From: Holophagales bacterium | Lineage (GTDB): Bacteria; Acidobacteriota; Thermoanaerobaculia; UBA5066 | Assembly: GCA_016714815.1 (NCBI GenBank) | Contig: JADKBZ010000016.1 | Span: forward strand, 37,659-101,658 | Direction: 5' to 3' | Length of the DNA: 64,000 nucleotides | Part shown: positions 1 through 64,000 of the stretch, piece after piece | How positions within the stretch are numbered: position 1 is the stretch's first letter | Layout of the letters: each line of letters begins with the position of its first letter | Notes under the pieces: generated by a model | Databases searched by the model: none | The model's input: the letters and a program-made list of their open reading frames with translations, nothing else | What the model was told of the DNA's origin: nothing | Made by a program: the position numbers and the translations under genes

Positions 1-864
1 CGCGCGCTCTACGGGAGCCATCCCTACGGGACGATCTCGCCGACCGAGGCGTCGATCGACGCCGTCACGCCGGAGATCCTCGCCGTCGAGGCCGCGCGAC
101 GCCTCCGCCCCGAGCGTTCGCTCCTCATCGTCGCGGGCGACGTCGATCCGGCCGCCGTCCACGCCGAGGCCGCGCGCCTCTTCGGCGGCTGGCGCGGCAC
201 GGGCGAAGCGCCCCCGGCCGTTCCCGCTCCGGTCGCCCCCACCGGTCCGCGCCGGATCCTCGTCCTCGACCGTCCCGGCTCGGTCCAGACGAACCTCCTC
301 GTCGGCAACCTCGGCTTCCCGAGGACCGATCCCGACGCCTACCCGCTCGAGCTCGCCATGACGATCTACGGCGGCTCGTTCACGTCGCGCCTCGTCCAGA
401 ACCTGCGCGAGGAGAAGGGCTACACCTACTCGCCGGGTGCCGGCGCGAGCTGGCTCGCCGGCTGCGGCACGGTCCGTTCCTACGCGGCGGTCCGCACCGA
501 GGTGACGGGCGCCGCCCTGAACGAGATCCTCTACGAGATGGAGAGGATGGCGACGACCGAGAGCAAGGACGAGGAGCTGGAACGCGCCTTCCGGCGCGAC
601 GCCGGGTCCCTGGCGATCTCCCTGCAGACCGCGGCGGGCGTTGCCGACGAGGTCCTCCGCCTCTGGGTCCTCGGCCTCCCGCCGGAGGAGATCGGCCGCG
701 AGGTGGCCGAGCTCGCGAAGGTGACGAAGGCCGACGTGCGCCGCGCTTCGCGGCGCGTCTTCGGCACGGGCGCGGCCCGCGTCGTCGCCGTCGGCGACGC
801 CGCGGCGATCCGCGAGGAGCTGGCGACGTTCGGGGAGATCGAGGAGATGACCGGGGGGGCGTGA
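1..864 (+). CDS. M16 (insulinase/pitrilysin) family peptidase, C-terminal part (5' truncated by window)
   Basis: Frame 1 is open from base 1 (RALYGSHPYG...LLIVAGDVD...DRPGSVQTNLLVG...GGSFTSRLVQNLREEKGYTYS), typical M16 C-terminal domain motifs. Confidence 0.9.
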   Translation, partial: RALYGSHPYGTISPTEASIDAVTPEILAVEAARRLRPERSLLIVAGDVDPAAVHAEAARLFGGWRGTGEAPPAVPAPVAPTGPRRILVLDRPGSVQTNLLVGNLGFPRTDPDAYPLELAMTIYGGSFTSRLVQNLREEKGYTYSPGAGASWLAGCGTVRSYAAVRTEVTGAALNEILYEMERMATTESKDEELERAFRRDAGSLAISLQTAAGVADEVLRLWVLGLPPEEIGREVAELAKVTKADVRRASRRVFGTGAARVVAVGDAAAIREELATFGEIEEMTGGA

Positions 865-910
865 GGCGGGGACGCGCCGCTCTCCCGGGCGAACACTCCC
901 TCGCGGGGCT

Positions 911-1234
911 CTACTTCAGGACGTCGAGGACCGTCAGGATGTCCTTGAGCACGCCGACGACGAGGAAGACGAACCCGGCCCCGAGGAGGAAGACGGTGAA
1001 GACGAGGACGTTTCCCCAGGCCGGGTCGAGCTTGAAGAGGACGAGCAGGGGCGAGGCGAGGTAGCCCACGAAGAAGACGACGAGAAGGGCGGTGAGGAGG
1101 TTCCACTTCTTCGCCACCTCGCCCTTGCCGAGGTCGCCGCGACCGATCGCCTTCTTCAGCTGGAGAGCGAGGTAGAGGTCGATCGCCATGACGGTGATCG
1201 CCAGGGCGGAGATGACGAAGACGATCGTTTCCAT
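911..1234 (-). CDS. small membrane protein (about 3 TM helices), unknown function
   Basis: 107-aa hydrophobic ORF 3 bp downstream of the DUF4388 gene. Confidence 0.7.
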   Translation of the reverse strand: METIVFVISALAITVMAIDLYLALQLKKAIGRGDLGKGEVAKKWNLLTALLVVFFVGYLASPLLVLFKLDPAWGNVLVFTVFLLGAGFVFLVVGVLKDILTVLDVLK

Positions 1235-1237
1235 GCT

Positions 1238-1732
1238 TCAGATCTCCTGGCCGCAGAGCGCGGCGAGACTCTTCCTGAGCTCTTCCGCGGCTTCCTTGCT
1301 GCCGAAGAGACGGGCGAACTTGACGGCGTCGCGGGCGGCGTCGGCGAGCTTTTCGCAGGAATCCTCGGCCTCGGCGATCCGGCGGGCTGCCTTCTCCCCC
1401 TTCGCTCCGAGGACGGCGCGCACGGCCTCCTGCATCCGGTCCTTCCGGCAGAGGGCCTCTTCGAGAATGCAGGCCATCGGCTCGGTGATCGTCGTCGCCG
1501 GGGGCGGGACGTCGGTGACGAGCTCGAATGTGCCGGCCTTCCACGTGAGGAGGTCGAAGAAGACGCCCTTGCCGGTCCGTGGGCCGTTCTCGGCGTGCAC
1601 GAGTTCGCCCGAGCTGAAGTAGAGCGCGACGACCTCGCCCCAACGTCGCACGGTGAGGCGCACGTCCTCGACGTGCCGGCCGCACATCTTCACGAGCTCG
1701 GCGAGCCGGAAGTCCCCCAGTTCTCCGTTCAT
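1238..1732 (-). CDS. DUF4388 (PatA_N-like) domain protein
   Basis: MNGELGDFRLAELVKM...LYFSSGELVHAE...FFDLLTWKAGTFEL pattern; GGGAGG Shine-Dalgarno upstream. Confidence 0.8.
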   Translation of the reverse strand: MNGELGDFRLAELVKMCGRHVEDVRLTVRRWGEVVALYFSSGELVHAENGPRTGKGVFFDLLTWKAGTFELVTDVPPPATTITEPMACILEEALCRKDRMQEAVRAVLGAKGEKAARRIAEAEDSCEKLADAARDAVKFARLFGSKEAAEELRKSLAALCGQEI

Positions 1733-2034
1733 CCATTCCCTCCCGGAGGCGGGCCTGCCGGCCCGCCGAGGCAGTCGGAAATTGTATCGGGGAGCCGCGA
1801 CGCTGGGAAGCGGAGGGGGTTGACATCTCTGGAAGCGACGAAATGGCGGAACGGGACCGACCTGGGCCGATCATCGGGGCGCGCCGGGGCGGCGGCACCG
1901 GCGGGCGGCGTCCGGTGTCCGGCGTCCCTCTTCGGCGCCGTTGGTCTCCCGCCCCGCCCCGACTAGACTCCCGGCGCTCCGGTCCGGAGCGAAAGAGAGG
2001 GTCTTTGGAGGGAGCGGATATCCGAAGGAACGCG

Positions 2035-2931
2035 GTGCCCGAAGGAGGGGCTCCTGCCGGCTCCGCGCCCGCGCGGCCGACGGTCGTCGTTCCCGCCTTC
2101 GGGCGGCCCGACTCGACCGGGCGGGCGCTCCGATCGCTCGTGGACGCCGGAGCCGCCGCGATCGTCCTCGTGGACGACGAGGGGCGCGGCCACGGGGACG
2201 AGTTCCAGCGCGAAGTTCCTGGTTTCGAGGTCCTTCGGACGGAGACGCCCGTCTACTGGACGGGGGCGATCCGCCTCGGGGTCGAACACGCGCTGGCGAG
2301 CGGCGCGAAGACCGTTCTCTTCTTCAACCAGGACGTGACCGTCGCCCCGGGCTACTTCGAGCGGCTCGGCCGGACGGCGGCGCGGTTCCCGGGCGCCGTC
2401 ATCGGGTCCGCCGTCGTCTATGCGCAGGACGAAGGTCTCGTCTGGTCGGCAGGGGCGCGCATGGAGTGGTTCGGCCGGGGCTTCCGGATCCTCCACCACG
2501 GAAGGCCTGTCGAAGAGCTTCCGGGAGAGCCCTTCCCCGTCGACTGGCTCTTCGGGATGGGAACCTACGTTCCCGCGAGCGTCTTCGCGAGGATCGGGCT
2601 GCCCGACGCCGGGCGTTTCCCGATGGCGTGGGGCGACGCGGACTTCACGCTGCGAGCGAGGGGTGCCGGCATTCCGGTCGTCCTCGATCCCGGACTGCGG
2701 CCCTCCCACGAGGTCGGCCGGTACGACGCCCGTGTGGCGCCGGCCCCGAGCCTTTCGCAGTACCTCGCGTCCCTCGGGAGCCGGACCCAGAACATCTCGC
2801 TCTCCGCGCAGCGCGAGGTCTGGCGGCGGCACGGGCCGAGGGGACTCTGGCGCGTGTCGTTCGCCCTCCGGTTTCTCTTCCTGCTCCTCAACTTCGTCCG
2901 GATCCGGCTCCTCTTCCCCGGCAGCCGGTGA
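2035..2931 (+). CDS. glycosyltransferase family 2
   Basis: TVVVPAF...IVLVDD, WTGAIRLG, FFNQDVTV (DxD-like), WGDADFTLRA; GTG start at 2035 chosen from the upstream GAAGGA (ORF track starts at 1843). Confidence 0.85.
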   Translation: MPEGGAPAGSAPARPTVVVPAFGRPDSTGRALRSLVDAGAAAIVLVDDEGRGHGDEFQREVPGFEVLRTETPVYWTGAIRLGVEHALASGAKTVLFFNQDVTVAPGYFERLGRTAARFPGAVIGSAVVYAQDEGLVWSAGARMEWFGRGFRILHHGRPVEELPGEPFPVDWLFGMGTYVPASVFARIGLPDAGRFPMAWGDADFTLRARGAGIPVVLDPGLRPSHEVGRYDARVAPAPSLSQYLASLGSRTQNISLSAQREVWRRHGPRGLWRVSFALRFLFLLLNFVRIRLLFPGSR

Positions 2932-2965
2932 GCCCCGGAGGCGGGTGCTGGCATCGCAGTACACG

Positions 2966-3799
2966 ATGAGGCCGCTCTCATTGCCGGCGTTGCCCACGCT
3001 CCGGGTCGCGCGTCGGCGGTTCTCGGTCCCGCGCGACTGGATCCCGGCTCTCGGCCTCCTCGCTGCACTGCGGACGTGCAAGGCGCCTGCACAGGAAACC
3101 TCTCCAGCCGAGCCTGACCCGGGGCTCGTCCGGGCCGACGCCGTCGTCGTCACCGCCACCCGGAGCGAGCGCTCGGCCGCGGACGTCCCGGTGAGCGTGA
3201 CCGTGGTCCCTCGCGAGGATGTCGAGAACACGCCGAGCCGGACGCTCGACGACGCTCTCCGGAACGTCGTTGGCCTGAACCTCCCGCTCGGGAGCAGCAA
3301 CACGATCCAGCCGACGACGAACCACGTCTCGATGCGGGGCCTCGGCGGCGACCGGGCGCTCGTCCTCCTGGACGGGATTCCCCTGAACCACGCGGTCAAC
3401 GGCTACGTCCAGTGGAACAAGGCGCCGCTCGGAACCGTCGAGAGGGTCGAGGTCGTCCGCGGGTCTGCCGCGAGCCTCTTCGGCAACTACGCCATGGGCG
3501 GCACGGTGAGCATCTTCTCCCGCCCGCTCGACGGGAGCCGCGTCGAGGCGGACGCCTCGTACGGCACCTTCGACACGCGCCGGTTGAGCGCGTCGGTGAC
3601 GGAGAGCCTCGGGGCGGGCGTCCGCGCGGGCGTCTTCCTCGACTTCGAGGACACGGACGGCTACACGCGGGCCGTTCCGGCCGAGCGCGGGGCGATCGAC
3701 TCCGAAGGGCGGGTCGCCGAGAGCGGCTCCCACGAGGAGCTGCTCGGCCGCGGAGGCCTCTACGCCGAGCTCTACCGTCTCAGCGAGCGGATGCGGTGA
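2966..3799 (+). pseudogene. TonB-dependent receptor N-terminus (plug) truncated and fused in frame to an ABC-transporter C-terminal tail
   Basis: VVVTATRSER, SMRGLG, LVLLDGIPLN, ERVEVVRGSAASLFGNYAMGG are plug motifs; ends in EGRVAESGSHEELLGRGGLYAELYRL, the tail of ABC exporters; only ~277 aa. Confidence 0.75.
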
Positions 3800-3847
3800 C
3801 GCGGCCCCGGCGGTGTGCGGCGCCCGCGATGGGAGCGGGGTCGTTCG

Positions 3848-4819
3848 TCAGATCCAGTGTCGCCGGCGGAAGAAGTAGAGCATCCCGACACTGATCAGGA
3901 TCCAGAAGCCCCAGAGCGACGGGTAGAACCACCGGATCTTCAGCTCCGGGAGGAACTCGAAGTTCATCCCGTAGACGCCGGCGAGGAACGTCAGCGGCAT
4001 CCAGATCGCCGAGAAGATCGTGAGGACCTTCACGATCTCGTTCAGCCGGTTCGACGCGACCGAGAGGTGCGCCTCGAGGGCGCCGCTGGCGAGGTCGGTC
4101 AGGACGATCGTCGTCTCCTCCAGCCGTGCCACGTGGTCGTAGACGTCGCGGAAGTAGTGGGACGTCCGCTCCTCGATGTACGGCAGGTCGCGCCGGGCGA
4201 GGCGGCCGAGCATCTCGCGCTGGGGGGCGACGAGACGCCGGATCGTCAGGAGCTGGCGCTTGAGGTGGAGGAGCTCGTGGAGCGCCTGCTGCGGCGGGGC
4301 GCCCGAGAAGATCGTCTCCTCGATCTCCTCGAGGCGCTCTTCGGAGCGGTCGAGGATGGGCAGGAGCTCGTCCATCATCCGGTCGACGACCGCGTGCAGG
4401 ACGCGATCCATCTGGCTCTCCATCGTAAGGTCCTTGGCGAGAACGAGCCGGCTGACCTCCAGGCACGCGGGTACGGGGCGACGGTGAACCGTGACGAGGA
4501 ACCCGGGGCCGAGGTACGCGGCGACCTTGTAGCCCTCGAGCTCGAGCCCCTCTTCCGATGGCCGGAGCCCGCGGAAGAGAAGAAAGAGGTAGTTCCCGAA
4601 CTCCTCCACCTTCGGCGGCTGGACGGGCGTGAGGGCGTCCTCGACGGTGAGGTGGTGGAAGCCGCAGACGTCCGCCAGCGCGCGAGCCTCCTCCTCGGTC
4701 GGGTTCTCGACGTCGACCCAGATGGATCGGCCGGCCAGGCCGGGCCAGGCGGAGGAGAGGCTCGCGTCCTCGAGAAGGTGAAGGCCCTTCCCGTCTTCGT
4801 ACACGTGGACGGTCAGCAT
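3848..4819 (-). CDS. corA: magnesium/cobalt transporter CorA
   Basis: WVDVENPT, HHLTVED, PKVEEF, signature GVYGMNF, two C-terminal TM helices. Confidence 0.95.
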   Translation of the reverse strand: MLTVHVYEDGKGLHLLEDASLSSAWPGLAGRSIWVDVENPTEEEARALADVCGFHHLTVEDALTPVQPPKVEEFGNYLFLLFRGLRPSEEGLELEGYKVAAYLGPGFLVTVHRRPVPACLEVSRLVLAKDLTMESQMDRVLHAVVDRMMDELLPILDRSEERLEEIEETIFSGAPPQQALHELLHLKRQLLTIRRLVAPQREMLGRLARRDLPYIEERTSHYFRDVYDHVARLEETTIVLTDLASGALEAHLSVASNRLNEIVKVLTIFSAIWMPLTFLAGVYGMNFEFLPELKIRWFYPSLWGFWILISVGMLYFFRRRHWI

Positions 4820-4965
4820 GTGGGCGCAAGTGTAGTCGGCCGGGCCGCCCTGTCGGATGGCCCGGTGCTCCACGGGCGTCCGGGTTCCGGGTGAGAATGC
4901 GCCCCGGCGGGGACCGGCGCGACGCGGCGCCCCGGATGCTCCAGAATCCGGCGGAGGCGCGACGC

Positions 4966-6981
4966 GTGAAGACGGGAACGAGAATCCTCCTGACGGGAGG
5001 CGGCACGGCCGGGCACGTGAACCCCGCGCTCGCCATCGGTGCCGCCCTCGCCGGGCCGGGGAGCGAGACGCTCTTCGTCGGCGTGAAGGGGCGGGCCGAG
5101 GAGCAGGTCGTCCCGCGGGAGGGGATCCCGATCCGCTTCGTGAGGGCCTCGGGGTTCCCCGGCGCACGCCCCTCGCCCGCCTTCGCCCGGTTCCTTTTCG
5201 ACGTCTTCGCCGGGACGACGCAGGCGGCCGCGATCCTCCTCCGGTTCCGTCCCGACGTGATCGTCGGTTCCGGGGGATTCGCCTCGGCCCCGGTCATCTT
5301 CGCGGCGACGCTCCTGAAGAAGCTCGGGCTCTCGAAGGCCCGTGTCTTCGTCCACGAGCAGAACGCCGTCCCCGGAAAGCTGAACCGGCTCGTCGGCCGA
5401 TTCGCGGAGAAGGTCTTCGTCACGTTCCCCGAGACGCTCTCCCTCTTCCCCGGCAACGGCGCGCTGACGGGCTACCCCGTCCGAGGGAGGATCGGGCACG
5501 TGGCCCCGCAGGAGGCCCGCGCGCGCCTCGACTTCACCGTGCCGGAGGGGCGAACGGTCGTCCTCGCCTTCGGCGGGTCGCAGGGCTCGCGTTCGCTCAA
5601 CCGCGGCCTCGTCGACGCCCTCGGCGACCTGATGCCGCACGCCGGGCGGCTCTTCGTCGTCCACGGCACCGGCCTCTTCAAGGGGGGCGGATACGACGCG
5701 GAAGCCGACACGGCGGCGCGCCTGGCGGAGCGCTACACGGAGGAGGAGCGCGCGAGGATCGCGACGTTCTACCTGGCGCGGAGCTACTTCCACGATATCG
5801 CCTCGGTCTACGCCCTGGCCTCGCTCGTCGTCATCCGCGGCGGCTCGGGGAGCCTCAACGAGGTGGCGCGCATGGGGATTCCCGCCCTCGTCGTCCCGAA
5901 GGCGAACCTTCCGGGCGATCACCAGGTGGCCAACGCCCGCGCCCTCGAAAGGGCCGGCGGGGCGGAGGTCCTCTACGAGGAGACGATCCTCTCGGAAGGG
6001 CACCTCGTCGAGACGCTCGACGGCGCTCTCCTGGCGCGGCGCATCCTCGCCCTCGCGGAGGACCCGGTCCGGCGCGCCGACATGTCGAAGAAGGGGCGCG
6101 ACGTCCTCGGGATCGACGCGGCGGCCGAGATCGCCCACCACGTCCTCCACGGTCGCGCGCGCGTCGCGCTCGATCCGACGCTCGTTCCGGCGCCGACGGT
6201 CGTCTCGAACGCCGTGCTCCTCTCGCGGCTCGAAAAGGCGGCGACCGCGGCGGGCCGCAGCTACCGCGTCGAGGACGTCGTCGAGCCCCGGGACCTCTCC
6301 TGGTTCCGGAGCCGTGCGGCCTCGCTCCTCGTCCACGACGAATGGGAGGCGCGAAACCTCGGCGTGAAGCTCCTCGGTCTCCTCGGCGCCACGGACAAGG
6401 TCCCGCTCCTCCTCGCGCTCCTGGCCGACCGGACCCGGGCGCCGCTCTTCCACCGTCTCCTCGGGGGCGACTTCGCCCAGGTCGGCTTCGTCCGCCGGAA
6501 CGTCTTCACCGCACTCGCCCGCCTCGACGTCGTCGACGCCGGGGTCGAGGAGGCCCTCCTCGCCGGGCTCGCCGACCCGTACTGGGAGGTTCGGGCCGAG
6601 TCGGCGCGCACCGCGACGCGATTCGCCGGGCGCCTCGCGCGGAGCGCCGAGGTCGTCGCCGCGCTCGGGACGAGGCTCTCGGACCCCAACCTCGAGGCGG
6701 CCTCGGCGGCGGCCGAGGCGCTCGGCGCCCTCGGCGGGGAAGAGGACGCCCTCCCGCCCCTTCTGGCCCTCGCCGAGCACCGCTTCTGGAAGGTCCGCGC
6801 CGCGGCGCTCAGGGGAGTTCTCTCTCTCGTCGAGCGAGGCCAGGTCCGCAACCGCGAGGCGCTGAAGAGGGTACTCTCCGGCTTCCTCCTCACCTCGACC
6901 GACTTCCGTCCCCAGTTCGAGCTGAAGCTGTCGTACCGCCGGGTCCTGGAGGCCCTGTCCCGCGGCGAGGAGGCCCCCTGA
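4966..6981 (+). CDS. murG: MurG-like GT28 glycosyltransferase fused to C-terminal HEAT repeats
   Basis: GGGTAGH, HEQNAVPGKLNR, GYPVR, FGGSQG, DHQVANA; C-terminal DPYWEVRA / FWKVRAAALRG HEAT-like repeats. Confidence 0.85.
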   Translation: MKTGTRILLTGGGTAGHVNPALAIGAALAGPGSETLFVGVKGRAEEQVVPREGIPIRFVRASGFPGARPSPAFARFLFDVFAGTTQAAAILLRFRPDVIVGSGGFASAPVIFAATLLKKLGLSKARVFVHEQNAVPGKLNRLVGRFAEKVFVTFPETLSLFPGNGALTGYPVRGRIGHVAPQEARARLDFTVPEGRTVVLAFGGSQGSRSLNRGLVDALGDLMPHAGRLFVVHGTGLFKGGGYDAEADTAARLAERYTEEERARIATFYLARSYFHDIASVYALASLVVIRGGSGSLNEVARMGIPALVVPKANLPGDHQVANARALERAGGAEVLYEETILSEGHLVETLDGALLARRILALAEDPVRRADMSKKGRDVLGIDAAAEIAHHVLHGRARVALDPTLVPAPTVVSNAVLLSRLEKAATAAGRSYRVEDVVEPRDLSWFRSRAASLLVHDEWEARNLGVKLLGLLGATDKVPLLLALLADRTRAPLFHRLLGGDFAQVGFVRRNVFTALARLDVVDAGVEEALLAGLADPYWEVRAESARTATRFAGRLARSAEVVAALGTRLSDPNLEAASAAAEALGALGGEEDALPPLLALAEHRFWKVRAAALRGVLSLVERGQVRNREALKRVLSGFLLTSTDFRPQFELKLSYRRVLEALSRGEEAP

Positions 6982-6982
6982 G

Positions 6983-8086
6983 ATGATCTTCTGGATCGGG
7001 AAGCTCCTCGCGCCCTTCCACGCATTCTCGTTCCTTCGCCTCGCCGAGTACCTCTCGTCGCGTTCCATCGGCGCCGCGCTCACGGCGGTCCTCCTGACGC
7101 TCTGGCTCACGCCGAAGGTCATCTGGTGGCTCCAGCGGCGCGCCTTCGTCGACCAGGTGCGCGAGACGGGGATCCCCTCGGCCTTCGACAAGGCGGGGAC
7201 GCCGGTCATGGGAGGCGTCGTCCTCGTCGGCGTCGTCGCGTTCTCGTGCCTCCTCTGGTGCAACCTGGGGAGCGGCTTTTCGCTCCTCGTCCTTTTCGGC
7301 ATGGTCTGGTTCGGCGCGATCGGCTTCGTCGACGACCGGGCGAAGATGATGGCGAAGTCCGGGGACAAGGGGATGTCGGAGCCGAAGAAGCTCCTTCTCC
7401 AGGGAGCCTTCGCCGCGGTCCTCGTGGCCGTCCTCGCGAGCCCCCTCTCGCCGGTTCCCGCCCACGAGGCGTCGCAGCTCTACCTGCCGTTCCTGAAGAG
7501 CTCGGTCCTCGACAACCCCTGGATCTACTTCCCGTTCGTCTTCGTCTTCGTCCTCCTCGTCGGCAACTCGGTGAACATCACCGACGGCATGGACGGCCTC
7601 GCCATCGTCCCCTCGGTCTTCGCGATCTCGGTCCTCGGCGTCTTCGGATACCTCCTCGGCAACGCCATCTGGTCGCGCTACCTCTTCTATCCGCTCCTTC
7701 CTGGCGCGGGCGAGCTCGCCGTCTTCGCCTCGGCGTTCGCGGGGGCCGGCATCGGCTTCCTCTGGTTCAACGCCTACCCGGCGCAGATCTTCATGGGCGA
7801 CACGGGCTCTCTCTCCATCGGCGGGAGTCTCGCGGTGGCGTCGGTCCTCCTGAAGCAGGAGGCCCTCTTCGTCATCCTCGGCGGGCTCTTCGTCGCCGAG
7901 GCCTTCTCCTCCCAGGTGCAGGACAAGATCGGAATCAAGCTCCTCGGGCGGCGCCTCTTCGCGCGCGCGCCGCTCCACCACGCGATGGCCTACAACGGGC
8001 TGGCCGAGACGAAGGTCGTCGTGAGGCTCTGGATCGTCGCCGGCATCCTCGCCCTGGCGGCCCTCGCGACGCTGAAGCTCCGGTGA
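6983..8086 (+). CDS. mraY: phospho-N-acetylmuramoyl-pentapeptide transferase
   Basis: KAGTPVMGG, IGFVDD, NSVNITDGMDGLA, FNAYPAQIFMGDTGSL, APLHH. Confidence 0.95.
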   Translation: MIFWIGKLLAPFHAFSFLRLAEYLSSRSIGAALTAVLLTLWLTPKVIWWLQRRAFVDQVRETGIPSAFDKAGTPVMGGVVLVGVVAFSCLLWCNLGSGFSLLVLFGMVWFGAIGFVDDRAKMMAKSGDKGMSEPKKLLLQGAFAAVLVAVLASPLSPVPAHEASQLYLPFLKSSVLDNPWIYFPFVFVFVLLVGNSVNITDGMDGLAIVPSVFAISVLGVFGYLLGNAIWSRYLFYPLLPGAGELAVFASAFAGAGIGFLWFNAYPAQIFMGDTGSLSIGGSLAVASVLLKQEALFVILGGLFVAEAFSSQVQDKIGIKLLGRRLFARAPLHHAMAYNGLAETKVVVRLWIVAGILALAALATLKLR

Positions 8087-9651
8087 CCGGGGTCCGCAGG
8101 TCCTCGGCGGCGAACGCCCTCCTCGTCGGCGCAGGGGTCCTCCTGAGCCGGCTCGCGGGGTTCGTCCGCGAGAGGATCTTCGCCCACTACCTCGGCAGCT
8201 CCCTGGCGGCGGACGCCCTCCGGGCGGCGCTCCGCGCCCCGAACGTTCTCCAGAACCTCTTCGGCGAGGGCTCGCTGTCGGCGTCGCTCATCCCCGTCTA
8301 CTCGCGCCTTCTCGCAGAGGGGAAGGAGGAGGAGGCGCGCCGCACGGCACGTACGGTCGGAACGCTCCTGGCGCTCCTGGCGGTTCTCCTGTCGGCACTG
8401 GGCGTCCTGGCGGCGCCGCTCCTCGTCGACGTCTTCACCCCAGGCTTCTCCGGGGAGCGGCGCGAGCTGACGGTCCGGCTCGTCCGGATCCTCTTTCCCG
8501 GCACCGGCCTCCTCGTCCTCTCGGCCTTCTGCCTCGGCATCCTCAACAGCCACCGCCGCTTCTTCCTCCCGTACGCCGCGCCCGTCCTCTGGAACGGCGC
8601 CATCATCGCGGCCCTCGTCGTGGCGGGCGCGAAGACGGGTCCGGCCGGCGTCGCCGTGTGGGCCGCCTGGGGCGCGGTGGCGGGGAGCCTCCTCCAGGTC
8701 GCGGTCCAGCTGCCGCAGGTGGCCGGGCTCGTCGGCTCGCTTCGCCCGGCGCTCGACACCCGCTCCCCGCACGTCCGGACGATCTTCCGGAACTTCCTTC
8801 CGAGCGTCGGGAGCCGCGGCGTGACGCAGGTCTCGAGCTGGGTCGACCAGGTCATCGCGAGCTTTCTCCCGGCGGGCGCCGTCGCGATCCTCGGCTACGC
8901 GCAGACGCTCTACATCCTTCCCGTCTCCCTCTTCGGGATGTCCGTCTCGAGCGCCGAGCTGCCGGAGCTTTCGAGCGGCCTCGGCGCCGAGAAGCTGCGC
9001 GAGCGGCTCGACGTCGCGCTCCGGCGGGTCGCGTTCCTCGTCGTCCCCGCGGCCGTCGCCTTCGCGCTCCTCGGCGACCGGGTCGTCGCGCTCGTCTTCC
9101 AGACCGGCGCGTTCGGGGTCGAGGATGTCCGCGTCGTCTGGACGGTCCTCGCCGGGTCTTCCGTCGGTCTCCTGGCCATGACGCTCGGAAGGCTCTACGC
9201 CTCCGCCTTCTGGGCGCTTCACGACACGCGGACTCCGCTTCGCTTCGCCATGATCCGCGTCGCCGTCAGCGCGGCGCTCGGCGCGCTCCTGGCCTTCGGC
9301 GGCCCTCGTCTCCTCGGCCTCGACCCGCGCCTCGGCCTCGCCGGGCTGACGCTCGGATCGGGTCTGGCGGGGTGGCTCGAGATGTTCCTCCTGCGCCGCG
9401 CGCTGAACGCGCGCGTCGGAAAGACGGGCCTGCCCGCCTCGTTCTCGCTCAGGGTCTGGGGCGCGGCCCTGGGCGCCGCCGCGGCCGGCTTCGGCGTGAA
9501 GCTCGCCGCGGGAGCTCTTGGGCCGGTCCTCCTCGGTGCGCTCGTCTGCAGCGCGTTCGCCGTAGCCTACGGTGCCCTGGCGCTCCTCCTCCGGGTTCCC
9601 GAAGCCGCCACCCTCGCCGGCACGATCCGCCGCCGCCTCGGCCTTTCCTGA
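8083..9651 (+). CDS. murJ: lipid II flippase MurJ (MviN)
   Basis: LSRLAGFVRE, APNVLQNLFGEGSL, LGILNSHRRF, LPVSLFG, FWALHDTRTP; GTGA overlap with mraY stop. Confidence 0.9.
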   Translation: MTGVRRSSAANALLVGAGVLLSRLAGFVRERIFAHYLGSSLAADALRAALRAPNVLQNLFGEGSLSASLIPVYSRLLAEGKEEEARRTARTVGTLLALLAVLLSALGVLAAPLLVDVFTPGFSGERRELTVRLVRILFPGTGLLVLSAFCLGILNSHRRFFLPYAAPVLWNGAIIAALVVAGAKTGPAGVAVWAAWGAVAGSLLQVAVQLPQVAGLVGSLRPALDTRSPHVRTIFRNFLPSVGSRGVTQVSSWVDQVIASFLPAGAVAILGYAQTLYILPVSLFGMSVSSAELPELSSGLGAEKLRERLDVALRRVAFLVVPAAVAFALLGDRVVALVFQTGAFGVEDVRVVWTVLAGSSVGLLAMTLGRLYASAFWALHDTRTPLRFAMIRVAVSAALGALLAFGGPRLLGLDPRLGLAGLTLGSGLAGWLEMFLLRRALNARVGKTGLPASFSLRVWGAALGAAAAGFGVKLAAGALGPVLLGALVCSAFAVAYGALALLLRVPEAATLAGTIRRRLGLS

Positions 9652-9655
9652 GGAC

Positions 9656-9716
9656 GGGGTCAGGTCTACCCTCTACACTCTGCGAGCCGCAGAGTGTAGA
9701 GGGTAGACCTGACCCC
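9656..9716. repeat. REP-like perfect palindrome, copy 1 (29-bp arms, 3-nt loop)
   Basis: ggggtcaggtctaccctctacactctgcg-agc-cgcagagtgtagagggtagacctgacccc. Confidence 0.9.
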
Positions 9717-9758
9717 CTGGTTTCGCGGCCCGCCGTCTGGGAGAGAATCGGTCCGTCC

Positions 9759-10454
9759 ATGCTGAAGACCATTCTTTTCGCCGCCGCGGCGCTCGTTCTC
9801 GGCGTCCTCGCGATCGTCCTTCCGGACCGGCTCTTCCCGCCGGACGTGAACTACCGGACGATCAGCTCCCTGGGCGAGGCGTTTCGCGGTTTCGTCCTCG
9901 GAGGGTTCCGCTTCGCGCTGGGAGCCTTCGCGGGGCTGGCGCTCGCCGCCGCGGCGACGTCCGTCGGCGGGGCAGGGGCGAGGCGGCCGGTGGCGCTCGC
10001 GGTTTCGGCGCTCTTCGCGCTGGGGGTCGTCGGCGTGTCGGGGTTCGCCTTTCGCGGCCTCTCGCATTTCCCGTCCGGCGGGTCGCTCGAAGAACGGCAT
10101 CGCTGGGCCGATATGAGGCTCGACCGGCCCTACCGTGAGGTGGTGGCGTGGGCGGGGGCCTCCTCCGCCGTTCGGGAGGCGTGCGGCGAATCGCTCCGCT
10201 TCGGCCCGGCTTCGGGAACTCGGAACGTCGTCTTCGCCGGTTCCGGCGAGTGGACGGCGACGCTGACGCTGGACGTGGAAGGGGAGAAGGGGAGTGCGCG
10301 GCTCGCGGTCACGGCCGTCCTCCCGTACTCGCCTCGGGAGGCCCGTCCCGTGGTCTCCTCCGCCACGCTCGAGGCGGAGGGGCGCCGCCGGGGACTCGAT
10401 TCGTCCGGGGCCGCTCTCGAAGTGGCGCCTCGGGAGCGGGGTTCCTCGGAGTGA
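9759..10454 (+). CDS. membrane protein, C-terminal region resembling the Coa1-like fold
   Basis: 3 hydrophobic segments, then PYREVVAW...VREACGESLRFG...ATLTLDVEGEKGSARLAVTA; resemblance by eye only. Confidence 0.55.
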   Translation: MLKTILFAAAALVLGVLAIVLPDRLFPPDVNYRTISSLGEAFRGFVLGGFRFALGAFAGLALAAAATSVGGAGARRPVALAVSALFALGVVGVSGFAFRGLSHFPSGGSLEERHRWADMRLDRPYREVVAWAGASSAVREACGESLRFGPASGTRNVVFAGSGEWTATLTLDVEGEKGSARLAVTAVLPYSPREARPVVSSATLEAEGRRRGLDSSGAALEVAPRERGSSE

Positions 10455-10461
10455 CCGCTCG

Positions 10462-13134
10462 ATGAGGCTGGTCAGCGGAACGCGCCTCGGCCCGTACGAG
10501 GTGCTCGGGGCGCTCGGCGCCGGCGGGATGGGAGAGGTTTACCGGGCGCGGGACGGCCGCCTCGGCCGCGACGTCGCCATCAAGGTCCTCCCGGAGCATC
10601 TGGCCATGGATCCCGAGGCGCTGGCCCGCTTCGAGCGGGAGGCGCGCGCCGTCGCGGCCCTCTCCCACCCGAACATTCGCGGCATCCACGACGTGGGCCG
10701 CGAGGGGGAGGTCGTCTATGCCGTCATGGAGCTGCTCGACGGCGAGTCGCTCCGCGTGCGCCTCCAGAGGGGCCCCCTCGCTCCGCGCAAGGCGGCCGAG
10801 ATCGCGGCGGCCGTGGCCGGCGGGCTCTCGGCCGCGCACGAGAAGGGGATCGTCCACCGGGACGTGAAGGCCGAGAACGTCTTCGTGACGAAGGACGGCC
10901 GGGTGAAGGTCCTGGACTTCGGCCTCGCCCGGCATTCGTCGTCGGCGGGCGGCGACGAGGTCGCCGCTGGCGCCGACGCGACGCGCCCCGGCTTCGCGGT
11001 CGGGACTCCCTCGACGATGGCGCCGGAGCAGGTGGCGGGAGACGCCGTGGACCACCGTGCGGATCTCTTCGGGCTCGGCTGCGTTCTCTACGAGATGCTC
11101 GCGGGCATCGCGCCGTTCGAGCGGGAGTCGGCCCGCGACTCGATGCTCGCCGTCCTCAAGGACGAGCCGCCGGACGTGAGGAGCCGCAGGCCGGAGGTGC
11201 CGGTGGACCTTTCGAGGATCGTCCACCGGTGCCTCGAGAAGCCCCCCGGCGAGAGGTTCCAGTCGGCACGGGACCTGGCCTTTGCGCTGGAATCGGCCGC
11301 CGGCGCTTCGCTCCCGACCTCCGGAGAGCCGGCGCTGCGGCCCCGGAGGGGGTGGAGGCGGGCGTCCTCGTTCGTGGCGGGACTCCTGCTCGGTGGCGTG
11401 CTGGTGGGGATCGCGGCGCGAGCCTTCCTCCCGAAGCCCCGCGAGCTGCCGACGCTTCGCTGGCTGACCTACTCCGGCAGCGACGCGAGCCCCGCGGCCT
11501 CGCCGGACGGACGGACCATCGCCTTCACGTCGCGGCGCGACGGGACGAACCGCATCTGGCTCAAGCAGCTGGCGAGCGGCGACGAGGTGGCGCTCACGAC
11601 GGGTCCCGACGGCGTCCCTCGCTTCTCGCCGGACGGCAGCTCCATCCTCTTCCGGCGGGAGGAGGCCGGGGGGCCTTCGCTCTGGGTCGTCGGGACGCTC
11701 GGAGGGGAGCCGCGACGCCTGGTGGCCGACGCCCTGGAAGGGGACTTCTCCCCCGATGGCACCCGGATCGCCTTCATCCGCGGCCTCCACGGCACGACGC
11801 GATTCGTCCTCGGCGTGGCGGGAGCGGACGGAGGCGGCGAGCGGATCGTCGCCCGGTCGGAGAATCGCTTTCTCTCCTGCCCGCGCTTCTCCCCGGACGG
11901 GCGGTTCGTCGCGGCCTTCGAGCTCGTCGCGCAGTTCGTCGCCGGCTCGCCCACGACGATCGCCGTCTTCGACGCCGTTTCCGGCGCCCGGACGACGCTC
12001 GGCAACCGCGACACCGTCGCCGGGGCGCTCGGCTCCTCGCTCGCCTGGACGGGGGACGGAAAAGAGCTGATCTACGCGGTGAGCCCGTCGGCCGGTTTCC
12101 GGGCGGGCGCGCGCTTCGTCTCGCAGGCGGTCGACGGGGGGGAGGTCCGGCTCCTTCTCTCGGTGCCCGACCCCGTCATCGGCCTCGACGTGGCGGGCCC
12201 GGGGACGCTCGTCCTGCACACGGCCTCGTTCCGGGAGAACCTCCTCGAGGTGCCCGTGGGCGGCGGGCCGGGACGCTGGCTGACGCGGGGCAACAGCACC
12301 GACCGGCAGCCCGCCTACACGCCGGACGGCGAGTGGGTCGTCTTCGCGTCGGACCGGGCGGGGAGCATGGACCTCTGGTCGGTTTCGAGAGCGACGGGAG
12401 CCGTCCGGCGCCTGACGAACGACCCGGCGGACGACTGGGACCCCGCCGTGTCGAGGGACGGCCGGAGCCTTCTCTTCAGCTCGCGCCGGAGCGGCAACTT
12501 CGAGATCTGGCGGGCGGGGGCGGACGGAAGTGCGCCGCGGCAGGTCTCGCGGGACGGAGTGGACGCCCAGAATCCGACCCTCTCGCCAGACGGCGAAACG
12601 GTCGTCTACGCCTCCGGAAGCCAGCAGAAGCCGGGGCTCTGGAGCGTGAAGGGCGACGGGACGGGAGCCCGTCCCCTCACCTCCGCTCTCGGGGTCATCC
12701 CCGAGCTCTCCCCCGACGGCCGCCACGTCCTGTTTCTCGAGCAGGCGGCCTCGGGCGCGGTCCGGACGCTGAAGGTCGTCTCCGCCGGGGACGGGCGGGA
12801 AGTGCCGTTCCAGATCCGGCTCGAGCTGAAGGAGCGGACGCCCGGTTACAGCCTGGGCCGCGCCCGCTGGACGCCGGACGGGACCGCGATCGCCTTCGTG
12901 GCGCAGGACGACGCGGGCCTCCACGGCGTCTACGTCCAGGAGTTCTCGCCCGGGCGCGACACGTCCGTCACGCGGCGTCCGCTGGCCGGGTTCGTCCCGG
13001 ACCAGATCGTCGAGTCGTTCGGCTTCTCGCCCGACGGCCGCTCCCTGACGGTCGCCGTTCGCGAGCAGCAGTCGAGCCTGCTGCTGGCCGAGGGCGTCGC
13101 CGGAGTATCCCCGCCTCCCCGGCGCGCGCGCTGA
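10462..13134 (+). CDS. Ser/Thr protein kinase with TM helix and TolB-like PD40 beta-propeller
   Basis: LGAGGMGEVY, VAIKVL, HRDVKAEN, DFGLA, many SPDG repeats. Confidence 0.93.
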   Translation: MRLVSGTRLGPYEVLGALGAGGMGEVYRARDGRLGRDVAIKVLPEHLAMDPEALARFEREARAVAALSHPNIRGIHDVGREGEVVYAVMELLDGESLRVRLQRGPLAPRKAAEIAAAVAGGLSAAHEKGIVHRDVKAENVFVTKDGRVKVLDFGLARHSSSAGGDEVAAGADATRPGFAVGTPSTMAPEQVAGDAVDHRADLFGLGCVLYEMLAGIAPFERESARDSMLAVLKDEPPDVRSRRPEVPVDLSRIVHRCLEKPPGERFQSARDLAFALESAAGASLPTSGEPALRPRRGWRRASSFVAGLLLGGVLVGIAARAFLPKPRELPTLRWLTYSGSDASPAASPDGRTIAFTSRRDGTNRIWLKQLASGDEVALTTGPDGVPRFSPDGSSILFRREEAGGPSLWVVGTLGGEPRRLVADALEGDFSPDGTRIAFIRGLHGTTRFVLGVAGADGGGERIVARSENRFLSCPRFSPDGRFVAAFELVAQFVAGSPTTIAVFDAVSGARTTLGNRDTVAGALGSSLAWTGDGKELIYAVSPSAGFRAGARFVSQAVDGGEVRLLLSVPDPVIGLDVAGPGTLVLHTASFRENLLEVPVGGGPGRWLTRGNSTDRQPAYTPDGEWVVFASDRAGSMDLWSVSRATGAVRRLTNDPADDWDPAVSRDGRSLLFSSRRSGNFEIWRAGADGSAPRQVSRDGVDAQNPTLSPDGETVVYASGSQQKPGLWSVKGDGTGARPLTSALGVIPELSPDGRHVLFLEQAASGAVRTLKVVSAGDGREVPFQIRLELKERTPGYSLGRARWTPDGTAIAFVAQDDAGLHGVYVQEFSPGRDTSVTRRPLAGFVPDQIVESFGFSPDGRSLTVAVREQQSSLLLAEGVAGVSPPPRRAR

Positions 13135-13170
13135 TCCTCTGCCCGGCGGCATCGCGGCGCCGCGCCCGGC

Positions 13171-13185
13171 TTCACACAACTTCAC
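13171..13185. promoter_or_regulatory. CpxR/OmpR-type tandem box TTCAC-N5-TTCAC
   Basis: ttcac-acaac-ttcac (GTGAA-N5-GTGAA on the minus strand; CpxR consensus GTAAA-N5-GTAAA) ~85 bp upstream of the Spy/CpxP gene. Confidence 0.55.
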
Positions 13186-13269
13186 CTTCCGGAAGAACGC
13201 CCGAAACCTCGGACGTCCATCTTTCCTTTCGACGGCAGGGACGACCTCTTCCGTCCGAAGGAGAAAGAG

Positions 13270-13809
13270 ATGAACGAAACCGCAACCCCCGCTTCTTCCC
13301 CGAACGCAGGCCGGCCGAAGTGCCGCCGTGGTCCCGGCAAGAGGGCCTTCTTCGGAGTCTTCGCCGTCGGCGTCGCCGCCGTCCTGACGGTCGGGGCCTT
13401 CCAGGCGCTCGGCCACGGGCCGTTCCGCCGCGGCCTCTGCGGGTCGATGGACCCGGCGCAGGTCGACAAGAAGATCGACCGGATCGCCGGCTGGATCGTC
13501 GAGGACCTCGGCGGAACGGCCGAGCAGCAGGCCAGGCTCGCCGCCATCGCCAAGGGGGCGGCGAAGGACCTCGCTCCGGTGCACGTCGAGCTCCTCGCCG
13601 GCCGCCGGCAGGCCGTGGAGATCCTGACGGCCGCAGAGATCGACCGGGCGGCCCTCGAGGCGCACCGGGCCCGGCAGGTGCAGCTCCTCACCACGGTCTC
13701 CGAGCGGCTGACGCTGGCCGTGGCCGACGCGGCGGAGGTCCTCACTCCCGAGCAGCGGGTGAAGGCCGCCGACAAGCTCGCGAGCCGCATGGCGAGGTTC
13801 GGGCACTGA
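13270..13809 (+). CDS. Spy/CpxP-family periplasmic protein
   Basis: N-terminal signal/TM segment, LGGTAEQQARL and terminal VLTPEQR (LTxxQ) motifs. Confidence 0.85.
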   Translation: MNETATPASSPNAGRPKCRRGPGKRAFFGVFAVGVAAVLTVGAFQALGHGPFRRGLCGSMDPAQVDKKIDRIAGWIVEDLGGTAEQQARLAAIAKGAAKDLAPVHVELLAGRRQAVEILTAAEIDRAALEAHRARQVQLLTTVSERLTLAVADAAEVLTPEQRVKAADKLASRMARFGH

Positions 13810-13837
13810 CCCGGCGGCCGTCCCTTCCGCGCCCGGA

Positions 13838-14554
13838 ATGTCCGATGATGTGACGATGGCGACCCGGATCCTGATGATCGAGGACGACGCGAGGCTCGCC
13901 TCGATGGTCACCGAAGACCTGGGCCGTAACGGGCTCGACGTCTCGGTGGCGGGGATGGCCTCGGAAGGGCTCGCGCGGCTGGCGCGCGAGCCCTTCGACC
14001 TCGTCCTCCTCGACCTGATGCTCCCCGACGCCGACGGTCTCGACGTCTGCCGGCGCATCCGGGCCTCGGGCGGGGCGGTGCCGGTCATCATGCTGACCGC
14101 CAAGGGCGATCCGACCGACCGCGTCGTCGGACTCGAGCTCGGAGCCGACGACTACCTCGCAAAGCCGTTCGACCCGCGCGAGCTCCTCGCCCGGATCCGG
14201 GCGGTGCTCCGGCGGCCGTCCACGGTCGCCGGGGCCGCGCCGCGGGTCCTCCGGTTCGGCCGCCTCGAGGTGGACGCCGGCGCGCGCGTGGCGCGCGTCG
14301 ACGGCGTCGAGAGGCCGGTAACGGCGCATCAGTTCAACATCCTCCTCGCGATGGCCGAGCGGGCGGGGCGCGTCCTCTCTCGCGAGCAGCTGATGGAGGC
14401 CGTGAAGGGCGAGTCCCTCGAGGCCTTCGACCGGTCGATCGACGTCCACGTCGCGCGCCTGCGCGCGGCGATCGAGGACGACCCGAAGAGCCCGCGGCGC
14501 ATCCTCACCGTCCGCGGCGCGGGCTACGTCTTCGCGCGGAGCCAGGACGCGTGA
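13838..14554 (+). CDS. OmpR-family response regulator (start may be 13856)
   Basis: ILMIEDD, LDLMLP, MLTAKGD, GADDYLAKPF, RSIDVHVARLR, TVRGAGY. Confidence 0.95.
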   Translation: MSDDVTMATRILMIEDDARLASMVTEDLGRNGLDVSVAGMASEGLARLAREPFDLVLLDLMLPDADGLDVCRRIRASGGAVPVIMLTAKGDPTDRVVGLELGADDYLAKPFDPRELLARIRAVLRRPSTVAGAAPRVLRFGRLEVDAGARVARVDGVERPVTAHQFNILLAMAERAGRVLSREQLMEAVKGESLEAFDRSIDVHVARLRAAIEDDPKSPRRILTVRGAGYVFARSQDA

Positions 14555-15813
14555 GGCGGGAGCGCCGGCACCCCGGGCTGAGGCTGCACGCGAGGATCTA
14601 CCTCGCCGTCCTGGCGAGCGTCGGGATGGTGGCCCTCCTCAGCGGCCTCGCGTGGCACCTCAAGTTCGGACGGGAGCCGATCGAGAGCGGCCTCGAGCTC
14701 TCCGCCGAGGTCGCGAGCGAGCTTCTGGCGCCCGCGAACGCGCCCCAGGCCGAGCAGGAGGAGGTCCTGGCGCGCTGGGGAAAGCGGACCCTCGCCCGGC
14801 TCACCCTCTACTCGCGGTCGCGCCAGAGGGTCGCCGCGTTCGGCGCGCCGCTCCCGGCGCCGCCGCCGGAGCAGACGGAGAGCGGGACGTTTCACGTCGG
14901 CCGTGGCGCCCCCGGCTTCCGCCTCCGCCTCCCCGACGGCCGCTGGCTCGTGGCGGTGCGGACGTTCCGTCGCGGTCCCCCCTTCGGCTTCCTCACGGTT
15001 CTCGTCTTCACGGCCGTCGCGGTCGCCGTCGCGGCCTGGCCGATCTCGCGCCGGATCACGCGGCGGCTCGAACGGCTGAAGGAGGGCGTCGAGGCGCTCG
15101 GCGCCGGGGACCTCGCCTCCCGGGTCCGCGTGGAGGGGAGGGACGAGGTCGCGCTCCTGGCCTCGAGCTTCAACCGGGCCGCGGGGAGGATCGAGGACCT
15201 CGTTGGTGCGCAGCGCCGGCTGCTCGCAAACGCCTCGCACGAGCTCCGGAGCCCCCTCGGGCGGCTGCGCGTGGCGGCGGGCCTCCTGCAGGGCGACCCG
15301 CACCTGAAGGAGGAGATTTCGCGCGACGTCTCCGAGCTGGACGACCTCGTGGAGGAGATCCTCCTCTCGAGCCGGCTGGAGGCCGGAGCCGCCGACGAGC
15401 CGCTCGAGGAGGTCGACCTGACGGCCCTCGCCGCCGAGGAGTGCGCACGGGCGGGCGCTTCGCTCTCGGGCGTCGTCGTCACCGTGAAGGGAAGCCCGAG
15501 GCTCCTCCGGCGACTCCTCCGCAACCTCCTCGAGAACGCCCGCAGCCATGGCGGCGCCGGGCCGATCGAAGTGGAAGTGCGTCCCGGATCGGGTGGCGGC
15601 GGCGAGGTCGACGTCCGGGATCGCGGCCCCGGCGTTCCCGACGACCTGAAAGAGCGGATCTTCGAGCCCTTTTTTCGCCTTCCCGGGGCGCCGAACGGCG
15701 GAGCGGGCCTCGGGCTCGCGATCACCCGTCAGATCGCCCGCCGGCACGGCGGCCTCGTCGTCTGCCTCCCGCGCGAGGGCGGAGGGACGCTCTTCCGCGC
15801 GACACTGGGTTGA
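14551..15813 (+). CDS. HAMP-domain sensor histidine kinase
   Basis: 2 TM, HAMP, ASHELRSP, NLLENA, DRGPGV, IFEPFFR, GLGLAI. Confidence 0.93.
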   Translation: MRRERRHPGLRLHARIYLAVLASVGMVALLSGLAWHLKFGREPIESGLELSAEVASELLAPANAPQAEQEEVLARWGKRTLARLTLYSRSRQRVAAFGAPLPAPPPEQTESGTFHVGRGAPGFRLRLPDGRWLVAVRTFRRGPPFGFLTVLVFTAVAVAVAAWPISRRITRRLERLKEGVEALGAGDLASRVRVEGRDEVALLASSFNRAAGRIEDLVGAQRRLLANASHELRSPLGRLRVAAGLLQGDPHLKEEISRDVSELDDLVEEILLSSRLEAGAADEPLEEVDLTALAAEECARAGASLSGVVVTVKGSPRLLRRLLRNLLENARSHGGAGPIEVEVRPGSGGGGEVDVRDRGPGVPDDLKERIFEPFFRLPGAPNGGAGLGLAITRQIARRHGGLVVCLPREGGGTLFRATLG

Positions 15814-15833
15814 ACGTCGAGGGACAACGAGAG

Positions 15834-15895
15834 GGGGTCAGGTCTACCTTCTACACTCTGCGCCAGCGCAGAGTGTAGAAGGTAGACCTGACCCC
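15834..15895. repeat. REP-like perfect palindrome, copy 2 (30-bp arms)
   Basis: ggggtcaggtctaccttctacactctgcgc-ca-gcgcagagtgtagaaggtagacctgacccc, between convergent genes. Confidence 0.9.
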
Positions 15896-15914
15896 GAGCC
15901 CGGGCCCGTTCGGG

Positions 15915-17615
15915 CTACTCGTTCATCCGGTAGGTGTCGCGGAGGGCGAAGACCTCGTCCTTCCAGACTCGCGCGAAACGGGCCGCGTCGAAGACGGGCC
16001 TCTTCACGAGGCGAAGGGCCATCGCCGCCTGCTTCTCCGTCGCGCCCGACCTCTCGTGGAGCTTCAGGGCGTACGTCGAGAAATCGCGGACGAAGACGTC
16101 GAAGAGCTGGTCGAGGGCGTCATCCGAGAGACCGTGGTGTTCCGCTCCTTCGAGGACGAGGTGGGCGTAGACGGCGAGGGCGAAGAGGTCGCCCACGGCG
16201 AGAAGGAGGTCGACGTCCTTCGCCTGGTCCTCGGTCGGCGCAGCCGCCGCGACGAGCTCGCGGAAGGCGCCGAGCTGCTCGCGGAAGAGGGAGACGTTCG
16301 GGACGCGGGCGTACTTCTCGAAGGCCGGAGCCCAGTCGTGGAAGCGGATCTTCCCGAGGCCGCTCGCGGGCCCCTGGGCGAAGAGGAAGGCGTCGTGCGC
16401 CGGTTCCGTGTGCCGCCCCACCTCGGGGTACGACGTCGGCCGGAAGAGCCAGTTCGCGAGGAACTTGACGATGAGCGCGATGTTGACGTGGACCGTCCCC
16501 TCGAGCTTCGGCAGGGCGCGGATGTCGCGCGCGGCCATCTCGAAGACCATGTCCTTCTCGAAGCCCTTCGCGGCGATGACGTCCCAGAGGAGGTCGACGA
16601 CCTTCTCGCCTTCCGTCGTCACCTTCATCTTCACGAGCGGGTTGTAGAGGAGGTAGCGCCGGTCCTCCAGCGAAGCCGTGCGCAGGTAGTCCGAGGCGCG
16701 GAAGGCGAAGACCTTCATCGCGACGAGCCGGGCCCAGGCGTCGACGAACATTCGCGCAACGTGCGGGAAGTCGGTGACGGCCATCCCGTAGAGGCGGCGG
16801 GCGGCCGCGTGGTTGATCGCCTCGTGGAACGCGTGCGTGCAGATGCCGATCGAGGCCCAGCCGAGGTTGTACTTGCCGACGTTGACGGTGTTCAGCGCGG
16901 CGTTCCACGCCTCCTTCCCGCTGATCAGCACCTCGCCGGCCGCGACGGGGTAGTCCGCCAGCTCGAACTCGGCGACGTACGACTGGCTCGCGACGACGTT
17001 CTTCACGAGGCGGTAGCCGGGGCGTTTCGGGTCGGCGGCGAAGAAGACGTAGTCGTTCGTCCCGGCCATCTTCCCGAAAACGGAGACGATCGCGGCCTCG
17101 TTTCCGTTGCCGATGTAGTACTTCGAGCCGTTCGCCACGAACGACCCGTCGTCCTTCGGGGTGAGCGTCATCGAGGAGGAGTAGATGTCGGCCCCGTGCT
17201 CCTTCTCCGAGAGGCCGAAGGCGAAGATGCCGCCGTCCGCGATCGCCGCGGCGGTCTTCGCCTTCATCTCCCCGTTCGGGCTCATCCAGAGCGGTCCGAG
17301 GCCGAGGATCGAGACCTGCCACGTGTACCAGTAGCAGAGGCCGTAGAAGCCGAGGACCTCGTTGAGGTAGCAGTTGCGGAACGTGTCCCAGCGGGCGTCG
17401 GGGCCTCCGAGCTCCGGCGGGGTGAGGAGATCGGCGAAGACCTTCTCCCGCTTCACGAAGTCGAGGAAGTCGGTGTACCAGACCCGGTCGAGGTCGTCCT
17501 GGCGGAGCTGCCTCTTTCCCTTCGTCTCGAAGAACTCGATCGTCTTCGTCACGATCTCGCGCGAACGGGCGTCGAGGGGGAGCTCACCGAGTTGCTTTGG
17601 GTTCAGCAGGAGCAT
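15915..17615 (-). CDS. acyl-CoA dehydrogenase
   Basis: FAFGLSEKEHGAD, ANGSKYYIGNG, ALNTVNVGK, KLEGTVHVN; GGAGG Shine-Dalgarno. Confidence 0.92.
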   Translation of the reverse strand: MLLLNPKQLGELPLDARSREIVTKTIEFFETKGKRQLRQDDLDRVWYTDFLDFVKREKVFADLLTPPELGGPDARWDTFRNCYLNEVLGFYGLCYWYTWQVSILGLGPLWMSPNGEMKAKTAAAIADGGIFAFGLSEKEHGADIYSSSMTLTPKDDGSFVANGSKYYIGNGNEAAIVSVFGKMAGTNDYVFFAADPKRPGYRLVKNVVASQSYVAEFELADYPVAAGEVLISGKEAWNAALNTVNVGKYNLGWASIGICTHAFHEAINHAAARRLYGMAVTDFPHVARMFVDAWARLVAMKVFAFRASDYLRTASLEDRRYLLYNPLVKMKVTTEGEKVVDLLWDVIAAKGFEKDMVFEMAARDIRALPKLEGTVHVNIALIVKFLANWLFRPTSYPEVGRHTEPAHDAFLFAQGPASGLGKIRFHDWAPAFEKYARVPNVSLFREQLGAFRELVAAAAPTEDQAKDVDLLLAVGDLFALAVYAHLVLEGAEHHGLSDDALDQLFDVFVRDFSTYALKLHERSGATEKQAAMALRLVKRPVFDAARFARVWKDEVFALRDTYRMNE

Positions 17616-17692
17616 GGCGTCCTCCGGTCTTCCAGATTACCCTCTCGCGCCCTCCGGCGGATGCCCGGAGGCACCCGGGAACGGAGGAATCG

Positions 17693-18109
17693 ATGCCCTA
17701 TCCCCCCGAGATCGTCCAGCCCGCCCGCGAAGAGCTGACCCGTGCCGGCTTCACGCCTCTCCTCACCGCCGGGGAGGTGGAGGCCGAGCTGGCGAAGGAC
17801 GGAACGCTCCTCGTCGTCGTCAACTCCGTCTGCGGCTGCGCCGCCGGCTCGGCGAGGCCGGGAGCCGTGAAGGCCGTCGCCGGTCCCGGCCCGAGGCCCC
17901 GGCGCCTCGCCTCGGTCTTCGCCGGCGAGGACGTCGACGCCGTGAACCGCGTTCGCCGGCAGCTCGAAGGCTTCCCGCCTTCGTCCCCGTCGATCGCCCT
18001 CTTCGTCGACGGGGACCCCGTCTTCCTCATGGAGCGCCGGCACATCGAGGGCCTCGGCCCCGACGACGTGGCGACCGCCCTCGCGAGCGCCTTCGCCACC
18101 CACTGCTGA
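17693..18109 (+). CDS. BrxA/BrxB (YphP/YqiW) family bacilliredoxin
   Basis: MPYP...REELT, VVVNSVCGCAAGSARP, VFAGED, PPSSPSIALF, ERRHIEG. Confidence 0.92.
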   Translation: MPYPPEIVQPAREELTRAGFTPLLTAGEVEAELAKDGTLLVVVNSVCGCAAGSARPGAVKAVAGPGPRPRRLASVFAGEDVDAVNRVRRQLEGFPPSSPSIALFVDGDPVFLMERRHIEGLGPDDVATALASAFATHC

Positions 18110-18151
18110 GAGCCCGGGGCGCCGGCCGGAGTCCGCGACCTCCCGGAAGGG

Positions 18152-18499
18152 CTATTCCTGCTTCTTCGTCCCCAGGATGACGAGGACGATCAGGAGGAGG
18201 AGGACGATCAGGCCGATGACGATCGTGGTCGTCTGGGAAGTGCCCGCGGGGACTTCCTGGGACGGCGCCGGAGCCGCGGCGTGGGCGGGGGTGGCCTCGG
18301 GGGCCGCGGCCGGTGCCGCCGCCTCGGTCGAGGCGGGGGCCGGGGCTTCCGTCGTCGCCGGGGGGGCCTCGGAGACGGTGGCCGGAGCGGCGGCCGTCGT
18401 GGCCGGGGCCCCAGCGGCACCGGGGGTCTGGGCGAGAACGGACGGAGCCGCGAGGAGGAGCAGGGCGGCCAGGGTCGCGGCGAGGGGGCGCAGGGTCAT
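18152..18499 (-). CDS. small protein: signal peptide, Ala/Pro/Thr-rich linker, C-terminal TM anchor
   Basis: 115-aa ORF with GGAG Shine-Dalgarno; ends in a hydrophobic helix plus KKQE. Confidence 0.7.
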   Translation of the reverse strand: MTLRPLAATLAALLLLAAPSVLAQTPGAAGAPATTAAAPATVSEAPPATTEAPAPASTEAAAPAAAPEATPAHAAAPAPSQEVPAGTSQTTTIVIGLIVLLLLIVLVILGTKKQE

Positions 18500-18558
18500 C
18501 GAGTCTCCTTTCCTTCCAGCGGGTGAACGCTAGCAGGAGGACGGGAAATCGGGAAGCG

Positions 18559-18909
18559 TCACGCCTCGGCGCACTTGGCGCCGAGCAGCCGGATCTCGCC
18601 GGCCAGCGACTCCGCTTCCGCGAGGAGGGCGTCGGCCTCGGGCCCCGGGACGAAACTCCGAAGCTCCGGTCCGCCGAGGAGCAGCCTCAGCTCGGCGACG
18701 CGCGCGGCGGCGTCGGAGAGTCTCTCCCGGCAGTCTCCCGCGTCCGTCTCCAGGAAGGCGTCGGCGACGAGCGAAGGGACGGCCAGGGCAGCGCGCCGGA
18801 GGCGCTGCCCCGAGTCGCCTGGAAGGTCGCCCGCCCCTTCGAGCGCGGCGCAGACCTCGTGGGCGAGGCCGAGGGCCTTCCGCCAGGCGGGAGTCTCGCG
18901 CACATCCAT
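18559..18909 (-). CDS. four-helix-bundle protein (23S rRNA IVP-like family)
   Basis: AWRKALGLAHEV...QRLRRAALAVPSLVADA pattern; 116 aa. Confidence 0.7.
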   Translation of the reverse strand: MDVRETPAWRKALGLAHEVCAALEGAGDLPGDSGQRLRRAALAVPSLVADAFLETDAGDCRERLSDAAARVAELRLLLGGPELRSFVPGPEADALLAEAESLAGEIRLLGAKCAEA

Positions 18910-19051
18910 CGTCTGAAGCATATACGGACGAAGGAGCGCTGGCGTTCCGCCGCGAGTTCCTCTTTTCGCCTCCCCGGCCCCCTGATACCCTCCCCTGTCG
19001 GACCGGATTGGACCCGGCGGGGGCCGGAATCTTCGAGAGCAGGGGGAGATC

Positions 19052-19978
19052 ATGCGACGCAAGGTCACCGTCATAGGAGCGGGAAACGTCGGGGCGACCG
19101 CCGCCCAGAGAATCGTCGAGAAGGAGCTCGCCGACGTCGTCCTCGTCGACGTGGTCGACGGGATTCCCCAGGGCAAGGGCCTCGACATGTACCAGTCGGG
19201 CGCCGTCGAAGGCTTCGACATGAAGATCGTCGGCTCCAACGGTTTCGAGGAGACCGAGGGGTCCGACCTCTGCATCATGACGGCCGGGCTCGCCCGCAAG
19301 CCGGGCATGTCGCGCGACGACCTCCTGAAGAAGAACGAGGAGATCGTGGCCGACTGCATCGCCAAGGTGACGCGCTACTCGCGCGACCTGACGATCATCG
19401 TCGTCACGAACCCCCTCGACGCGATGTGCGAGGTCGCCCGCCGCGTCTCGAAGCTCCCGAAGCAGAAGGTCGTCGGCATGGCCGGCATCCTCGACGCCTC
19501 CCGGATGCGCGCCTTCATCGCCATGGAGATGAACGTCTCGATGGCGAACATCCACGCCACGGTCCTCGGCGGCCACGGCGACACGATGGTTCCGCTGCCG
19601 CGGTATTCCACGGTCGCCGGCGTCCCGATCACCGAGCTCCTCTCCCCCGAGAGGGTCGCGGCGATCGTCAAGCGGACGGCGGGCGGCGGCGCCGAGATCG
19701 TCAACTTCCTGAAGACCGGCTCGGCCTACTACGCCCCGTCGGCCGCGGCCGTGGAGATGGCCGACGCCATCTTCAACGACAAGAAGAAGATCCTCCCGTG
19801 CGCCGCCTACCTCGAGGGGGAATACGGGATCAACGGCCTCTACGTCGGCGTCCCCGTCGTCCTCGGCAAGGACGGCATCGAGAAGATCATCGAGCTGAAC
19901 CTGACGGCCGAGGAGCTGGCGGCCCTGAAGAAGTCGGCCGACTCGGTCGCCGAGCTCTGCGGGCTGCTCAGCTGCTGA
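19052..19978 (+). CDS. mdh: malate dehydrogenase (LDH-like)
   Basis: [46 protein letters not shown]. Confidence 0.97.
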
Positions 19979-19985
19979 ACGAGAA

Positions 19986-20654
19986 ATGAGCGCGATTCCC
20001 GTCACCGCGGAAAGACCGGCGTTCGGCTCCATCGCCCTGAAGGCGTTGATGGCCCTGACCGGTCTCGTCCTCTTCGGCTTCGTCTTCATCCACATGGTCG
20101 GGAACCTCCAGCTCTACTCGGGGCCGGAGAAGATCAACAAGTACGCGGCCTTCCTGAAGGGGACGCCGGCCGTTCTCTGGGGGTTCCGCCTCACGCTGCT
20201 GGCGGCGGTGGCCCTCCACGCCTTCGCCGCCTTCTCCCTCTGGAGGCGGAACCTGGCCGCGCGACCGGTCGGCTACGCCAGCCAGAGCTTCCAGGCCGCG
20301 ACGATCACCTCGCGGACGATGTACTGGACCGGCCCGATCCTCGGCCTCTTCATCGTCTACCACCTCCTCCACCTCACGGTCGGCTCGGTCCACCCGAGCT
20401 TCAGCCACACCGACGTCTACGCGAACGTCGTCTCGGCCTTCTCGAATCCGGCCGTCTCGATCTTCTACATCGTCGCCATGGTCGCCCTCGGCTTCCACCT
20501 CTTCCACGGCGCCGTCAGCCTGTTCCAGACCCTGGGGCTCCGGACGCCGAAGTACGAGACGCCGCTCAAGGCGGTCGTGCTCGTCGTCTCCACCGTGATC
20601 GTCGTCGTGAACATCTCCTTCCCGATCGCGGTCCTCGCCGGACTGGTGAAGTAG
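19986..20654 (+). CDS. sdhC: succinate dehydrogenase/fumarate reductase cytochrome b subunit
   Basis: MALTG...HMVGNL, 5 TM with His ligands, HLFHG; first gene of sdhCAB. Confidence 0.92.
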
Positions 20655-20665
20655 GAGGTCGCGGA

Positions 20666-22578
<1,913 letters not shown>

Positions 22579-22579
<1 letters not shown>

Positions 22580-23373
22580 TGAGCGGCGACAAGGACATCA
22601 ACATCAAGGTCCGCATCTGGCGGCAGAAGGGGCCCTCCGACAAGGGCGGCCTCGTCACCTACGACGTCCCGGGCGTCAGCACCGGCTCCTCCTTCCTCGA
22701 GATGCTCGACCTCGTCAGCGAGCGCCTCATGGAGAAGGGCGAGGAGCCGGTCGCCCTCGACCACGACTGCCGCGAGGGGATCTGCGGCGCCTGCTCGCTC
22801 GTCATCAACGGCGTCCCGCACGGGCCGCGCGCGGCGACGACGACCTGCCAGCTCCACATGCGAACGTTCCACGACGGCCAGACGATCACCGTCGAGCCGT
22901 TCCGGGCGAAGGCGTTCCCCGTCCTCAAGGACCTCATCGTCGACCGGTCGGCCTACGACCGGATCATCGCCGCGGGGGGCTTCGTCTCGGTGAACACCGG
23001 CGTCGGGGTCGACGCGAACACGATCGCCGTCCGCAAGGAGAACGCCGAGCTCGCTATGGACGCGGCGGCGTGCGTCGGCTGCGGCGCCTGCGCCGCCGCC
23101 TGCCCGAATGCCTCGGCGATGCTCTTCGTCGGGGCGAAGGTCTCGCACCTCGGCCTCCTCCCGCAGGGGCAGCCGGAGCGGAAGGAACGGGTCCTGAAGA
23201 TGGTCGCCCAGATGGACGCCGAGGGGTTCGGCGCCTGCACGAACATGGGGGAGTGCGAGGCCGCCTGCCCGAAGGAGATCAAGCTCGAGGTGATCGCGCG
23301 GATGAACCGCGACTACCTCGGCGCCACGCTCACGAAGAGGCCCAGGGGGGCCGAGAAGGGCGGCGGCGCCTAG
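22579..23373 (+). CDS. sdhB: succinate dehydrogenase/fumarate reductase iron-sulfur subunit
   Basis: [32 protein letters not shown]; TAATG overlap with sdhA. Confidence 0.97.
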
Positions 23374-23403
23374 AGCCGCTCCCGAACTCCACGGATCGAA
23401 CGG

Positions 23404-23433
23404 GCGGCCGGGGGAAACCCCGGCCGCTTCTTT
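23404..23433 (+). terminator. intrinsic terminator after sdhCAB
   Basis: gcggccgggg-gaaa-ccccggccgc followed by ttcttt. Confidence 0.8.
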
Positions 23434-23459
23434 GCCGGAAGGGGTGCGAGACTTCCCGG

Positions 23460-24227
23460 GTGAACGAGCCCCAGGACCCGAACGACCCCTACGCCCGCCT
23501 CTCCTATCGCCGTCTCATCGCCTGGCCGGCCCGGATCCAGCGCGAGGCCCCGTTTCTCCGGGAGGTCCTCGCCGGCGCGCCGTCGAAACGCCTCCTCGAT
23601 CTCGGCTGCGGGACGGGCGAGCACGCGCGCTTCCTGCAGGAGGAGGGCTTCGACGTGACGGGCGTCGACGCGTCCGAGGCCCAGCTCGCCCAGGCGCGCG
23701 AGGCGGGTCCGGGGCCGGAGTTCGTCAGGGGAGATCTCGCGGCGCTGGGCAGCGCCGTGTGCGGCCCGTTTGGCGGAGCGATCTCTCTCGGCAACGGCCT
23801 CCCGCATCTCTTCCCGGAGGAGATGGCCCGGTTCCTCGCCGGCCTGGCCCCGCTCCTGCTTCCCGGTTCGCCCGTCCTCTTCCAGCTCCTGAACTACGAC
23901 CGGATCCTCGACCAGCGCGTCACGAGCCTGCCGCTGAACGTCCGCGAGGACGAAGGCGAGCGGGTCGTCTTCCTCCGGCTGCTGGACCCGCGCCCCGACG
24001 GCACCGTCCTCTTCAACCCGACGACCCTCCGCTGGCGGCCGGGCGTCGAGCCGCCGGTCGAGGTGGTCGCGGGGAAGAACGTCGTCCTGAAGGGGTGGCG
24101 GCGGGTGGAGCTGGAAGCGGCCGTCGCCGCGGACGGCTTCCACGTCGAGGAGGTCTTCGGCGGGATGAAGCGCGAGGGCTGGGACGCCGCGACGTCGCCC
24201 GACACGGTGGTCCTGGCGCGGAGGTGA
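23460..24227 (+). CDS. class I SAM-dependent methyltransferase
   Basis: LLDLGCGTGEH, VTGVDAS, GNGLPHL; GTG start. Confidence 0.88.
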   Translation: MNEPQDPNDPYARLSYRRLIAWPARIQREAPFLREVLAGAPSKRLLDLGCGTGEHARFLQEEGFDVTGVDASEAQLAQAREAGPGPEFVRGDLAALGSAVCGPFGGAISLGNGLPHLFPEEMARFLAGLAPLLLPGSPVLFQLLNYDRILDQRVTSLPLNVREDEGERVVFLRLLDPRPDGTVLFNPTTLRWRPGVEPPVEVVAGKNVVLKGWRRVELEAAVAADGFHVEEVFGGMKREGWDAATSPDTVVLARR

Positions 24228-24278
24228 AGACCCTCGCGGCTCCGCGCCTATGATTCGCGGCAGGAGAGAACCGCACCG

Positions 24279-26960
24279 ATGGTGGACGAGCGGCCCGAGC
24301 CGGGAGACGTCGGGACGGCGGCAGTCGAGATGGCCGCGCCGTCCGTGCGTCTCTTCGCTCCCGGCACCGAGATCGGCCGGCGGTACGAGGTGCACGGCGT
24401 CCTCGGCATGGGCGGCTCGGCGGTCGTCTACGAGGCGTTCGACCGGGAGCTGAAGCGCCGGGTCGCGCTGAAGGTCCTCCGGACGGACCGGACGTCGGAG
24501 GCGTCGCTGAAACGGTTCCGGCACGAGGTGGCGATCGCGCGAGACGCGGCCGGGAGCCGCCTCGTCCGGGTTTTCGACATCGGCCAGTCGGGCGGGACGG
24601 TCTTCCTGACGATGGAGCTCGTCGAGGGGGAGTCGCTCCGCGAGCTCCTCTCCCGCGGGCCGCTCGCTCCGGAGCGGGCGGTCGGGATCGGGACGGAGGT
24701 CCTGCACGCGCTGGCCGACCTGCACCGTCTCGGCATCGTCCACCGGGACGTGAAGCCCGGGAACATCCTCATCGCGGCGACGGGGGAGGTGAAGCTCGCC
24801 GACTTCGGCCTCGCGCGCCACTGGGAGGGGGCGGAGACGCGCGTGACCGAGCCGGAGGGGCTCGTCGGGACGGTGGAGTACCTCTCCCCCGAGCAGGCGC
24901 TCGGCGACCTCCTCGACGCGCGGAGCGACCTCTACTCCTTCGGCGTCGTCCTCTTCGAGATGCTCGCGGGGAAGGTTCCGCTGCGCGGCGACTCGGCCAT
25001 CGGGACGATCGTCGCGCACATTCGCCAGGAGCCGCCCGACGTGAGGAAGGTCCGGCCGAAGGCGCCCACGTGGCTCGCGGGGGTCGTGGCGCGCCTCCTC
25101 GCGAAGGACCGGGAGAGGCGCTACACGACGGCCGACGACGTTCTCGCCGATCTCGGAGCCCGGAGGGCGCGCAGAGCGCCCCGCCGGCTCAGCCGGCGCT
25201 TCGTCCTGGGCGGGGCGGCGGCGTTCCTTGCGGCGCTCATTCTCCTGGCGCTCGTGCCGGTCTTCCCGTGGAACCAGCCGCGCCTGTCGCGCCTCGTTCC
25301 GGACGGCGCCGGGGGAGTCCAGGCGCTCGACGGCGAGGGCCGGCTCCTCTGGCGGCGCCCGGACGCGGAATCGGGCCGGAGCGTGGCGCTCGTCCGGCTC
25401 GCAGAGGGGCGTACCGCGGCCGTCGCCGTCCGGGGCGGCCTCACCGAGCCGAAGAAGGCGCTCGAGATCCTCGACCCGTCCACCGGCCGGACCCTCTCGG
25501 AGATGCCGCTCCCCGACCCGGCCGACACGTTCGCGGGATTCGCGAATACGTACATTCCGGGGGCGGTTCTCGCCTTCGACGTCGAAGGGGACGGCGTCGA
25601 CGAGGTCGCGGTGACGCTCGCGAACAGCCCGCTCTTCCCCTCGGCGACCTACGTCTGCGACCTCGCGAATCGGCGGGTCCTCGCGGCATTCCACGGTTCG
25701 GGGCATCACTACGCGGCGGCCGCGGCGGACGTCGACGGGGACGGGCGGAAGGAGCTCGTTCTCGCCGGCTACAACAACCGGATGGGGTACTCCGGCGCGG
25801 TGGCGGCGTTCCGGGTTCCGAAGGACGGGGGGATCCTGACCGGCGGGACCGAGCTCCCGTTCGCGGAATCGCCGGACCGCCCGACCTGGGAGGGCTGGTC
25901 CCCGCATCTGGCCTGGTACGCCCTCGTGCCGCTCGCCGCCGTCGGTGGGAGAGCGTCCATCTCCGTCGACACCACCGGAGGAGTCCTGGGTATCGGACCG
26001 TTCGGTCCCCGCCGGGTCGAGCTGGCGCTCGACGGCTTCCCGCCAGGACCCCGCGAACGCGGGGAGGAGCGGCGGCGCGCCCTCGCACGCGAAGAGGCGT
26101 ACGTTCACCTTCGCGAGACGGCGCGACTCGGCGAAACGGGCGACCCCGCGGAGGGGTTGGCCGAGGCGGAGCGGGCGCTGGAGAGGTCCCGGGCCGCGGG
26201 TGACGTTCCGCTCACGCAGTGGGCGTCCCGCGTCCGGGCGAAGGCTTTTCTCGACGCCGGGCGCCCGGCCGACGCCGACTCGGCCTGGGTCTCTTCCTTC
26301 GAGCGCCATGGGGAGCCAGCGCCCGTCGCCCTCGAGGCGGGCCGGGCGTTCCACCTCAAGGGAGAGCTCGACCGGGCGATCTCGTGGTACCGGCGAGGCC
26401 TCGGGGGACGCGGCAGCCACGCGAGGGGCGGTCATCACCCCCGCGACCTCCTCGGCGGCGAGGTGCTCGCCCTCGGCGAAACGGGCCGATGGGAAGACGC
26501 CGCGATCGAGATCGACAGGTTCGAGGCGGCCTATCCCCTCCTCGTTTCCGATGCGGCGGTACTGCGTGGCTACGTCGCGTGGCGAACGTTGCGCCGGCCG
26601 CGCCGCCTCGAAGGCAGGAAGGACGAACCCGGGCTCATTCGATACTGGGGGCTCGAGATCCGCCGCGTCCTCGGCGACGCGCCGGCCACCCTCCTCGGCG
26701 AGGTCGACCGGCTCGGCCGGGAGGTGGAGGACGTGGCCCCGCTCCTGGCGTCGCTGCGGGCGGAGCTCCTGTTCGACACGGGTCGCGTGGCCGAAGGGAA
26801 GGCGCTCGCCGCCGAGGCCGTGGCCGACGCCACGCGTGAAGCGAAGGGCGACGTCGGCATCCGGGCCCACCTCGCTCTCGTCGCGGAGAGAGCCCGGCGC
26901 CGCGGAGTCCTCTCCGCCGAGCCCGCGGAGCCTCCGGGTCGACGGGTAAGCCGGCGCTGA
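24279..26960 (+). CDS. Ser/Thr protein kinase with TM, FG-GAP-like repeats and C-terminal TPR-like helices
   Basis: LGMGGSAVVY, VALKVL, HRDVKPGN, DFGLA, YLSPEQ; DVEGDGVDEV and DVDGDGRKEL. Confidence 0.88.
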   Translation: MVDERPEPGDVGTAAVEMAAPSVRLFAPGTEIGRRYEVHGVLGMGGSAVVYEAFDRELKRRVALKVLRTDRTSEASLKRFRHEVAIARDAAGSRLVRVFDIGQSGGTVFLTMELVEGESLRELLSRGPLAPERAVGIGTEVLHALADLHRLGIVHRDVKPGNILIAATGEVKLADFGLARHWEGAETRVTEPEGLVGTVEYLSPEQALGDLLDARSDLYSFGVVLFEMLAGKVPLRGDSAIGTIVAHIRQEPPDVRKVRPKAPTWLAGVVARLLAKDRERRYTTADDVLADLGARRARRAPRRLSRRFVLGGAAAFLAALILLALVPVFPWNQPRLSRLVPDGAGGVQALDGEGRLLWRRPDAESGRSVALVRLAEGRTAAVAVRGGLTEPKKALEILDPSTGRTLSEMPLPDPADTFAGFANTYIPGAVLAFDVEGDGVDEVAVTLANSPLFPSATYVCDLANRRVLAAFHGSGHHYAAAAADVDGDGRKELVLAGYNNRMGYSGAVAAFRVPKDGGILTGGTELPFAESPDRPTWEGWSPHLAWYALVPLAAVGGRASISVDTTGGVLGIGPFGPRRVELALDGFPPGPRERGEERRRALAREEAYVHLRETARLGETGDPAEGLAEAERALERSRAAGDVPLTQWASRVRAKAFLDAGRPADADSAWVSSFERHGEPAPVALEAGRAFHLKGELDRAISWYRRGLGGRGSHARGGHHPRDLLGGEVLALGETGRWEDAAIEIDRFEAAYPLLVSDAAVLRGYVAWRTLRRPRRLEGRKDEPGLIRYWGLEIRRVLGDAPATLLGEVDRLGREVEDVAPLLASLRAELLFDTGRVAEGKALAAEAVADATREAKGDVGIRAHLALVAERARRRGVLSAEPAEPPGRRVSRR

Positions 26961-27065
26961 CGGCTTCGGAACCTCACGTCGGGGCCGTGGAGTCCACGGT
27001 TCCCGGCGGCCGTTCCCCTCCCCCGGAAGTTTCCCGTGCCCTTCGATTGCGCCATCATCGGAGCC

Positions 27066-28832
27066 ATGGCACCCGTCCTCCCGCTCGTCCTGGCGGCGGC
27101 TCTCGCCGCCGCCCCCGCGCCCCCGCGCCCCGAAACGAGCGCCCCGCACGGCCCTCTTCCCGATGCGCTGATCCGCGCCCGCGTCGGGACGCACCTGGAC
27201 CGGCTCGCCGCCCTCGGCTACACGGGCGCCGTCCTCGTCCTGCGCAATGGCAGGCCCGTGGTCGAACGCGCTTGGGGCTATGCGGATCGCGACAAGGGGA
27301 TCCGGGCCGACACCCGCTCCACCTGGAACCTCGGCTCCGTCACCAAGCAGTTCACGGCGGCGGCCATCCTGAAGCTCGAGGAGCGGGGGAAGCTCCGCAC
27401 CACCGACTCCATCACGCGCTGGTTCCCCGAAGCCCAGGGCGCCAAGCGCACCATCACCATTCACCAACTCCTCACGCACACCGCGGGCTTCGAGTCGGAC
27501 TACGCGCCCGGCGACTACGTTCCCAACACGCGCGCCGAGTACATGGCGCGCATGCTCGCCGCGCCCCTTCAGTCGCCTCCCGGCACAGAGCACTCGTACG
27601 CGAACTCCGGCTACTCGATGCTCGCCGCCATCATCGAGATGGTCACCGGAAAGGAGTACGAGGCGGCGCTCACCGACCTCGTCCTCGCCCCCGCCGGAAT
27701 GACCGAGACCGGCTACCTGCGGCCCAACTGGGCACCCGGGCGGATCACCCACGGCTATCAGGACGGCCGCGACTGGGGGACGATCGTCGACCGTCTGAAG
27801 GTACCGGGCGCCCCCTTCTGGGCGCTGCGCGGAAACGGCGGCCTGCAGACGACGCTGGCCGACATGACGCGCTGGGAGCGCGCCCTCACGAGCAACACCG
27901 TCCTCGCCGCTTCGTCGCGCCGGAAGTTCATGACCGGCCACGTGAGCGAGGGGGGGCAGGGCGACTCGCGGTACGCGTACGGCTGGGCCGTCCACCCGAG
28001 CGAGCGGGGGACGCGCGTGGTCGAGCACAACGGCGGCAACGGCATCTACGTGGCGGAATTTCGCCGCCTCGTCGACGAGGGGATCACGATCTTCGTCACC
28101 TCGAGCGTCGCCGAGCTGACGGCGACGCCCGTCGTCGATGCGGTCGAGGAGCTCGTCTTCGGCGGCGCGGTGGAGCTGCCGCCGGCGGTCGCGGCGGTCG
28201 ACGGGAAGGAGCTCGCGGCGTTCGCGGGCCGGTGGCGCACCGAGGGGGGCGAGCCGCTCGACGTCGAGGCCCGGGACGGTCGCCTGCTCGTTCGCGCCGG
28301 TGGCCCCTCTTCGTGGCTTCTGCTCACCCTCGGCGACACCGCGCAGTCGCCGCGCGAGAGCGAGCTGGCCGCGAAGGCGCTCGCCATCTGGCAGGCGGCC
28401 TCCAGGGGCGACGCGAAGCCGCTCTTCGAAGCTCTCGGGGGAAGGGAGCCCCTCGATCAGCTCACGGAGCAGGTGAAGGGCCTCGCCGCCGATCGCGCCG
28501 AACGCCTCGGCGCTCTGAAGGAGGTCTCGCTCCTCGGTTCCGTGCGGCGGAACGGCGGCATCGTCGTCAGCACGGTACGTCTCGACTTCGAGCGCGCCGT
28601 CGTCTCGAACGTCCTCGTCTGGGGTCCCGACGGCACCCTCAGCGACCGGATCGCACGGCCGCTCGCTCCGGCCGTCTTCGTCCCGGTCGGCCCGGGCGCG
28701 TTCCAGAGGTTCGACCTGCGCGGCGGACCGCCGGACCCCGCCGTGCGGCTCGAGCGGGACGGCGAAACGGGCCGGATCGCCCTCGTGGCGCCCGGCGGCC
28801 GGCGGGTCGTCTTCACGAAGCCGTCGCCCTGA
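27066..28832 (+). CDS. serine hydrolase (beta-lactamase/AmpC-like family) with C-terminal extension
   Basis: Signal peptide; SVTK (SxxK), YANSGY (YxN), HNGG. Confidence 0.9.
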   Translation: MAPVLPLVLAAALAAAPAPPRPETSAPHGPLPDALIRARVGTHLDRLAALGYTGAVLVLRNGRPVVERAWGYADRDKGIRADTRSTWNLGSVTKQFTAAAILKLEERGKLRTTDSITRWFPEAQGAKRTITIHQLLTHTAGFESDYAPGDYVPNTRAEYMARMLAAPLQSPPGTEHSYANSGYSMLAAIIEMVTGKEYEAALTDLVLAPAGMTETGYLRPNWAPGRITHGYQDGRDWGTIVDRLKVPGAPFWALRGNGGLQTTLADMTRWERALTSNTVLAASSRRKFMTGHVSEGGQGDSRYAYGWAVHPSERGTRVVEHNGGNGIYVAEFRRLVDEGITIFVTSSVAELTATPVVDAVEELVFGGAVELPPAVAAVDGKELAAFAGRWRTEGGEPLDVEARDGRLLVRAGGPSSWLLLTLGDTAQSPRESELAAKALAIWQAASRGDAKPLFEALGGREPLDQLTEQVKGLAADRAERLGALKEVSLLGSVRRNGGIVVSTVRLDFERAVVSNVLVWGPDGTLSDRIARPLAPAVFVPVGPGAFQRFDLRGGPPDPAVRLERDGETGRIALVAPGGRRVVFTKPSP

Positions 28833-28894
28833 CCCGGCGTCCCGCGCGGCGCCGGCTGGACAGCGGGGAGCCGCGCGCCCGTGGAGCCGCGGCG

Positions 28895-29668
28895 TCAGGC
28901 CCGCTGCAGCAGCAGGACGGCGGTGACGCCGAGGCCGATGACGACGACGGCCGCCCTCGCCTTCTCCTTGCCGATCCGCCGGGCGAAGCGCGCCCCGGCG
29001 TAGCCGCCGATCGTCGCCCCCGCGATCATGACGAGCGCGACCGGCCAGAGGACGGCGCCGTTGAAGATGAACCAGGCGGCGGCGACGGCGTTGATCGTGA
29101 TGCCGAAGAAGTTCTTCAGCCCGTTCATCGCGTGGATGTCGGTGAGGCCGAGGAAGCCGAGGACGACGAGCATCAGGATCCCGATTCCCGCGCCGAAGTA
29201 GCCGCCGTAGACGGCGACGGCGAGCTGTGCGAGCGTCGCGACGCCCCAGCGTGCCGCCGTCGGGCCTCCCGGGGCGTGGACCTCGACGTCTCCCTTCCGC
29301 TTGGCCAGGACGATCTGGAGGAGGAAGAGGAGCGTCGCGAAGAGGACGAGGAACGGGGCGAGGCTCGCGAAGAGCTTCTCGGGGGTCTTCAGGAGGAGGA
29401 CCGACCCGATGGCGCCGCCGACGAGGCTCGGGAGGAAGAGGGTCTTCAGCCACGCGCGGTGCGTCGACACCTCGCGCCGGTAGCCGGCGAGGCTCGCGGC
29501 GGCGCCGGGGAGGAGCGCGATCGTCGACGTGGCGTTCGCCTGGATCGCCGGGACGCCGAGAAGGAGGAGCGTCGGGAAGGTGAGGATCGTCCCGCCCCCC
29601 GCGAGGGCGTTCATGACGCCCGCGGCGGCCGACGAGGCGAGGAGGGCGGCGATCGCCCCAGCCGTCAC
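28895..29668 (-). CDS. sulfite exporter TauE/SafE (TSUP) family permease
   Basis: MNALAGGG, YGGYFGAGIG, NGLKN. Confidence 0.9.
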   Translation of the reverse strand: MTAGAIAALLASSAAAGVMNALAGGGTILTFPTLLLLGVPAIQANATSTIALLPGAAASLAGYRREVSTHRAWLKTLFLPSLVGGAIGSVLLLKTPEKLFASLAPFLVLFATLLFLLQIVLAKRKGDVEVHAPGGPTAARWGVATLAQLAVAVYGGYFGAGIGILMLVVLGFLGLTDIHAMNGLKNFFGITINAVAAAWFIFNGAVLWPVALVMIAGATIGGYAGARFARRIGKEKARAAVVVIGLGVTAVLLLQRA

Positions 29669-29746
29669 GCCGGCTCCGGGGGAGAGGTGCGCAGCGTGAC
29701 CTTCACGCTCCGGATCATGCCATCCGTCGGCTATTCTCCGCCCCGA

Positions 29747-30595
29747 ATGCGCAGACGGATCGGACTCTGGCTCCTCGCCCTCCTCCTCACGCTGTCCTCG
29801 GCCATCTGGCAGCGCCTCACCGGCCCGACGAACCCCGTCCGCGGGAAGGTGACGCTCGGAGGGGACGAGATCCGTCTCCGCCTCCTCCGCTCCCAGGGAG
29901 GCGACGGCGACCAGCCGGTCGTCGTGAAGGGGATTGATCCGCAGGTGACCGGGAGCGTGGCCTGGCGCCGCTATCCGACGAAAGACCCCTTCGTCCTCCT
30001 CCCGATGGTCCGCGAGGGGGGCGAGCTGAAGGCCGCGCTGCCGCACCAGCCCCCGGCGGGGAAGCTCGAGTACCAGGTGCGGCTGCAGCGCGGGGCCGAG
30101 ACGGTCGTCTTCCCGGCCAAGCCGGCCATCACGCGGTTCAAGGGGGCCGTGCCCGCGGTGATCCTGGCGCCGCACATCGTCACGATGTTCACGGGGATGC
30201 TCGTCGCCAACGCGGCCGGCCTCCTCGCCCTGCGCGGCGAGAAGAGCCTCCTGCGGATCTCCCTCGTCGTCATCGGCCTCCTGTCCATTGGCGGGCTCTT
30301 CCTCGGGCCGCTCGTCCAGAAGGCCGCGTTCGGGGCGTATTGGACCGGCTGGCCCTTCGGCACCGACCTGACCGACAACAAGACCGCCGTCGCCGTCCTC
30401 GCGTGGGTCGTCGCCGCGTTCCTGGCGCGCGGGGGGCGCGACGCGCGCGTCGCCGTCGGCATCGCGGCGGTCGTCACGCTCGCCGTCTTCATGGTCCCCC
30501 ACAGCGCCTGGGGCTCGCAGGTCGACTGGTCGAAGGTGAAGGAGGGGACCCCGGCCGCCGCCGCTCCGGCGGCGGTCCCGACCCCCGGCGGGTAG
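29747..30595 (+). CDS. conserved hypothetical membrane protein
   Basis: WQRLTGPT, LPHQPPAGKLEY, TRFKGAVP, WTGWPFGTDLTDNKT; 5 hydrophobic segments. Confidence 0.75.
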   Translation: MRRRIGLWLLALLLTLSSAIWQRLTGPTNPVRGKVTLGGDEIRLRLLRSQGGDGDQPVVVKGIDPQVTGSVAWRRYPTKDPFVLLPMVREGGELKAALPHQPPAGKLEYQVRLQRGAETVVFPAKPAITRFKGAVPAVILAPHIVTMFTGMLVANAAGLLALRGEKSLLRISLVVIGLLSIGGLFLGPLVQKAAFGAYWTGWPFGTDLTDNKTAVAVLAWVVAAFLARGGRDARVAVGIAAVVTLAVFMVPHSAWGSQVDWSKVKEGTPAAAAPAAVPTPGG

Positions 30596-30660
30596 GGCTC
30601 CACGGCCCGGCCTCTCGTAACCCGTTCGGGGGATGCGCAGGGGAAGGGCATTGGTGATAG

Positions 30661-31584
30661 TTGGCGTCGTCTGGACCAGACCGGGAGCCGGGGAATGCCG
30701 GAACCGTGCTGCGGGAGGGCGACATGCCGGACCAGGAGCGATTCGAGCAGACGGAAGGGTGGGGGCCGGATGGACCCGGTGGCGTTGCACCGGTCGCAGA
30801 AGCCCGCCTCCCGGGAATGCGCCTGGCAGGCGCCTGCGGGTCCTGCGACGTCGCCCGGGAGCTCGCCACCGAGAAGGCCCGCCTCGCTGCCTGGCTGGCT
30901 CACGAGCTGCGGACGCCCCTCAACTGCGTCCTCGGCTATGCCGAGCTCCTCTGCGAGCAGCTCGCGCTCCCCGGCCGCCGTGAACTGCTGTCCGACGCCG
31001 AGCGCGTGAGGGACCTCGCCCTTCACCAGCTCGCCCTCCTCGACGACGTCCTCGACCTCGCCCGGCTCGAGCACGGCAGCGTCCCCTTCCGGACCGGGCC
31101 GGTCGACGGGACCCGCGTCCTCGGGCACGTCGCGGCGGCGGCGCTTCCCCTCGTCCAGCGGGGGGGCAACCGCCTCTACCTCTCCGTCGACTCCGAGGTC
31201 TGGGTCCTCGCCGACGAGACGCGCCTTCGGCAGGTCCTTCTGAACCTCGTCGGAAACGCCGCGAAGTTCACCCGCGACGGTCTCGTCGCGCTCGGCTCGA
31301 CGGCGCGCGACGGGACCGTCTCCCTCCACGTCCGCGACACCGGCTGCGGGATGACCGCGGCGGAAGCGGAGCGGATCTTCCGGCCGTTCCAGCAGGCGAA
31401 TGCCGCCGTCGCGTCGGCGTACGGCGGCTCCGGGCTCGGCCTGGCCATATCGAAGGAGCTGTGCGAGCGGATGGGCGGGTCGATCTCGCTCGAGAGCGCC
31501 GTCGGGGAGGGGACGACCTTCACCGTCACCCTCCCCGCGGCCACTCCTCCGGGAAACGGCGTCAGGGAATCGGCTTCAGCGTGA
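30661..31584 (+). CDS. soluble orphan histidine kinase (HisKA plus HATPase); true start uncertain
   Basis: LAHELRTPL, NLVGNAAKFT, DTGCGM, GGSGLGLAI; no TM or sensor domain. Confidence 0.82.
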   Translation: MASSGPDREPGNAGTVLREGDMPDQERFEQTEGWGPDGPGGVAPVAEARLPGMRLAGACGSCDVARELATEKARLAAWLAHELRTPLNCVLGYAELLCEQLALPGRRELLSDAERVRDLALHQLALLDDVLDLARLEHGSVPFRTGPVDGTRVLGHVAAAALPLVQRGGNRLYLSVDSEVWVLADETRLRQVLLNLVGNAAKFTRDGLVALGSTARDGTVSLHVRDTGCGMTAAEAERIFRPFQQANAAVASAYGGSGLGLAISKELCERMGGSISLESAVGEGTTFTVTLPAATPPGNGVRESASA

Positions 31585-33046
31585 GCGGGTCGCGCAGCGC
31601 GACCCGCGAGAGCGGAAGCTTCGCCGCGTCCTTGAGCGCCCCCGGATGGTCCGGGTCGCCCGCTTCGATCCCGGACGCCTTGCCGACCGCGAGGACGACG
31701 AGCTTCTCGGGGTCGAGGAGCCTCCTCGCCAGCTTCTGGACGTCGGGGGCGGTCACCGCCCGGACCTTCTCCCGGTAGTCGACCCACCAGTCCTCGGGCC
31801 AGCCGGTGAGATGCTCCTCCGCGAACCGGTTCGCGATGGCCTGGCGGCTTCCCCACTGGGCCGGGAACGACTCGACGAGCCCGTCCTGGATCGAGGTCAG
31901 CTCGGCCACGGTGAGTGGCTCGTCCTTCAGCCGCTGCATCTCGGCGAGCGCGAGGCGGAGGGCGTAGGCGACGGTCGTGTTCTTCGTCTGCAGGCCGCCG
32001 GTGAGGTCGCCGCGGTAGAACGGCCCTTCGCCGAGAGCCGTCCTCACGCCGTACGTGAGCCCTTCGTCGGAGCGGATCTTCTTCATCAGCCGGGCCGCGA
32101 AGCCGCCGCCGCCGAGGACGTGGTTCATCACCATCGCCGGGTACCAGTCGGGGTCCGAGCGGCGCATGCCGGGGAAGGCCCACTGGAGCATCGCCTGCGG
32201 GGCGTCCTTGTCGCAGACGTAGAGGCCGGGCTTGCGGGTGAAGTCCGGCGCCGGGACCTTCGGGCTCGGGCGCGCCGAAGTGCCGGGCGCGATCGCCCCG
32301 ACCGTCCGGTTCAGGAGGTCGGTCATGGCCTTCTTCTCGAACTTCCCGGAGACGGCGACCGCGAGGTTCGCCGGGTGGAGGAGTCCCGAATGGAAGGCGA
32401 GGAGGTCCTCGCGCGAGATCGCGTCGAGGCTCGCGGCCGTCGTGTTTTCCGTGGCGAAGAACTTCTCGCCGAAGAGGAGAGTGGGCATCTGGATCTGGGC
32501 GATCGACGTGACGGCGTCGTTGCGCCGCTCGAGCGCCTGCCTCGCGCTCTTCTTGGCGAGGTCGAGCCGGTCCTGCGCGAAGGCCGGCTGCGTGAGCGCC
32601 TGCATCAGCAGGTCGACGCCCTCGGCCAGGTCCTTCTCCTGGACCTGGAGATAGAGGCTGCCGCTCGTGTTCCCGCAGCTGCTCGAGAGGGTGGCCGCGA
32701 GGGCCTCGAGGCGGTCCTCGACCGCGGCGGCGTCCTTCTTCTGCGTTCCGCCGACGGCGAGCTGCGATCCGAAGAGGCTCGCGAGACCTTCCTTGCCGGC
32801 CGGCTCCAGGTACGCGCCGCCCCGCCACCAGACGGTGATCCTCACGAGCGGGACCCCCGTCGGGTCGGAGACGAGGTACGCCGGGACCTTGTTCCTGAGG
32901 ACGACCTTCGCGTCCTTCGCCTTCGGCACCTGGAACGTGAGGGGGGCGTACGCCAGCTTCTCGGGGCGGTCGGGGATCGCCTGGCCGGAGGCCGAGGACG
33001 CCGACACGGCGAGCAGAAGGGCGGTGCAATTCACGAAACGGTTCAT
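31562..33046 (-). CDS. M16 family peptidase, non-catalytic (beta-type) subunit
   Basis: Signal peptide, no HxxEH, GGGGFAARLMKKIRSDEGLTY. Confidence 0.88.
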   Translation of the reverse strand: MNRFVNCTALLLAVSASSASGQAIPDRPEKLAYAPLTFQVPKAKDAKVVLRNKVPAYLVSDPTGVPLVRITVWWRGGAYLEPAGKEGLASLFGSQLAVGGTQKKDAAAVEDRLEALAATLSSSCGNTSGSLYLQVQEKDLAEGVDLLMQALTQPAFAQDRLDLAKKSARQALERRNDAVTSIAQIQMPTLLFGEKFFATENTTAASLDAISREDLLAFHSGLLHPANLAVAVSGKFEKKAMTDLLNRTVGAIAPGTSARPSPKVPAPDFTRKPGLYVCDKDAPQAMLQWAFPGMRRSDPDWYPAMVMNHVLGGGGFAARLMKKIRSDEGLTYGVRTALGEGPFYRGDLTGGLQTKNTTVAYALRLALAEMQRLKDEPLTVAELTSIQDGLVESFPAQWGSRQAIANRFAEEHLTGWPEDWWVDYREKVRAVTAPDVQKLARRLLDPEKLVVLAVGKASGIEAGDPDHPGALKDAAKLPLSRVALRDPLTLKPIP

Positions 33047-34719
33047 CCCTTCACCTCCGGGGCGGGCGCGGCGGCTGGGGCGGGAGGCGCTCCGGGCATG
33101 GCGCCGGGGGCCGGCGGCCCGCCGGGCCGCCGCCTCGGCATTCCCTCTCCACTCCCCGCTCCCTTGCGGGTCGTGAGGAGGACGCTGCGGCTCTCCTTCA
33201 CGAGGTACTGCTTCGCCACGCGCGAGACGTCCTCGCGGGTGACGGCCTCGACCTTCTTCGGGGCGTCGAGGAGGTCCCGGTAGGTGCCGGCGCTCTCGGC
33301 CTGGGAGAGCGATTCGCGGATGCCGGAGTTGCTCTCGAGGCGGGTGTAGTAGCCGACGCGGATGGCGTTCTTCGCCCGGGAGAGCTCGTCGTCGGTGACG
33401 CCCTCCTTCACGACCTTCTCGAGCTCGGCGTAGAGGAGAGGCTCGACCTCGTCGGGCCGCTTGCCGGGAGCCGGGGTCGCGGTGAGCACGAAGAGTCCGC
33501 CGTACTTCTGGCCCCGGAACGAGGCGGAGGCGCGCGTCGCGACCTTCTTGTCGAGGACGAGCGACCGGTGGAGCCGCCCCGACGGCGGGCGCATGCCGCC
33601 GCCCGCGCCGGGCCGGCCCATCATCGGCGCGCCGCCGAGGATCACGCCGAGGACCTGCAGCGCCGCGGCGTCGCGGTGGACGGCGGGGACCGCCTTGTAG
33701 TCGGCCTCCACCGATGGCGTCATCTCGACCTCGGCCACCATCCGCTGCTCGGCGGGCTGCGCGGGCTCGAGCGTCACGACCTCGGGGACCCCCTTCGGGT
33801 TCGCGGGGATCCGGCCGAAGTACTTCTCCATGAGGGCGTACGTCTTCTCGGGGTCGAGGTCGCCGACGAGAATCGCCGTGAGGTTGTTCGGGGCGTAGTA
33901 GGTGGCGAAGAACTCGCTCCCCTGCTCGCGCGTCACCTGGGCGATGTCGCTCGGCCAGCCGATGACCTCCCAGCTGTACGGGTGGGCCATCCAGGTCATC
34001 GCGTTGAACGCCTCGTTCACCGTCCCGCCGGGGCGCGACTCGAGGGTCTGCCGCCGCTCCTCGAGGATGACGTTGCGCTCGCTGTAGAACTCGCGGAAGA
34101 CCGGGTTCGCGAGCCGGTCGGACTCGAGCCAGGCCCAGAGCTCGAGCTTGTTCGCCGGGAGGCCGACGATGTAGAAGGTCCGGTCGTTGCTCGTCGAGGC
34201 GTTCAGCCCGGTCGAGCCCTCCTCCTGGTAGAGCTTGTCCATCTCGTCCTTGACGATGAGCGCGCGCTGCTCCTTCACGAGCGCGTCGAACTTCGCGAGG
34301 AGCTCCGTCAGGCGGGGCGTGCGGACGGCGGGATCCATCATGTCCCGGATCTCGCCGCGCCGCTGCTTTTCGCGCAGGACCGACATCTCCTCGCGGATCC
34401 CGACCTGCACCTCGTCCTGGAGCCGGTTCAGCTCGAGGTCGCGCGCGGCGTCCTTCGTGCCGATCGTCTTCGTCCCCTTGAACATCATGTGCTCGAAGAG
34501 GTGGGCGAGGCCGGTGATGCCGGGGCGTTCGTTGGCGCTCCCGACGCGGGCCAGCCAGCCGCAGGAGACCGTCGGCTGATCGTGCCTCGCGACCATCAGG
34601 AGCTTCATGCCGTTCGGCAGGGTCCGCTCGACGACGGGAATGTCCTGGGCGTAAAGGGGGGCCGCCGCGGCCGCCGTGGCGAGCAGGGCGGCGAGGATGC
34701 GCCCTCGCGGGATCTTCAT
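33043..34719 (-). CDS. M16 family Zn peptidase, catalytic subunit
   Basis: Signal peptide, TLPNGMK, GLAHLFEHMMFKG (HxxEH), ERNVILEERR, YAPNN. Confidence 0.92.
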   Translation of the reverse strand: MKIPRGRILAALLATAAAAAPLYAQDIPVVERTLPNGMKLLMVARHDQPTVSCGWLARVGSANERPGITGLAHLFEHMMFKGTKTIGTKDAARDLELNRLQDEVQVGIREEMSVLREKQRRGEIRDMMDPAVRTPRLTELLAKFDALVKEQRALIVKDEMDKLYQEEGSTGLNASTSNDRTFYIVGLPANKLELWAWLESDRLANPVFREFYSERNVILEERRQTLESRPGGTVNEAFNAMTWMAHPYSWEVIGWPSDIAQVTREQGSEFFATYYAPNNLTAILVGDLDPEKTYALMEKYFGRIPANPKGVPEVVTLEPAQPAEQRMVAEVEMTPSVEADYKAVPAVHRDAAALQVLGVILGGAPMMGRPGAGGGMRPPSGRLHRSLVLDKKVATRASASFRGQKYGGLFVLTATPAPGKRPDEVEPLLYAELEKVVKEGVTDDELSRAKNAIRVGYYTRLESNSGIRESLSQAESAGTYRDLLDAPKKVEAVTREDVSRVAKQYLVKESRSVLLTTRKGAGSGEGMPRRRPGGPPAPGAMPGAPPAPAAAPAPEVKG

Positions 34720-34865
34720 GGCTTCTCCTCCGGGTGCGTCTTCGGTCGGGATGGCGGTGACCCGCGCGGGATGCGCGGGCCAACGGGCATTGTAGGCGGC
34801 GAAGGACCCGGACAGGTCGCCGCGGCCCGGAAACCTCGTCCCGGCCGACAGCGGACGCCGCTGCG

Positions 34866-36356
34866 TCAGGCGGATCCCGCCGGCGCCCTGTCGCGCTCGA
34901 GGTCCCGGCCGAGCGACTCGATCGTTTCGAGCAGCCTGTCGATCGTCGCCTCGTCCGTCAGCGGGTTCATCAGGGTGAGCCGGAGCCAGCGCCGGCCGGC
35001 GACGTCCGCCTGGGTCACGAGGAAATCGCCGCGCCTCATCAGCTCCTGCCGGATTCGGGACTGGATCGCGTCGTCGCCGGCGTACCGGAAGCAGAGGATG
35101 TTCGACTCGGGCGGGCAGAGCGTCTCGAAGCCTTCGCGCCGGGAGATCTGATCGTGGACTCGCCCGGCAAGGCCGAAGACGGCCTCTATGTTTGCGGCCA
35201 TCCCCGCCTCGCCGACGAAGGCGAGCGTCAGGAGGAGCTTCAGGCCCAGTGGGGTCTTGGTGCACTCGAACTGCTGCTCGATGAAATCGACGCCGGTTTC
35301 GCGGTGCCCCTCGGTCACGTAGACCGCGTCCTGCCGGAAGGCCCGGCCCAGCGTGGCCCCGTCTCTGAAAAGAACGGCAGTGCAGAGCGCCGAGGTCTGG
35401 AGGAGCTTGTGCGCGTCCCAGACGAGCGAGTCGGCGAGCTCGACGCCCGCGAGCCGCCGCGACTCGGTCGGGTGGATGAGCACCGAGGCCCCGTGCGCCC
35501 CGTCGACGTGGAACCAGAGCCCTCGCTCCCGGCAGAAGGCGCCGACCTCGGCCAGCGGATCGTAGAGGCCGGTGGCGGTGGCGCAGGCGTTGGCGCAGAC
35601 GGCGAGCACGCGGCGCCCTTCGGCACCGACCCGCTCGACCACCGCGGGGAGCGCCTCGGGCAGCAGGCGGCCGAAGGCGTCGCAGGGGACCTTCACGAGG
35701 GCCTGCGTGCCGAGGCCCAGGATCGCGGCGGCCCGCGCGACGGAGTAGTGGGCGCTCCCCGAGGCGAGGAGGACGAGGTCGGAGGGCGTGCCTCTCTCCC
35801 AGGCCTCCGGGGCGATCGCCGCGCGGGCGGCGAGGAGGGCGGTGAGGTTCGCGAGCGAGCCGCCATTCGTCAGCACCCCTCCCCCTGCGGCTCCGGGCGC
35901 GGGAGGCCTGTCCGGGTCGCGGCCGGTCGGCTGCCACCCGACCTTCGAGAGCATCCAGTCGATCATCGCGACTTCGATGGCACCGGCCGTGGGTCCCATC
36001 TCGTAGACGGACATCCCGTTGTTCAGGACGCCCGCGATCAGGTCGGCGAGGGCCGCGCCGTAGTGGGGGAGCGCGATCTGGTGGGCCATGTAGCCGGGGT
36101 GTTGGAGCCGCGTCGCCCCGTCGAGGAAGCCCCTCACGAGCTTCTCGAACTGTGCGTCGCTCACGCCCCCCTCTGCGATCAGGTCCTCGATCCCGAGGCT
36201 CCGGATGAGGGCGCCGACGTCCTCGAGGCGGGCGACCTTTCCGTCCCCACGCCGGCTCGTCTCGACGAAGTCGCTGAGAAGCCGGAGCACGAGCTCTCCG
36301 TGCCGCCGGAATGCCTCGGTGCTCCAGCACGTCGTCGGGGTCAACGTCTGTTCCAC
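34866..36356 (-). CDS. group II PLP-dependent amino acid decarboxylase
   Basis: HPGYMAHQ, TNGGSLANL, AHYSV, HVDGAHG, WDAHK (PLP lysine). Confidence 0.92.
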   Translation of the reverse strand: MEQTLTPTTCWSTEAFRRHGELVLRLLSDFVETSRRGDGKVARLEDVGALIRSLGIEDLIAEGGVSDAQFEKLVRGFLDGATRLQHPGYMAHQIALPHYGAALADLIAGVLNNGMSVYEMGPTAGAIEVAMIDWMLSKVGWQPTGRDPDRPPAPGAAGGGVLTNGGSLANLTALLAARAAIAPEAWERGTPSDLVLLASGSAHYSVARAAAILGLGTQALVKVPCDAFGRLLPEALPAVVERVGAEGRRVLAVCANACATATGLYDPLAEVGAFCRERGLWFHVDGAHGASVLIHPTESRRLAGVELADSLVWDAHKLLQTSALCTAVLFRDGATLGRAFRQDAVYVTEGHRETGVDFIEQQFECTKTPLGLKLLLTLAFVGEAGMAANIEAVFGLAGRVHDQISRREGFETLCPPESNILCFRYAGDDAIQSRIRQELMRRGDFLVTQADVAGRRWLRLTLMNPLTDEATIDRLLETIESLGRDLERDRAPAGSA

Positions 36357-36437
36357 TCGCGCACGCCCTCCGCGGGAATGCTACCCGGTGCCGGGTCCGT
36401 AGACGTCCGCGATGACGGGTTGCCTATACTGAAAGGC

Positions 36438-37139
36438 ATGGCGCTCCCCCGTTTTCAGAAGCTCTCCGCCGAACGACGGCACGGTCTGATCGCCGCCGCT
36501 GCGGAGGAGTTTGCCGAGAAGGGCTACGACGGTGCCGCGCTCGTGGCGATCGCCGAGAGGTCCGGGATCGGGAAGGCCTCGGTCTACTACTACTTCGCTG
36601 ACAAGGCCGACCTCTGCTCGACCGTCCTCGACGAGGCGTGGAAGCTCCTCCGGCTCGAGGGTCGCGTGAACCTGAAGACCCTGACCGCCGAGACCTTCTG
36701 GTCGTCCGTCCAGGCGGCAGCCCGGGAGAACCTCACCCGCTGCAACCAGGAGCCCTGGCTCCTCGCGGCCTCGAAGATCCTGAACAGGGCTGCAGCCGAC
36801 CCGAACGGCGGAGGAGTCCTCGGCGAGTTCGCGGCGAAGCGCCGCGCCTGGGAGGAGGCGTACGTCCGCCGGGGGCAGGAGCTCGGGGCCGTCCGCAAGG
36901 ATCTTCCGGCGGAGCTGCTCGTGACGGTATCCCTCGCCGCCAGGCAGGCCGCGAACCTCTGGATCCTCGAGCACCTCGAGAAGAACGGGGAGAGAACGCA
37001 GTCACACCTGGCCGGACACGTTTTCGAGATCTACCGGGCCGTCCTGTCGCCGCCGCCGGACTGGGGCGGGCCTCCCGTGGTCCCGGCGTTTACGGTCGTC
37101 CCTGGATCCGCCGACCGCCCCGGCTCGCGCTCCGCGTAG
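36438..37139 (+). CDS. TetR/AcrR family transcriptional regulator
   Basis: EEFAEKGYDGA...IAERSGIGKASVYYYFADKADL HTH; divergent from the decarboxylase. Confidence 0.92.
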   Translation: MALPRFQKLSAERRHGLIAAAAEEFAEKGYDGAALVAIAERSGIGKASVYYYFADKADLCSTVLDEAWKLLRLEGRVNLKTLTAETFWSSVQAAARENLTRCNQEPWLLAASKILNRAAADPNGGGVLGEFAAKRRAWEEAYVRRGQELGAVRKDLPAELLVTVSLAARQAANLWILEHLEKNGERTQSHLAGHVFEIYRAVLSPPPDWGGPPVVPAFTVVPGSADRPGSRSA

Positions 37140-37239
37140 CGCTTCCTTCCCTTCGCCAGGAGTTCCCCCGCACACGTTCGCGGGGGAGCTGCCGAACCGG
37201 GACAGGCGAGGGGCCCCGAACGGAAACTCACGGCTACCC

Positions 37240-37268
37240 TTGACATCGCAATTTCTTCGACCCATCAT
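37240..37268 (+). promoter_or_regulatory. putative sigma70 promoter of the TonB receptor operon
   Basis: TTGACA-17 nt-CATCAT; GAGGAGG Shine-Dalgarno before ATG 37317. Confidence 0.55.
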
Positions 37269-37316
37269 TCCGACCGACGAGTCGAAAACAGTTCGGTTCG
37301 CCGAGGAGGGCTGGCC

Positions 37317-39680
37317 ATGAGGAGCGTTGGCGTTGCGCGTGGGTTGGTGATTCTCCTGGCACTCGGTCTGGTTCCGCAGGCCGCGGACGCGCAGGGGGTC
37401 GCGTCTCTCTCGGGCGTCGTCCGTGACACGAGCGGGGGCGCGCTGCCCGGGGCGAGCGTGCAGATGGAAACGGTCAAGGGCGGCGGCCGGCGCTTCACCC
37501 AGGCCAACGCGCAGGGCCACTACGCCTTTGCGAACGTGGCTCCCGGCTCCTACCGCGTGACCGCCACCCTCAGCTCCTTCACCCCTGGCAAGGCCGAGCT
37601 GACGCTCGCGGCCGGCCAGTCCGCCACGAAGGACTTCAGCCTCGACTTCTCCTACTTCGCCAACGTCACTGTCACGCCGCAGAAACGCGAGGAGCAGATT
37701 CTCGACGTTCCGGCGGCGATCTCCGCGGTCGGCGGAGAAGCCATTCAAGATCAGGGCGTCACCGACCTCAACCAGATCGCCGCGACCATCCCGGGCATGT
37801 CCATGGTGGAAAGCCAGGCAGGCTCGACCCGCGTTCAGATAAGGGGCATATCGTCTCCCCAGAACCTGCCGACGACAGGTCTCTACCTGGATGAAACGTC
37901 GATCGCCGGCGACTCTGCGGGGAGCGCTCTCGCCGTCCAGATGATCGACCTCGACCGCGTCGAGGTCCTGCGCGGGCCGCAGGGAACCCTGTACGGGGCC
38001 GGGTCGATGGGGGGCACGATCAAGTACATGACGAAGGACCCGAAGCTCGACGCCCTGGGGCTCGAGTTCGACAGCGCGGCCGGCGCGGTCACGGACGGCG
38101 CCGCGACCGGTCGCGCTTCCCTGGTCGTGAACCTCCCCCTCATCAAGGACCAACTCGCGGTCCGGCTCGTCGGCGGCTACGAGCGCAACGCCTCGTGGGT
38201 GAACTACCCGCTCGCGAACGGGGAGGACGTCAACGGCGGCGACACGAAGACGCTCCGCATCAAGACCCTCTGGACCCCGAGCGAGAAGTTCTCCGCGTCG
38301 CTCCTCCTCATGGGGCAGAACGGGGACTACAAGGGACCGAACTTTGCCGACAAGGACCGCACCGCACCGTACATCATCGAGCAGCCGTACGAGGGCCGGT
38401 CGAAGATCGGGAACCTGATCCTCAACTTCGACGCCGGCGCGTTCACGATCCTGAGCTCGACGGGCTACGGCCACGATACCGGCAAGTCGACGAACGACTT
38501 CACGTCGATCTTCGGACCGATCTACGACCTCTTCGGGTTCCCTCCGGGCACGGTCAAGAGCGTCAACTACTGGACCGACGGAGACGCCAAGCAGTGGAAC
38601 CAGGAACTCCGCTTCGCCTCGAAGGGCCTCGGCCCGTTCACCTGGACCGCTGGCCTCTACTACCGCCACGCCACGACCGACAGCATCCAGGGAACGATCT
38701 CGACACCCAATCCCCTGCCGGGAATGGAGATCCTCGATTTCCAGCAGAACCAGAAATCCGAGCAGATGGCCCTGTTCGGCGAGGCCAGCTACGCCTTCTC
38801 GCCGAAGTTCGCGGCGACACTCGGCCTTCGGGAATTCCGCGACAAGCGTGAGCAGTCCGGCTACCAGGTGAGCTTCGGCACGCCGCTGCCCCCCGAAAGC
38901 CACGAAGAGACCTTCACGTCCTTCAATCCCCGGGTCGTTCTCTCCTGGCGTCCGGCCGACGGAAAGCTCTTTTACGCCAGCGCGGCCAAGGGATTCCGGA
39001 GCGGCGGGTTCAACAACCTCCCCGCGGGCTGCACGCTCCCCGAGGCCTACGACCCCGAGACGCTCTGGACCTACGAGGTCGGCTCCAGCGTCAGCGTGGA
39101 CCAGGGCCGCTTCGTGGCGCAGGGGGCGATCTTCCACAACGAGTGGTCGGACATCCAGACGCTGACGACGTGCCCGGGCCTCCCCCTCGTCCAGACCGCG
39201 AACGTGGGCAAGGCCAGCGGCACGGGCGTCGACCTGCAGCTCACGATCGCGGCGAGCCGGGCGCTCAGGTTCACGGTGTCGGGGAACTACAACGACTCGA
39301 AGTACGACTCCACCTCCGTCGCTCACAACGAAGGGGACCAGATCGACTACGTCTCCAAGTACACGCTCGGCCTGGCGGCGGACTGGAGCTTCCGCTGGTC
39401 GCCGGAGATGCCCGGGATGTTCCACGTCGACTACCAGAGCGTCGGCTCCTACGCAATCAACCTCCGCAACTACGGGATCCCTCCGCTCGAGTCGGACGTC
39501 ATCGGCGGCCTGAACGCACGCCTCTCCCTGTCCATCGGCCAGGTGGAGTTCTCGGTGTACGGCCATAACCTGCTCGACCAGAACGACGCCGTGCAGCCGG
39601 CGATCCCGCTCGGCGGGGTGCCGTCGCCGGTCAGCCAGCAGCCGCGCACGATCGGCGCGGGGTTCGGCTTCAAGCTGTAG
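37317..39680 (+). CDS. TonB-dependent receptor with N-terminal CarboxypepD_reg-like domain
   Basis: Signal peptide, GVVRDTSGGALPGASV, RVEVLRGPQGTLYGAGSMGG, KGFRSGGFN, C-terminal QPRTIGAGFGFKL. Confidence 0.95.
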   Translation: MRSVGVARGLVILLALGLVPQAADAQGVASLSGVVRDTSGGALPGASVQMETVKGGGRRFTQANAQGHYAFANVAPGSYRVTATLSSFTPGKAELTLAAGQSATKDFSLDFSYFANVTVTPQKREEQILDVPAAISAVGGEAIQDQGVTDLNQIAATIPGMSMVESQAGSTRVQIRGISSPQNLPTTGLYLDETSIAGDSAGSALAVQMIDLDRVEVLRGPQGTLYGAGSMGGTIKYMTKDPKLDALGLEFDSAAGAVTDGAATGRASLVVNLPLIKDQLAVRLVGGYERNASWVNYPLANGEDVNGGDTKTLRIKTLWTPSEKFSASLLLMGQNGDYKGPNFADKDRTAPYIIEQPYEGRSKIGNLILNFDAGAFTILSSTGYGHDTGKSTNDFTSIFGPIYDLFGFPPGTVKSVNYWTDGDAKQWNQELRFASKGLGPFTWTAGLYYRHATTDSIQGTISTPNPLPGMEILDFQQNQKSEQMALFGEASYAFSPKFAATLGLREFRDKREQSGYQVSFGTPLPPESHEETFTSFNPRVVLSWRPADGKLFYASAAKGFRSGGFNNLPAGCTLPEAYDPETLWTYEVGSSVSVDQGRFVAQGAIFHNEWSDIQTLTTCPGLPLVQTANVGKASGTGVDLQLTIAASRALRFTVSGNYNDSKYDSTSVAHNEGDQIDYVSKYTLGLAADWSFRWSPEMPGMFHVDYQSVGSYAINLRNYGIPPLESDVIGGLNARLSLSIGQVEFSVYGHNLLDQNDAVQPAIPLGGVPSPVSQQPRTIGAGFGFKL

Positions 39681-39696
39681 TCGCTCGCCCACCCGA

Positions 39697-39729
39697 GACC
39701 ACCGCCGCCCGAGGCGGGCGGCGGTGGTC
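39697..39729. terminator. 14-bp GC stem-loop after the TonB receptor (no U-tract; terminator or mRNA-stabilising element)
   Basis: gaccaccgccgccc-gaggc-gggcggcggtggtc. Confidence 0.6.
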
Positions 39730-39788
39730 GAAGATGCGGCCCGCACCGTGCGGATCGAACCTCCGGGATCGGAGGGAAGGGCGCTGCC

Positions 39789-41024
39789 ATGGGAAACCCC
39801 GTCCTGTCATTCCTCAGCCGCGACTGGGCCGGACTGCCGGTCGCCGCCGTCGTGGCGCTGCTCGGAGGATGGTGTCTGCGCGTCGGCCGGGCCAGCGGCG
39901 GGACGGGGGCGGCGGCCGTCGGCACCGCGCTGCTGGTCGTCGCGGGGCTCCTGGCGCTCGGGTCCGTCTGGCATCTCGTTCACGTGGCGCGGACGCGCGC
40001 CCTGCATCCGCCGCCCGGCCGGCTCGTCGACGTGGGCGGCTACCGGATGCACGTCGTCGCCGAGGGAGAGAGCGGGGGGAAGCCCTCGGTCGTCTGGATG
40101 GCCGGGGGGCACGTGGGCGGCTTCGCCATCCACCACCTTCATCGGATGCTGAGGGAAGAGACGCGCTCGATCCTCGTCGATCGTCCCGGAACCGGCTGGA
40201 GCGATATCGGTCCATTTCCGCGCTCGACGGTGCGGGAAGCGGAAGAGATCTTCGCCGCCCTCGACGCTGCCGGGGAGAAGGGGCCATTCGTCCTCGTCGG
40301 CCACTCCTTCGGCGGCCTCCTCGTCGCGAACATGGCGCGGCGCCACCCGGAGCGGCTGGCCGGCCTCGTCCTCCTCGACCCGACGCCTCCCGACACGATC
40401 ATCTACGGACCGCCCCTTCCGGGCCTCTTCCAGATGCGGTACGGAGCGGTCCTGAACGCGCTGCCGCGCCTCTTCGGATTCCACACCGACTTTGCCGGGA
40501 GGCGCATGAGGAAGACGGCACCGCCCGTCTTCAAGAAGGTGCTCGACCTCGTCGAGGAGCGCCTCGGCGAGGCCGGCCGGGCGCTCCGGGCGATCGACTG
40601 CGGAACGAAGGGCGCCTGCACGAGCGCGTCGATCTACTCGGAGCTGACTCCCGCCGGCCTCGCACGGGTCGGATGGGACACGACGCCTTACGACGGAGAC
40701 CTCGGCGACCTGCCGGTCATCCTCGTGAACCCGGCCGACATGGCGGAGCAGGAGCTCGACTACGTCGTGAAGACGGTCGAGCGGCAGACCGGACGGCCGG
40801 TCGACGTGAACCGGCTGCGGCGCTTTTACAAGGGCTCGATGGGGAGGTACCTCTCGTGCTCGAGCCGGGCGGAGCGGGCCTACGCCCCGGCCGGGACGGG
40901 GCACAACTTCCCATATGTCGAGCCCGAGCTCATCGCCGGGGTCGTCCGGAGGCTTCTGACGCCCGGTGTTCCGGTAGCCGCCGCTCCTGCGAATCCCGGA
41001 AGGGCCGAAGGGACCGCCTCGTGA
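39789..41024 (+). CDS. membrane-anchored alpha/beta hydrolase
   Basis: 2 N-terminal TM, PPPGRLVDVGG, DRPGTGWSD, GHSFGG, GTGHNF. Confidence 0.88.
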   Translation: MGNPVLSFLSRDWAGLPVAAVVALLGGWCLRVGRASGGTGAAAVGTALLVVAGLLALGSVWHLVHVARTRALHPPPGRLVDVGGYRMHVVAEGESGGKPSVVWMAGGHVGGFAIHHLHRMLREETRSILVDRPGTGWSDIGPFPRSTVREAEEIFAALDAAGEKGPFVLVGHSFGGLLVANMARRHPERLAGLVLLDPTPPDTIIYGPPLPGLFQMRYGAVLNALPRLFGFHTDFAGRRMRKTAPPVFKKVLDLVEERLGEAGRALRAIDCGTKGACTSASIYSELTPAGLARVGWDTTPYDGDLGDLPVILVNPADMAEQELDYVVKTVERQTGRPVDVNRLRRFYKGSMGRYLSCSSRAERAYAPAGTGHNFPYVEPELIAGVVRRLLTPGVPVAAAPANPGRAEGTAS

Positions 41025-42754
41025 GCGCCGCGCCGCCCTCCGCGGTCCTCGCGGACCTCGCGGCGCGCCACTGGGAGTTCCTCTGCCACGAGCTCCCGCT
41101 GACGGCCGTGCTCGCCGGCGAGTCGACCCCCGACTCCGTCCTCTTCCGCGAGTCGCCCGCCGATCACGAGCGCCGGTATCGCACGGCGAGAGTCCTCCTC
41201 GCCGAGGTCGAGGCGATTCCCGCCGACGGGCTCGAAGCAGAGGACCGGGCCACTCACGCTCTCCTCCGTCACGAGCTCGGGAGCCTCCGCGCTCTTCACG
41301 AGGTCGCCGAGCACCTGAGGCCCTCTCTTTTCCCGAACAGTCCCGCGCTCATGGCGGCCCACTTCGCGAACACCGCGAGCATCGACGACGCGGCGTCGGC
41401 CGAGCGCTACGTCGACCGTCTCGCGACGCTTCCGGCGTACCTCCGCGACCTCAAGGAACGTCTCGAAGAAGGGCGCGAGCGGGGGTTCCGGTACCCGCGT
41501 CGCGTCCTCGACCTGGTGGCCGGGAGCACCCGCGGAATCGCCTCCGGGCCGGTCGAGGCCCAGCCCTGGTTGAAGCCCTTCCAGCGCTCCGCCGCGGCAG
41601 GACGCGAGATGGTCCGGAACGCCGCCTCTCGCGCGGAGGCTCTCGCCCGCAACGAGCTGCTCCCCGCCTTCGAGGAGTTCGCCGCGTTCGTCGAGGGACC
41701 CCTCGCCGAAGGCGCTCGCGAGACCGTCACCTGTACCGATGCCCCGCTCGGCCGGGAGCTCTACCGCGCCCTGCTGAAGGACCAGACCACCCTCGATCTC
41801 GGGCCGGAGGAGATCCACGAGCTGGGGCTCTCCGAGAGGAAGCGCCTCGAGGGCGAGATCGAAGCCGTCGCCGCGGAGGCGGGCTTCCCCGGAGACGTTG
41901 CCGGCTATCGCCGGTTCCTCGCGGGGGCGGAGTTCCTCGTTCCCTCGAAGGAAGCGCTCCGGGAGAGGGCGCAGGTCCTCTGCAAGCGGATCGACGCCCG
42001 CATACCCGCCTTCTTCGGGCTCATTCCGAGAATGACCTATGGCGTGGAGACGATCCCGGAAGCGGCCGCCGAGCGCCTCCCCCCGGCCTACGCGCAGGCC
42101 AACCCCGCCGACCGGACCGGGCCGGGGATCTTCCAGATCACGAGCCTTCCCGCGAGACTCCCGACCTGGTTCCTCCCGGCGCTGACGCTGCACGAGGCCT
42201 GGCCCGGGCACCTCATGCACCTGGCGCTCCTGCAGGAAGCGGAGCACCTTCCTGCCTTCCGGCGCCACGGCGCGCTCCGCTATCTCGTCTGCCTCGAAGG
42301 GTGGGCTCTCTACTGCGAGGGCCTCGGCGAGGAGATGGGGATCTACGAGACGCCGCACGAACGCTACGGCCGGCTGGAAGGGGAGACGTGGAGGGCGCTG
42401 CGGCTCGTCGTCGACACGGGAATTCACTGGTACGGCTGGAGCCGCGAACGCGCCGTCGAGGAGATGGCGCGCCACCTGGCCCTTCCGCTTCCGACGATCG
42501 AGGCCGAGGTGGACCGATACATCGCGTGGCCGGGTCAGGCGCTCGTCTACCAGCTGGGGAACCTGAAGTTCCGCGAGCTCCGGCGCCGGGCCGAGGGGAG
42601 GCTCGGAGAGAGGTTCCGGATTCGGGCCTTCCACGACGCGCTGATGGCGGCGGGAGCCGTGACCCTGCCGGTCCTCGACGATCTCGTCGAGGAGTGGCTG
42701 CGCCGCGAGGACGGTCCGACCGCGGAGGATGGGAGCACCGATGGTCTTCGATAG
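41021..42754 (+). CDS. DUF885 family protein (putative metallopeptidase), no signal peptide
   Basis: HEAWPGHLMH, EGWALYCE, EVDRYIAWPGQALVY, FHDALM; GTGA overlap. Confidence 0.9.
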   Translation: MSAAPPSAVLADLAARHWEFLCHELPLTAVLAGESTPDSVLFRESPADHERRYRTARVLLAEVEAIPADGLEAEDRATHALLRHELGSLRALHEVAEHLRPSLFPNSPALMAAHFANTASIDDAASAERYVDRLATLPAYLRDLKERLEEGRERGFRYPRRVLDLVAGSTRGIASGPVEAQPWLKPFQRSAAAGREMVRNAASRAEALARNELLPAFEEFAAFVEGPLAEGARETVTCTDAPLGRELYRALLKDQTTLDLGPEEIHELGLSERKRLEGEIEAVAAEAGFPGDVAGYRRFLAGAEFLVPSKEALRERAQVLCKRIDARIPAFFGLIPRMTYGVETIPEAAAERLPPAYAQANPADRTGPGIFQITSLPARLPTWFLPALTLHEAWPGHLMHLALLQEAEHLPAFRRHGALRYLVCLEGWALYCEGLGEEMGIYETPHERYGRLEGETWRALRLVVDTGIHWYGWSRERAVEEMARHLALPLPTIEAEVDRYIAWPGQALVYQLGNLKFRELRRRAEGRLGERFRIRAFHDALMAAGAVTLPVLDDLVEEWLRREDGPTAEDGSTDGLR

Positions 42755-43514
42755 CGCCTGCATTCCCTCGAGCCACATTCACTTCGAGGTGCACGGAGAA
42801 GGCGTCCCCCTCTTCCTCGGTTTTCCCCTCATGGCCTCGCAGGGCGAGATCTTCGGCGAGGAGGGCGCCGCGGTCCTGCGCGGTTACCTCGACCGGCTGA
42901 CGGACCGCTACCGCGTCCTCGTCGCCGACTATCCGAGCATCGGCAGGAGCGGCTCGATCCCGACCGCCGAGCTCACCGCCGACCGCGTCTCTACGGACCT
43001 CCTTCGCGTGGCCGACGCCGCCGGGTTCGACCGCTTCGCCTTCTGGGGCTTCTCCTGGGGAGGAGCCGCGGGGCTGCAGCTCGCGTCGCGAACGGATCGG
43101 CTGACGGCGCTCGTCTGCGGGGGCTGGCCTCCGCTCGGCGGTCCGTACGCGGAGATCCTCCGGGCGAGCCGCGAGGCGGCGGCAGATCCGCCGGCCTCGG
43201 CGACGGTGGTCCTGCGCGAGCCGGCGCAGTACGCGCAGTGGGTCACCTTCTACGAGAGCGTCCTGAACTGGCCCGAGGCGGAAGCCGTTGCCCGAATCGC
43301 CTGCCCGCGGATGGCGTACGCCGGCTCGGAGGGCGACCCCACGGCAGGGCACGAAGTCCCGATCTCGATCGCCTCGACGATCCGCGACCGACGCGGAGAG
43401 CTCGAGGCGATGGGCTGGCGCGTGACGGAGATCCCCGGCCGCGACCACTCCGTCTGCCTCGATCCGGCGACGGTCGTGCCCCTCGTCCGGGATTTCCTCG
43501 ACGCGGTCTCGTGA
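42741..43514 (+). CDS. alpha/beta hydrolase
   Basis: DYPSIGRS, GFSWGG nucleophile elbow, GRDH. Confidence 0.85.
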   Translation: MVFDSACIPSSHIHFEVHGEGVPLFLGFPLMASQGEIFGEEGAAVLRGYLDRLTDRYRVLVADYPSIGRSGSIPTAELTADRVSTDLLRVADAAGFDRFAFWGFSWGGAAGLQLASRTDRLTALVCGGWPPLGGPYAEILRASREAAADPPASATVVLREPAQYAQWVTFYESVLNWPEAEAVARIACPRMAYAGSEGDPTAGHEVPISIASTIRDRRGELEAMGWRVTEIPGRDHSVCLDPATVVPLVRDFLDAVS

Positions 43515-43541
43515 AACGGCGATGACGTGAAGGAGCCGGCC

Positions 43542-45575
43542 ATGACGCTCGACGACCCGAAGACGGAACCCGCAGCGGCGATGGTCTCGTTCGGGTCCGT
43601 GAGCTTTGAGGACCCGGATGCCTGGCTCGAGGAGGAGACCGAGACGGTCCTCTCGTGGCAGGCGGAGCAGGACGCGCGGGCGGCGTCCTGGCTCGCGGCG
43701 CGGCCCGGGTTCGCAGACCTTTGTGAGCGCATCGCCGCGCTCGACTCCAACCAGGCCGTGTCGGCGCCGCAGTACGGCGGTGGCCGCTGGTTCCGGCAGC
43801 GGGTGCCGGAGGGCGAGGACCTGGCAATTCTCGAGGTCGCGGAGACACCGACGGGAGAGGGCCGCCGGGTCGTCGACCTGAACGTGCTGCGAACCAGCGA
43901 GCCGCTGCTCATTCCCTGGTTCGTCCCCTCGCCCGACGGCCGCAGGCTGGCGTACTCGCGGTCCGCAGTGGGGCGGGAGCCCGAGTCGTTCCAGGTCATC
44001 GACGTGGAGACGGGCGAGCTCCTCCTCGCGGGCGTCCCGCAGGAGCGGGCGACGTCCCCGGTCTGGCTGCCGGACGGAAGCGGATTCACCTATCGGGCCA
44101 TCGATCCGGCCGTCTCGAAGAGCGACAGCCTCATCTTCCACCTCACCCTGGGCGAGGCGCCGCCGACGAAGCCGGAGCCGCTCGACCTGGGCCACCCGAT
44201 GTCGTGGCCCGCGAGCGCCGCGGGCGGCCGCTACGTCCTCGTCTACTCCAACCACATGGAGCCGAGGCCCGACTTCATCCGGGAGATCGGCGGCGCCTGG
44301 CGTCCGTTCCTGAAGGCCGTGCCCGGCATGTTCCGCGGCGTCGTCCTGGGCGAGAAGTTCATCGCCATCACGACCGACGGTGCCGCGCGGGGCCGGCTGG
44401 TCTCGATCCCGCTCGACACTCCTTCGGACCGCGACGCCTGGCAGGAGCTCGTCCCGGGCTCCGACGCCGTCCTCGCCTCTATCGCCGCCGTCGGGCAGCG
44501 CCTGGTCCTCGTGGAGCTCGTCGACACCTACGCCCGCCTGCGCGTTCTCGGCGCCGACGGCCAGGTCGAGGGAGAGATCGCCCTGCCGGGACGGGGAGTC
44601 GTGAACACGACCAGCACGAATGCCGTCGCGATCGCGTTCCTGGACTGCGTCGCCGTCGGGGGCGACGACGATGTCGTCTTCGTCTACTCCTCGCTGACCC
44701 AGGCCCCGGCGCTCTACCGCGCCAGCGTCGTCGATCGGACGAGCGAACCCCTCACGCCGCCCGGGGCCCGGCTCGACGCCCTCGTGACCGACCACTCCGC
44801 CACGAGCGCGGACGGCACCCGGGTCCGCTATCGCGTCGTGACGCGGAAGGACGACCGGTCCGGGTCCCGGCCCACGATCGTCCACGCGCACGGCGGGTTC
44901 AACGTCGCCTTCCTGCCCGGATGGCCGGTCCCGTTTCTGGCCGCCTGGGTCCGGTCGGGCGGCGCTCTCGTGATCGCCCACGTACGCGGGGGCGGGGAGT
45001 TCGGGCCCGACTGGTGGCGGGCCGGGCAGCTCGCGCGGAAGCAGAACGGATTCGACGATCTCTACGCCGTCGCCGAGGACCTCGTGGCCCGAGGCGTCAC
45101 GATGCCCGGACGGCTGGGCGTCTACGGGACCTCCAGCGGCGGTACGCTGGCCGCCGTGGCTGCGGTCAAGCGCCCCGACCTGTTCCGGGCCGCCGTCCCC
45201 CAGGTCCCCATCACCGACCAGTTCGCGCTCGTCCGGGACCCCCTCACCTGGATGATCGCGAGGTTGGAGGACGGGGATCCGAACGAACCGGAGATGAGCC
45301 GGGTCCTCCTCTCCTGGTCCCCGTACCAGAACGTCGTCGACGGAGTGGCTTACCCGGCGGTCCTCCTGGACTGCGTGTCGAACGAACCGCGGTGTCCCGC
45401 GTGGCACGGCCGCAAGCTGGCGGCACGGATGCAGCGGGCGACGTCCTCCGGCCGTCCCGTCCTGCTCCGGGTCCGCCGGAGCGCGGGGCAACGCGCCGTG
45501 GGCGAGGCCGCGCAGCGCCTCCAGCAGGCCGAGTTGCTCGCCTTCTTCGTCGACCAGCTGGGGCTCCCGACATGA
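43542..45575 (+). CDS. prolyl oligopeptidase (S9A) family protein with a deviant catalytic triad
   Basis: DPDAWLE, SPDG propeller, VRGGGEFGPDW, GTSSGG; Asp site reads NEPRC and His site reads AGQR. Confidence 0.88.
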   Translation: MTLDDPKTEPAAAMVSFGSVSFEDPDAWLEEETETVLSWQAEQDARAASWLAARPGFADLCERIAALDSNQAVSAPQYGGGRWFRQRVPEGEDLAILEVAETPTGEGRRVVDLNVLRTSEPLLIPWFVPSPDGRRLAYSRSAVGREPESFQVIDVETGELLLAGVPQERATSPVWLPDGSGFTYRAIDPAVSKSDSLIFHLTLGEAPPTKPEPLDLGHPMSWPASAAGGRYVLVYSNHMEPRPDFIREIGGAWRPFLKAVPGMFRGVVLGEKFIAITTDGAARGRLVSIPLDTPSDRDAWQELVPGSDAVLASIAAVGQRLVLVELVDTYARLRVLGADGQVEGEIALPGRGVVNTTSTNAVAIAFLDCVAVGGDDDVVFVYSSLTQAPALYRASVVDRTSEPLTPPGARLDALVTDHSATSADGTRVRYRVVTRKDDRSGSRPTIVHAHGGFNVAFLPGWPVPFLAAWVRSGGALVIAHVRGGGEFGPDWWRAGQLARKQNGFDDLYAVAEDLVARGVTMPGRLGVYGTSSGGTLAAVAAVKRPDLFRAAVPQVPITDQFALVRDPLTWMIARLEDGDPNEPEMSRVLLSWSPYQNVVDGVAYPAVLLDCVSNEPRCPAWHGRKLAARMQRATSSGRPVLLRVRRSAGQRAVGEAAQRLQQAELLAFFVDQLGLPT

Positions 45576-45630
45576 GACGTACCGGCCGCCCGCGACGACC
45601 GGGCTCTTCAGAGACGAGAGGCGACCGCCG

Positions 45631-47055
45631 ATGACGGAACCCGTGACGAAAGCTCCTGAAGCGTCCGCCGCCCCGAAGGGCCTCGGCTGGCGAGTGCTGG
45701 CCGCGTACGCCCTTCCGACGTTGCCGCTCTTCTTCCTCATGGGCCCCGCGATCTCGGTGATCCAGGGGATCTACGCGAAATTCTTCGGGCTCGGCCTGGC
45801 GCAGATCGCCCTCGTGCTGATGATCGCCCGGAGCTTCAACGCGGTGACCGATCCGGTCATCGGCTACCTGTCCGACCGCTACCGGGCCCGGCGAGGTACC
45901 CGGAAACCGTTTCTCGTCGGAGGGTCCCTGCTCGCGGTCCTGGCCTGCTGGTTCCTCTACGTCCCGGTCGGCAAGGTCACGACGCTCTCGTTCCTTGGCT
46001 GGTTTCTGCTCGCGGACATCGGCTGGTCGATGTGCGCCGTTCCGTACTACGCCTGGATGGCGGAGCTGACGGAGGACTACCGCGAGCGGACTCGGATAGC
46101 GAGCTGGCGCGCCATGTCCGGATACTTCGGTTACCTCGCGTTCTTCGGCATGCCGATGGCCGCCGGGCCCTTCCTCGGAACGACCGAGTTCACGCCCGTC
46201 ACGCTGCGCTGGTGCGCGATCTTCGCCGCCGTCACCCTGCCCACCGCGGCCCTGATCGCCGCGTTCGTCGTCCCGAACGGGGCCGTCGCCGCACGGCCGG
46301 CCGCCAACCCCTTCCGGGGAGCGATGCGTGCGATCGCGGGGAATCGCCCTCTCTGGAGATTCATGGCGATGTACCTGGTCGGGGGCCTGGGCGCAGGCAT
46401 GGCCTGGGGCGTGGCGTTCTTCTACATCGACGGCTACCAGAAGCTCGGCGCGAAGTTCTCGGGGCTGCTCGTCCTCAGCATTCCGGTCGCCATCCTGGCC
46501 ACGCCCGTCTGGGGCTGGCTCTGCAGGCGGTTCGGGAAGCAGCAGGTGTGGGCCGCCGGCTACGTCGGAGCGAGCATCGCCTCGCTCGGGTACATCTTCA
46601 TCTCGCCGGGACCCGGAGCCGCGGTCCTCGTCGGGGTCACTCTGCTGCTGCTGAACGCCATGGTCGTGGTGGATCCGGTCGCCGGGCCGGCGATGCTGGC
46701 GGACGTCGTCGACTACGGACGCTGGCGGTTCGGTACCGACCAGGGAGGGACTTACTTCGCCCTCTACGGGATGATCCAGAAGCTCAACATCGGGATCGGA
46801 GCGGGGGCCGGGCTCGCGCTCGCCGGCGCGTTCGGCTTCGACGCCACGGTCGCGAAGCAGACACCGGGCGGGCTCGTCGGCTTGTTCCTCTCGCTCTCGG
46901 TGATGCCGGCCGTCTGCTACCTGATCTCGGCCGTCATGATCTGGCGCTTTCCGATCAACCAGAAGCGCCAGAAGGTCATCGTGAAGGCCATCGAGCGGAG
47001 GGAGCGGCGCCGCGCCGCGGCGGCTTTCGAGGCGCCGGCGGAGGTCGCACCGTGA
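45631..47055 (+). CDS. MFS transporter, GPH/MelB-like
   Basis: AVTDPVIGYLSD, AELTEDYRERT, MLADVVDY; ~12 TM. Confidence 0.9.
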   Translation: MTEPVTKAPEASAAPKGLGWRVLAAYALPTLPLFFLMGPAISVIQGIYAKFFGLGLAQIALVLMIARSFNAVTDPVIGYLSDRYRARRGTRKPFLVGGSLLAVLACWFLYVPVGKVTTLSFLGWFLLADIGWSMCAVPYYAWMAELTEDYRERTRIASWRAMSGYFGYLAFFGMPMAAGPFLGTTEFTPVTLRWCAIFAAVTLPTAALIAAFVVPNGAVAARPAANPFRGAMRAIAGNRPLWRFMAMYLVGGLGAGMAWGVAFFYIDGYQKLGAKFSGLLVLSIPVAILATPVWGWLCRRFGKQQVWAAGYVGASIASLGYIFISPGPGAAVLVGVTLLLLNAMVVVDPVAGPAMLADVVDYGRWRFGTDQGGTYFALYGMIQKLNIGIGAGAGLALAGAFGFDATVAKQTPGGLVGLFLSLSVMPAVCYLISAVMIWRFPINQKRQKVIVKAIERRERRRAAAAFEAPAEVAP

Positions 47056-48116
47056 GTACGAGCAGGCCGGCCGAAACGAGGAACGCCAGCGCCCTGCTGC
47101 GCGACGGACTGGTCTGGGACAACCACGGCTGCATGCCGGTGGGACGCCCGAACGACACGTCGTTCCTGCCGCAGCTCCGGCGCTACCGTTCGGCGGGCGT
47201 CGACGCCGTGATGCTCAACGTCGGCTTCGGCGACATGGGCGTCGAGGAGCACCTGCGCACGCTGGCCGACATGCGCCACTGGCTGAAGGCGCGGCCCGAC
47301 GAGTACGTGCTCATCGGCACGGCGGACGACGTCGAGCGGGCCCGCGCGACCGGCCGCCTCGCCGTCGGCTTCGACATCGAGGGCGCGAACGCGATCGCGG
47401 ACCAGCCGAGCCTCATCGAGACCTACTACGACCTCGGTGTCCGCTGGATGCTCCTGGCTTACAACCGGAACAACCGGGTCGGAGGCGGGTGCCAGGACGA
47501 GGACACGGGCCTGACGGCCTACGGACGCGAGGTCATCGCCGAGATGGAGCGCGTGGGGATGCAGGTCTGCTGCAGCCACACCGGGTACCGCACCGTCCGC
47601 GACGTCTTCGAGGTCGTCACGAAGCCGGTCATCTTCTCGCACAGCAACGCGAGAGCGGTTCACGCGCACCCGCGGAACGTCCCCGACGACCTGATCCGCG
47701 CCTGCGCCGCGACGGGGGGCGTCGTCGGCCTCAACGGCCTGAGCGTCTTCCTCGGCCCGGGCGAGGACCTCGTCGAGACCTTCGTGCGCCACGTCGAGCA
47801 CGTCGTCTCTCTCGTCGGTCCCGGGCACGTCGCCCTGGGGCTCGACTACGTCTTCGACCGGCAGGAGCTGGACGAGATCCTCGTCAAGATGCGCGCGACC
47901 TTCCCGCCGGGGCTCGGCTACGACGAGCCGCTGCGGTTCGTCGAGCCGGAGCAGCTGGAGCGGGTCGTCGAGGTCCTCCTCTCCCGCGGCTTCCGGACGG
48001 CGGACCTCGAGGCGCTCCTGGGCGGAAACCTGATGAGGCTGGCGAGGTCGGTCTGGAAGGCTCCGCGCCCGGCCGCGGAAGCGACGGGCGATCAGCGGAC
48101 GAGCTCTCTCCCGTGA
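47052..48116 (+). CDS. M19 (renal/membrane) dipeptidase family
   Basis: WDNHGC, FDIEG, GVRWMLLAYN, SH-T, FSHSN, RNVPD. Confidence 0.9.
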   Translation: MSTSRPAETRNASALLRDGLVWDNHGCMPVGRPNDTSFLPQLRRYRSAGVDAVMLNVGFGDMGVEEHLRTLADMRHWLKARPDEYVLIGTADDVERARATGRLAVGFDIEGANAIADQPSLIETYYDLGVRWMLLAYNRNNRVGGGCQDEDTGLTAYGREVIAEMERVGMQVCCSHTGYRTVRDVFEVVTKPVIFSHSNARAVHAHPRNVPDDLIRACAATGGVVGLNGLSVFLGPGEDLVETFVRHVEHVVSLVGPGHVALGLDYVFDRQELDEILVKMRATFPPGLGYDEPLRFVEPEQLERVVEVLLSRGFRTADLEALLGGNLMRLARSVWKAPRPAAEATGDQRTSSLP

Positions 48117-49402
48117 GAGGGCTGCGCGCCGTCTTTAGCGACTACGTCGAGGCAGCGCGCGCCTTCTCGCAGCCCGCGAGGCTGCTCGTCGTCTCCGTTT
48201 TCCTCGTCTGGGTCGCCCGGGGAATCCAGGGGGTCCTCTTCAACCTCTATCTCGTCGAGGCCGGCCACCAGGCGCCGTTCGTCGGCCGGGCCCTTGCGAT
48301 GACGGGGGCCGGCATCGCCCTCGCGGCCCTCCCGGCGGGGCTCTTCGCGGAGCGCTGGGGCCGGCGCCGCTGCCTGATGCTCGGCCTCGCCGCCGAGGGA
48401 ATCGGCCTCCTGCTCCGGGCCCTCGTGACGGATCCGGGGGCGATCCTCGCCTTGAGCTTCCTCGGAGGCGCCGGCCAGTCGCTCTACCAGATCGCCGCCC
48501 TGCCATTCCTGACCGAGCACTCCGGGTCGCGCGAGCGGACGCACCTCTTCAGCGTCGTCTTCTCGGCGGCTCTCCTGGCCGGCGTCGTGGGGAGCGCCGT
48601 CGGCGGCTTCCTGCCTGCCGCCCTGCTCTCTCTTCCCGACGCAGTCCGGCCCGGGTCGCTCGGGGCGTACCGGGGGGTGCTCGTCCTGGGCGGGCTCGTC
48701 GCGTTCTCCGCCTCCCTGCCGCTCCTGCGGCTGCGCGGGCTGCAGGAGGCGTCGGCCGAGCAGCAGCGGGCGGTGCAGCCGCCCGGTTCGGGACGACTGC
48801 TCGTCCCGATCGCGTTCAACTTCCTCCTCGTCGGGTGCGGCGCCGGCCTCGTCGTCCCCTTCATGAACCTCTACTTCAAGGACCGCTTCGCCTGCTCGGC
48901 CGCGCAGATCGGGGCGTACTTCTCGATCGCGTCGATCGTCACGGCGGTCGCGGGCCTCGCCGCGCCGCTCGTCGCGCGCCGGTTCGGGACCCTCCGGACG
49001 GCCGTCGCGTTCGAGCTCCTCTCGCTCCCATTCCTCGTCACGATGGGGGCGGAGAGCCGACTCGCCGTAGCAGTCGGGGCGTTCTGGCTCCGCGCGATGC
49101 TCATGCAGGCCGGGACGCCGTTGCTGCAGACCTTCGTCATGGAGGCCCTCCCGCCGGGCCTTCGCGCCCGCTCGAGCAGCGTCAACAACCTCGTCTGGAA
49201 CCTCGGCTGGGCCGCGAGCGCCGGAGGCGCCGGGGCTCTGATCGCGCGCTGGGGCTACGCGCTTCCGTTCTACCTGACCGCCGCGCTCTACGCGACGGCA
49301 TCCATCACCTTCTACCTTTCGTTCCGGCGCTTCCCGCGAGGCGGGGGAGAGCCGCGGATCGGAGAGGTCGCCATGAGCCTCGGTGCTCAGGAGGTCCACT
49401 GA
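48113..49402 (+). CDS. MFS transporter
   Basis: AERWGRRR motif A, ~12 TM; GTGA overlap. Confidence 0.88.
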   Translation: MRGLRAVFSDYVEAARAFSQPARLLVVSVFLVWVARGIQGVLFNLYLVEAGHQAPFVGRALAMTGAGIALAALPAGLFAERWGRRRCLMLGLAAEGIGLLLRALVTDPGAILALSFLGGAGQSLYQIAALPFLTEHSGSRERTHLFSVVFSAALLAGVVGSAVGGFLPAALLSLPDAVRPGSLGAYRGVLVLGGLVAFSASLPLLRLRGLQEASAEQQRAVQPPGSGRLLVPIAFNFLLVGCGAGLVVPFMNLYFKDRFACSAAQIGAYFSIASIVTAVAGLAAPLVARRFGTLRTAVAFELLSLPFLVTMGAESRLAVAVGAFWLRAMLMQAGTPLLQTFVMEALPPGLRARSSSVNNLVWNLGWAASAGGAGALIARWGYALPFYLTAALYATASITFYLSFRRFPRGGGEPRIGEVAMSLGAQEVH

Positions 49403-49403
49403 C

Positions 49404-50738
49404 ATGAAAGAGAGCGTTTTCGAAGTCCTGCGCGCGGAGGGGCTGAACCGCCTGCGGATCCACTACGACTGGAGGTGCGACGTCTTCTCCCTCTACGCGG
49501 CGCGAGAGTGGGACGCCGACACGTCGTTCGCCCGGTACAACGCGGCGTTCACCGCCTGGACCCTCTGCCCGTCCGACGGGCGGTACCTCAATCACGCCCA
49601 GACGGAGGCGGCCTTCGAGAAGCATGGGATGTCGGCGCACCTCGGCAGGGTCAAGGAGCTGATGCGGAAGGGGAGGCACATCCTCCTCGATTGCTACTTT
49701 CACGAGAAGCTCGACATCCGCTTCGTCAACCACATCCACAGCGACAAGCGCGGCGTCAACAACCGGCGCTCGTCGATCGTGATGGGCGGGATCCGGCGCC
49801 ACGAGCCGGGCGAGGACGAGATCGACGTCTTCGTCGACGGGATGAACCTCGGCCGCGGGATGACATTCAAGAACGTGGCGGCCGGCCTGCCGATGGGCGG
49901 CTGCAAGACGACCGTCCAGATGGCGCCGGTCGACCTCGGCGACCTCGACCAGGTCGGCTTCCTGGCCTACGCGACGGACCGGACCCGGAATACCGCCGGA
50001 CCGGACATGAAGTTCCCTCCGGAGCTCGCCGACGTCGTGAACGAGCACTTCTCGCTGCACTTCGTGGGCGGGCCGAAGGGGCCTCTGGGCCCCACCGGCA
50101 CCCCCACCGCCCACGGGGTCTACATGGCCGTGAAGCAGGGGGCGAGATTCCTCTGGGGTTCCGAGTCTCTCGAGGGGAAGACGATCGCCGTGCAGGGGCT
50201 GGGCGCCGTCGGGTTCCACCTGGCGGGACTCTACCTGAAGGAGGGCGCGCGCCTCATCGTCTGCGACCGCGAGCCGGCCGCCGTCGACGCGTTCCTGAAG
50301 GCACAGCCGGGCGCCGCGATCCGGGTCGTCGATCCCGGGGAGATCCTCGGCGTCGAGGCGGACGTCTTCTCTCCGGCCGCGGCCGGCGGCATCCTGACGG
50401 AAGAGAACATCCCGGACCTTCGCTTCAAGCTGATCATGGGAGGCGCGAACAACGTTCTCCGAGCCTCCAGCCAGGAAGAGGAGTACGCGCTGGCCCGGCT
50501 GCTCGCGAAGCACGGAGTGCTCTACCAGGTCGATTGGTGGCACAACGTCGCCGGAGTGATGGCTGGCTACGAGGAGTACGTGTACCAGCGCGAAGCCAGC
50601 ATCGAACGGCTGATGGAGAAGGTCGGGAAGCTCTGCACCGAGACGACGTGGGAGAACCTGACCGAGGCCCGTCGCGAGGGGATCACGCCGACCGAGCGCG
50701 CCTACCGAACGGCGGAGCGCGAGGTCTACGGGGAATAG
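49404..50738 (+). CDS. Glu/Leu/Phe/Val dehydrogenase family with N-terminal extension
   Basis: GGIRR, RGMTFKN, GGCK, TAHGV, QGLGAVG, GGANN. Confidence 0.88.
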   Translation: MKESVFEVLRAEGLNRLRIHYDWRCDVFSLYAAREWDADTSFARYNAAFTAWTLCPSDGRYLNHAQTEAAFEKHGMSAHLGRVKELMRKGRHILLDCYFHEKLDIRFVNHIHSDKRGVNNRRSSIVMGGIRRHEPGEDEIDVFVDGMNLGRGMTFKNVAAGLPMGGCKTTVQMAPVDLGDLDQVGFLAYATDRTRNTAGPDMKFPPELADVVNEHFSLHFVGGPKGPLGPTGTPTAHGVYMAVKQGARFLWGSESLEGKTIAVQGLGAVGFHLAGLYLKEGARLIVCDREPAAVDAFLKAQPGAAIRVVDPGEILGVEADVFSPAAAGGILTEENIPDLRFKLIMGGANNVLRASSQEEEYALARLLAKHGVLYQVDWWHNVAGVMAGYEEYVYQREASIERLMEKVGKLCTETTWENLTEARREGITPTERAYRTAEREVYGE

Positions 50739-50797
50739 AGGCTCTTTTAGGTGAATCGCGTCGCATCGATGACTGTGCCTGGCGGGAGGAAGGCCTC

Positions 50798-51997
50798 GTG
50801 ACACGGGTCTTCTCGTCCGACTATCGCGATCACGGGACCAGGTTCCCGGACCCCTTCCCGGTCCATCGGCTGAAGCGGGTCGATCGCCCGACCACCTGGA
50901 TCAACGAAGAAGAGATCCGGAGGGTCGACGAGCGGGACGGCGGATTCCACCGGGCCGGCCGCGGGGAATACGGCGGGCACATCCAGAAGGAGTACCACCG
51001 CTTTCAGGAGAAGTTCCCGCTCTCGGAAGCGCTCTTCGAGGTCACGCACCGGCTCGGCGAGCCCGACGCGGTCTCCGGCGCTCCGAGGCGAGGCCCGGCC
51101 CCGGGGACGGACGACCCGGCGGCGATGGCGAGGCACATCAAGGAGACCGGCTACTTCCTCCGGGCCGACATGATCGGGATCTGCAGGCTGCCGCCCTACG
51201 CGGTTTTCACCCATGGCCGCAAGGACGATCAGCCGATCGAGCTGACTCACGACTACGCGATCGCCATCCTGGTGGACCAGGACTACAAGACCTCGGCAGC
51301 GTTCAACGGGCGCGACTGGATCAGCAACTCGATGAGCCTGGTCGCCTATTCCCACTCGGCGTTCATCGCCTGCTCCCTGGCGGAGTACATCCGCTCGCTG
51401 GGATACGAAGCGCGGGCCCACCACGCGACGAACTACCAGGTCGTGCTCCCGCCGATCCTGCTCTGGGCGGGGCTGGGAGAGATGAGCCGGATGGGCGACG
51501 TCGTCCTGAACCCGTTCCTCGGCCCTCGCTTCAAGGCGGCGGTGGTGACGACCAGCCTGCCGCTGGAAGTCGACAAGCCGATCGACTTCGGGCTTCAGGA
51601 CTTCTGCGACAAGTGCGGGAAATGCGCCCGGGAGTGCCCGGTCCAGGCCATCTCCCACGGCGGCAAGGTCCGGGAGAAGGGATACGAGCGCTGGCCGGTG
51701 AACGTGGAGAAGTGCACGTCCATGCGGGTCGGGAATCGCCTCGGGTCGGGATGCGGAACCTGCATCAAAGTTTGCCCCTGGAACAAGCCCTTCACGCCGT
51801 TCCACCGGATGGTGAGCTGGAGCCTGAGGAACCTGCCCCCGACCCGCCGTCCCGCCATCTGGGCCGACGACCTGTTCGGGTACGGACGGCCGGACCCGAG
51901 ACGGAAGTGGTGGCTGGACCTCGAAGTGGTGGATGGAGAGTGGCGGATCCCGCGATGTGGGCCCTCGTCACAGCTCCCGGTCCGGGAGGAGCCCTGA
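50798..51997 (+). CDS. rdhA: cobalamin/2x[4Fe-4S] reductive dehalogenase, catabolic (non-respiratory) type
   Basis: ARHIKETGYFLRADMIGIC, DWIS, AGLGEMSRMG, NPFLGPRFK, TTSLPLEVDKPIDFGLQDFCDKCGKCARECP, CGTCIKVCPWNK; no Tat signal, no rdhB. Confidence 0.85.
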   Translation: MTRVFSSDYRDHGTRFPDPFPVHRLKRVDRPTTWINEEEIRRVDERDGGFHRAGRGEYGGHIQKEYHRFQEKFPLSEALFEVTHRLGEPDAVSGAPRRGPAPGTDDPAAMARHIKETGYFLRADMIGICRLPPYAVFTHGRKDDQPIELTHDYAIAILVDQDYKTSAAFNGRDWISNSMSLVAYSHSAFIACSLAEYIRSLGYEARAHHATNYQVVLPPILLWAGLGEMSRMGDVVLNPFLGPRFKAAVVTTSLPLEVDKPIDFGLQDFCDKCGKCARECPVQAISHGGKVREKGYERWPVNVEKCTSMRVGNRLGSGCGTCIKVCPWNKPFTPFHRMVSWSLRNLPPTRRPAIWADDLFGYGRPDPRRKWWLDLEVVDGEWRIPRCGPSSQLPVREEP

Positions 51998-51998
51998 C

Positions 51999-54065
51999 AT
52001 GACGCAACCGAGCACGACCGAAGTGGAAGCCCTCCTCGCGCCCTGGCCCGGTCCCTACGGCGGCCTGCCGCCCTTCGACGTGGCGACACCCGCCGCGATC
52101 GAGCGTGCGTTCGGGATCGCGCTCGAGAGGAAGCGCGCCGAACTGCGCGCCATCGGCGACAACCCGGCGCCGCCGACGTTCGAGAACACGGTGGAGGCGC
52201 TCGAGGACTCCGGACGGGAGCTCCGGCGCGTCTCCGTCGTCTACCAGGTCTTCGCGTCGACGATGGGGACGCCTCAGATGCGCGAGGTCGAAAAGAACGT
52301 CGCGCCTCTCCTCCCCGTCCTCGAGGACGAGATCGCGCACGACGACGCCCTCTTTGCGCGCATCGAGGCGGTCTGGCAGGGGAGGGAGGCCGCGGGCCTC
52401 ACGAGGGAGCAGGAGCGGCTGACGGAGCTCGTGCGCGACCGTCTGAAGCGGCGCGGGGCCGGGCTCCCGCCGGAGGCGAAGAAGCGCCTCGGGGAGATCA
52501 ACGCCCGCGTCGCCTCGCTCCAGGCGCGCTTCAACCAGAACCTCGTGACCGACCAGGACGGCCAGGCCGTCTTCATCGAGGACGAGAGCGGTCTCGACGG
52601 CCTCGGCGAGGAGCAGCGCCTCGCCGCCGCGCAGGCGGCGACCGAGCGCGGCCGGCCCGGGACCTGGGCGATCCCGAACAGGCGCCCCGCGGTCTGGCCC
52701 TTCCTGACGCAGTCCACCCGGCGCGACCTCCGCGAGAAGGTCTGGCGGATGTGGACGATGCGCGGAGACAACCCCGGCGAGAGCGACAACAAGCCGGTCA
52801 TCGCCGAGATCCTGAAGCTGCGCGGCGAAAAGGCTCGGCTTCTCGGCTTCCCCAGCTTCGCGCACTTCGCCACGGCCAACCGGATGGCCCGGACGCCGGA
52901 GGCGGCGCTCGAGCTGATGACGAAGACCTGGCAGAGCGTGATCGGGCCGACGCGCGCCCTCGTGGCGGACCTCCAGGCGATCGCCGACGCCGAGGGGGCC
53001 GGCATCCGCCTCGCGCCCTGGGACCGGCTCTTCTACTCGGCGAGGCTCCGCAAGTCCCGCTTCGACCTCGACGCCGACGCCGTGCGGCAGCACCTCGAGC
53101 TGGAATCGGTCCTGGCGGCGATCTTCTGGGCGGCGGGCCGCGTCCACGGCCTCGCGTTCCGCCAGCTCCCCGACGCACCGGTCTGCCACCCGTCGATCCG
53201 CGTCTTCGAGCTGAGCCGGGGCGGCGAGCCGGTCGGTCTCCTCTGGCTCGACGTCCTCGGCCGGCCGGGAAAGATGCACGGCTCGTGGCAGGCCGAGTAC
53301 CGCGCGGCGGAGTCGTTCCGGGGGCGGGTGCTGCCGATCTCCTCGGTGAACTCCGGCCTCCCGGCACCGCGGGACGGCGAGCCGGTCCTCCTCCCGTGGG
53401 AGTACGCGAACGTCCTCTTCCACGAGTTCGGTCACGCCCTCCACATGCTCCTCTCCGAGGCGCGCTACCCCTCCCTCGGGAGTGTCGCCGTGCCGTGGGA
53501 CTTCGTGGAACTCCCCTCGTTCCTCAACGAGCGGTGGCTCCTCGACCACGAGCTCCTCGCCCGCTTCGCGCGGCTGCACGGGACCGGCGCGCCGATCTCC
53601 GAGGAACTCGTGACGAGCATCGAGCGCGCGCTCCGCTTCGACCGCGTCCTGACGCTGAACCTCGACTTCCTCGGCGGGGCGATCGTCGACATGCGGATGC
53701 ACCTCCTGGCCGACGGCCGCGACGTCGACGCGGTCCGGCTCGAAGAAGAGACCCTCGCGGAGCTGGGGATGCCGGAGGCCTGGGACCTCATCATGAGGGT
53801 CCCGCACTGCTGGCACTCCATCTCCGACGGCTACGCGGCGGGCCTCTACTCCTACCTCTGGTCCGACGTCATGACGGCCGACGTCGCCGAGGCGTTCCTC
53901 TCCTCGCCCGGAGGTCTCTACGACGTGGAGACCGGCGAGCGGTGGCGACGGACGATCCTGAGCGTCGGGACGAGCGTCCCTGCCGAGGAGGCGTTCCGGG
54001 ACTTCATGGGGCGCGACCCCGACCCATCGGCCCTGCTGCGCCGATTCGGGCTGGAGGCCCGATGA
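51999..54065 (+). CDS. M3 family metallopeptidase (Dcp-like), copy A
   Basis: [41 protein letters not shown]. Confidence 0.93.
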
Positions 54066-54151
54066 CAATGCCGACCCGCAAGACCCTCCCGCGATCCCTC
54101 GATTCCCTTCACCGCGACTTCCACCGCACCGACCCGGGGAGCGCCCCATGA
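54062..54151 (+). CDS. 29-aa mini-ORF ([29 protein letters not shown])
   Basis: ATGA overlaps with both the upstream M3 stop and the downstream IYD start. Confidence 0.45.
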
Positions 54152-54873
54152 GCCAGCCGCCGGAATCCGATCCCTGCGTCCTCGAGCCCCTTCCCGACTA
54201 CCGCGAATATCCGGCGGAGGAGATGCGCGAGCGCGCCCGATGGTTCTACCGGGACGTCGCGCGACGTCGCACGGTGCGCGAGTTCGACCGGCGCCCGGTC
54301 CCCCGGGAGGTGATCGAGCAGTGCCTTCTCGCGGCGGGCACCGCGCCCTCGGGCGCGAACCAGCAGCCGTGGCACTTCGCCGTCGTCACCGATCCCGTTC
54401 GCAAGAAGAAGATCCGCGAAGCGGCCGAGGAGGAGGAGCGGGAGTTCTACGCCGGCCGGGCGCCGCAGGAGTGGCGGGACGCGCTGGCGCCCCTCGGGAC
54501 GGACGAGAACAAGCCCTTCCTGGAGGACGCCCCCGTCCTCATCGCGATCTTCGCGCAGGCTCACGGCGTCCGGCCGGACGGGGAGCGGCTCAAGCACTAC
54601 TACGTGCACGAGTCGGTCGGGATCGCGACGGGCTTCCTCCTCGTCGCCCTCCACCACGCCGGTCTCGCGACGCTGACCCACACGCCGAACCCGATGGGCT
54701 TTCTCAACGAGTGCTGCGGGCGGCCGTCCTCCGAGAAGCCGATGATCCTCCTCGTCGTCGGCTATCCCGCACCGGGCTGCCGGGTCCCCGTGCACGGCGG
54801 GATCAAGAAGCCGCTGGAGGGGATCTCGAGCTGGCTCGGGCCCGAAGGCGGCCGAACGGAGCCGACTCCATGA
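54148..54873 (+). CDS. iyd: iodotyrosine deiodinase (IYD)-like flavoprotein, nitroreductase fold
   Basis: [56 protein letters not shown]. Confidence 0.88.
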
Positions 54874-56982
54874 CGGATCGCAACGGAGACCAGCCAGCGC
54901 CCCGCACCCTCGACCTCTCGCCGGCCGCGGAGGCGCTCCTCGCACCCTGGACCGGGCCCTGCGGGGGCACGCCGCCGTTCGACGTGGCGGAGCCCGCGTC
55001 GATCGAGAGCGCCTACCGGGTCGCCATCGCCCGCAAGCGCGAGGAGGTCGCGGCGATTGCCTCGGACCCGGCGCCGCCCACGTTCGAGAACACGATCGCG
55101 GCGCTCGAGGATGCCGGCCGGGCGCTCCGCCGTGTCGACACCCTCTTCCGGGTCTTCTCGTCGACGCGGAGCTCCGGGGAGATGCGTGAGGTGGAGACGA
55201 GACTCAAGCCGCTCCTTCCCGCTCTCGAGGACGAGATTGCCCACGACGACGCCCTCTTTGCCCGGATCCGTGCAGTCGACCAGTCGGCCGAGCAGGCGGG
55301 GCTCACGCCCGAGGAGATTCGCCTGACCCGCGTCGTCCGCGACCGGCTCTCGCTGCGGGGCGCCGGACTCGAGCCGGGCGCCAGGGCGCGCCTCGCCCAG
55401 ATCAGCGGACGGATCGCCGAGCTCTCCGCCGCCTTCAGCCAGAACCTCCTCGCGGACGAGGAGGGGCAGCAGGTCCCCCTCGACGACGAGGCGGATCTCG
55501 AGGGCCTCGACGAGGAGTTCCGCGGCGTGCTCGCATCCGCCGCCGTGTCGCGCGGGCTCTCCGCGCGCTGGGCCGTCCCCAGCACGCGCGCCCACGTCAT
55601 GCCCGTTCTGATCTCTTCGGCGCGTCGCGAGGTCAGGGAACGGGTCTGGCGCATGTGGGTGCGGCGCGGCGGGAACCCCGGCGCGCACGACAACAGGCCC
55701 GTCGTCGCCGAGATCCTCCGCCTGCGCGCGGGAGAAGGCCCGGCTCCTCGGCTTCCCGACCTACGCCCACCTCGCCACGGCCGACCGGATCGCGGGGACG
55801 CCGGAGAACGCCCTCGCCCTCGTGAAGCGGGTCTGGGACGGCGTCGTCGGCGCCGCTCGCGACCGGCTCGCCTCGATGCAGGCGCTCGCGGACGAGGACG
55901 GCGTCTGCCCGATCGCGCCCTGGGACCGGCGCTTCTACGCGAGCCGGCTGCGCCGGGCACGCCTGGACCTCGATGAAGGAGAGGTGAGCGCCTACCTGCC
56001 GGTTGAGTCGATCCGCGAGGGAGCGTTCCACGCGGCGAGCCGGCTTCACGGACTCGACCTCGCGGAAGTCCACGACGTCCCCGTCTGCCACCCCGACGTC
56101 CGCGTCTTCGCCGTGCGGCGAGGGAAGGAGTCGATCGGCCTCCTCTGGCTCGACCTCTACGCGCGCGACGGCAAGGTCTCGGGCGGCTGGATGGACGAGT
56201 ACCGCGCGGCGGAGTCCTTCCGCGGAAGGGTCCTTCCGCTCGTGTCGATCAACATGAACGTCGCGAGACCGGCGGCGGGAGCGACGGCGCTCCTCTCATG
56301 GTGGGACGCTCTCACCTTCTTCCACGAGCTGGGCCACGCTCTCCACATGCTCTGCTCGAAGGCGCGCACTCCCTCGCTCGGGAGCTTCACGGTCGCCCCC
56401 GACGTTCTCGAGCTGCCGTCGATCCTGAACGAGCGCTGGCTCACGACGCTCGAGGTGCTCGAACGGTTCGCGCGGCACCACCGGACCGGAGAGCCGATGC
56501 CGAAGCGTCTCGTCGAGAGGATCGAGGAAGCCCGGGTCTTCGACCCCTCCGACGGGGCGACCGCGAGTCTCGGCTACCTGGCGACGGCCTTCGTCGACCT
56601 CGCCGTCCACCTCGCGGCCGATGGCGGGGAGGTCGACCCTGTCGCTGTAGAGGAGAGGGCCCTTGCAGACCTCGGCCTCCCGCCAGCTGCCGAGCCGCTC
56701 CATCGCGTCACGCACCTCCGTCACGCCTTCGCCGGCATCTACGAGGACCGCTACGCGGCCGGCTACTACTGTTACCTCCAGGCGGACGTCCTCGCGGCCG
56801 ACGCGGCGGAGGCATTCCTCTCGTCACCGGGAGGGCTCTACGACGCCGCGACGGCCGAGCGGTATCGGCGCACGATCCTCGCCGTCGGTCACGGCGTCCC
56901 CGCGGCGGAGGCCTTCCGGTCGTTCCGGGGCCGCGATCCGGACCCCGAGGCGCTGACGAGACGGTTCGGACGGAAATCCTGA
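54870..56982 (+). pseudogene. M3 family metallopeptidase copy B with +1 frameshift at ~55731 (pseudogene or sequence error)
   Basis: ctgcgcgcg-g-gagaaggcccggctcctcggcttc: removing one G restores [12 protein letters not shown] as in copy A; HELGH and ELPS intact downstream. Confidence 0.85.
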
Positions 56983-57002
56983 CATTCCGAACGGAGTGTG
57001 CG

Positions 57003-58241
57003 ATGAAGCAGATTCTCTTCCGCGGTTTCCACCTTCTCGACCCGGAGCTCGACGAGCCCCGGGCAGGCTGCGAGCTCCTCGTCGAGGGCGACCGGATCCG
57101 CGAGGTCTCCGACCGGCCGATCCAATCGTCCGGGGCCGAGGTCATCGACGGCGACGGCGCTTTCCTGATGCCCGGCCTCATCGACGCCCACGTCCACGTG
57201 ACGCTTTCCGAGGTGGCGCTCCGGCGGCTGGAGGAGGTGCCGCTGACGCTGATGACGGCCCGGGCCGCCGTCCAGATGCGGGCGATGCTCGACCGTGGCT
57301 TCACCACGGTGCGCGACACCGGGGGTGCCGACTGGGGCCTGAGGGCTGCCGTGGAGCAGGGACTCTTCGCCGGGCCGCGCCTCTTCATCGCCGGACGCGC
57401 CATCGGGCCCACGGGCGGCCACAGCGACATTCGCCGCCGGACCGACAGCGGGATCCGCTGTCACTGCTGCGACGCGCTGACGTTCGCCCTCGCCGTGGCC
57501 GATGGCGAGACCGAGGTCCGCAAGGCCGTCCGCGAGGAGCTCCGTCAGGGCTGTGACCAGGTCAAGATCATGATGTCGGGCGGGGTCGCGTCGCCCTTCG
57601 ACCCGATCGACAGCCTCCAGTTTTCCCCCGGCGAGGTCGCCGCCGCGGTCGAGGAGGCCCACGCGTTCGGCCGGTACGTCTGCGCTCACGCCTACACGCC
57701 GGCCGCGATCACGCGCGCGGCCCACGCCGGGGTCCGCACGATCGAGCACGGCAACCTGATCGACGACGCCTCCGCGCTCCTCATGGCAAGCAAGGGAATG
57801 TTCCTCGTCGCGAACCTCGTGACGTACTTCGCGATGCGCGAGCGCGCGGCCGAGCTCGGAATGACCGCGGAGATGCTCGCCAAGAACGAGGTCGTCATCG
57901 AGGGCGCGCTCCGCTCTCTCGAGGTCTGCCGACGCGCCGGCGTGCCGGTCGCCTTCGGCAGCGACCTTCTCGGACAGCTCCAGGAGGAGCAGTCGCGCGA
58001 GTTCACGCTGCGCGCGCAGGTCGTCAGCCCCGTCGAGGCGATCCGCTCGGCGACGACGATCGCCGCGCGCGTCCTCCGGCGCGAAGGCGTCCTCGGGTGT
58101 CTCAGGCCGGGCGCTCTCGCCGACCTGATCGCGGTCGACGGCGACCCGCTGAAGGACCTCTCCCTCCTCGAAGGCCAGGGCCGGCACCTGACCCTGATCA
58201 TGAAGGGCGGCCGGTTCCACCGTCGCCCCGGAGGGCTGTAG
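57003..58241 (+). CDS. metal-dependent amidohydrolase (Xaa-Pro dipeptidase/carboxypeptidase-like)
   Basis: MPGLIDAHVH, GFTTVRD, KIMMSGGV, AHAY, IEHG, GSD, GALADLI. Confidence 0.92.
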   Translation: MKQILFRGFHLLDPELDEPRAGCELLVEGDRIREVSDRPIQSSGAEVIDGDGAFLMPGLIDAHVHVTLSEVALRRLEEVPLTLMTARAAVQMRAMLDRGFTTVRDTGGADWGLRAAVEQGLFAGPRLFIAGRAIGPTGGHSDIRRRTDSGIRCHCCDALTFALAVADGETEVRKAVREELRQGCDQVKIMMSGGVASPFDPIDSLQFSPGEVAAAVEEAHAFGRYVCAHAYTPAAITRAAHAGVRTIEHGNLIDDASALLMASKGMFLVANLVTYFAMRERAAELGMTAEMLAKNEVVIEGALRSLEVCRRAGVPVAFGSDLLGQLQEEQSREFTLRAQVVSPVEAIRSATTIAARVLRREGVLGCLRPGALADLIAVDGDPLKDLSLLEGQGRHLTLIMKGGRFHRRPGGL

Positions 58242-58243
58242 AG

Positions 58244-59782
58244 GTGGGCTCAGACGGACCGAGGGACCCCCGCGAGGTCGTAGACCTCACCTCGAGGGAA
58301 GAGCTCCAGAGCGTCGTGGAGTTCCTCGCTCACGACCTACTCGAAGGTCGCGCGCCGGGAACCCGGGGCGGCCGGCTGAGCGAGCTCTACATGCAGAGCC
58401 TCTTTAAGCTCCTCGGCCTCCGGCCGGGGATCGACGGCGGCTACCTGCAGCCCTTCCGGATGAAGGGGTACACCACACGCCACGTGGCGGTCGGGGTCCC
58501 CGGGCTCGAGCTCAGGAGTCCGGACGACGTGATGGGCGTTCAGGCCCGCGACGAGCCCTCCCTGGACGTGGAAGCCGAGGCCGTCTTCGTCGGCTTCGGG
58601 ATCCGGACGCCCCTCTTCGGCTGGGACGACTTCAAGGGGCACGACGTGAGGGGCAAGGTCCTGATCGTGCGGGCGAACGACCCGGGCCACTGCGACCCGT
58701 CGCTCTTCGAAGGCGCCTCCGTGACCTACTTCGGGAGGTGGAGCTACAAGATCGAGGAAGCGCGGCGGGCGGGAGCCCGGGCGATCCTGATCGTCCACAC
58801 CGACGAGAGTGCCGGGTACGACTGGGGCGTCGTGGAGCGCTCCTGGGGCCGGGAGAACGTCTTCCTGCCGTCGTCCCTCGAGAACGACCTCGAGTTTCAG
58901 GGATGGATCAGGGAGGAGAGCCTCCGCCGGCTCCTGGCGACGAAGGGGCTGAGCCTCGACGACGTCTACCGCGACACGCTGAAGGAGACCTTCGAGCCCG
59001 TCCCTCTCGGGATGTCGATCCGGATCACGGGCGAGAACGAGTTCCGGACGGTCGAAGCGGCGAACGTCGTTGCCGAGATTTCCGGCCGGAGCGAGAGGCG
59101 GATCGTGCTCTCCGCCCACATCGACCACATCGGCCACCAGCCCGACCAGCCGGGCGACAACGTCTTCAACGGAGCCATCGACAACGGCTCCGCCGTGGCC
59201 GCCATGGTCCTTGCGGCGAAGGCGCTGAACGCGTTCCGCGAGGAGCTGCCGTACACGATCACGCTCCTCGCCTGCACGGCCGAGGAGGGAGGGCTCCTCG
59301 GGTCGTACCACTACGTGCGGAACACCGATCGCTCGAGCATCCTGGCGAACGTGAACTTCGAGTCGACGCCGGTCTGGGAGAGGAGCCGGAGCGTGATGGG
59401 CGTCGGGGCTCACTACTCCACGCTGGAAGGCCACCTGAAGGAGATCGCGGCCGAGGAGGGCCTCCTCTATTCGGAGTTCTCGCGGACGGACCAGGGCTTC
59501 TTCTACCGCTCCGACCAGTTCCCGTTCGCCCGGTACGGCATCCCGGCTGTCTGGATCTCGGCCGGCGAGGACTTCGAGAGCGGCCAGGACCACTTCGGGG
59601 AATTCCTCCGGAACACGTACCACACGGTCCGCGACGACTTCGACCCCGGGTGGGAGCTCGAGGCGCTCCGGCAGACCGTCCGGAGCGCCGTGATGCTCGT
59701 CGAACGGATCGGGCGGAGCCCGGAGCCGCCTCGGTGGAAGGCGAGGCTCACGTTCCCGTCGGAGGCCCGGGAGCCGGGCTGA
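58244..59782 (+). CDS. M28 family peptidase with PA domain
   Basis: LAHDLLEGR, TYFGRWSYK, SAHIDH, GAIDN, AEEGGLLGS, RSDQ, YHT. Confidence 0.92.
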   Translation: MGSDGPRDPREVVDLTSREELQSVVEFLAHDLLEGRAPGTRGGRLSELYMQSLFKLLGLRPGIDGGYLQPFRMKGYTTRHVAVGVPGLELRSPDDVMGVQARDEPSLDVEAEAVFVGFGIRTPLFGWDDFKGHDVRGKVLIVRANDPGHCDPSLFEGASVTYFGRWSYKIEEARRAGARAILIVHTDESAGYDWGVVERSWGRENVFLPSSLENDLEFQGWIREESLRRLLATKGLSLDDVYRDTLKETFEPVPLGMSIRITGENEFRTVEAANVVAEISGRSERRIVLSAHIDHIGHQPDQPGDNVFNGAIDNGSAVAAMVLAAKALNAFREELPYTITLLACTAEEGGLLGSYHYVRNTDRSSILANVNFESTPVWERSRSVMGVGAHYSTLEGHLKEIAAEEGLLYSEFSRTDQGFFYRSDQFPFARYGIPAVWISAGEDFESGQDHFGEFLRNTYHTVRDDFDPGWELEALRQTVRSAVMLVERIGRSPEPPRWKARLTFPSEAREPG

Positions 59783-59824
59783 CGATCACGGCTGGGGGCC
59801 AGCGCGTCGACCCGGATCGTCGTC

Positions 59825-61114
59825 CTACGGGACCGCGGGCCCCACCTCCTGCGAGAAGAACACGGCGTCCCAGGCTTCCCAGGGAATCGTCGTGTTGTAG
59901 GGCATGACGCCGAACAGCTCGTGCGGCGTCGCCAGCCAGGAGGCCACCTGAGGCGTTGCCGTGTGCAGGTCGAGCACCGCGTAGCGATGGGGAAGCTCGG
60001 CCAGGCGCGCCTCGATCGTTCCCGCCGCCGCGCGGGTGCCGGGCTCCCCGCGGCGGATCGCCTCGCTGGCGAACAGGTGGGCGATCGTCACGAGCTCTTT
60101 CCCGTAGCGGCGCCTCAGGTACATGCCGACCATCGGAGGCAGGGTCCAGGCGGCGATCTGAGGAGGGATCCGGATCGTCGACATCGAGCCGGCGAGGTGG
60201 TCACGGTGCGCGAACAGGAGGAGACGCCCCTCCGGTCCGAGCTGCCGGCGGATCCAGTCGACGTTGTCGGCCTTGGCGCGATCCGCCGAGGCGACGGTCC
60301 CGGCGAGGCCCTGAAAGCCGTCCGCGGGTTTCCAGCCGATCGGCAGCTGGCGCAGGTATTCGTCGACCTGGCGTGCCGCGACGGCGGCACGGTGGGCGAG
60401 GGCGAAGTCGCGGTCGGTCGTCGCGCGCGCGTACTCGTTTTCGTGGATCGCGAGCGCTGCGATGACGTCGGCAACCGTGGCGGTCAGCCGGTCGCGCTGC
60501 GCCTGGTCCAGTTCCGTGTACTGGCCGGGCGCGTCGGACCGCCGGTCGAGCTTCAGCTTCGGTACGAGGTCCTCGATGCGGGTGCGGAGCGAAGCGGCCA
60601 GCGCCGCATCGCGGGCGCCGAGGTAGTCGAGCGCCACGAAGAGAGTGCGCTGCATGTCGTCGGGGCTTCCCGGGACGTCCATGCCGTAGAACTCGACCTT
60701 GCGGCGGTGTGCCGGGTTCGCGTTGTACTCGCGCATCCAGCGGACCAGCTCGACGTTCTGCGGCATCCGGTCGAAGCCGGCGGTGAAGCCGCGCGCCACG
60801 ACCTCGCCGAGGTCCCCGGGACCGCCGAGCACCCAGCGGTTCACCTCGAATCCCTCGGTGATGCCCGACTCGATCGCGATCGCCGTGAAACCCAGGTTCT
60901 CGACCAGGAACCGGAACAGGCGATTGCGGAAGTCGAGTGGTTCGGCGCCGCCGTGAAGTCCCTCGCCGAAGGAGACGACGGGGGCCTGGCCGATGATCGC
61001 CCTCAGGGGCTCGAGATCGGTGTCGGTGCCACCCGGTGTCCCGCACTCGATCGCGTGGGCGTTCGCGCGGGCCCACTCCGCGAAGGCCTCGCCTCCCGTC
61101 GAAGGCCCCCTCAC
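59825..61114 (-). CDS. erythromycin esterase (Ere/TIKI superfamily) family protein
   Basis: [43 protein letters not shown]; GTGA overlap with the RHH gene. Confidence 0.85.
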
Positions 61115-61329
61115 GGTTCCGTCCCGCCCTCTGCCCCGCCCCGGGGCCGCGCCCGCCGCCGGCCCCGGACCGCCTCCCGGAGGAGGTACTCGACCTGGCC
61201 GTTCACGCTCCGGAACTCGTCCGCCGCCCACTTCTCGAGCTCGGCGAAGAGAGCGGGGTCGATCCGGAGCAGGAACGCTTTTCGAGGCTCCGCTGGGCGG
61301 CCCGGTCCGGCGGCAGGTGGATTCGCCAT
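61111..61329 (-). CDS. Arc-family ribbon-helix-helix DNA-binding protein
   Basis: [34 protein letters not shown]. Confidence 0.85.
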
Positions 61330-61337
61330 CGGCGGTC

Positions 61338-62357
61338 TCAGCCGTAGAGCGTGCCGGTGTTCACCACGGGGTGGACCTCGGCTTCGCCGCAGAGGACGAC
61401 CATCAGGTTGCTCACCATGGCGGCCTTCCGGTCGTCGTCGAGGATGAGGACGTTCTTCTCCGACAGCTCCTTGAGCGCCATCTCGACCATGCTGACGGCG
61501 CCGTGGACGATCTTCTGCCGGGCGGCGATGACGGCCTCGGCCTGCTGGCGGCGGAGCATCGCCTGGGCGATCTCGGGGGCGTAGGCGAGGTGCGTGAGGC
61601 GCGCCTCCTCGACGACGACGCCGGCCTTCCCGAGCCGCTCGTGGAGCTCCTGGCGGAGAGCGAAGGAGACGTCGTCCACGTTGCTCCTCAGAGTGATCTC
61701 GGCTTCCTCGCCGTGGTCGTACCCGTAGCGGCTGGCGATGTGGCGCAGGGCCGACTCGCTCTGGGTTTCGACGTACTTCTCGTAGTCGTCCACGTCGAAC
61801 ATCGCCTGGGCGGTGTCCTGGACTCGCCAGATGACGACCGCCGCGATCTCGATCGGGTTGCCGCCCTTGTCGTTCACCTTCAGCTTCTGGCCGTTCAGCG
61901 TCCGGGCGCGCAGCGAGATCTTGTTGCGCTTCGGGTGGCGGGCGGCGGCCGCCGCGGCCTGGGCGGCGATTGCCGTGGGCGTGCCGCCGTGCGCCTCGGC
62001 AGACGTGGCGGCCGCGGAGGAGGCCCCGGAGCCGTTCGTGTAGAAGGGGTTGCCCCAGTGGAAGCCGCTCTCGCGGACCGTCCCCTTGTAGGCGCCGAAG
62101 AGGACGAGGACGCGCGCCTCGTTGGGCTGGAGGGTGAAGAACCCGACGAGCAGGGTGATCCAGACGGGGATCGCGAGGAGGGAGACGACGAAGGGAAGGA
62201 CGTAAGGGTGCCCCGTCGCCGGAATCCCGGCCGCGAGGGACCAGACGAAGAGCCCGATGTCCACGACGATGAACGCGAGGACGAGGACGAGCATCGTCCA
62301 CCCGTTGTGGACCGTCACCGTCGTTTCCCGGTTGACGCTCAGGGTGGTGGGTTTCAT
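61338..62357 (-). CDS. SPFH (band 7) domain membrane protein
   Basis: 2 [44 protein letters not shown]. Confidence 0.93.
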
Positions 62358-62387
62358 GACGGAACCTCCCTTTCGGCTGCTTTCGCA

Positions 62388-62397
62388 GTGATATCAC
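62388..62397. promoter_or_regulatory. perfect palindrome GTGATATCAC, candidate RHH operator
   Basis: Lies 30 bp upstream of the SPFH start, just downstream of a minus-strand TTGACC at 62412-62417. Confidence 0.6.
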
Positions 62398-62596
62398 CGT
62401 GAAATACGGACGGTCAAGAGGAAGGTTTCCGGAATGGAGGGGAGGGGACGGCGACCCTCGTCTCCGGGTTGCCGTTCCCTGACGTCCTTCGGGATGACGA
62501 AGGCGTCGCACGCCCGTGCCGATTTCCGGGGACGACCGGGAACCAGACGGCCCGGACACCAATCCAAGGAGGAATGCAGACCCGAGGAGGTGTCCC

Positions 62597-63583
62597 ATGA
62601 CCCACGCGATCCGAGCCCTGGCCGTCGCCACCTGTCTCGCCTGCGCCGCGATCTCCACTCGCGGTCTCGCGTGCGGCCCGCCCCCGACGCTGAGGCAGCT
62701 CGTTGCGTCGGCCGAGCCGATCCTCCTCGTCCAGGCCGTCGAGCGCAGGCAGGTGCCCGCCGAGGAGTGCACCTGCGGCTGCGAATCGCGGGAACGCATC
62801 ACCTTCGAGGTGCTGGAGTCCTGGACCGGTGGCGGTCCCCGGACCCTCGTGATGGACCTCTATTTCGATCCCGGCGAGCCCCAGCCCGCGATGCTGCTCG
62901 TCGGTACGTTCAACGGGGAGCGGGCCGCTTCTCCCGGCTACTTCCCGATTCACTCGTTCAGGGACCGGGACGACCCGGCCGTCGACGTGGTGCGCGAGGC
63001 CGTGAATCGCGCCGTGGTGCTGGCGCGGCAGGGAGAGTCTCCCGATCCGGGCCTGCTGCGCGTCCACATCGTCGAGTCGCTGCTCCAGGCCGCCACCCGG
63101 GTCGACGGGCTGAACGAGGCGTCACGCCTGGCCTGGGGCCGGGAGCCGACCCCGCTGGTGCTCGACGATCAGGAGGCTGACGACGTCGCGGCGGCGGCGG
63201 TTCGGGACGACCTGAAGAGCTGGGAGCTGGCCCAGGTACTGGCGCTCTTCGACGAGGTGACGAGCCCGGAGCTTCGGGCCCTGGTGCTGAAGCGCGTCGA
63301 CGAAGCGGTCGGCTCGGAGGAGCCGGAGTATCTCGTCGACCTGTTCCTGCGGGCGCTCCGCTCGGAGTGTCCGCCCTCGGTGGAGGTCGAGGGCGAGGAG
63401 GGGGGCGAGGGCGAAGCGCTGCCGGACGCGCCGCTCGCGGACGAGCTGGAATACGAGGAGCCGACCGCCGAGGAGATGCGGCGCTGGCAGGAGGAAGCGG
63501 ATCGTCTGGCCGCGGTCGAGAAACAGAGGTGGAGCGAGTTCCGCGTGGCCTGGCCGGCCCTCCGGAAGACGCTGGTCCGGTGA
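62597..63583 (+). CDS. secreted hypothetical protein
   Basis: GAGGAGG Shine-Dalgarno, signal peptide, Cys-containing N-domain, acidic helical C-terminus. Confidence 0.7.
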
Positions 63584-63622
63584 CGGCGGTCCGTCCATTC
63601 GCACCCGGGCGACGAGGAGACT

Positions 63623-63645
63623 GGAGGAGGTCGAGGTCCTCCTCC
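63623..63645. terminator. hairpin between convergent genes
   Basis: ggaggagg-tcgaggt-cctcctcc. Confidence 0.45.
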
Positions 63646-63692
63646 GGTGCCTCGACGCCCAACCCGCGTTCTCGGCGAGGTCACCTGCCGGT

Positions 63693-64000
63693 CTACCGGG
63701 TCTCGACCCCCTCGGCGGCCGTCACCTTCAGGGCCTGCGTGCTCTTCTCCTCGCCGTAGGTCACCGTCACCCGGTAGTCGCCCGGGCTCACGTGACGATC
63801 GGCCGGGAGGCCGCCGTACTCCGTCCGGACGTCCTTGGTCGGCTTGAGGTCCCACGAGACGCGGCCGAGGCCCGGAACGCCGGGCGCCGTCAGGTTCGCG
63901 ACCGGCTGCCCGCCGGCATTGATGATCGACACCTTCACGCTCTCGCCCGTCGCTTCCTTCACCCAGAAGGTCAGAAGCGCGCCCTCCTTCGGGTTCCCGC
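63693..64000 (-). CDS. C-terminus of a large protein, probably a VPS10/BNR-repeat glycosyl hydrolase (runs off window)
   Basis: GNPKEGALLTFWVK...VSWDL...VSPGDYRVTV matches the Ig-like C-terminal domain seen in such proteins. Confidence 0.6.
   Translation of the reverse strand, partial: GNPKEGALLTFWVKEATGESVKVSIINAGGQPVANLTAPGVPGLGRVSWDLKPTKDVRTEYGGLPADRHVSPGDYRVTVTYGEEKSTQALKVTAAEGVETR

Follow-up and report, generated by a model that had tools for sequence, protein, structure and literature searches.

A 23-kb operon of a Thermoanaerobaculia (Acidobacteriota) bacterium from wastewater, activated sludge and biofilm samples encodes an importer, two transporters, about ten peptide-cutting enzymes and two unrelated dehalogenases. 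Judging from sequence and gene context, we give roughly even odds (about 0.5) that this operon, probably under TetR control, consumes halotyrosine-containing peptides or related products through its peptidases, an iodotyrosine deiodinase (IYD) homolog and a reductive dehalogenase (RdhA). This reading is plausible and has comparative support; the substrates, division of labor and compartments proposed below are inferred, as is control by TetR and the promoter. As the initial annotation had supposed, a literature search found no publication describing a locus that pairs these two enzymes with peptidases.

Organization and putative control of the operon

In the window (the whole 64,000-nt stretch of DNA analyzed), GC3 frame analysis and open reading frame calls placed 16 co-directional genes on the + strand at 36438-59782, with intergenic gaps ranging from -26 to +177 nt. 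The single-strand run noticed initially is therefore real, but its count of about 17 becomes 16, starting with a TetR gene that had been left unnamed. The order is TetR, TonB receptor, membrane-anchored alpha/beta hydrolase, DUF885 protein, alpha/beta hydrolase, S9, MFS_2, M19, MFS_1, amino-acid dehydrogenase, RdhA, M3 (M3a), IYD, M3 (M3b), amidohydrolase and M28, and the gene after M28 is convergent. Among the GTGA/ATGA junctions first listed, those at 41021, 47052, 48113 and 54870 (the last between IYD and M3b) are true 4-nt overlaps, whereas 54062 and 54148 flank the 29-codon scar of a deletion. There are longer overlaps between DUF885 and the second alpha/beta hydrolase (26 nt) and between MFS_1 and the dehydrogenase (20 nt), and a single nucleotide separates RdhA from M3a. 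A same-strand run of some 16-17 genes with such start/stop overlaps is far beyond chance gene order. Four metatranscriptome runs from biofilms contain the locus at ~100% identity, and their contigs span many gene junctions and suggest co-transcription; because contigs from these runs bridge divergent and convergent gene boundaries too, DNA carry-over is possible.

The TetR-family regulator (36438..37139; PF00440 TetR_N, E 3e-13) is probably the operon repressor. A 65%-identical ortholog heads a related operon (locus L167), and TetR is present in Holophagales core loci as well. Directly after its stop codon lies a hairpin on the + strand (37161..37190; 11-bp stem, 91% complementary, 8-nt loop) that lacks a T-run. 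The largest intergenic gap of the operon, between TetR and the receptor, contains a candidate sigma-70-like promoter, TTGACA-17-CATCAT (37240..37268, + strand), 48 nt upstream of the receptor start. It is a consensus match, the sole promoter-like one on both strands between 36000 and 55999, where 0.6 would be expected by chance. An imperfect inverted repeat (37247..37295; 20-nt arms, 70% complementary) overlaps the -10 hexamer and is a candidate TetR operator, so that TetR could control the operon at this promoter.

Transport and hydrolase genes

Every protein family named in the initial annotation was borne out by Pfam and NCBIfam searches. The TonB-dependent outer-membrane receptor (37317..39680; CarboxypepD_reg, Plug and beta-barrel domains in Pfam) is the only operon product with a Sec-type signal peptide, found at its N-terminus (MRSVGVARGLVILLALGLVPQAADAQ). 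The transporters are an MFS_2 (GPH-type) inner-membrane protein (45631..47055; PF13347, E 4.5e-71) and an MFS_1 protein (48113..49402; PF07690, E 2.5e-39).

The first three hydrolase genes belong to the core described below. The first alpha/beta hydrolase (39789..41024; Abhydrolase_1/6, Hydrolase_4 and Thioesterase matches) has hydrophobic, membrane-anchoring N-terminal segments and orthologs 44-62% identical in core loci of other phyla. The DUF885 protein (41021..42754; PF05960, E 2e-132, full length), a putative hydrolase that the initial annotation counted as peptidase-family, has orthologs 49-68% identical elsewhere, and its solved relatives are unannotated structural-genomics entries. The third is a small alpha/beta hydrolase (42729..43514; Pfam). 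They are followed by an S9 prolyl-oligopeptidase-family serine peptidase (43527..45575; Peptidase_S9_N and Peptidase_S9) and an M19 dipeptidase (47052..48116; PF01244, E 5e-75) whose orthologs in related loci are 64-79% identical. M3a (51999..54065, alternative start 51933; PF01432, E 2.5e-84) is Dcp-like, matching NF007624 Dcp at E 2e-127, under the family cut-off. The run closes with a Xaa-Pro-dipeptidase-like amidohydrolase (57003..58241; PF01979, E 1e-45; NF051886, E 4e-78, under cut-off) and an M28 aminopeptidase-family protein (58244..59782; PF04389, E 4e-34, with a weak PA-domain match). The earlier proposal of a peptide-catabolic operon fed by the TonB receptor is supported. A divergent unit (31562..36356, - strand) carries the peptide and amino-acid theme further upstream, with a pair of M16 peptidases (33043-34719 and 31562-33046) and a group II PLP-dependent decarboxylase (34866-36356; all Pfam) that is nearest 4RIT and acidic-amino-acid decarboxylases, not tyrosine decarboxylases specifically.

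The second Dcp-like peptidase, M3b (54870..56982), is intact except for one extra base at 55729, a 1-nt insertion that splits it in the window into two open reading frames (54870-55976 and 55822-56982) covering Dcp profile positions 17-270 and 311-675. Contigs without this base occur in all four public runs covering the site (metatranscriptomes and metagenomes, two each; X1, X2, X4, X5), accounting in one metagenome for only part of the depth, and the related loci L001 and L081 have a single-base gap there. M3b is thus intact in the population. The deletion scar (54062..54151, + strand) keeps ATGA overlaps at both ends and marks where a beta-lactamase-family/DUF3471 gene was lost; L001, the closest relative, still carries it intact. 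Window positions 54063-54101 align with the start of that gene (L001 14675-14712), and 54109-54299 with its end and the IYD start (L001 16118-16308); a 16-kb contig in run X1 confirmed the arrangement.

The two dehalogenase homologs

The RdhA (50798..51997) is a single-domain, 399-aa, NpRdhA-type reductive dehalogenase (TIGR02486, 193.9 bits against a cut-off of 160.35) that matches the catalytic half of NpRdhA (4RAS/6ZXU residues 260-632) at E 1e-100 and is nearer to this cytoplasmic catabolic enzyme than to respiratory PceA (E 2.4e-29). Its S180, Y184, K246 and R310 correspond to NpRdhA S422, Y426, K488 and R552 and are invariant in 20 family members, as are, in the family alignment, its eight Fe-S cysteines. 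In NpRdhA, S422, K488 and R552 bind the phenol OH and Y426 donates a proton (PMC7565698). A search for a Tat or Sec signal and a transmembrane helix in RdhA found none, which points to a cytoplasmic protein. The window has no ferredoxin, flavodoxin or flavin reductase that could act as electron donor, and no cobalamin genes. In other phyla, RdhA genes have TRAP transporters, GntR regulators and PaaK-like CoA ligases as neighbors, a setting consistent with substrates that are aromatic compounds or organic acids.

Immediately upstream lies a Glu/Leu/Phe/Val-family amino-acid dehydrogenase (49383..50738; ELFV_dehydrog and ELFV_dehydrog_N) with an N-terminal extension of about 110-130 aa without a family match. 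Its top NCBIfam match, tryptophan dehydrogenase ScyB, is under the cut-off for that family, and its top PDB matches are Leu, Trp and Phe dehydrogenases (E 4e-40 to 1e-22), and the alignments match up the GGxK and KN motifs. The dehydrogenase always immediately precedes RdhA in the clade (L001, L048/L167 and L161/L162). However, such an enzyme is expected in any peptide-catabolic operon, so this adjacency need not imply a shared substrate.

The IYD homolog (54148..54873; 241 aa) has the FMN nitroreductase fold, and among solved structures its nearest relatives are IYDs. Its top match (E 4e-68) is the 228-aa chain of 5KO7, which bears the deposited name "Nitroreductase" and which we take to be the IYD of Haliscomenobacter hydrossis; mouse and human IYD match at E 5e-50 and E 3.5e-47. 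E97, Y101 and K122 align with the Glu/Tyr/Lys triad responsible for binding the zwitterion of the amino acid, and T179 with the Thr that contacts flavin N5 (PMC8668982). Characterized IYDs, bacterial ones included, all strongly favor halotyrosine over halophenol (PMC8668982). As far as homology and substrate-binding residues go, the assignments first made hold for both enzymes: RdhA keeps the S/Y/K/R set with which NpRdhA holds an ortho-halophenol, and the IYD homolog keeps the triad and Thr.

Distribution of the core and the dehalogenases

The small alpha/beta hydrolase served as a marker for the conserved core that is blind to the dehalogenases. It has 790 relatives at E<=1e-30 in several phyla and adjoins DUF885 or the other alpha/beta hydrolase in all core loci. 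The core (alpha/beta hydrolase, DUF885, alpha/beta hydrolase, M19 and M3, in most cases accompanied by a TonB receptor and MFS permeases) is widespread, and a reductive dehalogenase occurred in two of the five lineages sampled with this marker. Holophagales, Steroidobacteraceae and another lineage have the core without any dehalogenase. Halogenated substrates therefore cannot be its general target, and the dehalogenases are no defining feature of the locus.

RdhA and IYD occur together in a single species-level lineage. The pairing highlighted initially does recur, in L001 and probably in L081/L082, but these belong to the same lineage as the window, and in other homologous loci each enzyme stands alone. 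The dehydrogenase-RdhA pair is found in two other Thermoanaerobaculia operon variants (RdhAs 86% and 81% identical) that lack IYD, and RdhA keeps its place after the dehydrogenase and before M3 over RdhA identities of 81-100%. In four loci from Pseudomonadota, IYD in turn adjoins orthologs of M3, the alpha/beta hydrolases, DUF885 and M19 (47-68% identity); three of these loci come from Rubrivivax-like Betaproteobacteria and one from another bacterium of the phylum with 52% GC. In a Blastocatellia MAG, IYD lies beside alpha/beta hydrolase orthologs (44% and 60%) and directly next to an amino-acid dehydrogenase. Comparison of these loci indicates that separate events brought IYD into homologous cores in three or more distant lineages.

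Operon content shifts fast within the clade through insertions, deletions and moves between close relatives. An erythromycin-esterase-like gene convergent with the operon in the window (59825..61231, - strand; PF05139, E 3e-43) has an 82%-identical ortholog inside the operon in L001 (13274-14665, blastp). Related loci add this Ere-like gene, beta-lactamase-family/DUF3471 hydrolases, MR/MLE (dipeptide-epimerase-type) enzymes and M24. Other lineages add modifiers of aromatic rings or amino acids: a VanA-type oxygenase, PhyH, DAO, sarcosine-oxidase-like proteins, a Rieske oxygenase, P450 and a class IV aminotransferase.

Discussion

The halotyrosine-scavenging function first proposed is partly supported by the enzyme identities and by the recurrence of the core with each dehalogenase, and is weakened by the cores that have neither. 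The leading alternative, which we regard as unlikely but worth serious attention, is that the target is modified non-ribosomal peptide natural products, not fragments of halogenated proteins. Examples would be cyanobacterial aeruginosins with chlorinated hydroxyphenyl-lactate, or other peptides with chlorinated, N-/O-methylated or D-configured residues. Cleavage of ester linkages would fall to esterase-type hydrolases, and the dehalogenases (elsewhere oxygenases) would clean up modified aromatic blocks, IYD taking halotyrosine and RdhA the halogenated hydroxyphenyl acids without an amino group. The two alpha/beta hydrolases of the core and the enzymes added in related loci and other lineages suit this picture. 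So does the predominance of Rubrivivax-like bacteria among the Pseudomonadota loci with IYD, since the cyanopeptide degrader Paucibacter toxinivorans belongs to the same Burkholderiales group. This species, which lacks mlr genes, breaks down several cyanopeptides (PMC8068134; PMC12116083), and aeruginosins have halogenated Hpla at position 1 (PMC12116083). The argument is nevertheless one of context: none of these genes has been linked to a cyanopeptide, wastewater, sludge and biofilm are the sources of the organism, and the same enzymes would serve ordinary or chemically chlorinated peptides.

Somewhat less probably, the operon scavenges peptides and amino acids in general, and the dehalogenases are passengers brought in by gene shuffling that act on unrelated free halophenols or on other substrates, outside any pathway shared with the peptidases. 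The content turnover between close relatives (the scar, the moved Ere-like gene), the dehalogenase-free cores and the unrelated contexts in which most relatives lie (78 of 80 loci for RdhA, 74 of 80 for IYD) all speak for this reading. Passengers would, however, hardly explain the fixed position of RdhA, the repeated and independent joining of IYD to the core or the tight junctions around both genes, and the specificity of IYD for the amino-acid form of its substrate suits a peptidase context.

We find it improbable that one or both enzymes perform chemistry other than dehalogenation, such as reduction of 3-nitrotyrosine or another modified tyrosine by the IYD-like protein, or a different B12-dependent reduction, as in QueG, by the RdhA-like one. 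The nitroreductase fold innately reduces nitro groups when the active-site lid stays open (PMC8668982), QueG is a detectable distant relative of RdhA (E 3.5e-07), and a literature search found no characterized member of the 390-aa RdhA family. Yet the phenol-binding and proton-donating residues of NpRdhA are all invariant, the IYD triad and Thr are kept with high identity to a solved IYD, and every IYD tested to date dehalogenates halotyrosines (PMC8668982). A role of RdhA in organohalide respiration, for energy conservation, is most improbable: although RdhAs in Ca. Sulfomarinibacter MAGs (marine Thermoanaerobaculia) were interpreted as reducing organohalide electron acceptors (PMC8528874), this one lacks export signals and a transmembrane helix, has a cytoplasmic, catabolic enzyme as closest solved relative, and is encoded inside a catabolic operon with no small membrane-protein gene (rdhB-like) in its gene map.

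The natural-product alternative refines the halotyrosine-peptide reading without excluding it. In the scheme that we favor, oligopeptides or peptide-like natural products would cross the outer membrane via the TonB receptor and the inner membrane via the two MFS permeases. The S9, M19, M28 and two M3 peptidases, the amidohydrolase, the DUF885 protein and the two alpha/beta hydrolases, taken as cytoplasmic for want of a detectable signal peptide, would then cut them to amino acids. The FMN-dependent IYD would take free 3-halo- and 3,5-dihalotyrosine, recognized via the amino-acid zwitterion, and the B12/Fe-S NpRdhA-type enzyme the ortho-halophenols that IYD cannot bind, most likely the 2-oxo-acid that the adjacent dehydrogenase would make from halotyrosine, or halogenated hydroxyphenyl acids not derived from an amino acid. 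Dehalogenation may thereby supply the bacterium with ordinary tyrosine or hydroxyphenyl acids for catabolism.

Gene Content and Organization of the Operon

The co-directional series of peptidase, transporter and dehalogenase genes that the initial annotation took for an operon scavenging halotyrosine peptides is real. At about 70% GC, raw ORF lists of the window are full of spurious frames; genes were resolved by third-position GC and frame analysis, families were assigned with Pfam and NCBIfam, and start sites are predicted. A single series on the + strand was obtained at 36438-59782, with intergenic gaps of -26 to +177 nt and overlaps at six junctions. The families named by the initial annotation stood, but the leading TetR regulator (36438-37139) had been left unnamed. 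It is followed, all on the + strand, by a TonB-dependent receptor with CarboxypepD_reg, plug and barrel domains (37317-39680), a first alpha/beta hydrolase (39789-41024), a DUF885 protein (41021-42754), a second alpha/beta hydrolase (42729-43514), an S9 prolyl-oligopeptidase-family peptidase (43527-45575), an MFS_2 permease (45631-47055), an M19 dipeptidase (47052-48116), an MFS_1 permease (48113-49402), a Glu/Leu/Phe/Val-family amino-acid dehydrogenase (aaDH; 49383-50738), the reductive dehalogenase RdhA (50798-51997), a Dcp-like M3 peptidase (M3a; 51999-54065), a nitroreductase-fold protein homologous to iodotyrosine deiodinase (IYD; 54148-54873), a second Dcp-like M3 peptidase (M3b; 54870-56982), an amidohydrolase of the Xaa-Pro-dipeptidase type (57003-58241) and an M28 peptidase (58244-59782). 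The flanking genes are convergent downstream (59825-61231) and divergent upstream (34866-36356).

The ATGA junctions reported earlier at 54062 and 54148 are supplied by a 29-codon ORF (54062-54151) that is a deletion scar. In L001, the closest relative, a complete beta-lactamase-family/DUF3471 gene aligns by its start to the 5' part of the ORF and by its end to the 3' part. Being the fused ends of a deleted gene, this 29-aa ORF was rejected as a genuine small gene. The scar is the in-frame remnant of a deletion of ~1.4 kb and preserves ATGA overlaps with M3a and IYD.

M3b is split into two ORFs in the window by one extra base at 55729 (GCGCGCGGGAG, against GCGCG-GGGAA in relatives), as seen by alignment with the closest relatives L001 and L081, both of which lack the base. 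It is also missing from contigs of two metatranscriptome and two metagenome runs, which are all four runs covering the site, although in one metagenome this holds for part of the depth only. We thus reject M3b as a pseudogene: the gene is intact in the population, and the extra base probably reflects an error of assembly or consensus calling, or else a rare variant, in the source of the window. At another position, 49755, the window has G where contigs of all six public sequencing runs covering it (X1-X6) have C.

The erythromycin-esterase-like gene has changed place between close relatives by rearrangement. In L001 it lies inside the operon (13274-14665, +), between M3a and the beta-lactamase-family gene, and its 82% identical orthologue in the window is found at 59825-61231 (-), just beyond the operon end and on the opposite strand.

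A divergent unit beside the TetR gene (31562-36356, -) encodes a group II PLP-dependent decarboxylase and then a pair of M16 (insulinase-type) peptidases. A role of the decarboxylase as a tyrosine decarboxylase making halotyramine is unsupported, its nearest solved relatives being 4RIT and acidic-amino-acid decarboxylases. Outside the operon the window is of a housekeeping nature (mdh, sdh, the cell-envelope genes for MurJ and glycosyltransferases, kinases and two-component systems). Positions 1-31500 hold CorA, two Ser/Thr kinases, malate dehydrogenase, TauE, a succinate dehydrogenase/fumarate reductase operon (19052-23373) and another beta-lactamase-family gene (27036-28832), and they lack cobalamin and ferredoxin genes. 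A search of the window for genes that might support the dehalogenases with cobalamin, ferredoxin or a flavin reductase found none.

Compartments, Promoter, and Expression

Compartments were assigned by inspecting N-termini only. Among the operon products, the TonB receptor alone has a Sec-type signal peptide, and the first alpha/beta hydrolase carries N-terminal hydrophobic segments; the remaining products look cytoplasmic. The sole sigma-70-like match in 20 kb, TTGACA-17-CATCAT at 37240-37268, falls in the 177-nt gap between the TetR and receptor genes and is a candidate promoter by consensus match only. Two further features, also recognized as sequence matches only, are an imperfect inverted repeat overlapping the -10 hexamer of this candidate and a hairpin after the TetR stop codon.

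Four biofilm metatranscriptome runs contain near-identical sequence, as do metagenomes from wastewater, activated sludge and sediment. Single contigs in metatranscriptome runs span 42321-58458 and 50198-61193. This fits with polycistronic expression and suggests that the operon is co-transcribed from the TonB receptor through the M28 peptidase gene. Close gene spacing with overlaps, and the one promoter-like site with the inverted repeat across it, speak for the same, with the adjacent TetR as putative repressor. We go no further than this because contigs likewise run across the divergent gene boundary (34942-38492) and across the convergent one at ~59800, and because DNA carry-over is possible, as RNA runs can contain DNA. 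Contig depth, which is flat by construction and a poor measure, was in the RNA runs about half that of neighbouring genes over the 3' two-thirds of the TonB receptor gene (38103-39800; about 8-13 against 18-25 in X1, a biofilm metatranscriptome).

RdhA Resembles the Catalytic Domain of NpRdhA

NpRdhA from Nitratireductor pacificus and BhbA from Comamonas sp. 7D-2 are catabolic, non-respiratory B12 dehalogenases that act on ortho-halogenated phenols. The 399-aa RdhA of the window aligns only to residues 260-632 of NpRdhA (4RAS, 6ZXU; E 1e-100, with an NpRdhA match also at E 2.6e-120). The N-terminal half of NpRdhA also aligns to this part of the query, but less strongly. Matches to respiratory PceA (E 2.4e-29) and QueG (E 3.5e-07) are weaker. 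Two 4Fe-4S motifs are recognized at residues 268-329 by Fer4_7 and Fer4_16, and C270, C273, C276, C280, C306, C319, C322 and C326 are invariant in an alignment (A1) of 20 diverse family members. S180, Y184, K246 and R310, invariant in 20 family members as well, align with NpRdhA S422, Y426, K488 and R552. The RdhA-type assignment made by the initial annotation is therefore upheld, with these catalytic residues identical and the curated cut-off of TIGR02486 passed (193.9 bits, cut-off 160.35). In NpRdhA, the phenol hydroxyl of 3,5-dibromo-4-hydroxybenzoate is held by hydrogen bonds from S422, K488 and R552, with Y426 as proton donor (PMC7565698).

The N-terminus of the window RdhA is hydrophilic (MTRVFSSDYRDHGTRFPDPFPV...), and by inspection it has no signal peptide, Tat motif or TM helix. 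The gene map and Pfam revealed no rdhB-like or small membrane-protein gene in the operon. The window enzyme is thus similar to NpRdhA in its homologous catalytic domain, its two 4Fe-4S motifs, its S/Y/K/R residues, its predicted cytoplasmic location, and the lack of a Tat signal and RdhB. However, NpRdhA has ~700 aa, and its N-terminal half, which repeats part of the catalytic-domain fold, is absent from the window RdhA. BhbA is said to carry a fused reductase domain, for which the 399-aa protein is too short. The pocket also differs, with NpRdhA A419, F290 and P311 replaced by Asn177 (invariant in the short RdhA family described below), Gly49 and Gln70, respectively, so that the preferred ring substituents may differ. 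Finally, NpRdhA and BhbA belong to aromatic-acid or herbicide pathways, whereas the window RdhA is located in a peptidase operon beside an aaDH. Judging from its sequence, the window RdhA would function like the NpRdhA catalytic domain, in a distinct and shorter architecture.

IYD Retains the Residues of Characterized Deiodinases

The IYD homologue has 241 aa and the nitroreductase FMN fold (PF00881, E 2e-26). Its best structural match is 5KO7 (E 4e-68), deposited as "Nitroreductase", which we take to be the Haliscomenobacter hydrossis IYD (HhIYD). It is followed by the mouse (3GB5 and 3TNZ, E 5e-50 and 3e-50), human (4TTB, E 3.5e-47) and Thermotoga (TnIYD; 6PZ0, E 3e-23) enzymes, and the best nitroreductase other than an IYD reaches E 1e-13 only. 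E97, Y101 and K122 align with the Glu-x3-Tyr motif, and the Lys 21 residues later, of the mouse, human and 5KO7 proteins. T179 (...LTHTP...) presumably corresponds to human T239, by residue counting. It aligns without gaps to the flavin-N5 Thr of mouse and human IYD (residue role, PMC8668982). The Glu/Tyr/Lys triad of the lid, E68/Y72/K92 in TnIYD, coordinates the substrate zwitterion, and all characterized IYDs, including bacterial ones, prefer halotyrosine over halophenol by orders of magnitude (PMC8668982). With IYDs as closest solved relatives and both the triad and the flavin-N5 Thr aligned, the proposed identity of this protein is supported by homology.

The window IYD thus shares with animal IYDs and with bacterial HhIYD and TnIYD the nitroreductase fold, the zwitterion triad and the flavin-N5 Thr. 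It has no membrane anchor but a short N-terminal extension, and its length is close to that of the 228-aa 5KO7 chain. A catabolic role is suggested for the window gene by its place in an operon for peptide catabolism and its overlap with an M3 peptidase gene, whereas the animal enzyme recovers iodide for thyroid hormone or controls bromotyrosine. Bacterial IYD is unusually well conserved, with at least 8000 clusters at E<=1e-20. The best 120 of these clusters are 74-95% identical to the window IYD, some being named by their sources as Gammaproteobacteria or Burkholderiales. Strong purifying selection or frequent transfer, or the two combined, may account for this conservation.

Distribution of RdhA

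An alignment scan of species-representative genomes returned 592 RdhA relatives, of which the best 80 were examined (55 loci of at least 8 kb). These 80 belong to Desulfobacterota, Acidobacteriota, Aminicenantes, Anaerolineae and Asgard archaea. The best genomic relative is a Thermoanaerobaculia MAG with a 95% identical RdhA, and an 81% identical relative is also from Thermoanaerobaculia. Among the best 80 of the 592, a peptidase context was found in only two Thermoanaerobaculia loci. L001 has the same operon, IYD included, with the erythromycin-esterase-like and beta-lactamase-family genes added between M3a and IYD. L048/L167 reads TetR-TBDR-ABH-DUF885-ABH-S9-MFS-M19-aaDH-RdhA-M3-M24-... (TBDR, TonB-dependent receptor; ABH, alpha/beta hydrolase) and has no IYD. 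A lineage from metagenomes whose RdhA is 86% identical lacks IYD as well; its genes are arranged as ABH-DUF885-ABH-S9-MFS-M19-MFS-aaDH-RdhA-M3-BlaFam-amidohydrolase-MR/MLE. A 74% identical RdhA has an unrelated gene context. The proposed pairing of RdhA with IYD therefore does occur in another genome, L001, but this double version is confined to one species-level lineage.

Outside its own clade the window RdhA shows 60-72% identity to a family of short cytoplasmic RdhAs (380-420 aa) from anaerobes (Desulfobacterota, Aminicenantes, Anaerolineae and Asgard archaea), of which it is a member. The family is also present in Heimdall- and Hodarchaeota MAGs. It differs from the window locus in context, since peptidases and aaDH accompany only the Thermoanaerobaculia clade, with RdhAs at least 81% identical. 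No partner of the family is conserved across phyla, every neighbour being present in at most 11 of the 80 loci. The commonest are TRAP DctPQM genes (8-11 of 80), GntR-FCD regulators (11), sigma-54 activators (10) and PaaK-like CoA ligases (7), a set that fits with aromatic or organic-acid substrates.

A Hydrolase Core Shared Across Phyla

IYD was followed in metagenomes through its best 80 loci (57-93% identity; 35 loci of at least 8 kb), two of which represent the window's own lineage. In four others (L087, L090, L098 and L100) a 73-76% identical IYD with the triad motifs adjoins orthologues of the hydrolase genes of the operon, namely M3 (58-62% identity), the small ABH (56-64%), DUF885 (49-58%), M19 (64-69%) and the large ABH (50-52%). 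Genes for a TonB receptor and MFS permeases lie close by. RdhA and aaDH are absent from these four loci. Exact-sequence look-up placed them in three Rubrivivax-like Betaproteobacteria and one other bacterium of the Pseudomonadota with 52% GC.

The core was also sampled blind to dehalogenases, with the small ABH as query (790 relatives), which yielded five lineages of core loci. No dehalogenase was present in the Holophagales, the Steroidobacteraceae and one further lineage; the Thermoanaerobaculia locus carried RdhA, and that of a Blastocatellia MAG carried a 66% identical IYD followed directly by an amino-acid dehydrogenase. In the latter (L169, JANRKY010000220.1, 10912-12714), IYD with the triad motifs and then an ELFV dehydrogenase are set in an ABH-PhyH-ABH core. 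The arrangement parallels the Thermoanaerobaculia aaDH-RdhA pair, with IYD standing in for RdhA.

The aaDH has 444-451 aa in three operon variants (the window, L161/L162 and L167), and its N-terminal ~110-130 aa (49383-49780 in the window) match no Pfam family; the Blastocatellia aaDH beside IYD has 351 aa and lacks this stretch. Searches of solved structures returned only unannotated structural-genomics entries for DUF885 and no match for the small ABH.

The conserved unit is thus the hydrolase core ABH-DUF885-ABH-M19-M3, usually with a TonB receptor and MFS permeases, in at least three phyla. As far as we found, it is uncharacterized in the literature. IYD joined the core in three distant lineages; RdhA did so once, and its position is kept across RdhA identities of 81-100%. 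Reductive dehalogenases are accessory to the core, which they have joined repeatedly and independently. Core loci also carry P450, Rieske or VanA-type oxygenases, PhyH, DAO, sarcosine-oxidase-like enzymes and a class IV aminotransferase. Beside the core of L098 (10672-16424), L100 (9140-9964) and L166 (12717-13853) we observed sarcosine-oxidase-like genes, DAO, a second nitroreductase, a VanA-type oxygenase domain and a Rieske ring-hydroxylating oxygenase. These extras hint at substrates with N- or O-methylated or otherwise modified aromatic residues.

Discussion

The use of halotyrosine appears to be the best single explanation for the two dehalogenases, because they recur with the core and because the residues kept by both hold an ortho-halophenol, in the case of IYD in its amino-acid form. 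IYD would take free halotyrosine, and RdhA would take the 2-oxo-acid produced by the adjacent aaDH, or halogenated hydroxyphenyl acids that never bore an amino group. In its wider form, our reading is of a cross-phylum TonB receptor/MFS/ABH-DUF885-ABH-M19-M3 locus dedicated to peptides with modified aromatic residues, in which reductive dehalogenation of the halotyrosine type is a recurrent accessory step. We hold it tentatively, at a probability of roughly one in three.

In a closely related alternative, the operon would act on modified non-ribosomal peptides, halogenated cyanopeptides among them. It is favoured by the esterase-type hydrolases, D-amino-acid-related enzymes and oxygenases of sister loci, and halogenated hydroxyphenyl-lactate occurs in aeruginosins (PMC12116083). 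It is also possible that the dehalogenases are passenger genes, because operon content changes fast in this clade and cores without any dehalogenase exist; this has to be set beside their repeated appearance with the core. Organohalide respiration, as which marine Thermoanaerobaculia RdhAs have been interpreted (PMC8528874), is rejected for the window RdhA, which lacks a Tat signal and TM helix in an operon lacking rdhB.

NpRdhA, BhbA and IYD are each well described already. Nutrient-utilization loci linked to TonB receptors, with the logic of polysaccharide utilization, are known too, and the mlr cluster for microcystin degradation is an example of peptide-toxin catabolism. Like these, the window operon is one co-directional cluster that combines an importer in the outer membrane and a permease in the inner membrane with several hydrolases and a local regulator. 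Unlike utilization loci, it has no SusD-like partner and no glycoside hydrolases, and in contrast to mlr, no mlrA-like gene was seen in the cluster. What sets it apart from both is that peptidases and esterases lacking a detectable signal peptide serve as its hydrolases, alongside reductive dehalogenases. Full-text literature searches found no paper in which IYD is connected with RdhA or with a cluster of peptidase genes. We therefore regard it as a nutrient-utilization operon with an undescribed accessory function.

Two questions are touched by these results. One is why bacteria retain a highly conserved, halotyrosine-specific IYD, a need described in the IYD literature as hard to rationalize, with exposure still unstudied (PMC8668982). 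The other concerns the substrates of the non-respiratory cytoplasmic RdhAs that environmental anaerobes possess in great number; cytoplasmic RdhAs with no known substrate have come from the genomics of sediment anaerobes (PMC6129605, PMC12219181). The presence of both enzymes in a peptide-degrading operon, each recurring with the core elsewhere, makes both questions experimentally testable. If the halotyrosine reading is true, work on halophenol removal would gain a compact enzyme of the NpRdhA type (399 aa) together with its matched IYD. Bacterial IYD would gain a long-missing physiological role, and short cytoplasmic B12 RdhAs a first natural substrate class, the halotyrosine-derived 2-oxo and hydroxy acids, with a cobalamin dehalogenase at work in ordinary amino-acid catabolism, coupled to an aaDH. 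In wastewater, soil, lakes and sediments, natural and disinfection-derived protein halogenation would then be linked to halide cycling as well as to microbial scavenging of carbon and nitrogen.

Follow-up and report, generated by a model that had tools for sequence, protein, structure and literature searches.

The 64,000-nucleotide window of a Holophagales bacterium contig analyzed here encodes an ELFV-type amino acid dehydrogenase (AADH) from a widely distributed clade that is distinguished by a long N-terminus. The enzyme probably serves a peptide operon as a catabolic dehydrogenase that oxidizes L-amino acids with NAD+, most likely aromatic or bulky hydrophobic ones, with its product passed to HPPD- or IorA-type enzymes. 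It almost certainly catalyses the standard ELFV reaction; for its additional domain, its probable substrate class and the ecological range of the family, no description was found in the part of the literature covered.

Gene, operon and genome

The AADH gene is intact, with the plus-strand ORF at 49404-50738 translating into 444 residues without stops, the length given by the first-pass annotation (Table 1). ATG 49404 is the real start, given that a ribosome-binding site precedes it, that only 1 nt separates it from the end of the preceding MFS gene (49402) and that homologues across many phyla share the same start residue. The product matches the Pfam models PF02812 (N-terminal/dimerization domain; 28.3 bits, gathering cut-off 25.3) and PF00208 (NAD-binding domain; 45.2 bits, gathering cut-off 23.4). 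Judged from its sequence, the catalytic apparatus is intact, comprising Lys156, Lys168 and Asp201 together with an NAD site formed by GLGAVG (residues 265-270) and Asp288. Two motifs singled out in the first-pass annotation, IVMGGIRRH (residues 124-133) and GGCKTTV (residues 165-171), are both present in the translation. The N-terminal extension, previously put at about 100 residues, is shorter: Met127 pairs with Leu40 of Geobacillus stearothermophilus LeuDH (6acf) in the HMMER alignment, which gives an extension of about 87 residues.

Table 1. Features of the AADH operon (positions in the window).
Feature	Position	Strand	Remarks
Promoter-like site	37240-37268		5' of the TonB receptor gene
TonB-dependent receptor	37317..39680	+	first gene of the co-directional run
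ORF with DUF885 (C-terminal 530 residues)	39734..42754	+	real start probably later
Alpha/beta hydrolase	42729..43514	+	
S9 prolyl-oligopeptidase-family protein	43527..45575	+	
MFS_2 transporter	45631..47055	+	
M19 dipeptidase	47052..48116	+	start approximate
MFS_1 transporter	48134..49402	+	start approximate
Ribosome-binding site GGAGG	49390..49394	+	9 nt 5' of ATG 49404
ELFV-type amino acid dehydrogenase (AADH), long-N-terminus clade	49404..50738	+	residues 1 to ~90 are the family-specific extension
Compact reductive dehalogenase RdhA, ~399 aa	50799..51997	+	GTG start; variable slot between the AADH gene and M3
M3 oligopeptidase	51999..54065	+	real start ATG 51999, 1 nt past the rdhA stop
IYD-like (iodotyrosine deiodinase-like) nitroreductase-family protein	54148..54873	+	
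Second M3 peptidase paralogue	54888..56982	+	

The gene lies in a long co-directional run that continues beyond the second M3 gene with an amidohydrolase and then an M28 peptidase. No terminator-like site was detected within the run from 37240-37268 onwards, nor between the AADH gene and rdhA, which follows on the same strand after a gap of 60 nt, directly downstream as first annotated. AADH is the sole amino-acid-catabolizing enzyme of this run. Elsewhere, the genome encodes one canonical GDH, no canonical LeuDH and homologues of both HPPD and IorA, the latter two away from the AADH locus. The arrangement MFS-M19-(MFS)-AADH-(slot)-M3 is kept in all acidobacterial relatives.

Family, phylogeny and conserved residues

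A search of 5.8 billion proteins recovered more than 100 full-length AADH homologues (45-92% identity) that cover the extension. With HMMER, about 40 full-length clusters (50% identity, from 1.84 billion representatives) score at least 160 bits and align from residue ~1-10, whereas below 160 bits an exhaustive scan returned canonical proteins of ~350 residues that align only from residue ~118-127. The extension and the motifs GGIRRH, GGxK, GPDM and WWHN are kept across the ~40 clusters and many phyla. Members are distributed among Synergistota, Desulfobacterota, Bacillota (gut genera including Emergencia, Lactonifactor and Blautia), Actinomycetota and Acidobacteriota. The first-pass annotation had described the motifs and the extension as atypical features of this gene; they are instead common to the whole family, including about 75 loci that have no dehalogenase.

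In a maximum-likelihood tree, the type of comparison that had been proposed to place the gene, the long-N-terminus family forms one distinct clade (SH-aLRT 99, stem 0.32) nested in the LeuDH-like part of the LeuDH/PheDH/TrpDH radiation. It does not group with canonical LeuDHs of ~350-370 residues, and the nearest canonical clusters bear only automatic 'leucine dehydrogenase' labels. It is also separate from two canonical Vdh-like paralogues that coexist with a member in Streptomyces zagrosensis. No characterization of the clade was found in the literature on L-tyrosine dehydrogenase or on PheDH with IOR/Ptb, of which part was covered.

Conservation within the family is pronounced at the active site and extends into the N-terminal region. 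Gly128, Arg131, Arg132, Lys156, Gly165, Gly166, Lys168, Gly199, Pro200, Asp201, Met202, Asn349, Asn350, Trp378 and Asn381 are invariant in 58 aligned members, as are residues of the extension that include Phe6, Trp36, Phe49, Arg106 and His112. Lys156, Lys168 and Asp201 align with LeuDH Lys68 (carboxylate-binding), Lys80 (catalytic) and Asp115, respectively. Asp288, at the end of beta-2, is present in 56 of the 58 members and aligns with the Asp of NAD+-specific LeuDH, so that NAD+ is the likely cofactor of AADH.

Structure and the N-terminal module

The AF2 model of AADH (pLDDT 95.6) has the two-domain fold with a Rossmann NAD(P) domain, matched by Foldseek with probability 1.00 to LeuDH, PheDH, TrpDH and GDH; over LeuDH, PheDH and TrpDH, TMt is 0.80-0.91 at 26-30% identity. 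Modelled alone, the first 100 residues give a pLDDT of 94.3 and consist of a beta-hairpin, a short helix and two longer helices. PDB searches with this segment recovered no convincing relative (best VIA Z-score 3.8, with nothing from Foldseek at E <= 0.001). The extension of ~90 residues is thus predicted to be a conserved, well-folded module without a fold relative found in the PDB.

A module that folds confidently and stands apart from known structures could have a regulatory role or contribute to a substrate site of a new type, and the enzyme might then use a modified or non-proteinogenic amino acid that unusual peptides yield. The accessory hydrolases of the operon, which change between relatives (S12/beta-lactamase-fold, erythromycin-esterase-like, amidohydrolase and M28 proteins), would fit such a role. 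We consider it very improbable: the alpha-carboxylate and alpha-amino groups are bound by standard residues throughout, and the genes around AADH in other phyla encode ordinary transporters for amino acids and enzymes of 2-oxoacid catabolism.

Substrate-specificity positions

Substrate specificity of LeuDH is set by L40, A113, V291 and V294; positions 113 and 291 differ in PheDH, while positions 40 and 294 are determinants in GDH (PMC2723916). The corresponding set in AADH is Met127, Gly199, Val385 and a deletion, and does not match that of LeuDH. Among the 58 aligned members, position 40 is occupied by Met (34), Ala (16) or Ser (6), position 113 by Gly in all 58 and position 291 by Val in 57. 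The gamma-carboxylate residues of GDH (K89 at position 40 and S380 at position 294) are absent, residue 127 being Met, Ala or Ser in the family and position 294 having no counterpart; in addition, GDH models score at most 54 bits on AADH against cut-offs above 600. Of the two positions that are both changed in PheDH, 113 is Gly in AADH and 291 is still Val. The pocket is neither LeuDH-like nor GDH-like and shares with PheDH a change at position 113, one that is compatible with a larger side chain, though not proof of it.

The same positions bear on a second reading, that the enzyme is a branched-chain or broadly hydrophobic dehydrogenase (a LeuDH or ValDH with an added domain) adjacent to rdhA only because both belong to a peptide operon. 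LeuDHs are its best sequence and structure matches, Val385 equals LeuDH Val291 and the host genome has no canonical LeuDH. Against this, every member of the family has Gly in place of LeuDH Ala113 together with the deletion at 294, and Streptomyces keeps its two Vdh-like genes beside the family member. Gene neighbourhoods bear on this reading from both sides, as described below.

Gene context in other phyla

For 80 genome loci of the family that were fetched, neighbouring genes were defined by ORF clustering and annotated with Pfam and NCBIfam. An NSS (sodium:neurotransmitter-type) amino acid symporter adjoins the AADH gene in 23 of these loci, and TrpX-like ABC binding proteins are encoded in six, with TrpX as their sole NCBIfam match (314 bits, under its cut-off). 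IorA, IorB, phosphate butyryltransferase (Ptb) and butyrate kinase (Buk) are found together in 7-9 loci. In Desulfovibrio sp. 86, with the gene order TetR-AADH-IorA-IorB-Buk-permease-Ptb, IorA (671 bits, cut-off 651) and IorB (249.5 bits, cut-off 230) pass the equivalogs for indolepyruvate:ferredoxin oxidoreductase; the window lacks a homologue of the TetR regulator that accompanies AADH in other phyla. In Rhodococcus, AADH is followed by a permease (best models AroP and PheP) and then by HPPD (E 1.8e-153 to 1T47), an AADH-HPPD adjacency found only in this genus (two assemblies).

Other neighbourhoods vary. PucR-type regulators are divergent to the AADH gene in three actinomycetes, a crotonase-family (ECH) gene lies downstream in seven Desulfobacterales loci, and oligopeptide ABC systems, M32, S9/DPP-IV or amidohydrolases occur at further loci. 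Heterogeneity is also evident from a MetQ-like lipoprotein, BCCT or MTTB in some loci. A MIF tautomerase adjoining one Desulfobacterales copy is not kept in other loci and was rejected as context evidence.

The common theme of these contexts, on circumstantial grounds, is amino acid or peptide uptake, oxidative deamination and disposal of the 2-oxo acid. Several independent contexts suggest arylpyruvate as the product, while some are uninformative or point elsewhere. Ptb and Buk are classically tied to branched-chain acyl-CoAs, and their presence beside AADH is what would be expected of the branched-chain or broadly hydrophobic dehydrogenase introduced above. However, the partner oxidoreductase at these loci is the two-subunit IorAB, which passes the indolepyruvate equivalogs, rather than VorABCD, and HPPD, an AroP/PheP-like permease and TrpX-like binding proteins adjoin the gene elsewhere. 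This second reading keeps a fairly low probability. For the aromatic substrate class, which had been raised in first-pass annotation, the contexts from unrelated phyla (IorAB, HPPD, the AroP/PheP-like permease and TrpX-like proteins) and Gly at position 113 are suggestive evidence.

Association with a reductive dehalogenase

The protein encoded downstream of AADH matches residues 260-632 of the reductive dehalogenase NpRdhA (4RAS) with E 3e-120 and passes TIGR02486; its GTG start at 50799 has GGGAGGA in front. Compared with NpRdhA, the compact RdhA corresponds to the C-terminal cobalamin/Fe-S half, without the vestigial N-terminal duplicate domain and without any fused reductase (PMC10463259). 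In the alignment it keeps equivalents of NpRdhA Tyr426, Lys488 and Arg552, the key substrate-binding and catalytic residues of that enzyme (PMC10463259), and it is predicted to be a cytoplasmic dehalogenase of the NpRdhA-like catabolic type. All characterized catabolic RdhAs accept ortho-halogenated phenols, and one turns over 3-bromo-4-hydroxyphenylacetate as well as its best substrate; those without a fused reductase need a ferredoxin/flavodoxin reductase chain (PMC10463259).

Co-occurrence of AADH with rdhA, recommended as a check in the first-pass annotation, is frequent within the lineage of the window and absent from the other loci surveyed. In the 80-locus genome set, rdhA lies beside AADH only in L001 and L005, and no rdhA homologue is found within 10 kb at any of the 74 family loci outside the operon clade of the window. 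Likewise, in a sample of 400 Acidobacteriota genomes, the AADH family is present in the window's own genome only and in none of 38 RdhA-bearing genomes. Loci added by a metagenome scan indicate that the link is lineage-wide but clade-restricted, and not a one-off. Among 14 distinct M19-(MFS)-AADH-...-M3 operons with a readable downstream region, from genomes and metagenomes combined, rdhA directly follows AADH in nine (the window, L001, L005, L123, L125, L126, L127, L130 and L136). In three (L002/L003, L004 and L128), M3 abuts the AADH stop without rdhA and has the same M3 start, and in one each the slot is filled by an amidohydrolase (L124) or an M28 peptidase (L132).

On the AADH tree, the lineage of the window forms one clade (SH-aLRT 100), in which rdhA is found in two subclades. 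L004, which has no rdhA, is nested in an rdhA-positive group, and loss of rdhA is thus implied; at L078, the spacer and about eight rdhA codons are kept before unrelated sequence begins. RdhA and dehydrogenase identities to the window copies (95/92, 84/86, 85/84, 81/81, 81/80 and 81/79%) drop in parallel, which fits long co-inheritance. The IYD-like gene is present in three operons (the window, L001 and L132, the last without rdhA), while other relatives have an S12/beta-lactamase-fold hydrolase or an erythromycin-esterase-like protein at the position after M3. No alignment column was found that separates AADHs with rdhA from those without, and the candidate pocket residues are identical. Taken together, the variability of the slot and the lineage counts mark rdhA as a frequent, old and dispensable accessory and AADH as core, although a closer functional tie between the two may exist, given their adjacency in nine of 14 operons.

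These data bear directly on the proposal, made in first-pass annotation, that AADH may deaminate halogenated aromatic amino acids and supply the dehalogenases with NAD(P)H, which in its stronger form makes AADH an enzyme adapted to such substrates and a substitute for a dedicated reductase. The frequent adjacency and apparent co-inheritance of the two genes are consistent with it, as are the IYD-like gene in three operons, the retention of the NpRdhA Tyr, Lys and Arg in an RdhA whose catabolic relatives take ortho-halophenols including 3-bromo-4-hydroxyphenylacetate (PMC10463259), and the redox-neutral balance that oxidative deamination followed by reductive dehalogenation would have. However, the features cited for halogen adaptation are family-wide, with motifs and extension retained at the ~75 other-phyla loci where no rdhA lies within 10 kb, and no residue distinguishes the rdhA-linked copies. 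The same operon also occurs with nothing, an amidohydrolase or an M28 peptidase in the slot, L004 has lost rdhA from within an rdhA-positive subclade, and none of the 38 RdhA-bearing genomes of the phylum sample carries AADH. Nothing points to a dedicated source of NAD(P)H either: the cofactor predicted from Asp288 is NADH, which would still need a ferredoxin/flavodoxin reductase chain to reduce RdhA (PMC10463259). The stronger parts of the proposal are thus without support, and the reading as a whole is unlikely.

Proposed role and significance

In the reading we favour, AADH is an ordinary enzyme of its family, not one specialized for halogenated residues. Peptidases of the operon would free amino acids, of which AADH would perform the first catabolic step (amino acid + NAD+ + H2O -> 2-oxo acid + NH4+ + NADH), with substrates that are most probably aromatic (Tyr, Phe or Trp) or at least bulky and hydrophobic. 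The arylpyruvate product would be passed to the HPPD or IorA homologue, whose genes lie away from the operon. RdhA and, in a smaller number of genomes, IYD are accessories in variable slots of the operon in one acidobacterial lineage; they would plausibly let the pathway handle ortho-halogenated phenolic residues such as halotyrosine, with AADH acting on that carbon skeleton either ahead of dehalogenation or following it. An extension of the operon to halotyrosine peptides by RdhA and IYD is reasonable, since catabolic RdhAs take ortho-halophenols (PMC10463259). The data establish the integrity of the gene, its family and catalytic residues, the fold, the arrangement of the operon and the counts of co-occurrence; we infer the substrate class, the reaction direction, the preference for NAD+ and the metabolic coupling to RdhA and IYD; the substrate is read from gene neighbours only, as no member of the clade was found to have been assayed.

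A tighter arrangement can also be envisaged, in which AADH, the compact RdhA and, where present, IYD form a halotyrosine module within the peptide operon and NADH from deamination is recycled through a ferredoxin/flavodoxin chain to dehalogenation. Such a module is unlikely. If it exists, it would constitute a redox-neutral, Stickland-like disposal of halogenated amino acids, in which (halo)arylpyruvate is made by a dehydrogenase from an unassayed aromatic clade that is widespread in gut and sediment anaerobes.

Should the inference from gene context hold, the family would represent a phylogenetically coherent, unassayed clade of aromatic amino acid dehydrogenases. These enzymes would provide a transaminase-independent entry to arylpyruvate/IorAB pathways leading to arylacetates and, in the Rhodococcus context with HPPD (one actinomycete), a route that leads to homogentisate. 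Few enzymes of the PheDH and TrpDH types are available, and biocatalysis values them. In the window itself, AADH helps to define the pathway to which the compact cytoplasmic RdhA and the bacterial homologue of IYD belong, and it offers a concrete hypothesis for the substrate of the dehalogenase, namely halotyrosine or its 2-oxo acid.

Comparison with characterized enzymes

AADH resembles three groups of characterized dehydrogenases in fold and differs from each in sequence. The LeuDHs (EC 1.4.1.9) of Geobacillus stearothermophilus (6ACF) and Lysinibacillus sphaericus (1LEH) have the same two-domain fold (TMt 0.83-0.86, rmsd 2.4-2.6 A) and are its best solved sequence matches (E 4e-40), albeit at only 28-30% identity. 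AADH shares with them the catalytic Lys/Lys/Asp, the Asn-Asn pair, the NAD-type Asp after beta-2 and Val at position 291. Unlike LeuDH, it carries ~87 extra N-terminal residues, has Gly for Ala113 and a deletion at 294, and belongs to a separate clade; the LeuDH motifs GGTRMW, GGGK, AEDV and DYVIN are replaced by GGIRRH, GGCK, GPDM and WWHN.

PheDH (EC 1.4.1.20) of Rhodococcus sp. M4 (1C1D/1BW9) also has the same fold (TMt 0.80-0.83), and as in PheDH, position 113 of AADH is not Ala and the gene contexts suggest arylpyruvate products. The sequence match is weaker than that to LeuDH (83 versus 141 bits), PheDH has no N-terminal extension and AADH retains the LeuDH-type Val at 291. For the TrpDH group (ScyB/NpTrpDH; 5B37), the score of AADH lies far below the NF035922 equivalog cut-off of 600 bits, the scytonemin context is absent and ScyB is without the extra N-terminal module. 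Nevertheless, NF035922 is the best NCBIfam model for AADH (137.3 bits), the fold is shared (TMt 0.87) and some loci of the family adjoin TrpX-like transporters and IorAB.

Promoter and gene junctions

In the interval 36-55.5 kb of the window, the sole sigma-70-like promoter match lies directly 5' of the gene for a TonB-dependent receptor, a position that fits a single long transcript running through the genes for the long-N-terminus amino acid dehydrogenase (AADH) and the reductive dehalogenase (rdhA). A TetR-family ORF ends immediately ahead of this promoter-like site. Further downstream, the M3 oligopeptidase ORF as listed overlaps rdhA; by comparison with relatives, the true M3 start is the later ATG, 1 nt past the rdhA stop (TGACATG). 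The resulting tight rdhA/M3 junction is the same as the AADH/M3 junction of operons without rdhA.

Variable slots of the peptide operon

The peptide operon contains at least two variable slots (L124, L132, L125 and L001; see table). The slot between AADH and M3 holds rdhA, an amidohydrolase or an M28 peptidase, or is empty, while that following M3 holds the IYD-like (nitroreductase-family) gene, an S12/beta-lactamase-fold hydrolase with DUF3471, or an erythromycin-esterase-like protein. Because their contents vary among operons, the slots suggest a flexible toolkit for handling unusual peptides. A short stretch of rdhA is found at L078 (contig DAORNK010000052.1, labelled Rubrivivax sp. MAG), where an AADH 89% identical to that of the window is followed by the AADH-rdhA spacer and approximately eight rdhA codons, then unrelated sequence; here rdhA is either truncated or cut by a break in the assembly. 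As the operon is of Thermoanaerobaculia type, the Betaproteobacteria label suggests that this contig is misbinned.

Coordinates of features in the window and in related loci and proteins
Feature	Sequence	Position
Sigma-70-like promoter match	Window	37240-37268
M3 start region	Window	51933-52001
M3 start as listed	Window	ATG 51933
M3 start by comparison with relatives	Window	ATG 51999
Variable slots	L124	7351-8610
Variable slots	L132	7344-8876
Variable slots	L125	4782-6464
Variable slots	L001	13993-17553
AADH-rdhA spacer and short stretch of rdhA	L078	11333-11898
Tandem AADH paralogues (L100 / L105)	G003:C7	530720-532529
LeuDH-type domain	P0267	3464-3769

Family members and possible transfer between phyla

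An Acetomicrobium hydrogeniformans MAG encodes a tandem pair of long-N-terminus paralogues, 69% and 67% identical to the window AADH and adjoined by an NSS symporter. P0133 is a 669-aa member of the family with approximately 228 additional residues ahead of the usual N-terminus, and the canonical LeuDH-type domain of P0267 (5426 aa) presumably sits inside a megasynthase. In Streptomyces zagrosensis (L116; JACHJL010000020.1), a family member occurs with a divergent PucR-type regulator. Approximately 3 kb away lie an additional pheS/pheT pair and genes for a methyltransferase and an ATP-grasp protein, and the neighbourhood may represent a small cluster for biosynthesis or resistance.

Synergistaceae-type AADH and NSS pairs are present at L011 (Acidobacteriota MAG_454_bin-04) and L133, whose AADHs fall in the tree among those of Synergistota and outside the clade of the acidobacterial operon, through either horizontal transfer or misbinning. 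Thermoanaerobaculia and Synergistota copies share 70-74% identity, a level of similarity suggesting that the AADH gene has moved between phyla.

Follow-up and report, generated by a model that had tools for sequence, protein, structure and literature searches.

The rdhA-like gene in this window (the whole 64-kb stretch of DNA that was analyzed) raises two questions: does its product belong to the reductive dehalogenases, and if so, on what substrate might it act within a row of peptidase genes? We examined the reading frame itself (Table 1). The ORF starts with GTG, a Shine-Dalgarno-like sequence (GGGAGGAAGG) lies a few bases 5' of this start, and the start residue of the product is common to its homologues, which share the consensus MTRxFxSDYRD. 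Its GC3 of 0.90 is the same as that of the neighboring genes, in a window with a GC content of 71% whose genes were taken from a GC3-based gene caller. The ORF is real, and the 399 residues and two Fe-S motifs that a first-pass annotation had read from it were recovered by the ORF and the motif positions. All eight cysteines of these motifs were invariant in 120 of 120 close homologues (the best 120 of 2793 matches).

Table 1. Coordinates of rdhA, its predicted functional residues and the surrounding gene row (Np, NpRdhA)
Feature	Position	Strand	Basis or remark
TetR regulator and TonB-dependent receptor (CarboxypepD_reg, Plug and barrel)	36438..39680	+	Annotation; head of the row
Alpha/beta hydrolase, DUF885, alpha/beta hydrolase, S9 prolyl oligopeptidase, MFS_2, M19 dipeptidase, MFS_1	39789..49402	+	
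Glu/Leu/Phe/Val-family amino-acid dehydrogenase, closest to Leu/Trp/Phe dehydrogenases	49383..50738	+	Directly upstream of rdhA
rdhA-like gene, 399 aa, homologue of the 'simplified cytosolic type'	50798..51997	+	ORF, profiles, predicted fold, tree
Pocket residues G49 (Np F290), Y66 (Np K307), N177 (Np A419)	50942..51328	+	Distinguish the compact clade from NpRdhA
S180 ... Y184 (SLVAY), aligned with Np S422 (phenol-OH binding) and Y426 (proton donor)	51335..51349	+	Alignment
R231 (EMSR), aligned with Np R473 (EVSR)	51488..51490	+	Alignment
K246 (GPRFK), aligned with Np K488	51533..51535	+	Alignment
First [4Fe-4S] motif, C270-x2-C273-x2-C276-x3-C280-P281	51605..51640	+	Sequence
Second cluster motif, C306 ... 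C319-x2-C322-x3-C326-P327	51713..51778	+	Sequence
R310 (CTSMR), aligned with Np R552	51725..51727	+	Alignment
M3 peptidyl-dipeptidase (Dcp-like)	51999..54065	+	ATG 1 nt after the rdhA stop; adjacency conserved
Iodotyrosine deiodinase (IYD) homologue, FMN nitroreductase fold	54148..54873	+	Two genes downstream of rdhA
Second M3 peptidase	54870..56982	+	Interrupted by a 1-nt insertion (55729) in the window
Amidohydrolase and M28 aminopeptidase	57003..59782	+	Downstream part of the row

The N-terminus of the product (RdhA), MTRVFSSDYRDHGTRFPDPFPVHRLKRVDRP, contains neither an RR-x-F-L-K motif nor a hydrophobic stretch (residues 1-60), and no twin-arginine (Tat) signal was detected in these residues. 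Hydropathy revealed none of the one to three N-terminal TM helices that mark transmembrane RdhAs, and the Kyte-Doolittle maximum over 19 residues, 1.09, was located in an internal helix. No rdhB was found adjacent to rdhA, which is flanked by the amino-acid dehydrogenase and M3 peptidase genes; the gaps of 59 nt to the former and 1 nt to the ATG of the latter therefore leave no space for one. The protein terminates ~10 residues past the region homologous to NpRdhA 260-632 and is thus without a fused reductase. The lack of a Tat signal, of RdhB and of a fused reductase, as claimed in the first-pass annotation, was confirmed in turn by the missing RR motif and low hydropathy maximum, by the two flanking gaps and by the end of the protein at the catalytic core.

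Against the NCBIfam reductive dehalogenase model TIGR02486, RdhA scored 193.9 bits and passed the curated cut-off of 160.35, whereas the QueG model TIGR00276 gave 36.2 bits and failed its cut-off of 200; Pfam produced matches to Fer4-type domains only. Residues 19-390 aligned with residues 260-632 of NpRdhA (4RAS) at ~44% identity (E = 2.6e-120), which, like the TIGR02486 score, is far above chance. The sequence scores were 405 bits for NpRdhA, 106 bits for PceA and 33 bits for QueG. An AF2 model (pLDDT 74.8, pTM 0.81; with low-confidence segments, 232-242 and 310-325, beside K246 and R310) was compared using Foldseek, and the TMq values were 0.82-0.85 against NpRdhA (~371 columns), 0.57-0.66 against PceA/RDH and 0.34-0.37 against QueG; in this model, the cobalamin-binding core fold appears to be present. 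In an NJ tree, RdhA fell within a clade of ~370-425 aa proteins, sister to the NpRdhA/BhbA-like forms of 650-1087 aa, and the Tat- and TM-types lay elsewhere; the sister placement is provisional because the tree was rooted on a Tat-type sequence and carries neither support values nor a QueG outgroup. Judged from sequence, the assignment of RdhA to the cytoplasmic (non-respiratory) branch of the RdhA family, and not to QueG, is supported. The earlier proposal of a compact cytoplasmic RdhA accordingly agrees with the TIGR02486 score, the NpRdhA match, the predicted fold and the tree, and the scores do not place it with QueG, a grouping that had been named as part of its refutation (33 bits, TM ~0.36, and 36 bits against a TIGR00276 cut-off of 200).

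We next considered the active site, for which the NpRdhA alignment was ungapped from query residue 121 onward (offset 242). The residues aligned with NpRdhA S422, Y426, K488 and R552, whose functions have been described (PMC7565698), are S180, Y184, K246 and R310, each invariant in 120/120 close homologues (the best 120 of 2793); furthermore, 6ZY0, the K488Q variant, departs from the wild type at exactly the column of K246. The SLVAY tyrosine and GPRFK lysine had been picked out beforehand as NpRdhA-like active-site residues and indeed align with Y426 and K488. However, the EMSR arginine named with them, R231, aligns with R473; the catalytic R552 corresponds to R310, and an equivalent arginine therefore exists, other than the one first proposed. 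Since the S/Y/K/R set is invariant, halophenol dehalogenation is the most reasonable predicted chemistry. Several pocket residues are replaced relative to NpRdhA (F290>G49, K307>Y66, P311>Q70, A419>N177, M423>L181 and N452>A210), including the carboxylate-binding entrance residue K307 and A419 of the second-halogen pocket. The substitutions N177, Y66 and G49 suggest that 3,5-dibromo-4-hydroxybenzoate is not the substrate.

Among known systems, NpRdhA (4RAS, 6ZXU/6ZXX/6ZY0/6ZY1) resembles RdhA in its eight Fe-S cysteines, its S/Y/K/R set, the whole catalytic half and its cytoplasmic nature, with neither a Tat signal nor RdhB. Unlike RdhA, NpRdhA possesses a vestigial, duplicated cobalamin-binding-like N-terminal domain of ~250 aa that makes it monomeric. 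This domain (73-222) gave only a weak second match to the single core of RdhA (104-262), and RdhA therefore has no second copy of it. Because RdhA is without this domain, which replaces the partner subunit in monomeric NpRdhA, it probably forms a homodimer like that of PceA. The hosts also differ, NpRdhA coming from an aerobic marine alphaproteobacterium and RdhA from an acidobacterial class, and RdhA, unlike NpRdhA, has no ferredoxin or ferredoxin-reductase genes nearby. Within the catabolic class (NpRdhA, BhbA and JtRdhA; Payne/Fisher), as defined in PMC10463259, all characterized members use ortho-halophenols, and JtRdhA takes 3-bromo-4-hydroxyphenylacetate. RdhA has the S/Y/K/R residues of this class and lacks its vestigial N-terminal domain, and neither a C-terminal PDOR reductase in the protein nor clustered ferredoxin and ferredoxin-reductase genes in the 64-kb window were found. 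[quoted passage not shown] PceA and the membrane RDH complex (4UQU, 8Q4H) share with RdhA a single cobalamin core and a ferredoxin-like domain, but at ~20% identity and TM ~0.6. QueG (epoxyqueuosine reductase, 5D08) belongs to the same superfamily and has the Fe-S domain in common with RdhA; the similarity otherwise amounts to 33 bits.

The compact architecture is widespread. A word-indexed protein search with RdhA returned 2793 matches, the best 120 of which measure 379-447 aa, some of them already labeled 'reductive dehalogenase' by JGI or NCBI. Identity within the compact clade is 63-72% across Acidobacteriota, Desulfobacterota, Chloroflexota, KSB1 and Aminicenantes, and anaerobes (Desulfobacterota, Anaerolineae, Syntrophorhabdales and Aminicenantes) are its typical hosts. 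Such conservation across phyla, unlike the usual diversification of dehalogenases, counts against the reading that we favor below and may indicate another substrate, of a housekeeping-like kind. A 2025 cold-seep survey (Microbiome, PMC12219181) described a 'simplified cytosolic type' with a mean of 395 aa and no vestigial domain. RdhA matches this type in its length, its position in the cytosolic clade and its lack of a vestigial domain, TM helix, Tat signal and RdhB, and it groups with compact Desulfobacterota and Chloroflexota proteins. However, that description is in silico, its typical hosts are Desulfobacterota and Chloroflexota, whereas the host of RdhA is a wastewater Thermoanaerobaculia, and the gene context of RdhA (peptidase operon, amino-acid dehydrogenase and IYD homologue) differs from that account. 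The novelty that the first-pass annotation implied for the compact architecture thus does not hold, given the number of matches and the 2025 description; nor, at class level, does its statement that the lineage was not known for such enzymes, since RDH homologues have previously been reported in Thermoanaerobaculia, the probable host class (PMC8528874). The RdhA subtype is already known from metagenomes, and the new point is its genomic context.

In the window, the genes from the first alpha/beta hydrolase to MFS_1 are co-directional, tightly packed and in the same row as rdhA. The 1-nt insertion that splits the second M3 peptidase was missing from four independent runs. The IYD homologue matched HhIYD (5KO7) with E = 4.2e-68 and mouse/human IYD with E of about 1e-50, and its E97/Y101/K122 align with the Glu/Tyr/Lys zwitterion-binding triad of the E1 lid, leaving the triad intact; by these alignments, its product appears to fit the iodotyrosine deiodinase subgroup of the nitroreductase superfamily. 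IYD (5KO7, 3GB5, 4TTB) and enzymes of the RdhA types both carry out reductive dehalogenation ortho to a phenolic hydroxyl group, but IYD has an FMN nitroreductase fold with neither B12 nor Fe-S clusters, is strictly specific for the amino-acid zwitterion and is unrelated in sequence to RdhA. At gathering thresholds, Rfam identified no cobalamin riboswitch or any other RNA family in the whole window, and Pfam annotation of ~50 window genes revealed neither B12 genes (synthesis or uptake) nor a ferredoxin, flavodoxin or reductase partner; the only Fe-S proteins annotated there are RdhA and an SdhB-like subunit (22579..23373). These missing partner genes also count against the favored reading. 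Two biofilm metatranscriptome assemblies contain the rdhA region on a single 16-kb contig; this is weak evidence for expression because DNA carry-over is possible.

We compared this arrangement with those of relatives. A module comprising M19-(MFS)-ELFV dehydrogenase-RdhA-M3 was common to five contig lineages, namely the window, L001 (95% identity), L084-86 (86%), L081 (81%) and L090 (80%), with junctions that overlap or span 1-60 nt, and the dehydrogenase-rdhA adjacency was kept in all close relatives examined. In this wastewater Thermoanaerobaculia lineage, rdhA belongs to a conserved peptide-uptake/peptide-degradation operon. In a synteny comparison across 80 genome loci, the operon was shared by L001 only. 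Among the related operons compared, the IYD gene was confined to L001 and the window lineage, and it was absent from the fetched parts of L081, L085 and L090, in which no other halogen-related genes were seen either; these related operons carry genes of a D-amino-acid/cell-wall-peptide type (beta-lactamase family, MR_MLE and DAO). Neighbors were unrelated around the compact homologues L002-L011 (63-68% identity) and around L082, L083, L087 and L088, and no universal partner gene emerged across the loci of the compact homologues. In Desulfobacteraceae, the neighbors were a cupin, a small nitroreductase and DUF3786; in Anaerolineae, a hydantoin racemase and an S-Me-THD-like gene; elsewhere, a tandem RdhA paralogue or TRAP DctP was observed. 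The nitroreductase near the L082 RdhA was rejected as an IYD orthologue, with 42% identity over only 73 aa. Since compact homologues of other phyla (63-74% identity) have variable neighbors, the peptide link is lineage-specific; this, together with the restriction of IYD to two lineages and the D-amino-acid/cell-wall-peptide gene content of the related operons, counts further against the favored reading. An independent case was found in an alphaproteobacterial aromatic-catabolism cluster (L061; 57.6% GC, genes from a plain ORF listing), in which IYD-like and RdhA genes lie close together.

On balance, we consider it moderately probable that the gene encodes a soluble, cytoplasmic RdhA of the compact clade, with a predicted cobalamin and two [4Fe-4S] clusters, that dehalogenates ortho-halophenols and possibly acts on a halotyrosine-derived substrate; the finding itself stands at the level of sequence annotation. 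By analogy with NpRdhA, Ser/Lys/Arg would hold the hydroxyl of a bound ortho-halogenated phenol whose halogen sits on cobalt, a ferredoxin or flavodoxin encoded by a separate gene would deliver two electrons through both clusters, and Tyr184 would protonate the carbon as the halide is released. Because rdhA sits between the amino-acid dehydrogenase and M3 peptidase genes and near the IYD homologue, the physiological substrate is most likely, with modest support, a halogenated tyrosine-derived metabolite released in peptide catabolism, the candidates being halotyrosine itself and the deaminated 3-halo-4-hydroxyphenyl-pyruvate or -acetate. A more specific proposal, that the B12-dependent RdhA and the flavin-dependent IYD jointly dehalogenate halotyrosine residues and their deaminated products within this peptide-scavenging operon, is tentative, although conceivable.

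We further considered the possibility that RdhA, like QueG, is a non-dehalogenating corrinoid/Fe-S reductase that reduces a non-halogenated metabolite derived from amino acids or peptides. The unusual conservation of the compact clade across phyla suggests one fixed natural substrate and would agree with such a role, as would the divergent pocket residues G49, Y66 and N177, the lack of further halogen-related genes in the fetched stretches of L081, L085 and L090, and the literature, in which we found no report of an assay for any compact-clade member, a point that also weighs against the favored reading. However, the complete NpRdhA set for phenol binding and proton donation is invariant, the curated RDH model was passed and the QueG model widely failed (36 bits against 200), QueG gave the lowest similarity in the three structural comparisons (TM ~0.36), and a homologue of IYD, a known type of halotyrosine dehalogenase, lies in the same gene row; we therefore regard this alternative as unlikely. 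It is less probable still that RdhA serves as a cytoplasmic electron sink, in which ortho-halophenol dehalogenation would re-oxidize ferredoxin from amino-acid fermentation as a Stickland-like acceptor, by way of the amino-acid dehydrogenase and a 2-oxoacid:ferredoxin oxidoreductase, and would not be a step of carbon catabolism. In five contig lineages rdhA adjoins, and is apparently translationally coupled to, the amino-acid dehydrogenase gene, the clade is typical of anaerobes, and a dedicated NAD(P)H reductase is neither fused nor adjacent, all of which fit this role; yet the genes for 2-oxoacid:ferredoxin oxidoreductase and ferredoxin are missing from the window, and there is no sign of energy coupling. 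This role is compatible with the halophenol dehalogenase favored above and differs in physiological purpose only. A role in organohalide respiration, as a respiratory RdhA, or in tRNA modification, as a QueG-type enzyme, would agree with the shared superfamily fold and Fe-S motifs but is highly improbable, given the lack of a Tat motif, TM helix or space for rdhB, the PceA score well below that of NpRdhA, the tree position apart from Tat- and TM-types, and the low QueG scores; the respiratory, transmembrane and QueG readings were thus all rejected because their defining features are missing.

The conserved position of rdhA yields a concrete, testable substrate hypothesis, namely halotyrosine-derived phenols; were this correct, organohalide turnover would be tied to the everyday breakdown of proteins by bacteria of wastewater and sediment. 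If RdhA and IYD do act together, Thermoanaerobaculia would carry out reductive dehalogenation as a regular step in the catabolism of proteins and amino acids, with wastewater proteins, chlorinated or biogenic, as example sources of chloro-, bromo- or iodotyrosine. The compact clade, which is large, comprising thousands of metagenomic sequences from several anaerobic phyla, would then represent a dedicated natural halophenolic-acid dehalogenase or a ferredoxin-oxidizing electron sink. At ~400 aa, soluble, and with neither a duplicated domain nor a membrane partner, its members may be the easiest RdhAs for expression and engineering.

We determined that the RdhA scores 193.9 bits against TIGR02486, the curated NCBIfam reductive-dehalogenase model (cut-off 160.35); Pfam detected only Fer4-type domains. 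Among PDB entries the best match was NpRdhA, the catabolic reductive dehalogenase of Nitratireductor pacificus (405 bits, E = 2.6e-120), followed by the respiratory enzyme PceA (106 bits) and epoxyqueuosine reductase, QueG (33 bits). An AlphaFold2 model built with 40 homologues as input (pLDDT 74.8, pTM 0.81) gave TM scores of 0.82-0.85 to NpRdhA, 0.57-0.66 to PceA and the membrane RDH complex, and ~0.36 to QueG. These results support the family proposed in the first-pass annotation, and the predicted fold; the comparison with QueG that it had suggested spoke against QueG identity, the QueG model reaching only 36 bits against a cut-off of 200. Residues 19-390 aligned with positions 260-632 of NpRdhA, comprising the functional cobalamin core and the ferredoxin-like domain, and the NpRdhA N-terminal domain (73-222) gave just a weak second match, onto the same single core. 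The query is therefore NpRdhA minus its vestigial duplicated domain. It also has no fused reductase in this alignment, as first noted, unlike the self-sufficient BhbA/JtRdhA, which carry a C-terminal reductase.

The 399-aa ORF holds up as a real gene: it opens with GTG, has GGGAGGAAGG nine bases upstream of the start, shares its start residue with homologues, and its codon-position GC (0.63/0.48/0.90) agrees with the genuine genes of the window (71% GC). The two anticipated Fe-S motifs were found as C270xxC273xxC276xxxC280P and C306 ... C319xxC322xxxC326P. The sequence contains neither a Tat motif nor a hydrophobic segment (maximum 19-residue Kyte-Doolittle mean, 1.09), which supports the predicted absence of a Tat signal and a cytoplasmic location, and the flanking gaps of only 59 nt and 1 nt exclude an rdhB gene at the locus, also as predicted.

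Residue equivalences were read from the HMMER alignment with NpRdhA, in which S422, Y426, K488 and R552 hold the substrate phenolic OH and give the proton (PMC7565698). Their equivalents are S180, Y184, K246 and R310. The Tyr of SLVAY and the Lys of GPRFK had thus been correctly recognized, whereas the Arg of EMSR, taken for the active-site residue, is R231 and aligns with R473 instead, the catalytic R552 corresponding to R310 in CTSMR. These four residues and all eight cysteines are unchanged in 120 of 120 close homologues, supporting the catalytic residues and metal ligands, and the chemistry of NpRdhA is probably conserved. Other pocket residues depart from NpRdhA consistently across the compact clade: G49 replaces F290 of the hydrophobic pocket, Y66 replaces K307, which forms the entrance salt bridge with the benzoate carboxylate, and N177 replaces A419 of the second-bromine pocket, where A419M moves preference to a mono-halogenated substrate. 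The substrate is probably other than 3,5-dibromo-4-hydroxybenzoate, and N177 may confer a preference for mono-halogenated rings.

A word-indexed search of 5.8 billion proteins returned 2793 matches, the best 120 of which have identities of 63-86% and lengths of 379-447 aa; JGI or NCBI had already annotated several of these as 'reductive dehalogenase'. An exhaustive search of 50%-identity representatives gave 335 clusters at E<=1e-30, including compact (370-424 aa) and long (650-1087 aa) forms. In a neighbor-joining tree of the core region, computed without support values, the query group clustered with other compact proteins, and the sister group of this clade was that of the long NpRdhA/BhbA-like forms; both lay apart from sequences with a Tat signal and from those with N-terminal TM helices. 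Members of the compact clade from Acidobacteriota, Desulfobacterota, Chloroflexota (Anaerolineae), Aminicenantes, Syntrophorhabdales and KSB1 share 63-72% identity, with >100 invariant columns in a 40-sequence alignment, a conservation far above that usual among reductive dehalogenases. In the enzymology literature the vestigial duplication defines catabolic RdhAs, and the four subfamilies recognized include no compact cytosolic one (PMC10463259). The query falls outside the respiratory, transmembrane and QueG subfamilies, and also outside the classical catabolic one with its duplication; its features agree with the uncharacterised 'simplified cytosolic type' recently named in a 2025 cold-seep survey (mean 395 aa, without the vestigial domain, typical hosts Desulfobacterota and Chloroflexota; PMC12219181), for which our literature searches turned up no biochemical work on any protein.

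Coordinates of features in the window and on contigs bearing relatives
Sequence	Coordinates	Strand	Feature
Window	31562..36356	other strand	Two M16 peptidases, PLP-dependent decarboxylase; directly upstream of the locus
Window	36438..59782		TetR regulator, TonB-dependent receptor (CarboxypepD_reg domain), then 14 genes in one direction, overlapping or very closely spaced
Window	39789-59782		Tightly packed co-directional row containing RdhA
Window	43000..58458		Single 16-kb metatranscriptome contig
Window	49383..54873		Region of sampled words
Window	49383..50738		ELFV (Glu/Leu/Phe/Val-family) dehydrogenase
Window	50798..51997	+	RdhA
Window	54148..54873		IYD (iodotyrosine deiodinase) homologue, 241 aa
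Window	54870..56982		Second M3 peptidase
Window	55729		Extra base
L004	2046..4530		Tandem RdhA-like genes: 419-aa ORF, then 385-aa paralogue with Fer4_16 domain
L006, Desulfobacteraceae MAG	1554..3393		Compact RdhA, then cupin, 177-aa nitroreductase-family protein, DUF3786/Fe-S protein
L007, Desulfobacteraceae MAG	3936..5020		As L006
L061, alphaproteobacterial MAG OZ244893.1	3755..11980		IYD-like gene, 732-aa long-form RdhA, LigB extradiol dioxygenase, FAA hydrolase
L081	9298..17173		After RdhA-M3: M24 Xaa-Pro peptidase, beta-lactamase-family, amidohydrolase, MR_MLE (dipeptide-epimerase-like) and DAO-family genes
L085	2926..8820		As L081

Behind the regulator and receptor at the head of the row, the order is alpha/beta hydrolase, DUF885, alpha/beta hydrolase, S9 prolyl oligopeptidase, MFS_2 transporter, M19 dipeptidase, MFS_1 transporter, ELFV dehydrogenase, RdhA, M3 dipeptidyl-peptidase, IYD homologue, second M3 peptidase, amidohydrolase and M28 aminopeptidase; with peptidases or hydrolases as 9 of the 14 genes, this looks like a peptide-utilisation locus. 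The dehydrogenase is nearest to Leu/Trp/Phe dehydrogenases; its matches begin at about residue 133, after a ~130-aa N-terminal extension unmatched in the solved enzymes and kept in relatives (444-457 aa). Contigs of four independent runs lack the extra base, which leaves the two parts of the second M3 peptidase in different frames. L091/L092 have an undisrupted ORF of 703 aa for this gene, and the L001 copy is uninterrupted too; a sequence or assembly error in the window is more probable than a real pseudogene.

All close relatives examined have the M19-(MFS)-dehydrogenase-RdhA-M3 module (L001, 95%; L084-86, 86%; L081, 81%; L090, 80%), supporting operon conservation, with junctions from a 4-nt overlap to ~120 nt, mostly <60 nt. 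The module did not recur near homologues from other phyla (63-74% identity), where the neighbours vary. The Desulfobacteraceae gene set may represent lineage-specific redox partners. The L081 and L085 operons suggest catabolism of D-amino-acid-containing or cell-wall peptides.

The best genomic match, L001, is a Thermoanaerobaculia (Acidobacteriota) MAG carrying the complete operon with unchanged gene order, its RdhA being 95% identical in protein sequence. The lineage inhabits wastewater, activated sludge and biofilm, whose metagenomes contain near-identical DNA. In two biofilm metatranscriptome assemblies 99% of the sampled words of 49383..54873 were present, and the region forms a single contig of even depth (~18x), compatible with either a polycistronic transcript or DNA carry-over. 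The description of the lineage as not known for organohalide turnover is unsupported at class level, since RDH homologues were reported in marine Thermoanaerobaculia (PMC8528874).

The IYD homologue is clear (E = 4e-68 to the Haliscomenobacter enzyme, HhIYD 5KO7; ~1e-50 to mammalian IYD), and its E97/Y101/K122 align with the Glu/Tyr/Lys triad that binds the halotyrosine zwitterion. Two mechanistically unrelated halophenol dehalogenase types thus lie <=2.2 kb apart. L061, whose IYD-like gene is 58% identical to that of the window and lies within 8 kb of its RdhA, is an independent case of such proximity, in an aromatic-catabolism setting.

The RdhA would bind base-off cobalamin and two [4Fe-4S] clusters and would have as electron donor a ferredoxin or flavodoxin from a separate gene, no such gene being found within the window. 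By analogy with NpRdhA, a halogen ortho to the phenolic OH would be removed via a Co-halogen adduct, with Y184 as proton donor. Since the query lacks the vestigial domain that takes the place of a second subunit in NpRdhA (PMC10463259), a PceA-like homodimer is likely. More speculatively, the operon and the IYD neighbour point to a halotyrosine-derived substrate, either halotyrosine itself or 3-halo-4-hydroxyphenyl-pyruvate or -acetate. Against this reading, within the RdhA row the IYD gene was seen in the window lineage and L001 alone, not being kept in related operons; these contain genes of a D-amino-acid or cell-wall-peptide type (beta-lactamase family, MR_MLE, DAO); the suggested search for B12 uptake or synthesis genes found neither these nor a B12 riboswitch within the window; and the unusually high cross-phylum conservation of the clade could reflect a different fixed substrate, perhaps non-halogenated. 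The compact architecture has already been described and is not new with this gene; the added value lies in its conserved peptide-catabolic surroundings and the neighbouring IYD gene, which yield a testable substrate hypothesis for the RdhA.

Follow-up and report, generated by a model that had tools for sequence, protein, structure and literature searches.

The protein encoded at 54148–54873 on the + strand of the window (the whole 64,000-nucleotide stretch of Holophagales DNA analysed here) is, on every sequence-level criterion, a member of the iodotyrosine deiodinase (IYD; halotyrosine dehalogenase) subgroup, and its gene lies within a peptide-utilisation locus together with an unrelated, B12-dependent reductive dehalogenase. 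Taken by itself, the gene adds one more ordinary, well-conserved member to an enzyme family that is already known. The novelty lies in where IYD is found: it recurs, in changing gene orders, with one particular peptide-utilisation locus, and here it is co-located with a B12 dehalogenase; a literature search returned no paper linking bacterial IYD to peptidase loci or to a reductive dehalogenase (RdhA). Judged from its sequence, the protein is very probably an active halotyrosine dehalogenase. On balance, we also favour the fuller explanation, a halotyrosine dehalogenase with a peptide-linked role, which builds on family membership, residue conservation, gene order, the overlap of start and stop codons and the recurrence of the association; from these we infer the substrate, the activity, the halogenated peptides and the electron donor.

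IYD is the iodide-salvage enzyme of the thyroid and, more recently, has emerged as a bromotyrosine regulator in Drosophila. The reason that bacteria keep the enzyme is an acknowledged open question, and the exposure of bacteria to halotyrosines has not been studied (PMC8668982). The enzyme has been described from 'a limited number of bacteria' (PMC11126969). In our searches, homologues were very numerous, forming more than 8000 clusters at 90% identity with E<1e-20 and spanning many phyla.

The open reading frame begins with ATG, encodes 241 residues and has a third-position GC of 0.87–0.95 in frame, a value typical of real genes in this sequence of 71% GC; the hexamer GGGGAG occurs 8–13 nt 5' of the ATG. 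It contains the motifs EEEEREFY (aa 94–101), NKPFL (aa 121–125) and THTP (aa 177–180) far above chance expectation, and the lid motif and THTP named in the original prediction were recovered at these positions. When the protein was compared with the PDB by phmmer, the six best distinct matches were all IYDs, with E values of 4e-68 to 3e-23. Haliscomenobacter hydrossis IYD (HhIYD; 5ko7) came first, with an E value of 4.2e-68 and 55% identity in an ungapped alignment of aa 20–214, and the mouse (3gb5/3tnz, ~5e-50), human (4ttb/5yak, ~1e-47, 45% identity) and Thermotoga neapolitana (6pz0, 3e-23) enzymes were also among these matches. The first non-IYD nitroreductase in the ranking appeared only at 1e-13. 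Rows for TAL effectors (aa 117–144) held no significant stretch and were discarded as chance matches. No NCBIfam model matched the protein at its cut-off, and no N-terminal membrane anchor was found.

The IYD subgroup is defined by the E1 lid, which carries a near-universal Glu/Tyr/Lys triad that binds the zwitterion of halotyrosine, and closure of this lid brings a threonine to flavin N5; in mesophile IYDs, moreover, an alanine serves the phenolate as backbone donor, and a stacked Trp-Tyr pair connects E1 with an E2 loop (PMC8668982). In the window protein, the triad is formed by E97, Y101 and K122, and the threonine is T179. Alignment with human and Haliscomenobacter IYD, the comparison originally proposed for this gene, placed the lid residues on the known positions. 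By the ungapped alignment, the window numbering is offset by +6 from the 5ko7 chain, with E97, Y101, K122 and T179 corresponding to positions 91, 95, 116 and 173. The window THTP aligns through T179 with the THTP of HhIYD, and human and mouse IYD read TTTP there.

All four residues are invariant in 90 aligned homologues, human and H. hydrossis included, as well as in a second set of 68, and the same holds for W109, Y151, A66/A70, R40 and R44; residue Y152 is replaced by Phe in one of the 90. Together with the rank of IYDs at the top of the PDB list, this invariance bears out the initial reading of the gene as an IYD homologue that keeps its halotyrosine-recognition residues. Within the RRTVR motif, R40, R41 and R44 are conserved. 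The APSGA motif is retained, with A66 and A70 both invariant and one of these two alanines presumably being the backbone donor. Because the alignment contains no gaps, the E1 and E2 elements are of the same length as in HhIYD, and the protein carries the mesophile signatures of Ala, E2 loop and Trp(E1)-Tyr pair.

Human and mouse IYD/DEHAL1 (4TTB/4TTC, 3GB5/3GFD), to which the 45% identity applies, share with the window protein the FMN-binding RRxVR, APSGA, the lid triad, the Trp-Tyr brace and the threonine near N5. The mammalian enzyme, however, is membrane-anchored at its N terminus and recovers iodide for thyroid hormone, whereas the window protein has no anchor, and we know of no iodide economy in its organism. 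With HhIYD (5KO7/5KO8/5KRD), the likeness extends over 195 residues without gaps and includes the lengths of the E1 lid and E2 loop, the Glu/Tyr/Lys triad, the THTP threonine, a short N-terminal extension and the lack of a membrane anchor. Unlike HhIYD, the window protein belongs to another, mostly proteobacterial-type subclade, and its gene forms part of a peptide locus that also contains an RdhA, while for HhIYD no genomic role is described in PMC8668982 or PMC11126969. The T. neapolitana enzyme (TnIYD; 6PZ0/6Q1L) is of the same subgroup, with the triad E68/Y72/K92 (PMC8668982). Neither the E2 loop nor the N-terminal extension is present in TnIYD, and its backbone-donor Ala is replaced by Met; the window IYD, which has both E2 and Ala, belongs to the mesophile type.

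Genes between 37.1 and 59.8 kb all lie on the + strand, overlapping or separated by short gaps, and no terminator-like site was found on this strand between 49.0 and 60.5 kb. The first part of the run (37140–49402) is devoted to uptake and hydrolysis and encodes a TonB-dependent receptor (37140–39680), an unknown protein (39734–41024), a DUF885 protein (41024–42757), an alpha/beta hydrolase (abH; 42729–43514), an S9 prolyl-oligopeptidase-like protein (43527–45575), an MFS_2 transporter (45631–47055), an M19 dipeptidase (47052–48116) and an MFS_1 transporter (48113–49402). For the function of DUF885, we found matches only to uncharacterised structural-genomics entries, and a literature search gave no informative paper.

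Next in order are a homologue of the Glu/Leu/Phe/Val-type amino-acid dehydrogenases (49383–50738), which is weakly closest to the Trp dehydrogenase ScyB at 137 bits against a cut-off of 600, and, two genes upstream of IYD, a compact cytoplasmic B12/2x[4Fe-4S] reductive dehalogenase of NpRdhA type with 399 residues (50798–51997). An M3 peptidase resembling peptidyl-dipeptidase Dcp and bearing an HEFGH motif (M3a; 51999–54065) ends 82 bp upstream of IYD. The TGA of IYD overlaps, as ATGA, the ATG of a second, Dcp/oligopeptidase-A-like M3 peptidase (M3b; 54870–56982), and this overlap is common to the window, the same-order genome G010 and the homologous locus L001. Downstream of M3b follow an Xaa-Pro-dipeptidase-like amidohydrolase (57003–58241) and an M28 aminopeptidase (58244–59782).

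In the window, the M3b frame is split by one extra base at position 55729. By alignment, the base is absent from G010 and L001, and it is likewise absent from two DNA and two RNA public runs that are otherwise near-identical over 2.3 kb, which points to a probable error of the MAG consensus and an intact gene. M3b is accordingly unlikely to be a pseudogene. A further mismatch was noted at 49755, within the dehydrogenase gene, where all four metatranscriptome assemblies have C and the window has G, which is due either to strain variation or to a second error of the consensus.

The substrate of IYDs is the free amino acid; 2-iodophenol, which is unable to close the lid, is for that reason turned over very poorly (PMC8668982). 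Since the free amino acid is needed, a position downstream of, and overlapping, peptidases that cut oligopeptides down to dipeptides and single amino acids is expected for an enzyme that clears halotyrosine released from imported peptides. We propose that the TonB-dependent receptor and the MFS transporters would take up peptides, which the DUF885, abH, S9, M19, M3 and M28 proteins would break down to free amino acids. IYD would most likely then dehalogenate the halotyrosine released from these imported peptides, making its tyrosine usable and preventing the halogenated analogue from accumulating. The enzyme itself would be a soluble, FMN-dependent member of the nitroreductase superfamily and, by homology, a homodimer. 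Its E1 lid (E97, Y101, K122) would close over the zwitterion of free 3-halo-L-tyrosine (I, Br or Cl), moving T179 to flavin N5, and reduced FMN would strip the halogen by one-electron steps to give L-tyrosine and halide. The B12 reductive dehalogenase and the amino-acid dehydrogenase may handle other halogenated aromatic products. Candidate natural substrates include chlorinated cyanobacterial peptides and halogenated tyrosyl peptides arising from water chlorination. A match to HgmA (homogentisate dioxygenase), an enzyme of tyrosine breakdown, was marginal at 21 bits.

Loci homologous to the one in the window recur around related IYDs. We found the orders abH-x-AraC-IYD-TonB-MFS2-DUF885 in L118 (IYD 81% identical to that of the window), abH-M19-AraC-IYD-TonB in L120 (82%), M19-DUF885-abH-M3a-IYD in L127 (74%) and TonB-DUF885-abH-M3a-(1 kb)-IYD in L140 (76%), while in L138 (75%) abH-DUF885-M19 is divergent from AraC-TonB, which IYD follows. 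Smaller groupings are M3-IYD-beta-lactamase-like in L130 (75%) and M20-IYD in L002 (79%); the adjacency of M3a and then IYD recurs in L127 and L130. In the first five loci, identity to the window homologues is 57–69% for abH, 54–69% for M19, 46–58% for DUF885, 59–62% for M3a, 49% for MFS2 and 26–32% for TonB. Gene orders differ among the recurrent loci, and their GC content is 0.52–0.69 against 0.71 for the window. On the IYD tree they occupy two branches, among other loci in which the association is missing. As DUF885, abH, M19 and MFS2 are each single-copy in the 6.7-Mb genome, the probability of chance co-location is well under 1%.

Roughly 30 further loci with an IYD of this subclade (at least 72% identical) do not have the peptide locus, nor do any of the loci below 72%. 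The neighbourhood of the family at large was surveyed in 80 species-level genome loci by tblastn with the proteins of the window cluster, which gave no match near IYD for M3 or M19, three for M28 and one for M20. The 145 immediate neighbours of IYD in these 80 species scatter over 181 Pfam families, none with more than five members and none dominant, and peptidases are near background. No conserved partner emerges, and a family-wide association of IYD with peptidases is therefore rejected. The link between IYD and the peptide locus is thus real but patchy, confined to part of one IYD subclade.

The window genome is a MAG of 6.7 Mb in 36 contigs, which we compared with 41 relatives of the same order. 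Among these, the 26-kb segment at 34800–61130 occurs only in the window genome and in G010. At its left edge lies a gene for a PLP group-II decarboxylase of the aromatic-amino-acid or glutamate decarboxylase family (34866–36380, − strand), a function that fits the aromatic amino-acid theme, and at its other edge an erythromycin-esterase-like gene (59825–61231, − strand). G010 has the same locus with additional genes: M3a and IYD are separated by an erythromycin-esterase-like and a beta-lactamase-like gene, and the amidohydrolase is followed by an M20 peptidase and a Mem_trans gene. In three genomes of the same genus (G016, G006 and G009), the flanks at ~31.5–34.8 kb and 61.1–62.4 kb adjoin, enclosing a lone IYD in the same orientation that is distantly related to the window IYD (58–60% aa identity); the 26-kb segment is therefore variable. 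As for signatures of a mobile element, no flanking repeats of at least 11 bp were found, and the GC content of the segment (0.70) equals that of its flanks.

IYD is present in 16 of the 41 same-order genomes, the window type only in G010 (93% identity) and the others at 50–59%. In trees, the window IYD is placed within a clade made up mainly of MAGs from Burkholderiales and other Pseudomonadota (SH-like support 0.92–0.96), far from the resident IYD of its genus, a position that fits acquisition by transfer and replacement. Two transporter genes absent from the window were seen in related IYD modules: a SulP/STAS anion transporter gene directly upstream of IYD in L001 (634–2379) and an auxin-efflux-carrier-type (Mem_trans) gene in G010 (L019, 5805–6761) and L001. 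A role for them in halide or amino-acid transport is conceivable.

These comparisons bear on the leading alternative explanation, in which the enzyme serves housekeeping repair or detoxification, clearing halotyrosine from the cell's own HOCl/HOBr-damaged proteins or from free uptake, and its peptidase neighbourhood is an accident of a recombination hotspot. The lone IYDs of the same-genus genomes occupy the same slot without any peptidase, and the slot is variable, with an extra 1.7 kb in G009 and an ORF of 355 residues found only in the window genome. The family has no conserved neighbour, and some relatives adjoin MsrA/MsrB, AhpC or redoxin genes. The organism's habitat also agrees with such a role: near-identical sequence is found in wastewater, activated-sludge and biofilm metagenomes and metatranscriptomes, and chlorine-type oxidants occur in wastewater and activated-sludge settings. 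We nevertheless regard this explanation as rather unlikely, given that the window, G010 and L001 share the ATGA overlap with M3b, that at least six rearranged contexts from two subclades place IYD among homologues of the single-copy locus genes, and that this locus type has also taken in an unrelated dehalogenase.

The peptide-linked role, foreseen in the original prediction as finishing the catabolism of halogenated peptides, has real though indirect backing from the NpRdhA-type gene two genes upstream, the overlap of the IYD stop with M3b and the recurrence of homologous peptide loci. It is narrowed by an association limited to part of one subclade, by the lack of a family-wide neighbour and by the lone IYD at the same site within the genus. 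The sequence of the locus turned up in four metatranscriptome assemblies; contigs of the RNA runs cover genes of both strands evenly, and DNA carry-over is possible, so their presence is no proof of transcription.

A substrate other than halotyrosine was also considered, namely 3-nitrotyrosine or another ring-substituted tyrosine from peptides, or a mainly nitroreductase function in which activity on halotyrosine is confined to the test tube. The sole Pfam match of the protein is the generic Nitroreductase domain (PF00881, E 2e-26, aa 37–206, full profile covered), and nitroreduction is the fallback reaction of IYDs when the lid stays open (PMC8668982). Our genome search found no halogen source or clear halogenase; the halogenase model PF04820 gave a weak, non-specific match of a kind also given by control genomes such as E. 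coli. The residues for zwitterion binding and for tuning FMN to one-electron chemistry are, however, all invariant, and all IYDs tested, from human to Thermotoga, prefer halotyrosines (PMC8668982; PMC11126969). The score was 28.1 bits for the NfsB model NF008275 (cut-off 227), which matched aa 37–95 only, and 57 bits for the BluB model (cut-off 150), leaving the protein outside generic NfsA/NfsB. The B12 dehalogenase in the same operon adds to the halogen theme, and we find a non-halogenated substrate improbable.

The neighbouring RdhA is mechanistically unrelated to IYD, being a B12/Fe-S enzyme, and is relevant here only as a co-located second dehalogenase. It scored 193.9 bits with TIGR02486, above the cut-off of 160.35, which makes it a member of the RdhA family, and it has a Fer4 dicluster at aa 268–329. 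Searches gave E values of 2.6e-120 for 4ras and 2e-29 for PceA. NpRdhA of Nitratireductor pacificus (4RAS), the closest known relative of this neighbour and not of IYD, aligns over its residues 260–632 (E 1e-100); the window RdhA is similarly cytoplasmic, with no RdhB, but lacks the N-terminal 250 residues.

The nearest RdhA homologues (L112–L114, 81–86% identity) occupy the same locus type and have no IYD. Their typical order is TonB-abH-DUF885-abH-S9-MFS2-M19-(MFS1)-dehydrogenase-RdhA-M3-(M24)-beta-lactamase-like-amidohydrolase-MR_MLE-DAO, and in the closest homologues the atypical amino-acid dehydrogenase is always directly upstream of RdhA and an M3 peptidase downstream. More distant RdhAs (L116 and L117) have unrelated contexts. 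In L115, a nitroreductase gene lies 1.4 kb from an RdhA of 71% identity, but only an N-terminal segment of 71 residues is similar and the protein is not an IYD; it was rejected as an independent RdhA–IYD pair. Conversely, no RdhA was detected on the contigs of the related IYD loci L118, L120, L127, L138 and L140. A single type of peptide locus has thus taken up IYD in some organisms, RdhA in others and, here, both. That an unrelated second dehalogenase has also entered this locus type supports the view that halogenated aromatic residues may be a recurring part of its substrate pool.

An obligate pathway in which IYD and RdhA act sequentially on one polyhalogenated tyrosine-derived substrate, with RdhA, for instance, attacking a dihalophenol that is deaminated or peptide-bound and IYD attacking the mono-halo amino acid, is improbable: among the 41 relatives the window genome and G010 alone have an RdhA and combine it with this IYD type, an amino-acid dehydrogenase is always upstream of RdhA and NpRdhA acts on ortho-halophenols, but the two genes are separable, as the loci with only one of them attest, two genes stand between the two modules in G010, and mammalian IYD alone handles both mono- and di-iodotyrosine.

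Two of these results bear on the role of IYD in bacteria: the family is very common in the environment, and one of its subclades has repeatedly been built into a peptide locus. Tentatively, and with less than even confidence, we suggest that a conserved, rearranging peptide locus has recruited IYD in some bacteria and a B12 RdhA in others, with both present in this Thermoanaerobaculia lineage, and that it constitutes a dedicated pathway by which tyrosine-containing, halogenated peptides are used as food, for instance natural halopeptides or the chlorination and bromination products of proteins. If true, such a pathway would be the first physiological role for bacterial IYDs and a route for recycling halogenated amino acids from natural peptides and disinfection-damaged proteins, and the matched enzyme set of transporters, peptidases and two dehalogenases would be of interest for bioremediation. 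The association with the locus makes the role of bacterial IYD directly testable with named genes and substrates.

Two further observations were made at the margins of this analysis. In another organism, a tight co-directional block on a JGI 3300045998 contig (L119, 1345–4218; IYD 81% identical) has the order Phe-4-hydroxylase-like (Biopterin_H)-IYD-M20, which links IYD to tyrosine supply. Lastly, the 355-residue ORF of the window (62516–63583, + strand) has no Pfam or NCBIfam match and is absent from same-genus genomes that are otherwise collinear, so the region around it (62452–63693) is a second small insertion, located beside an SPFH gene.
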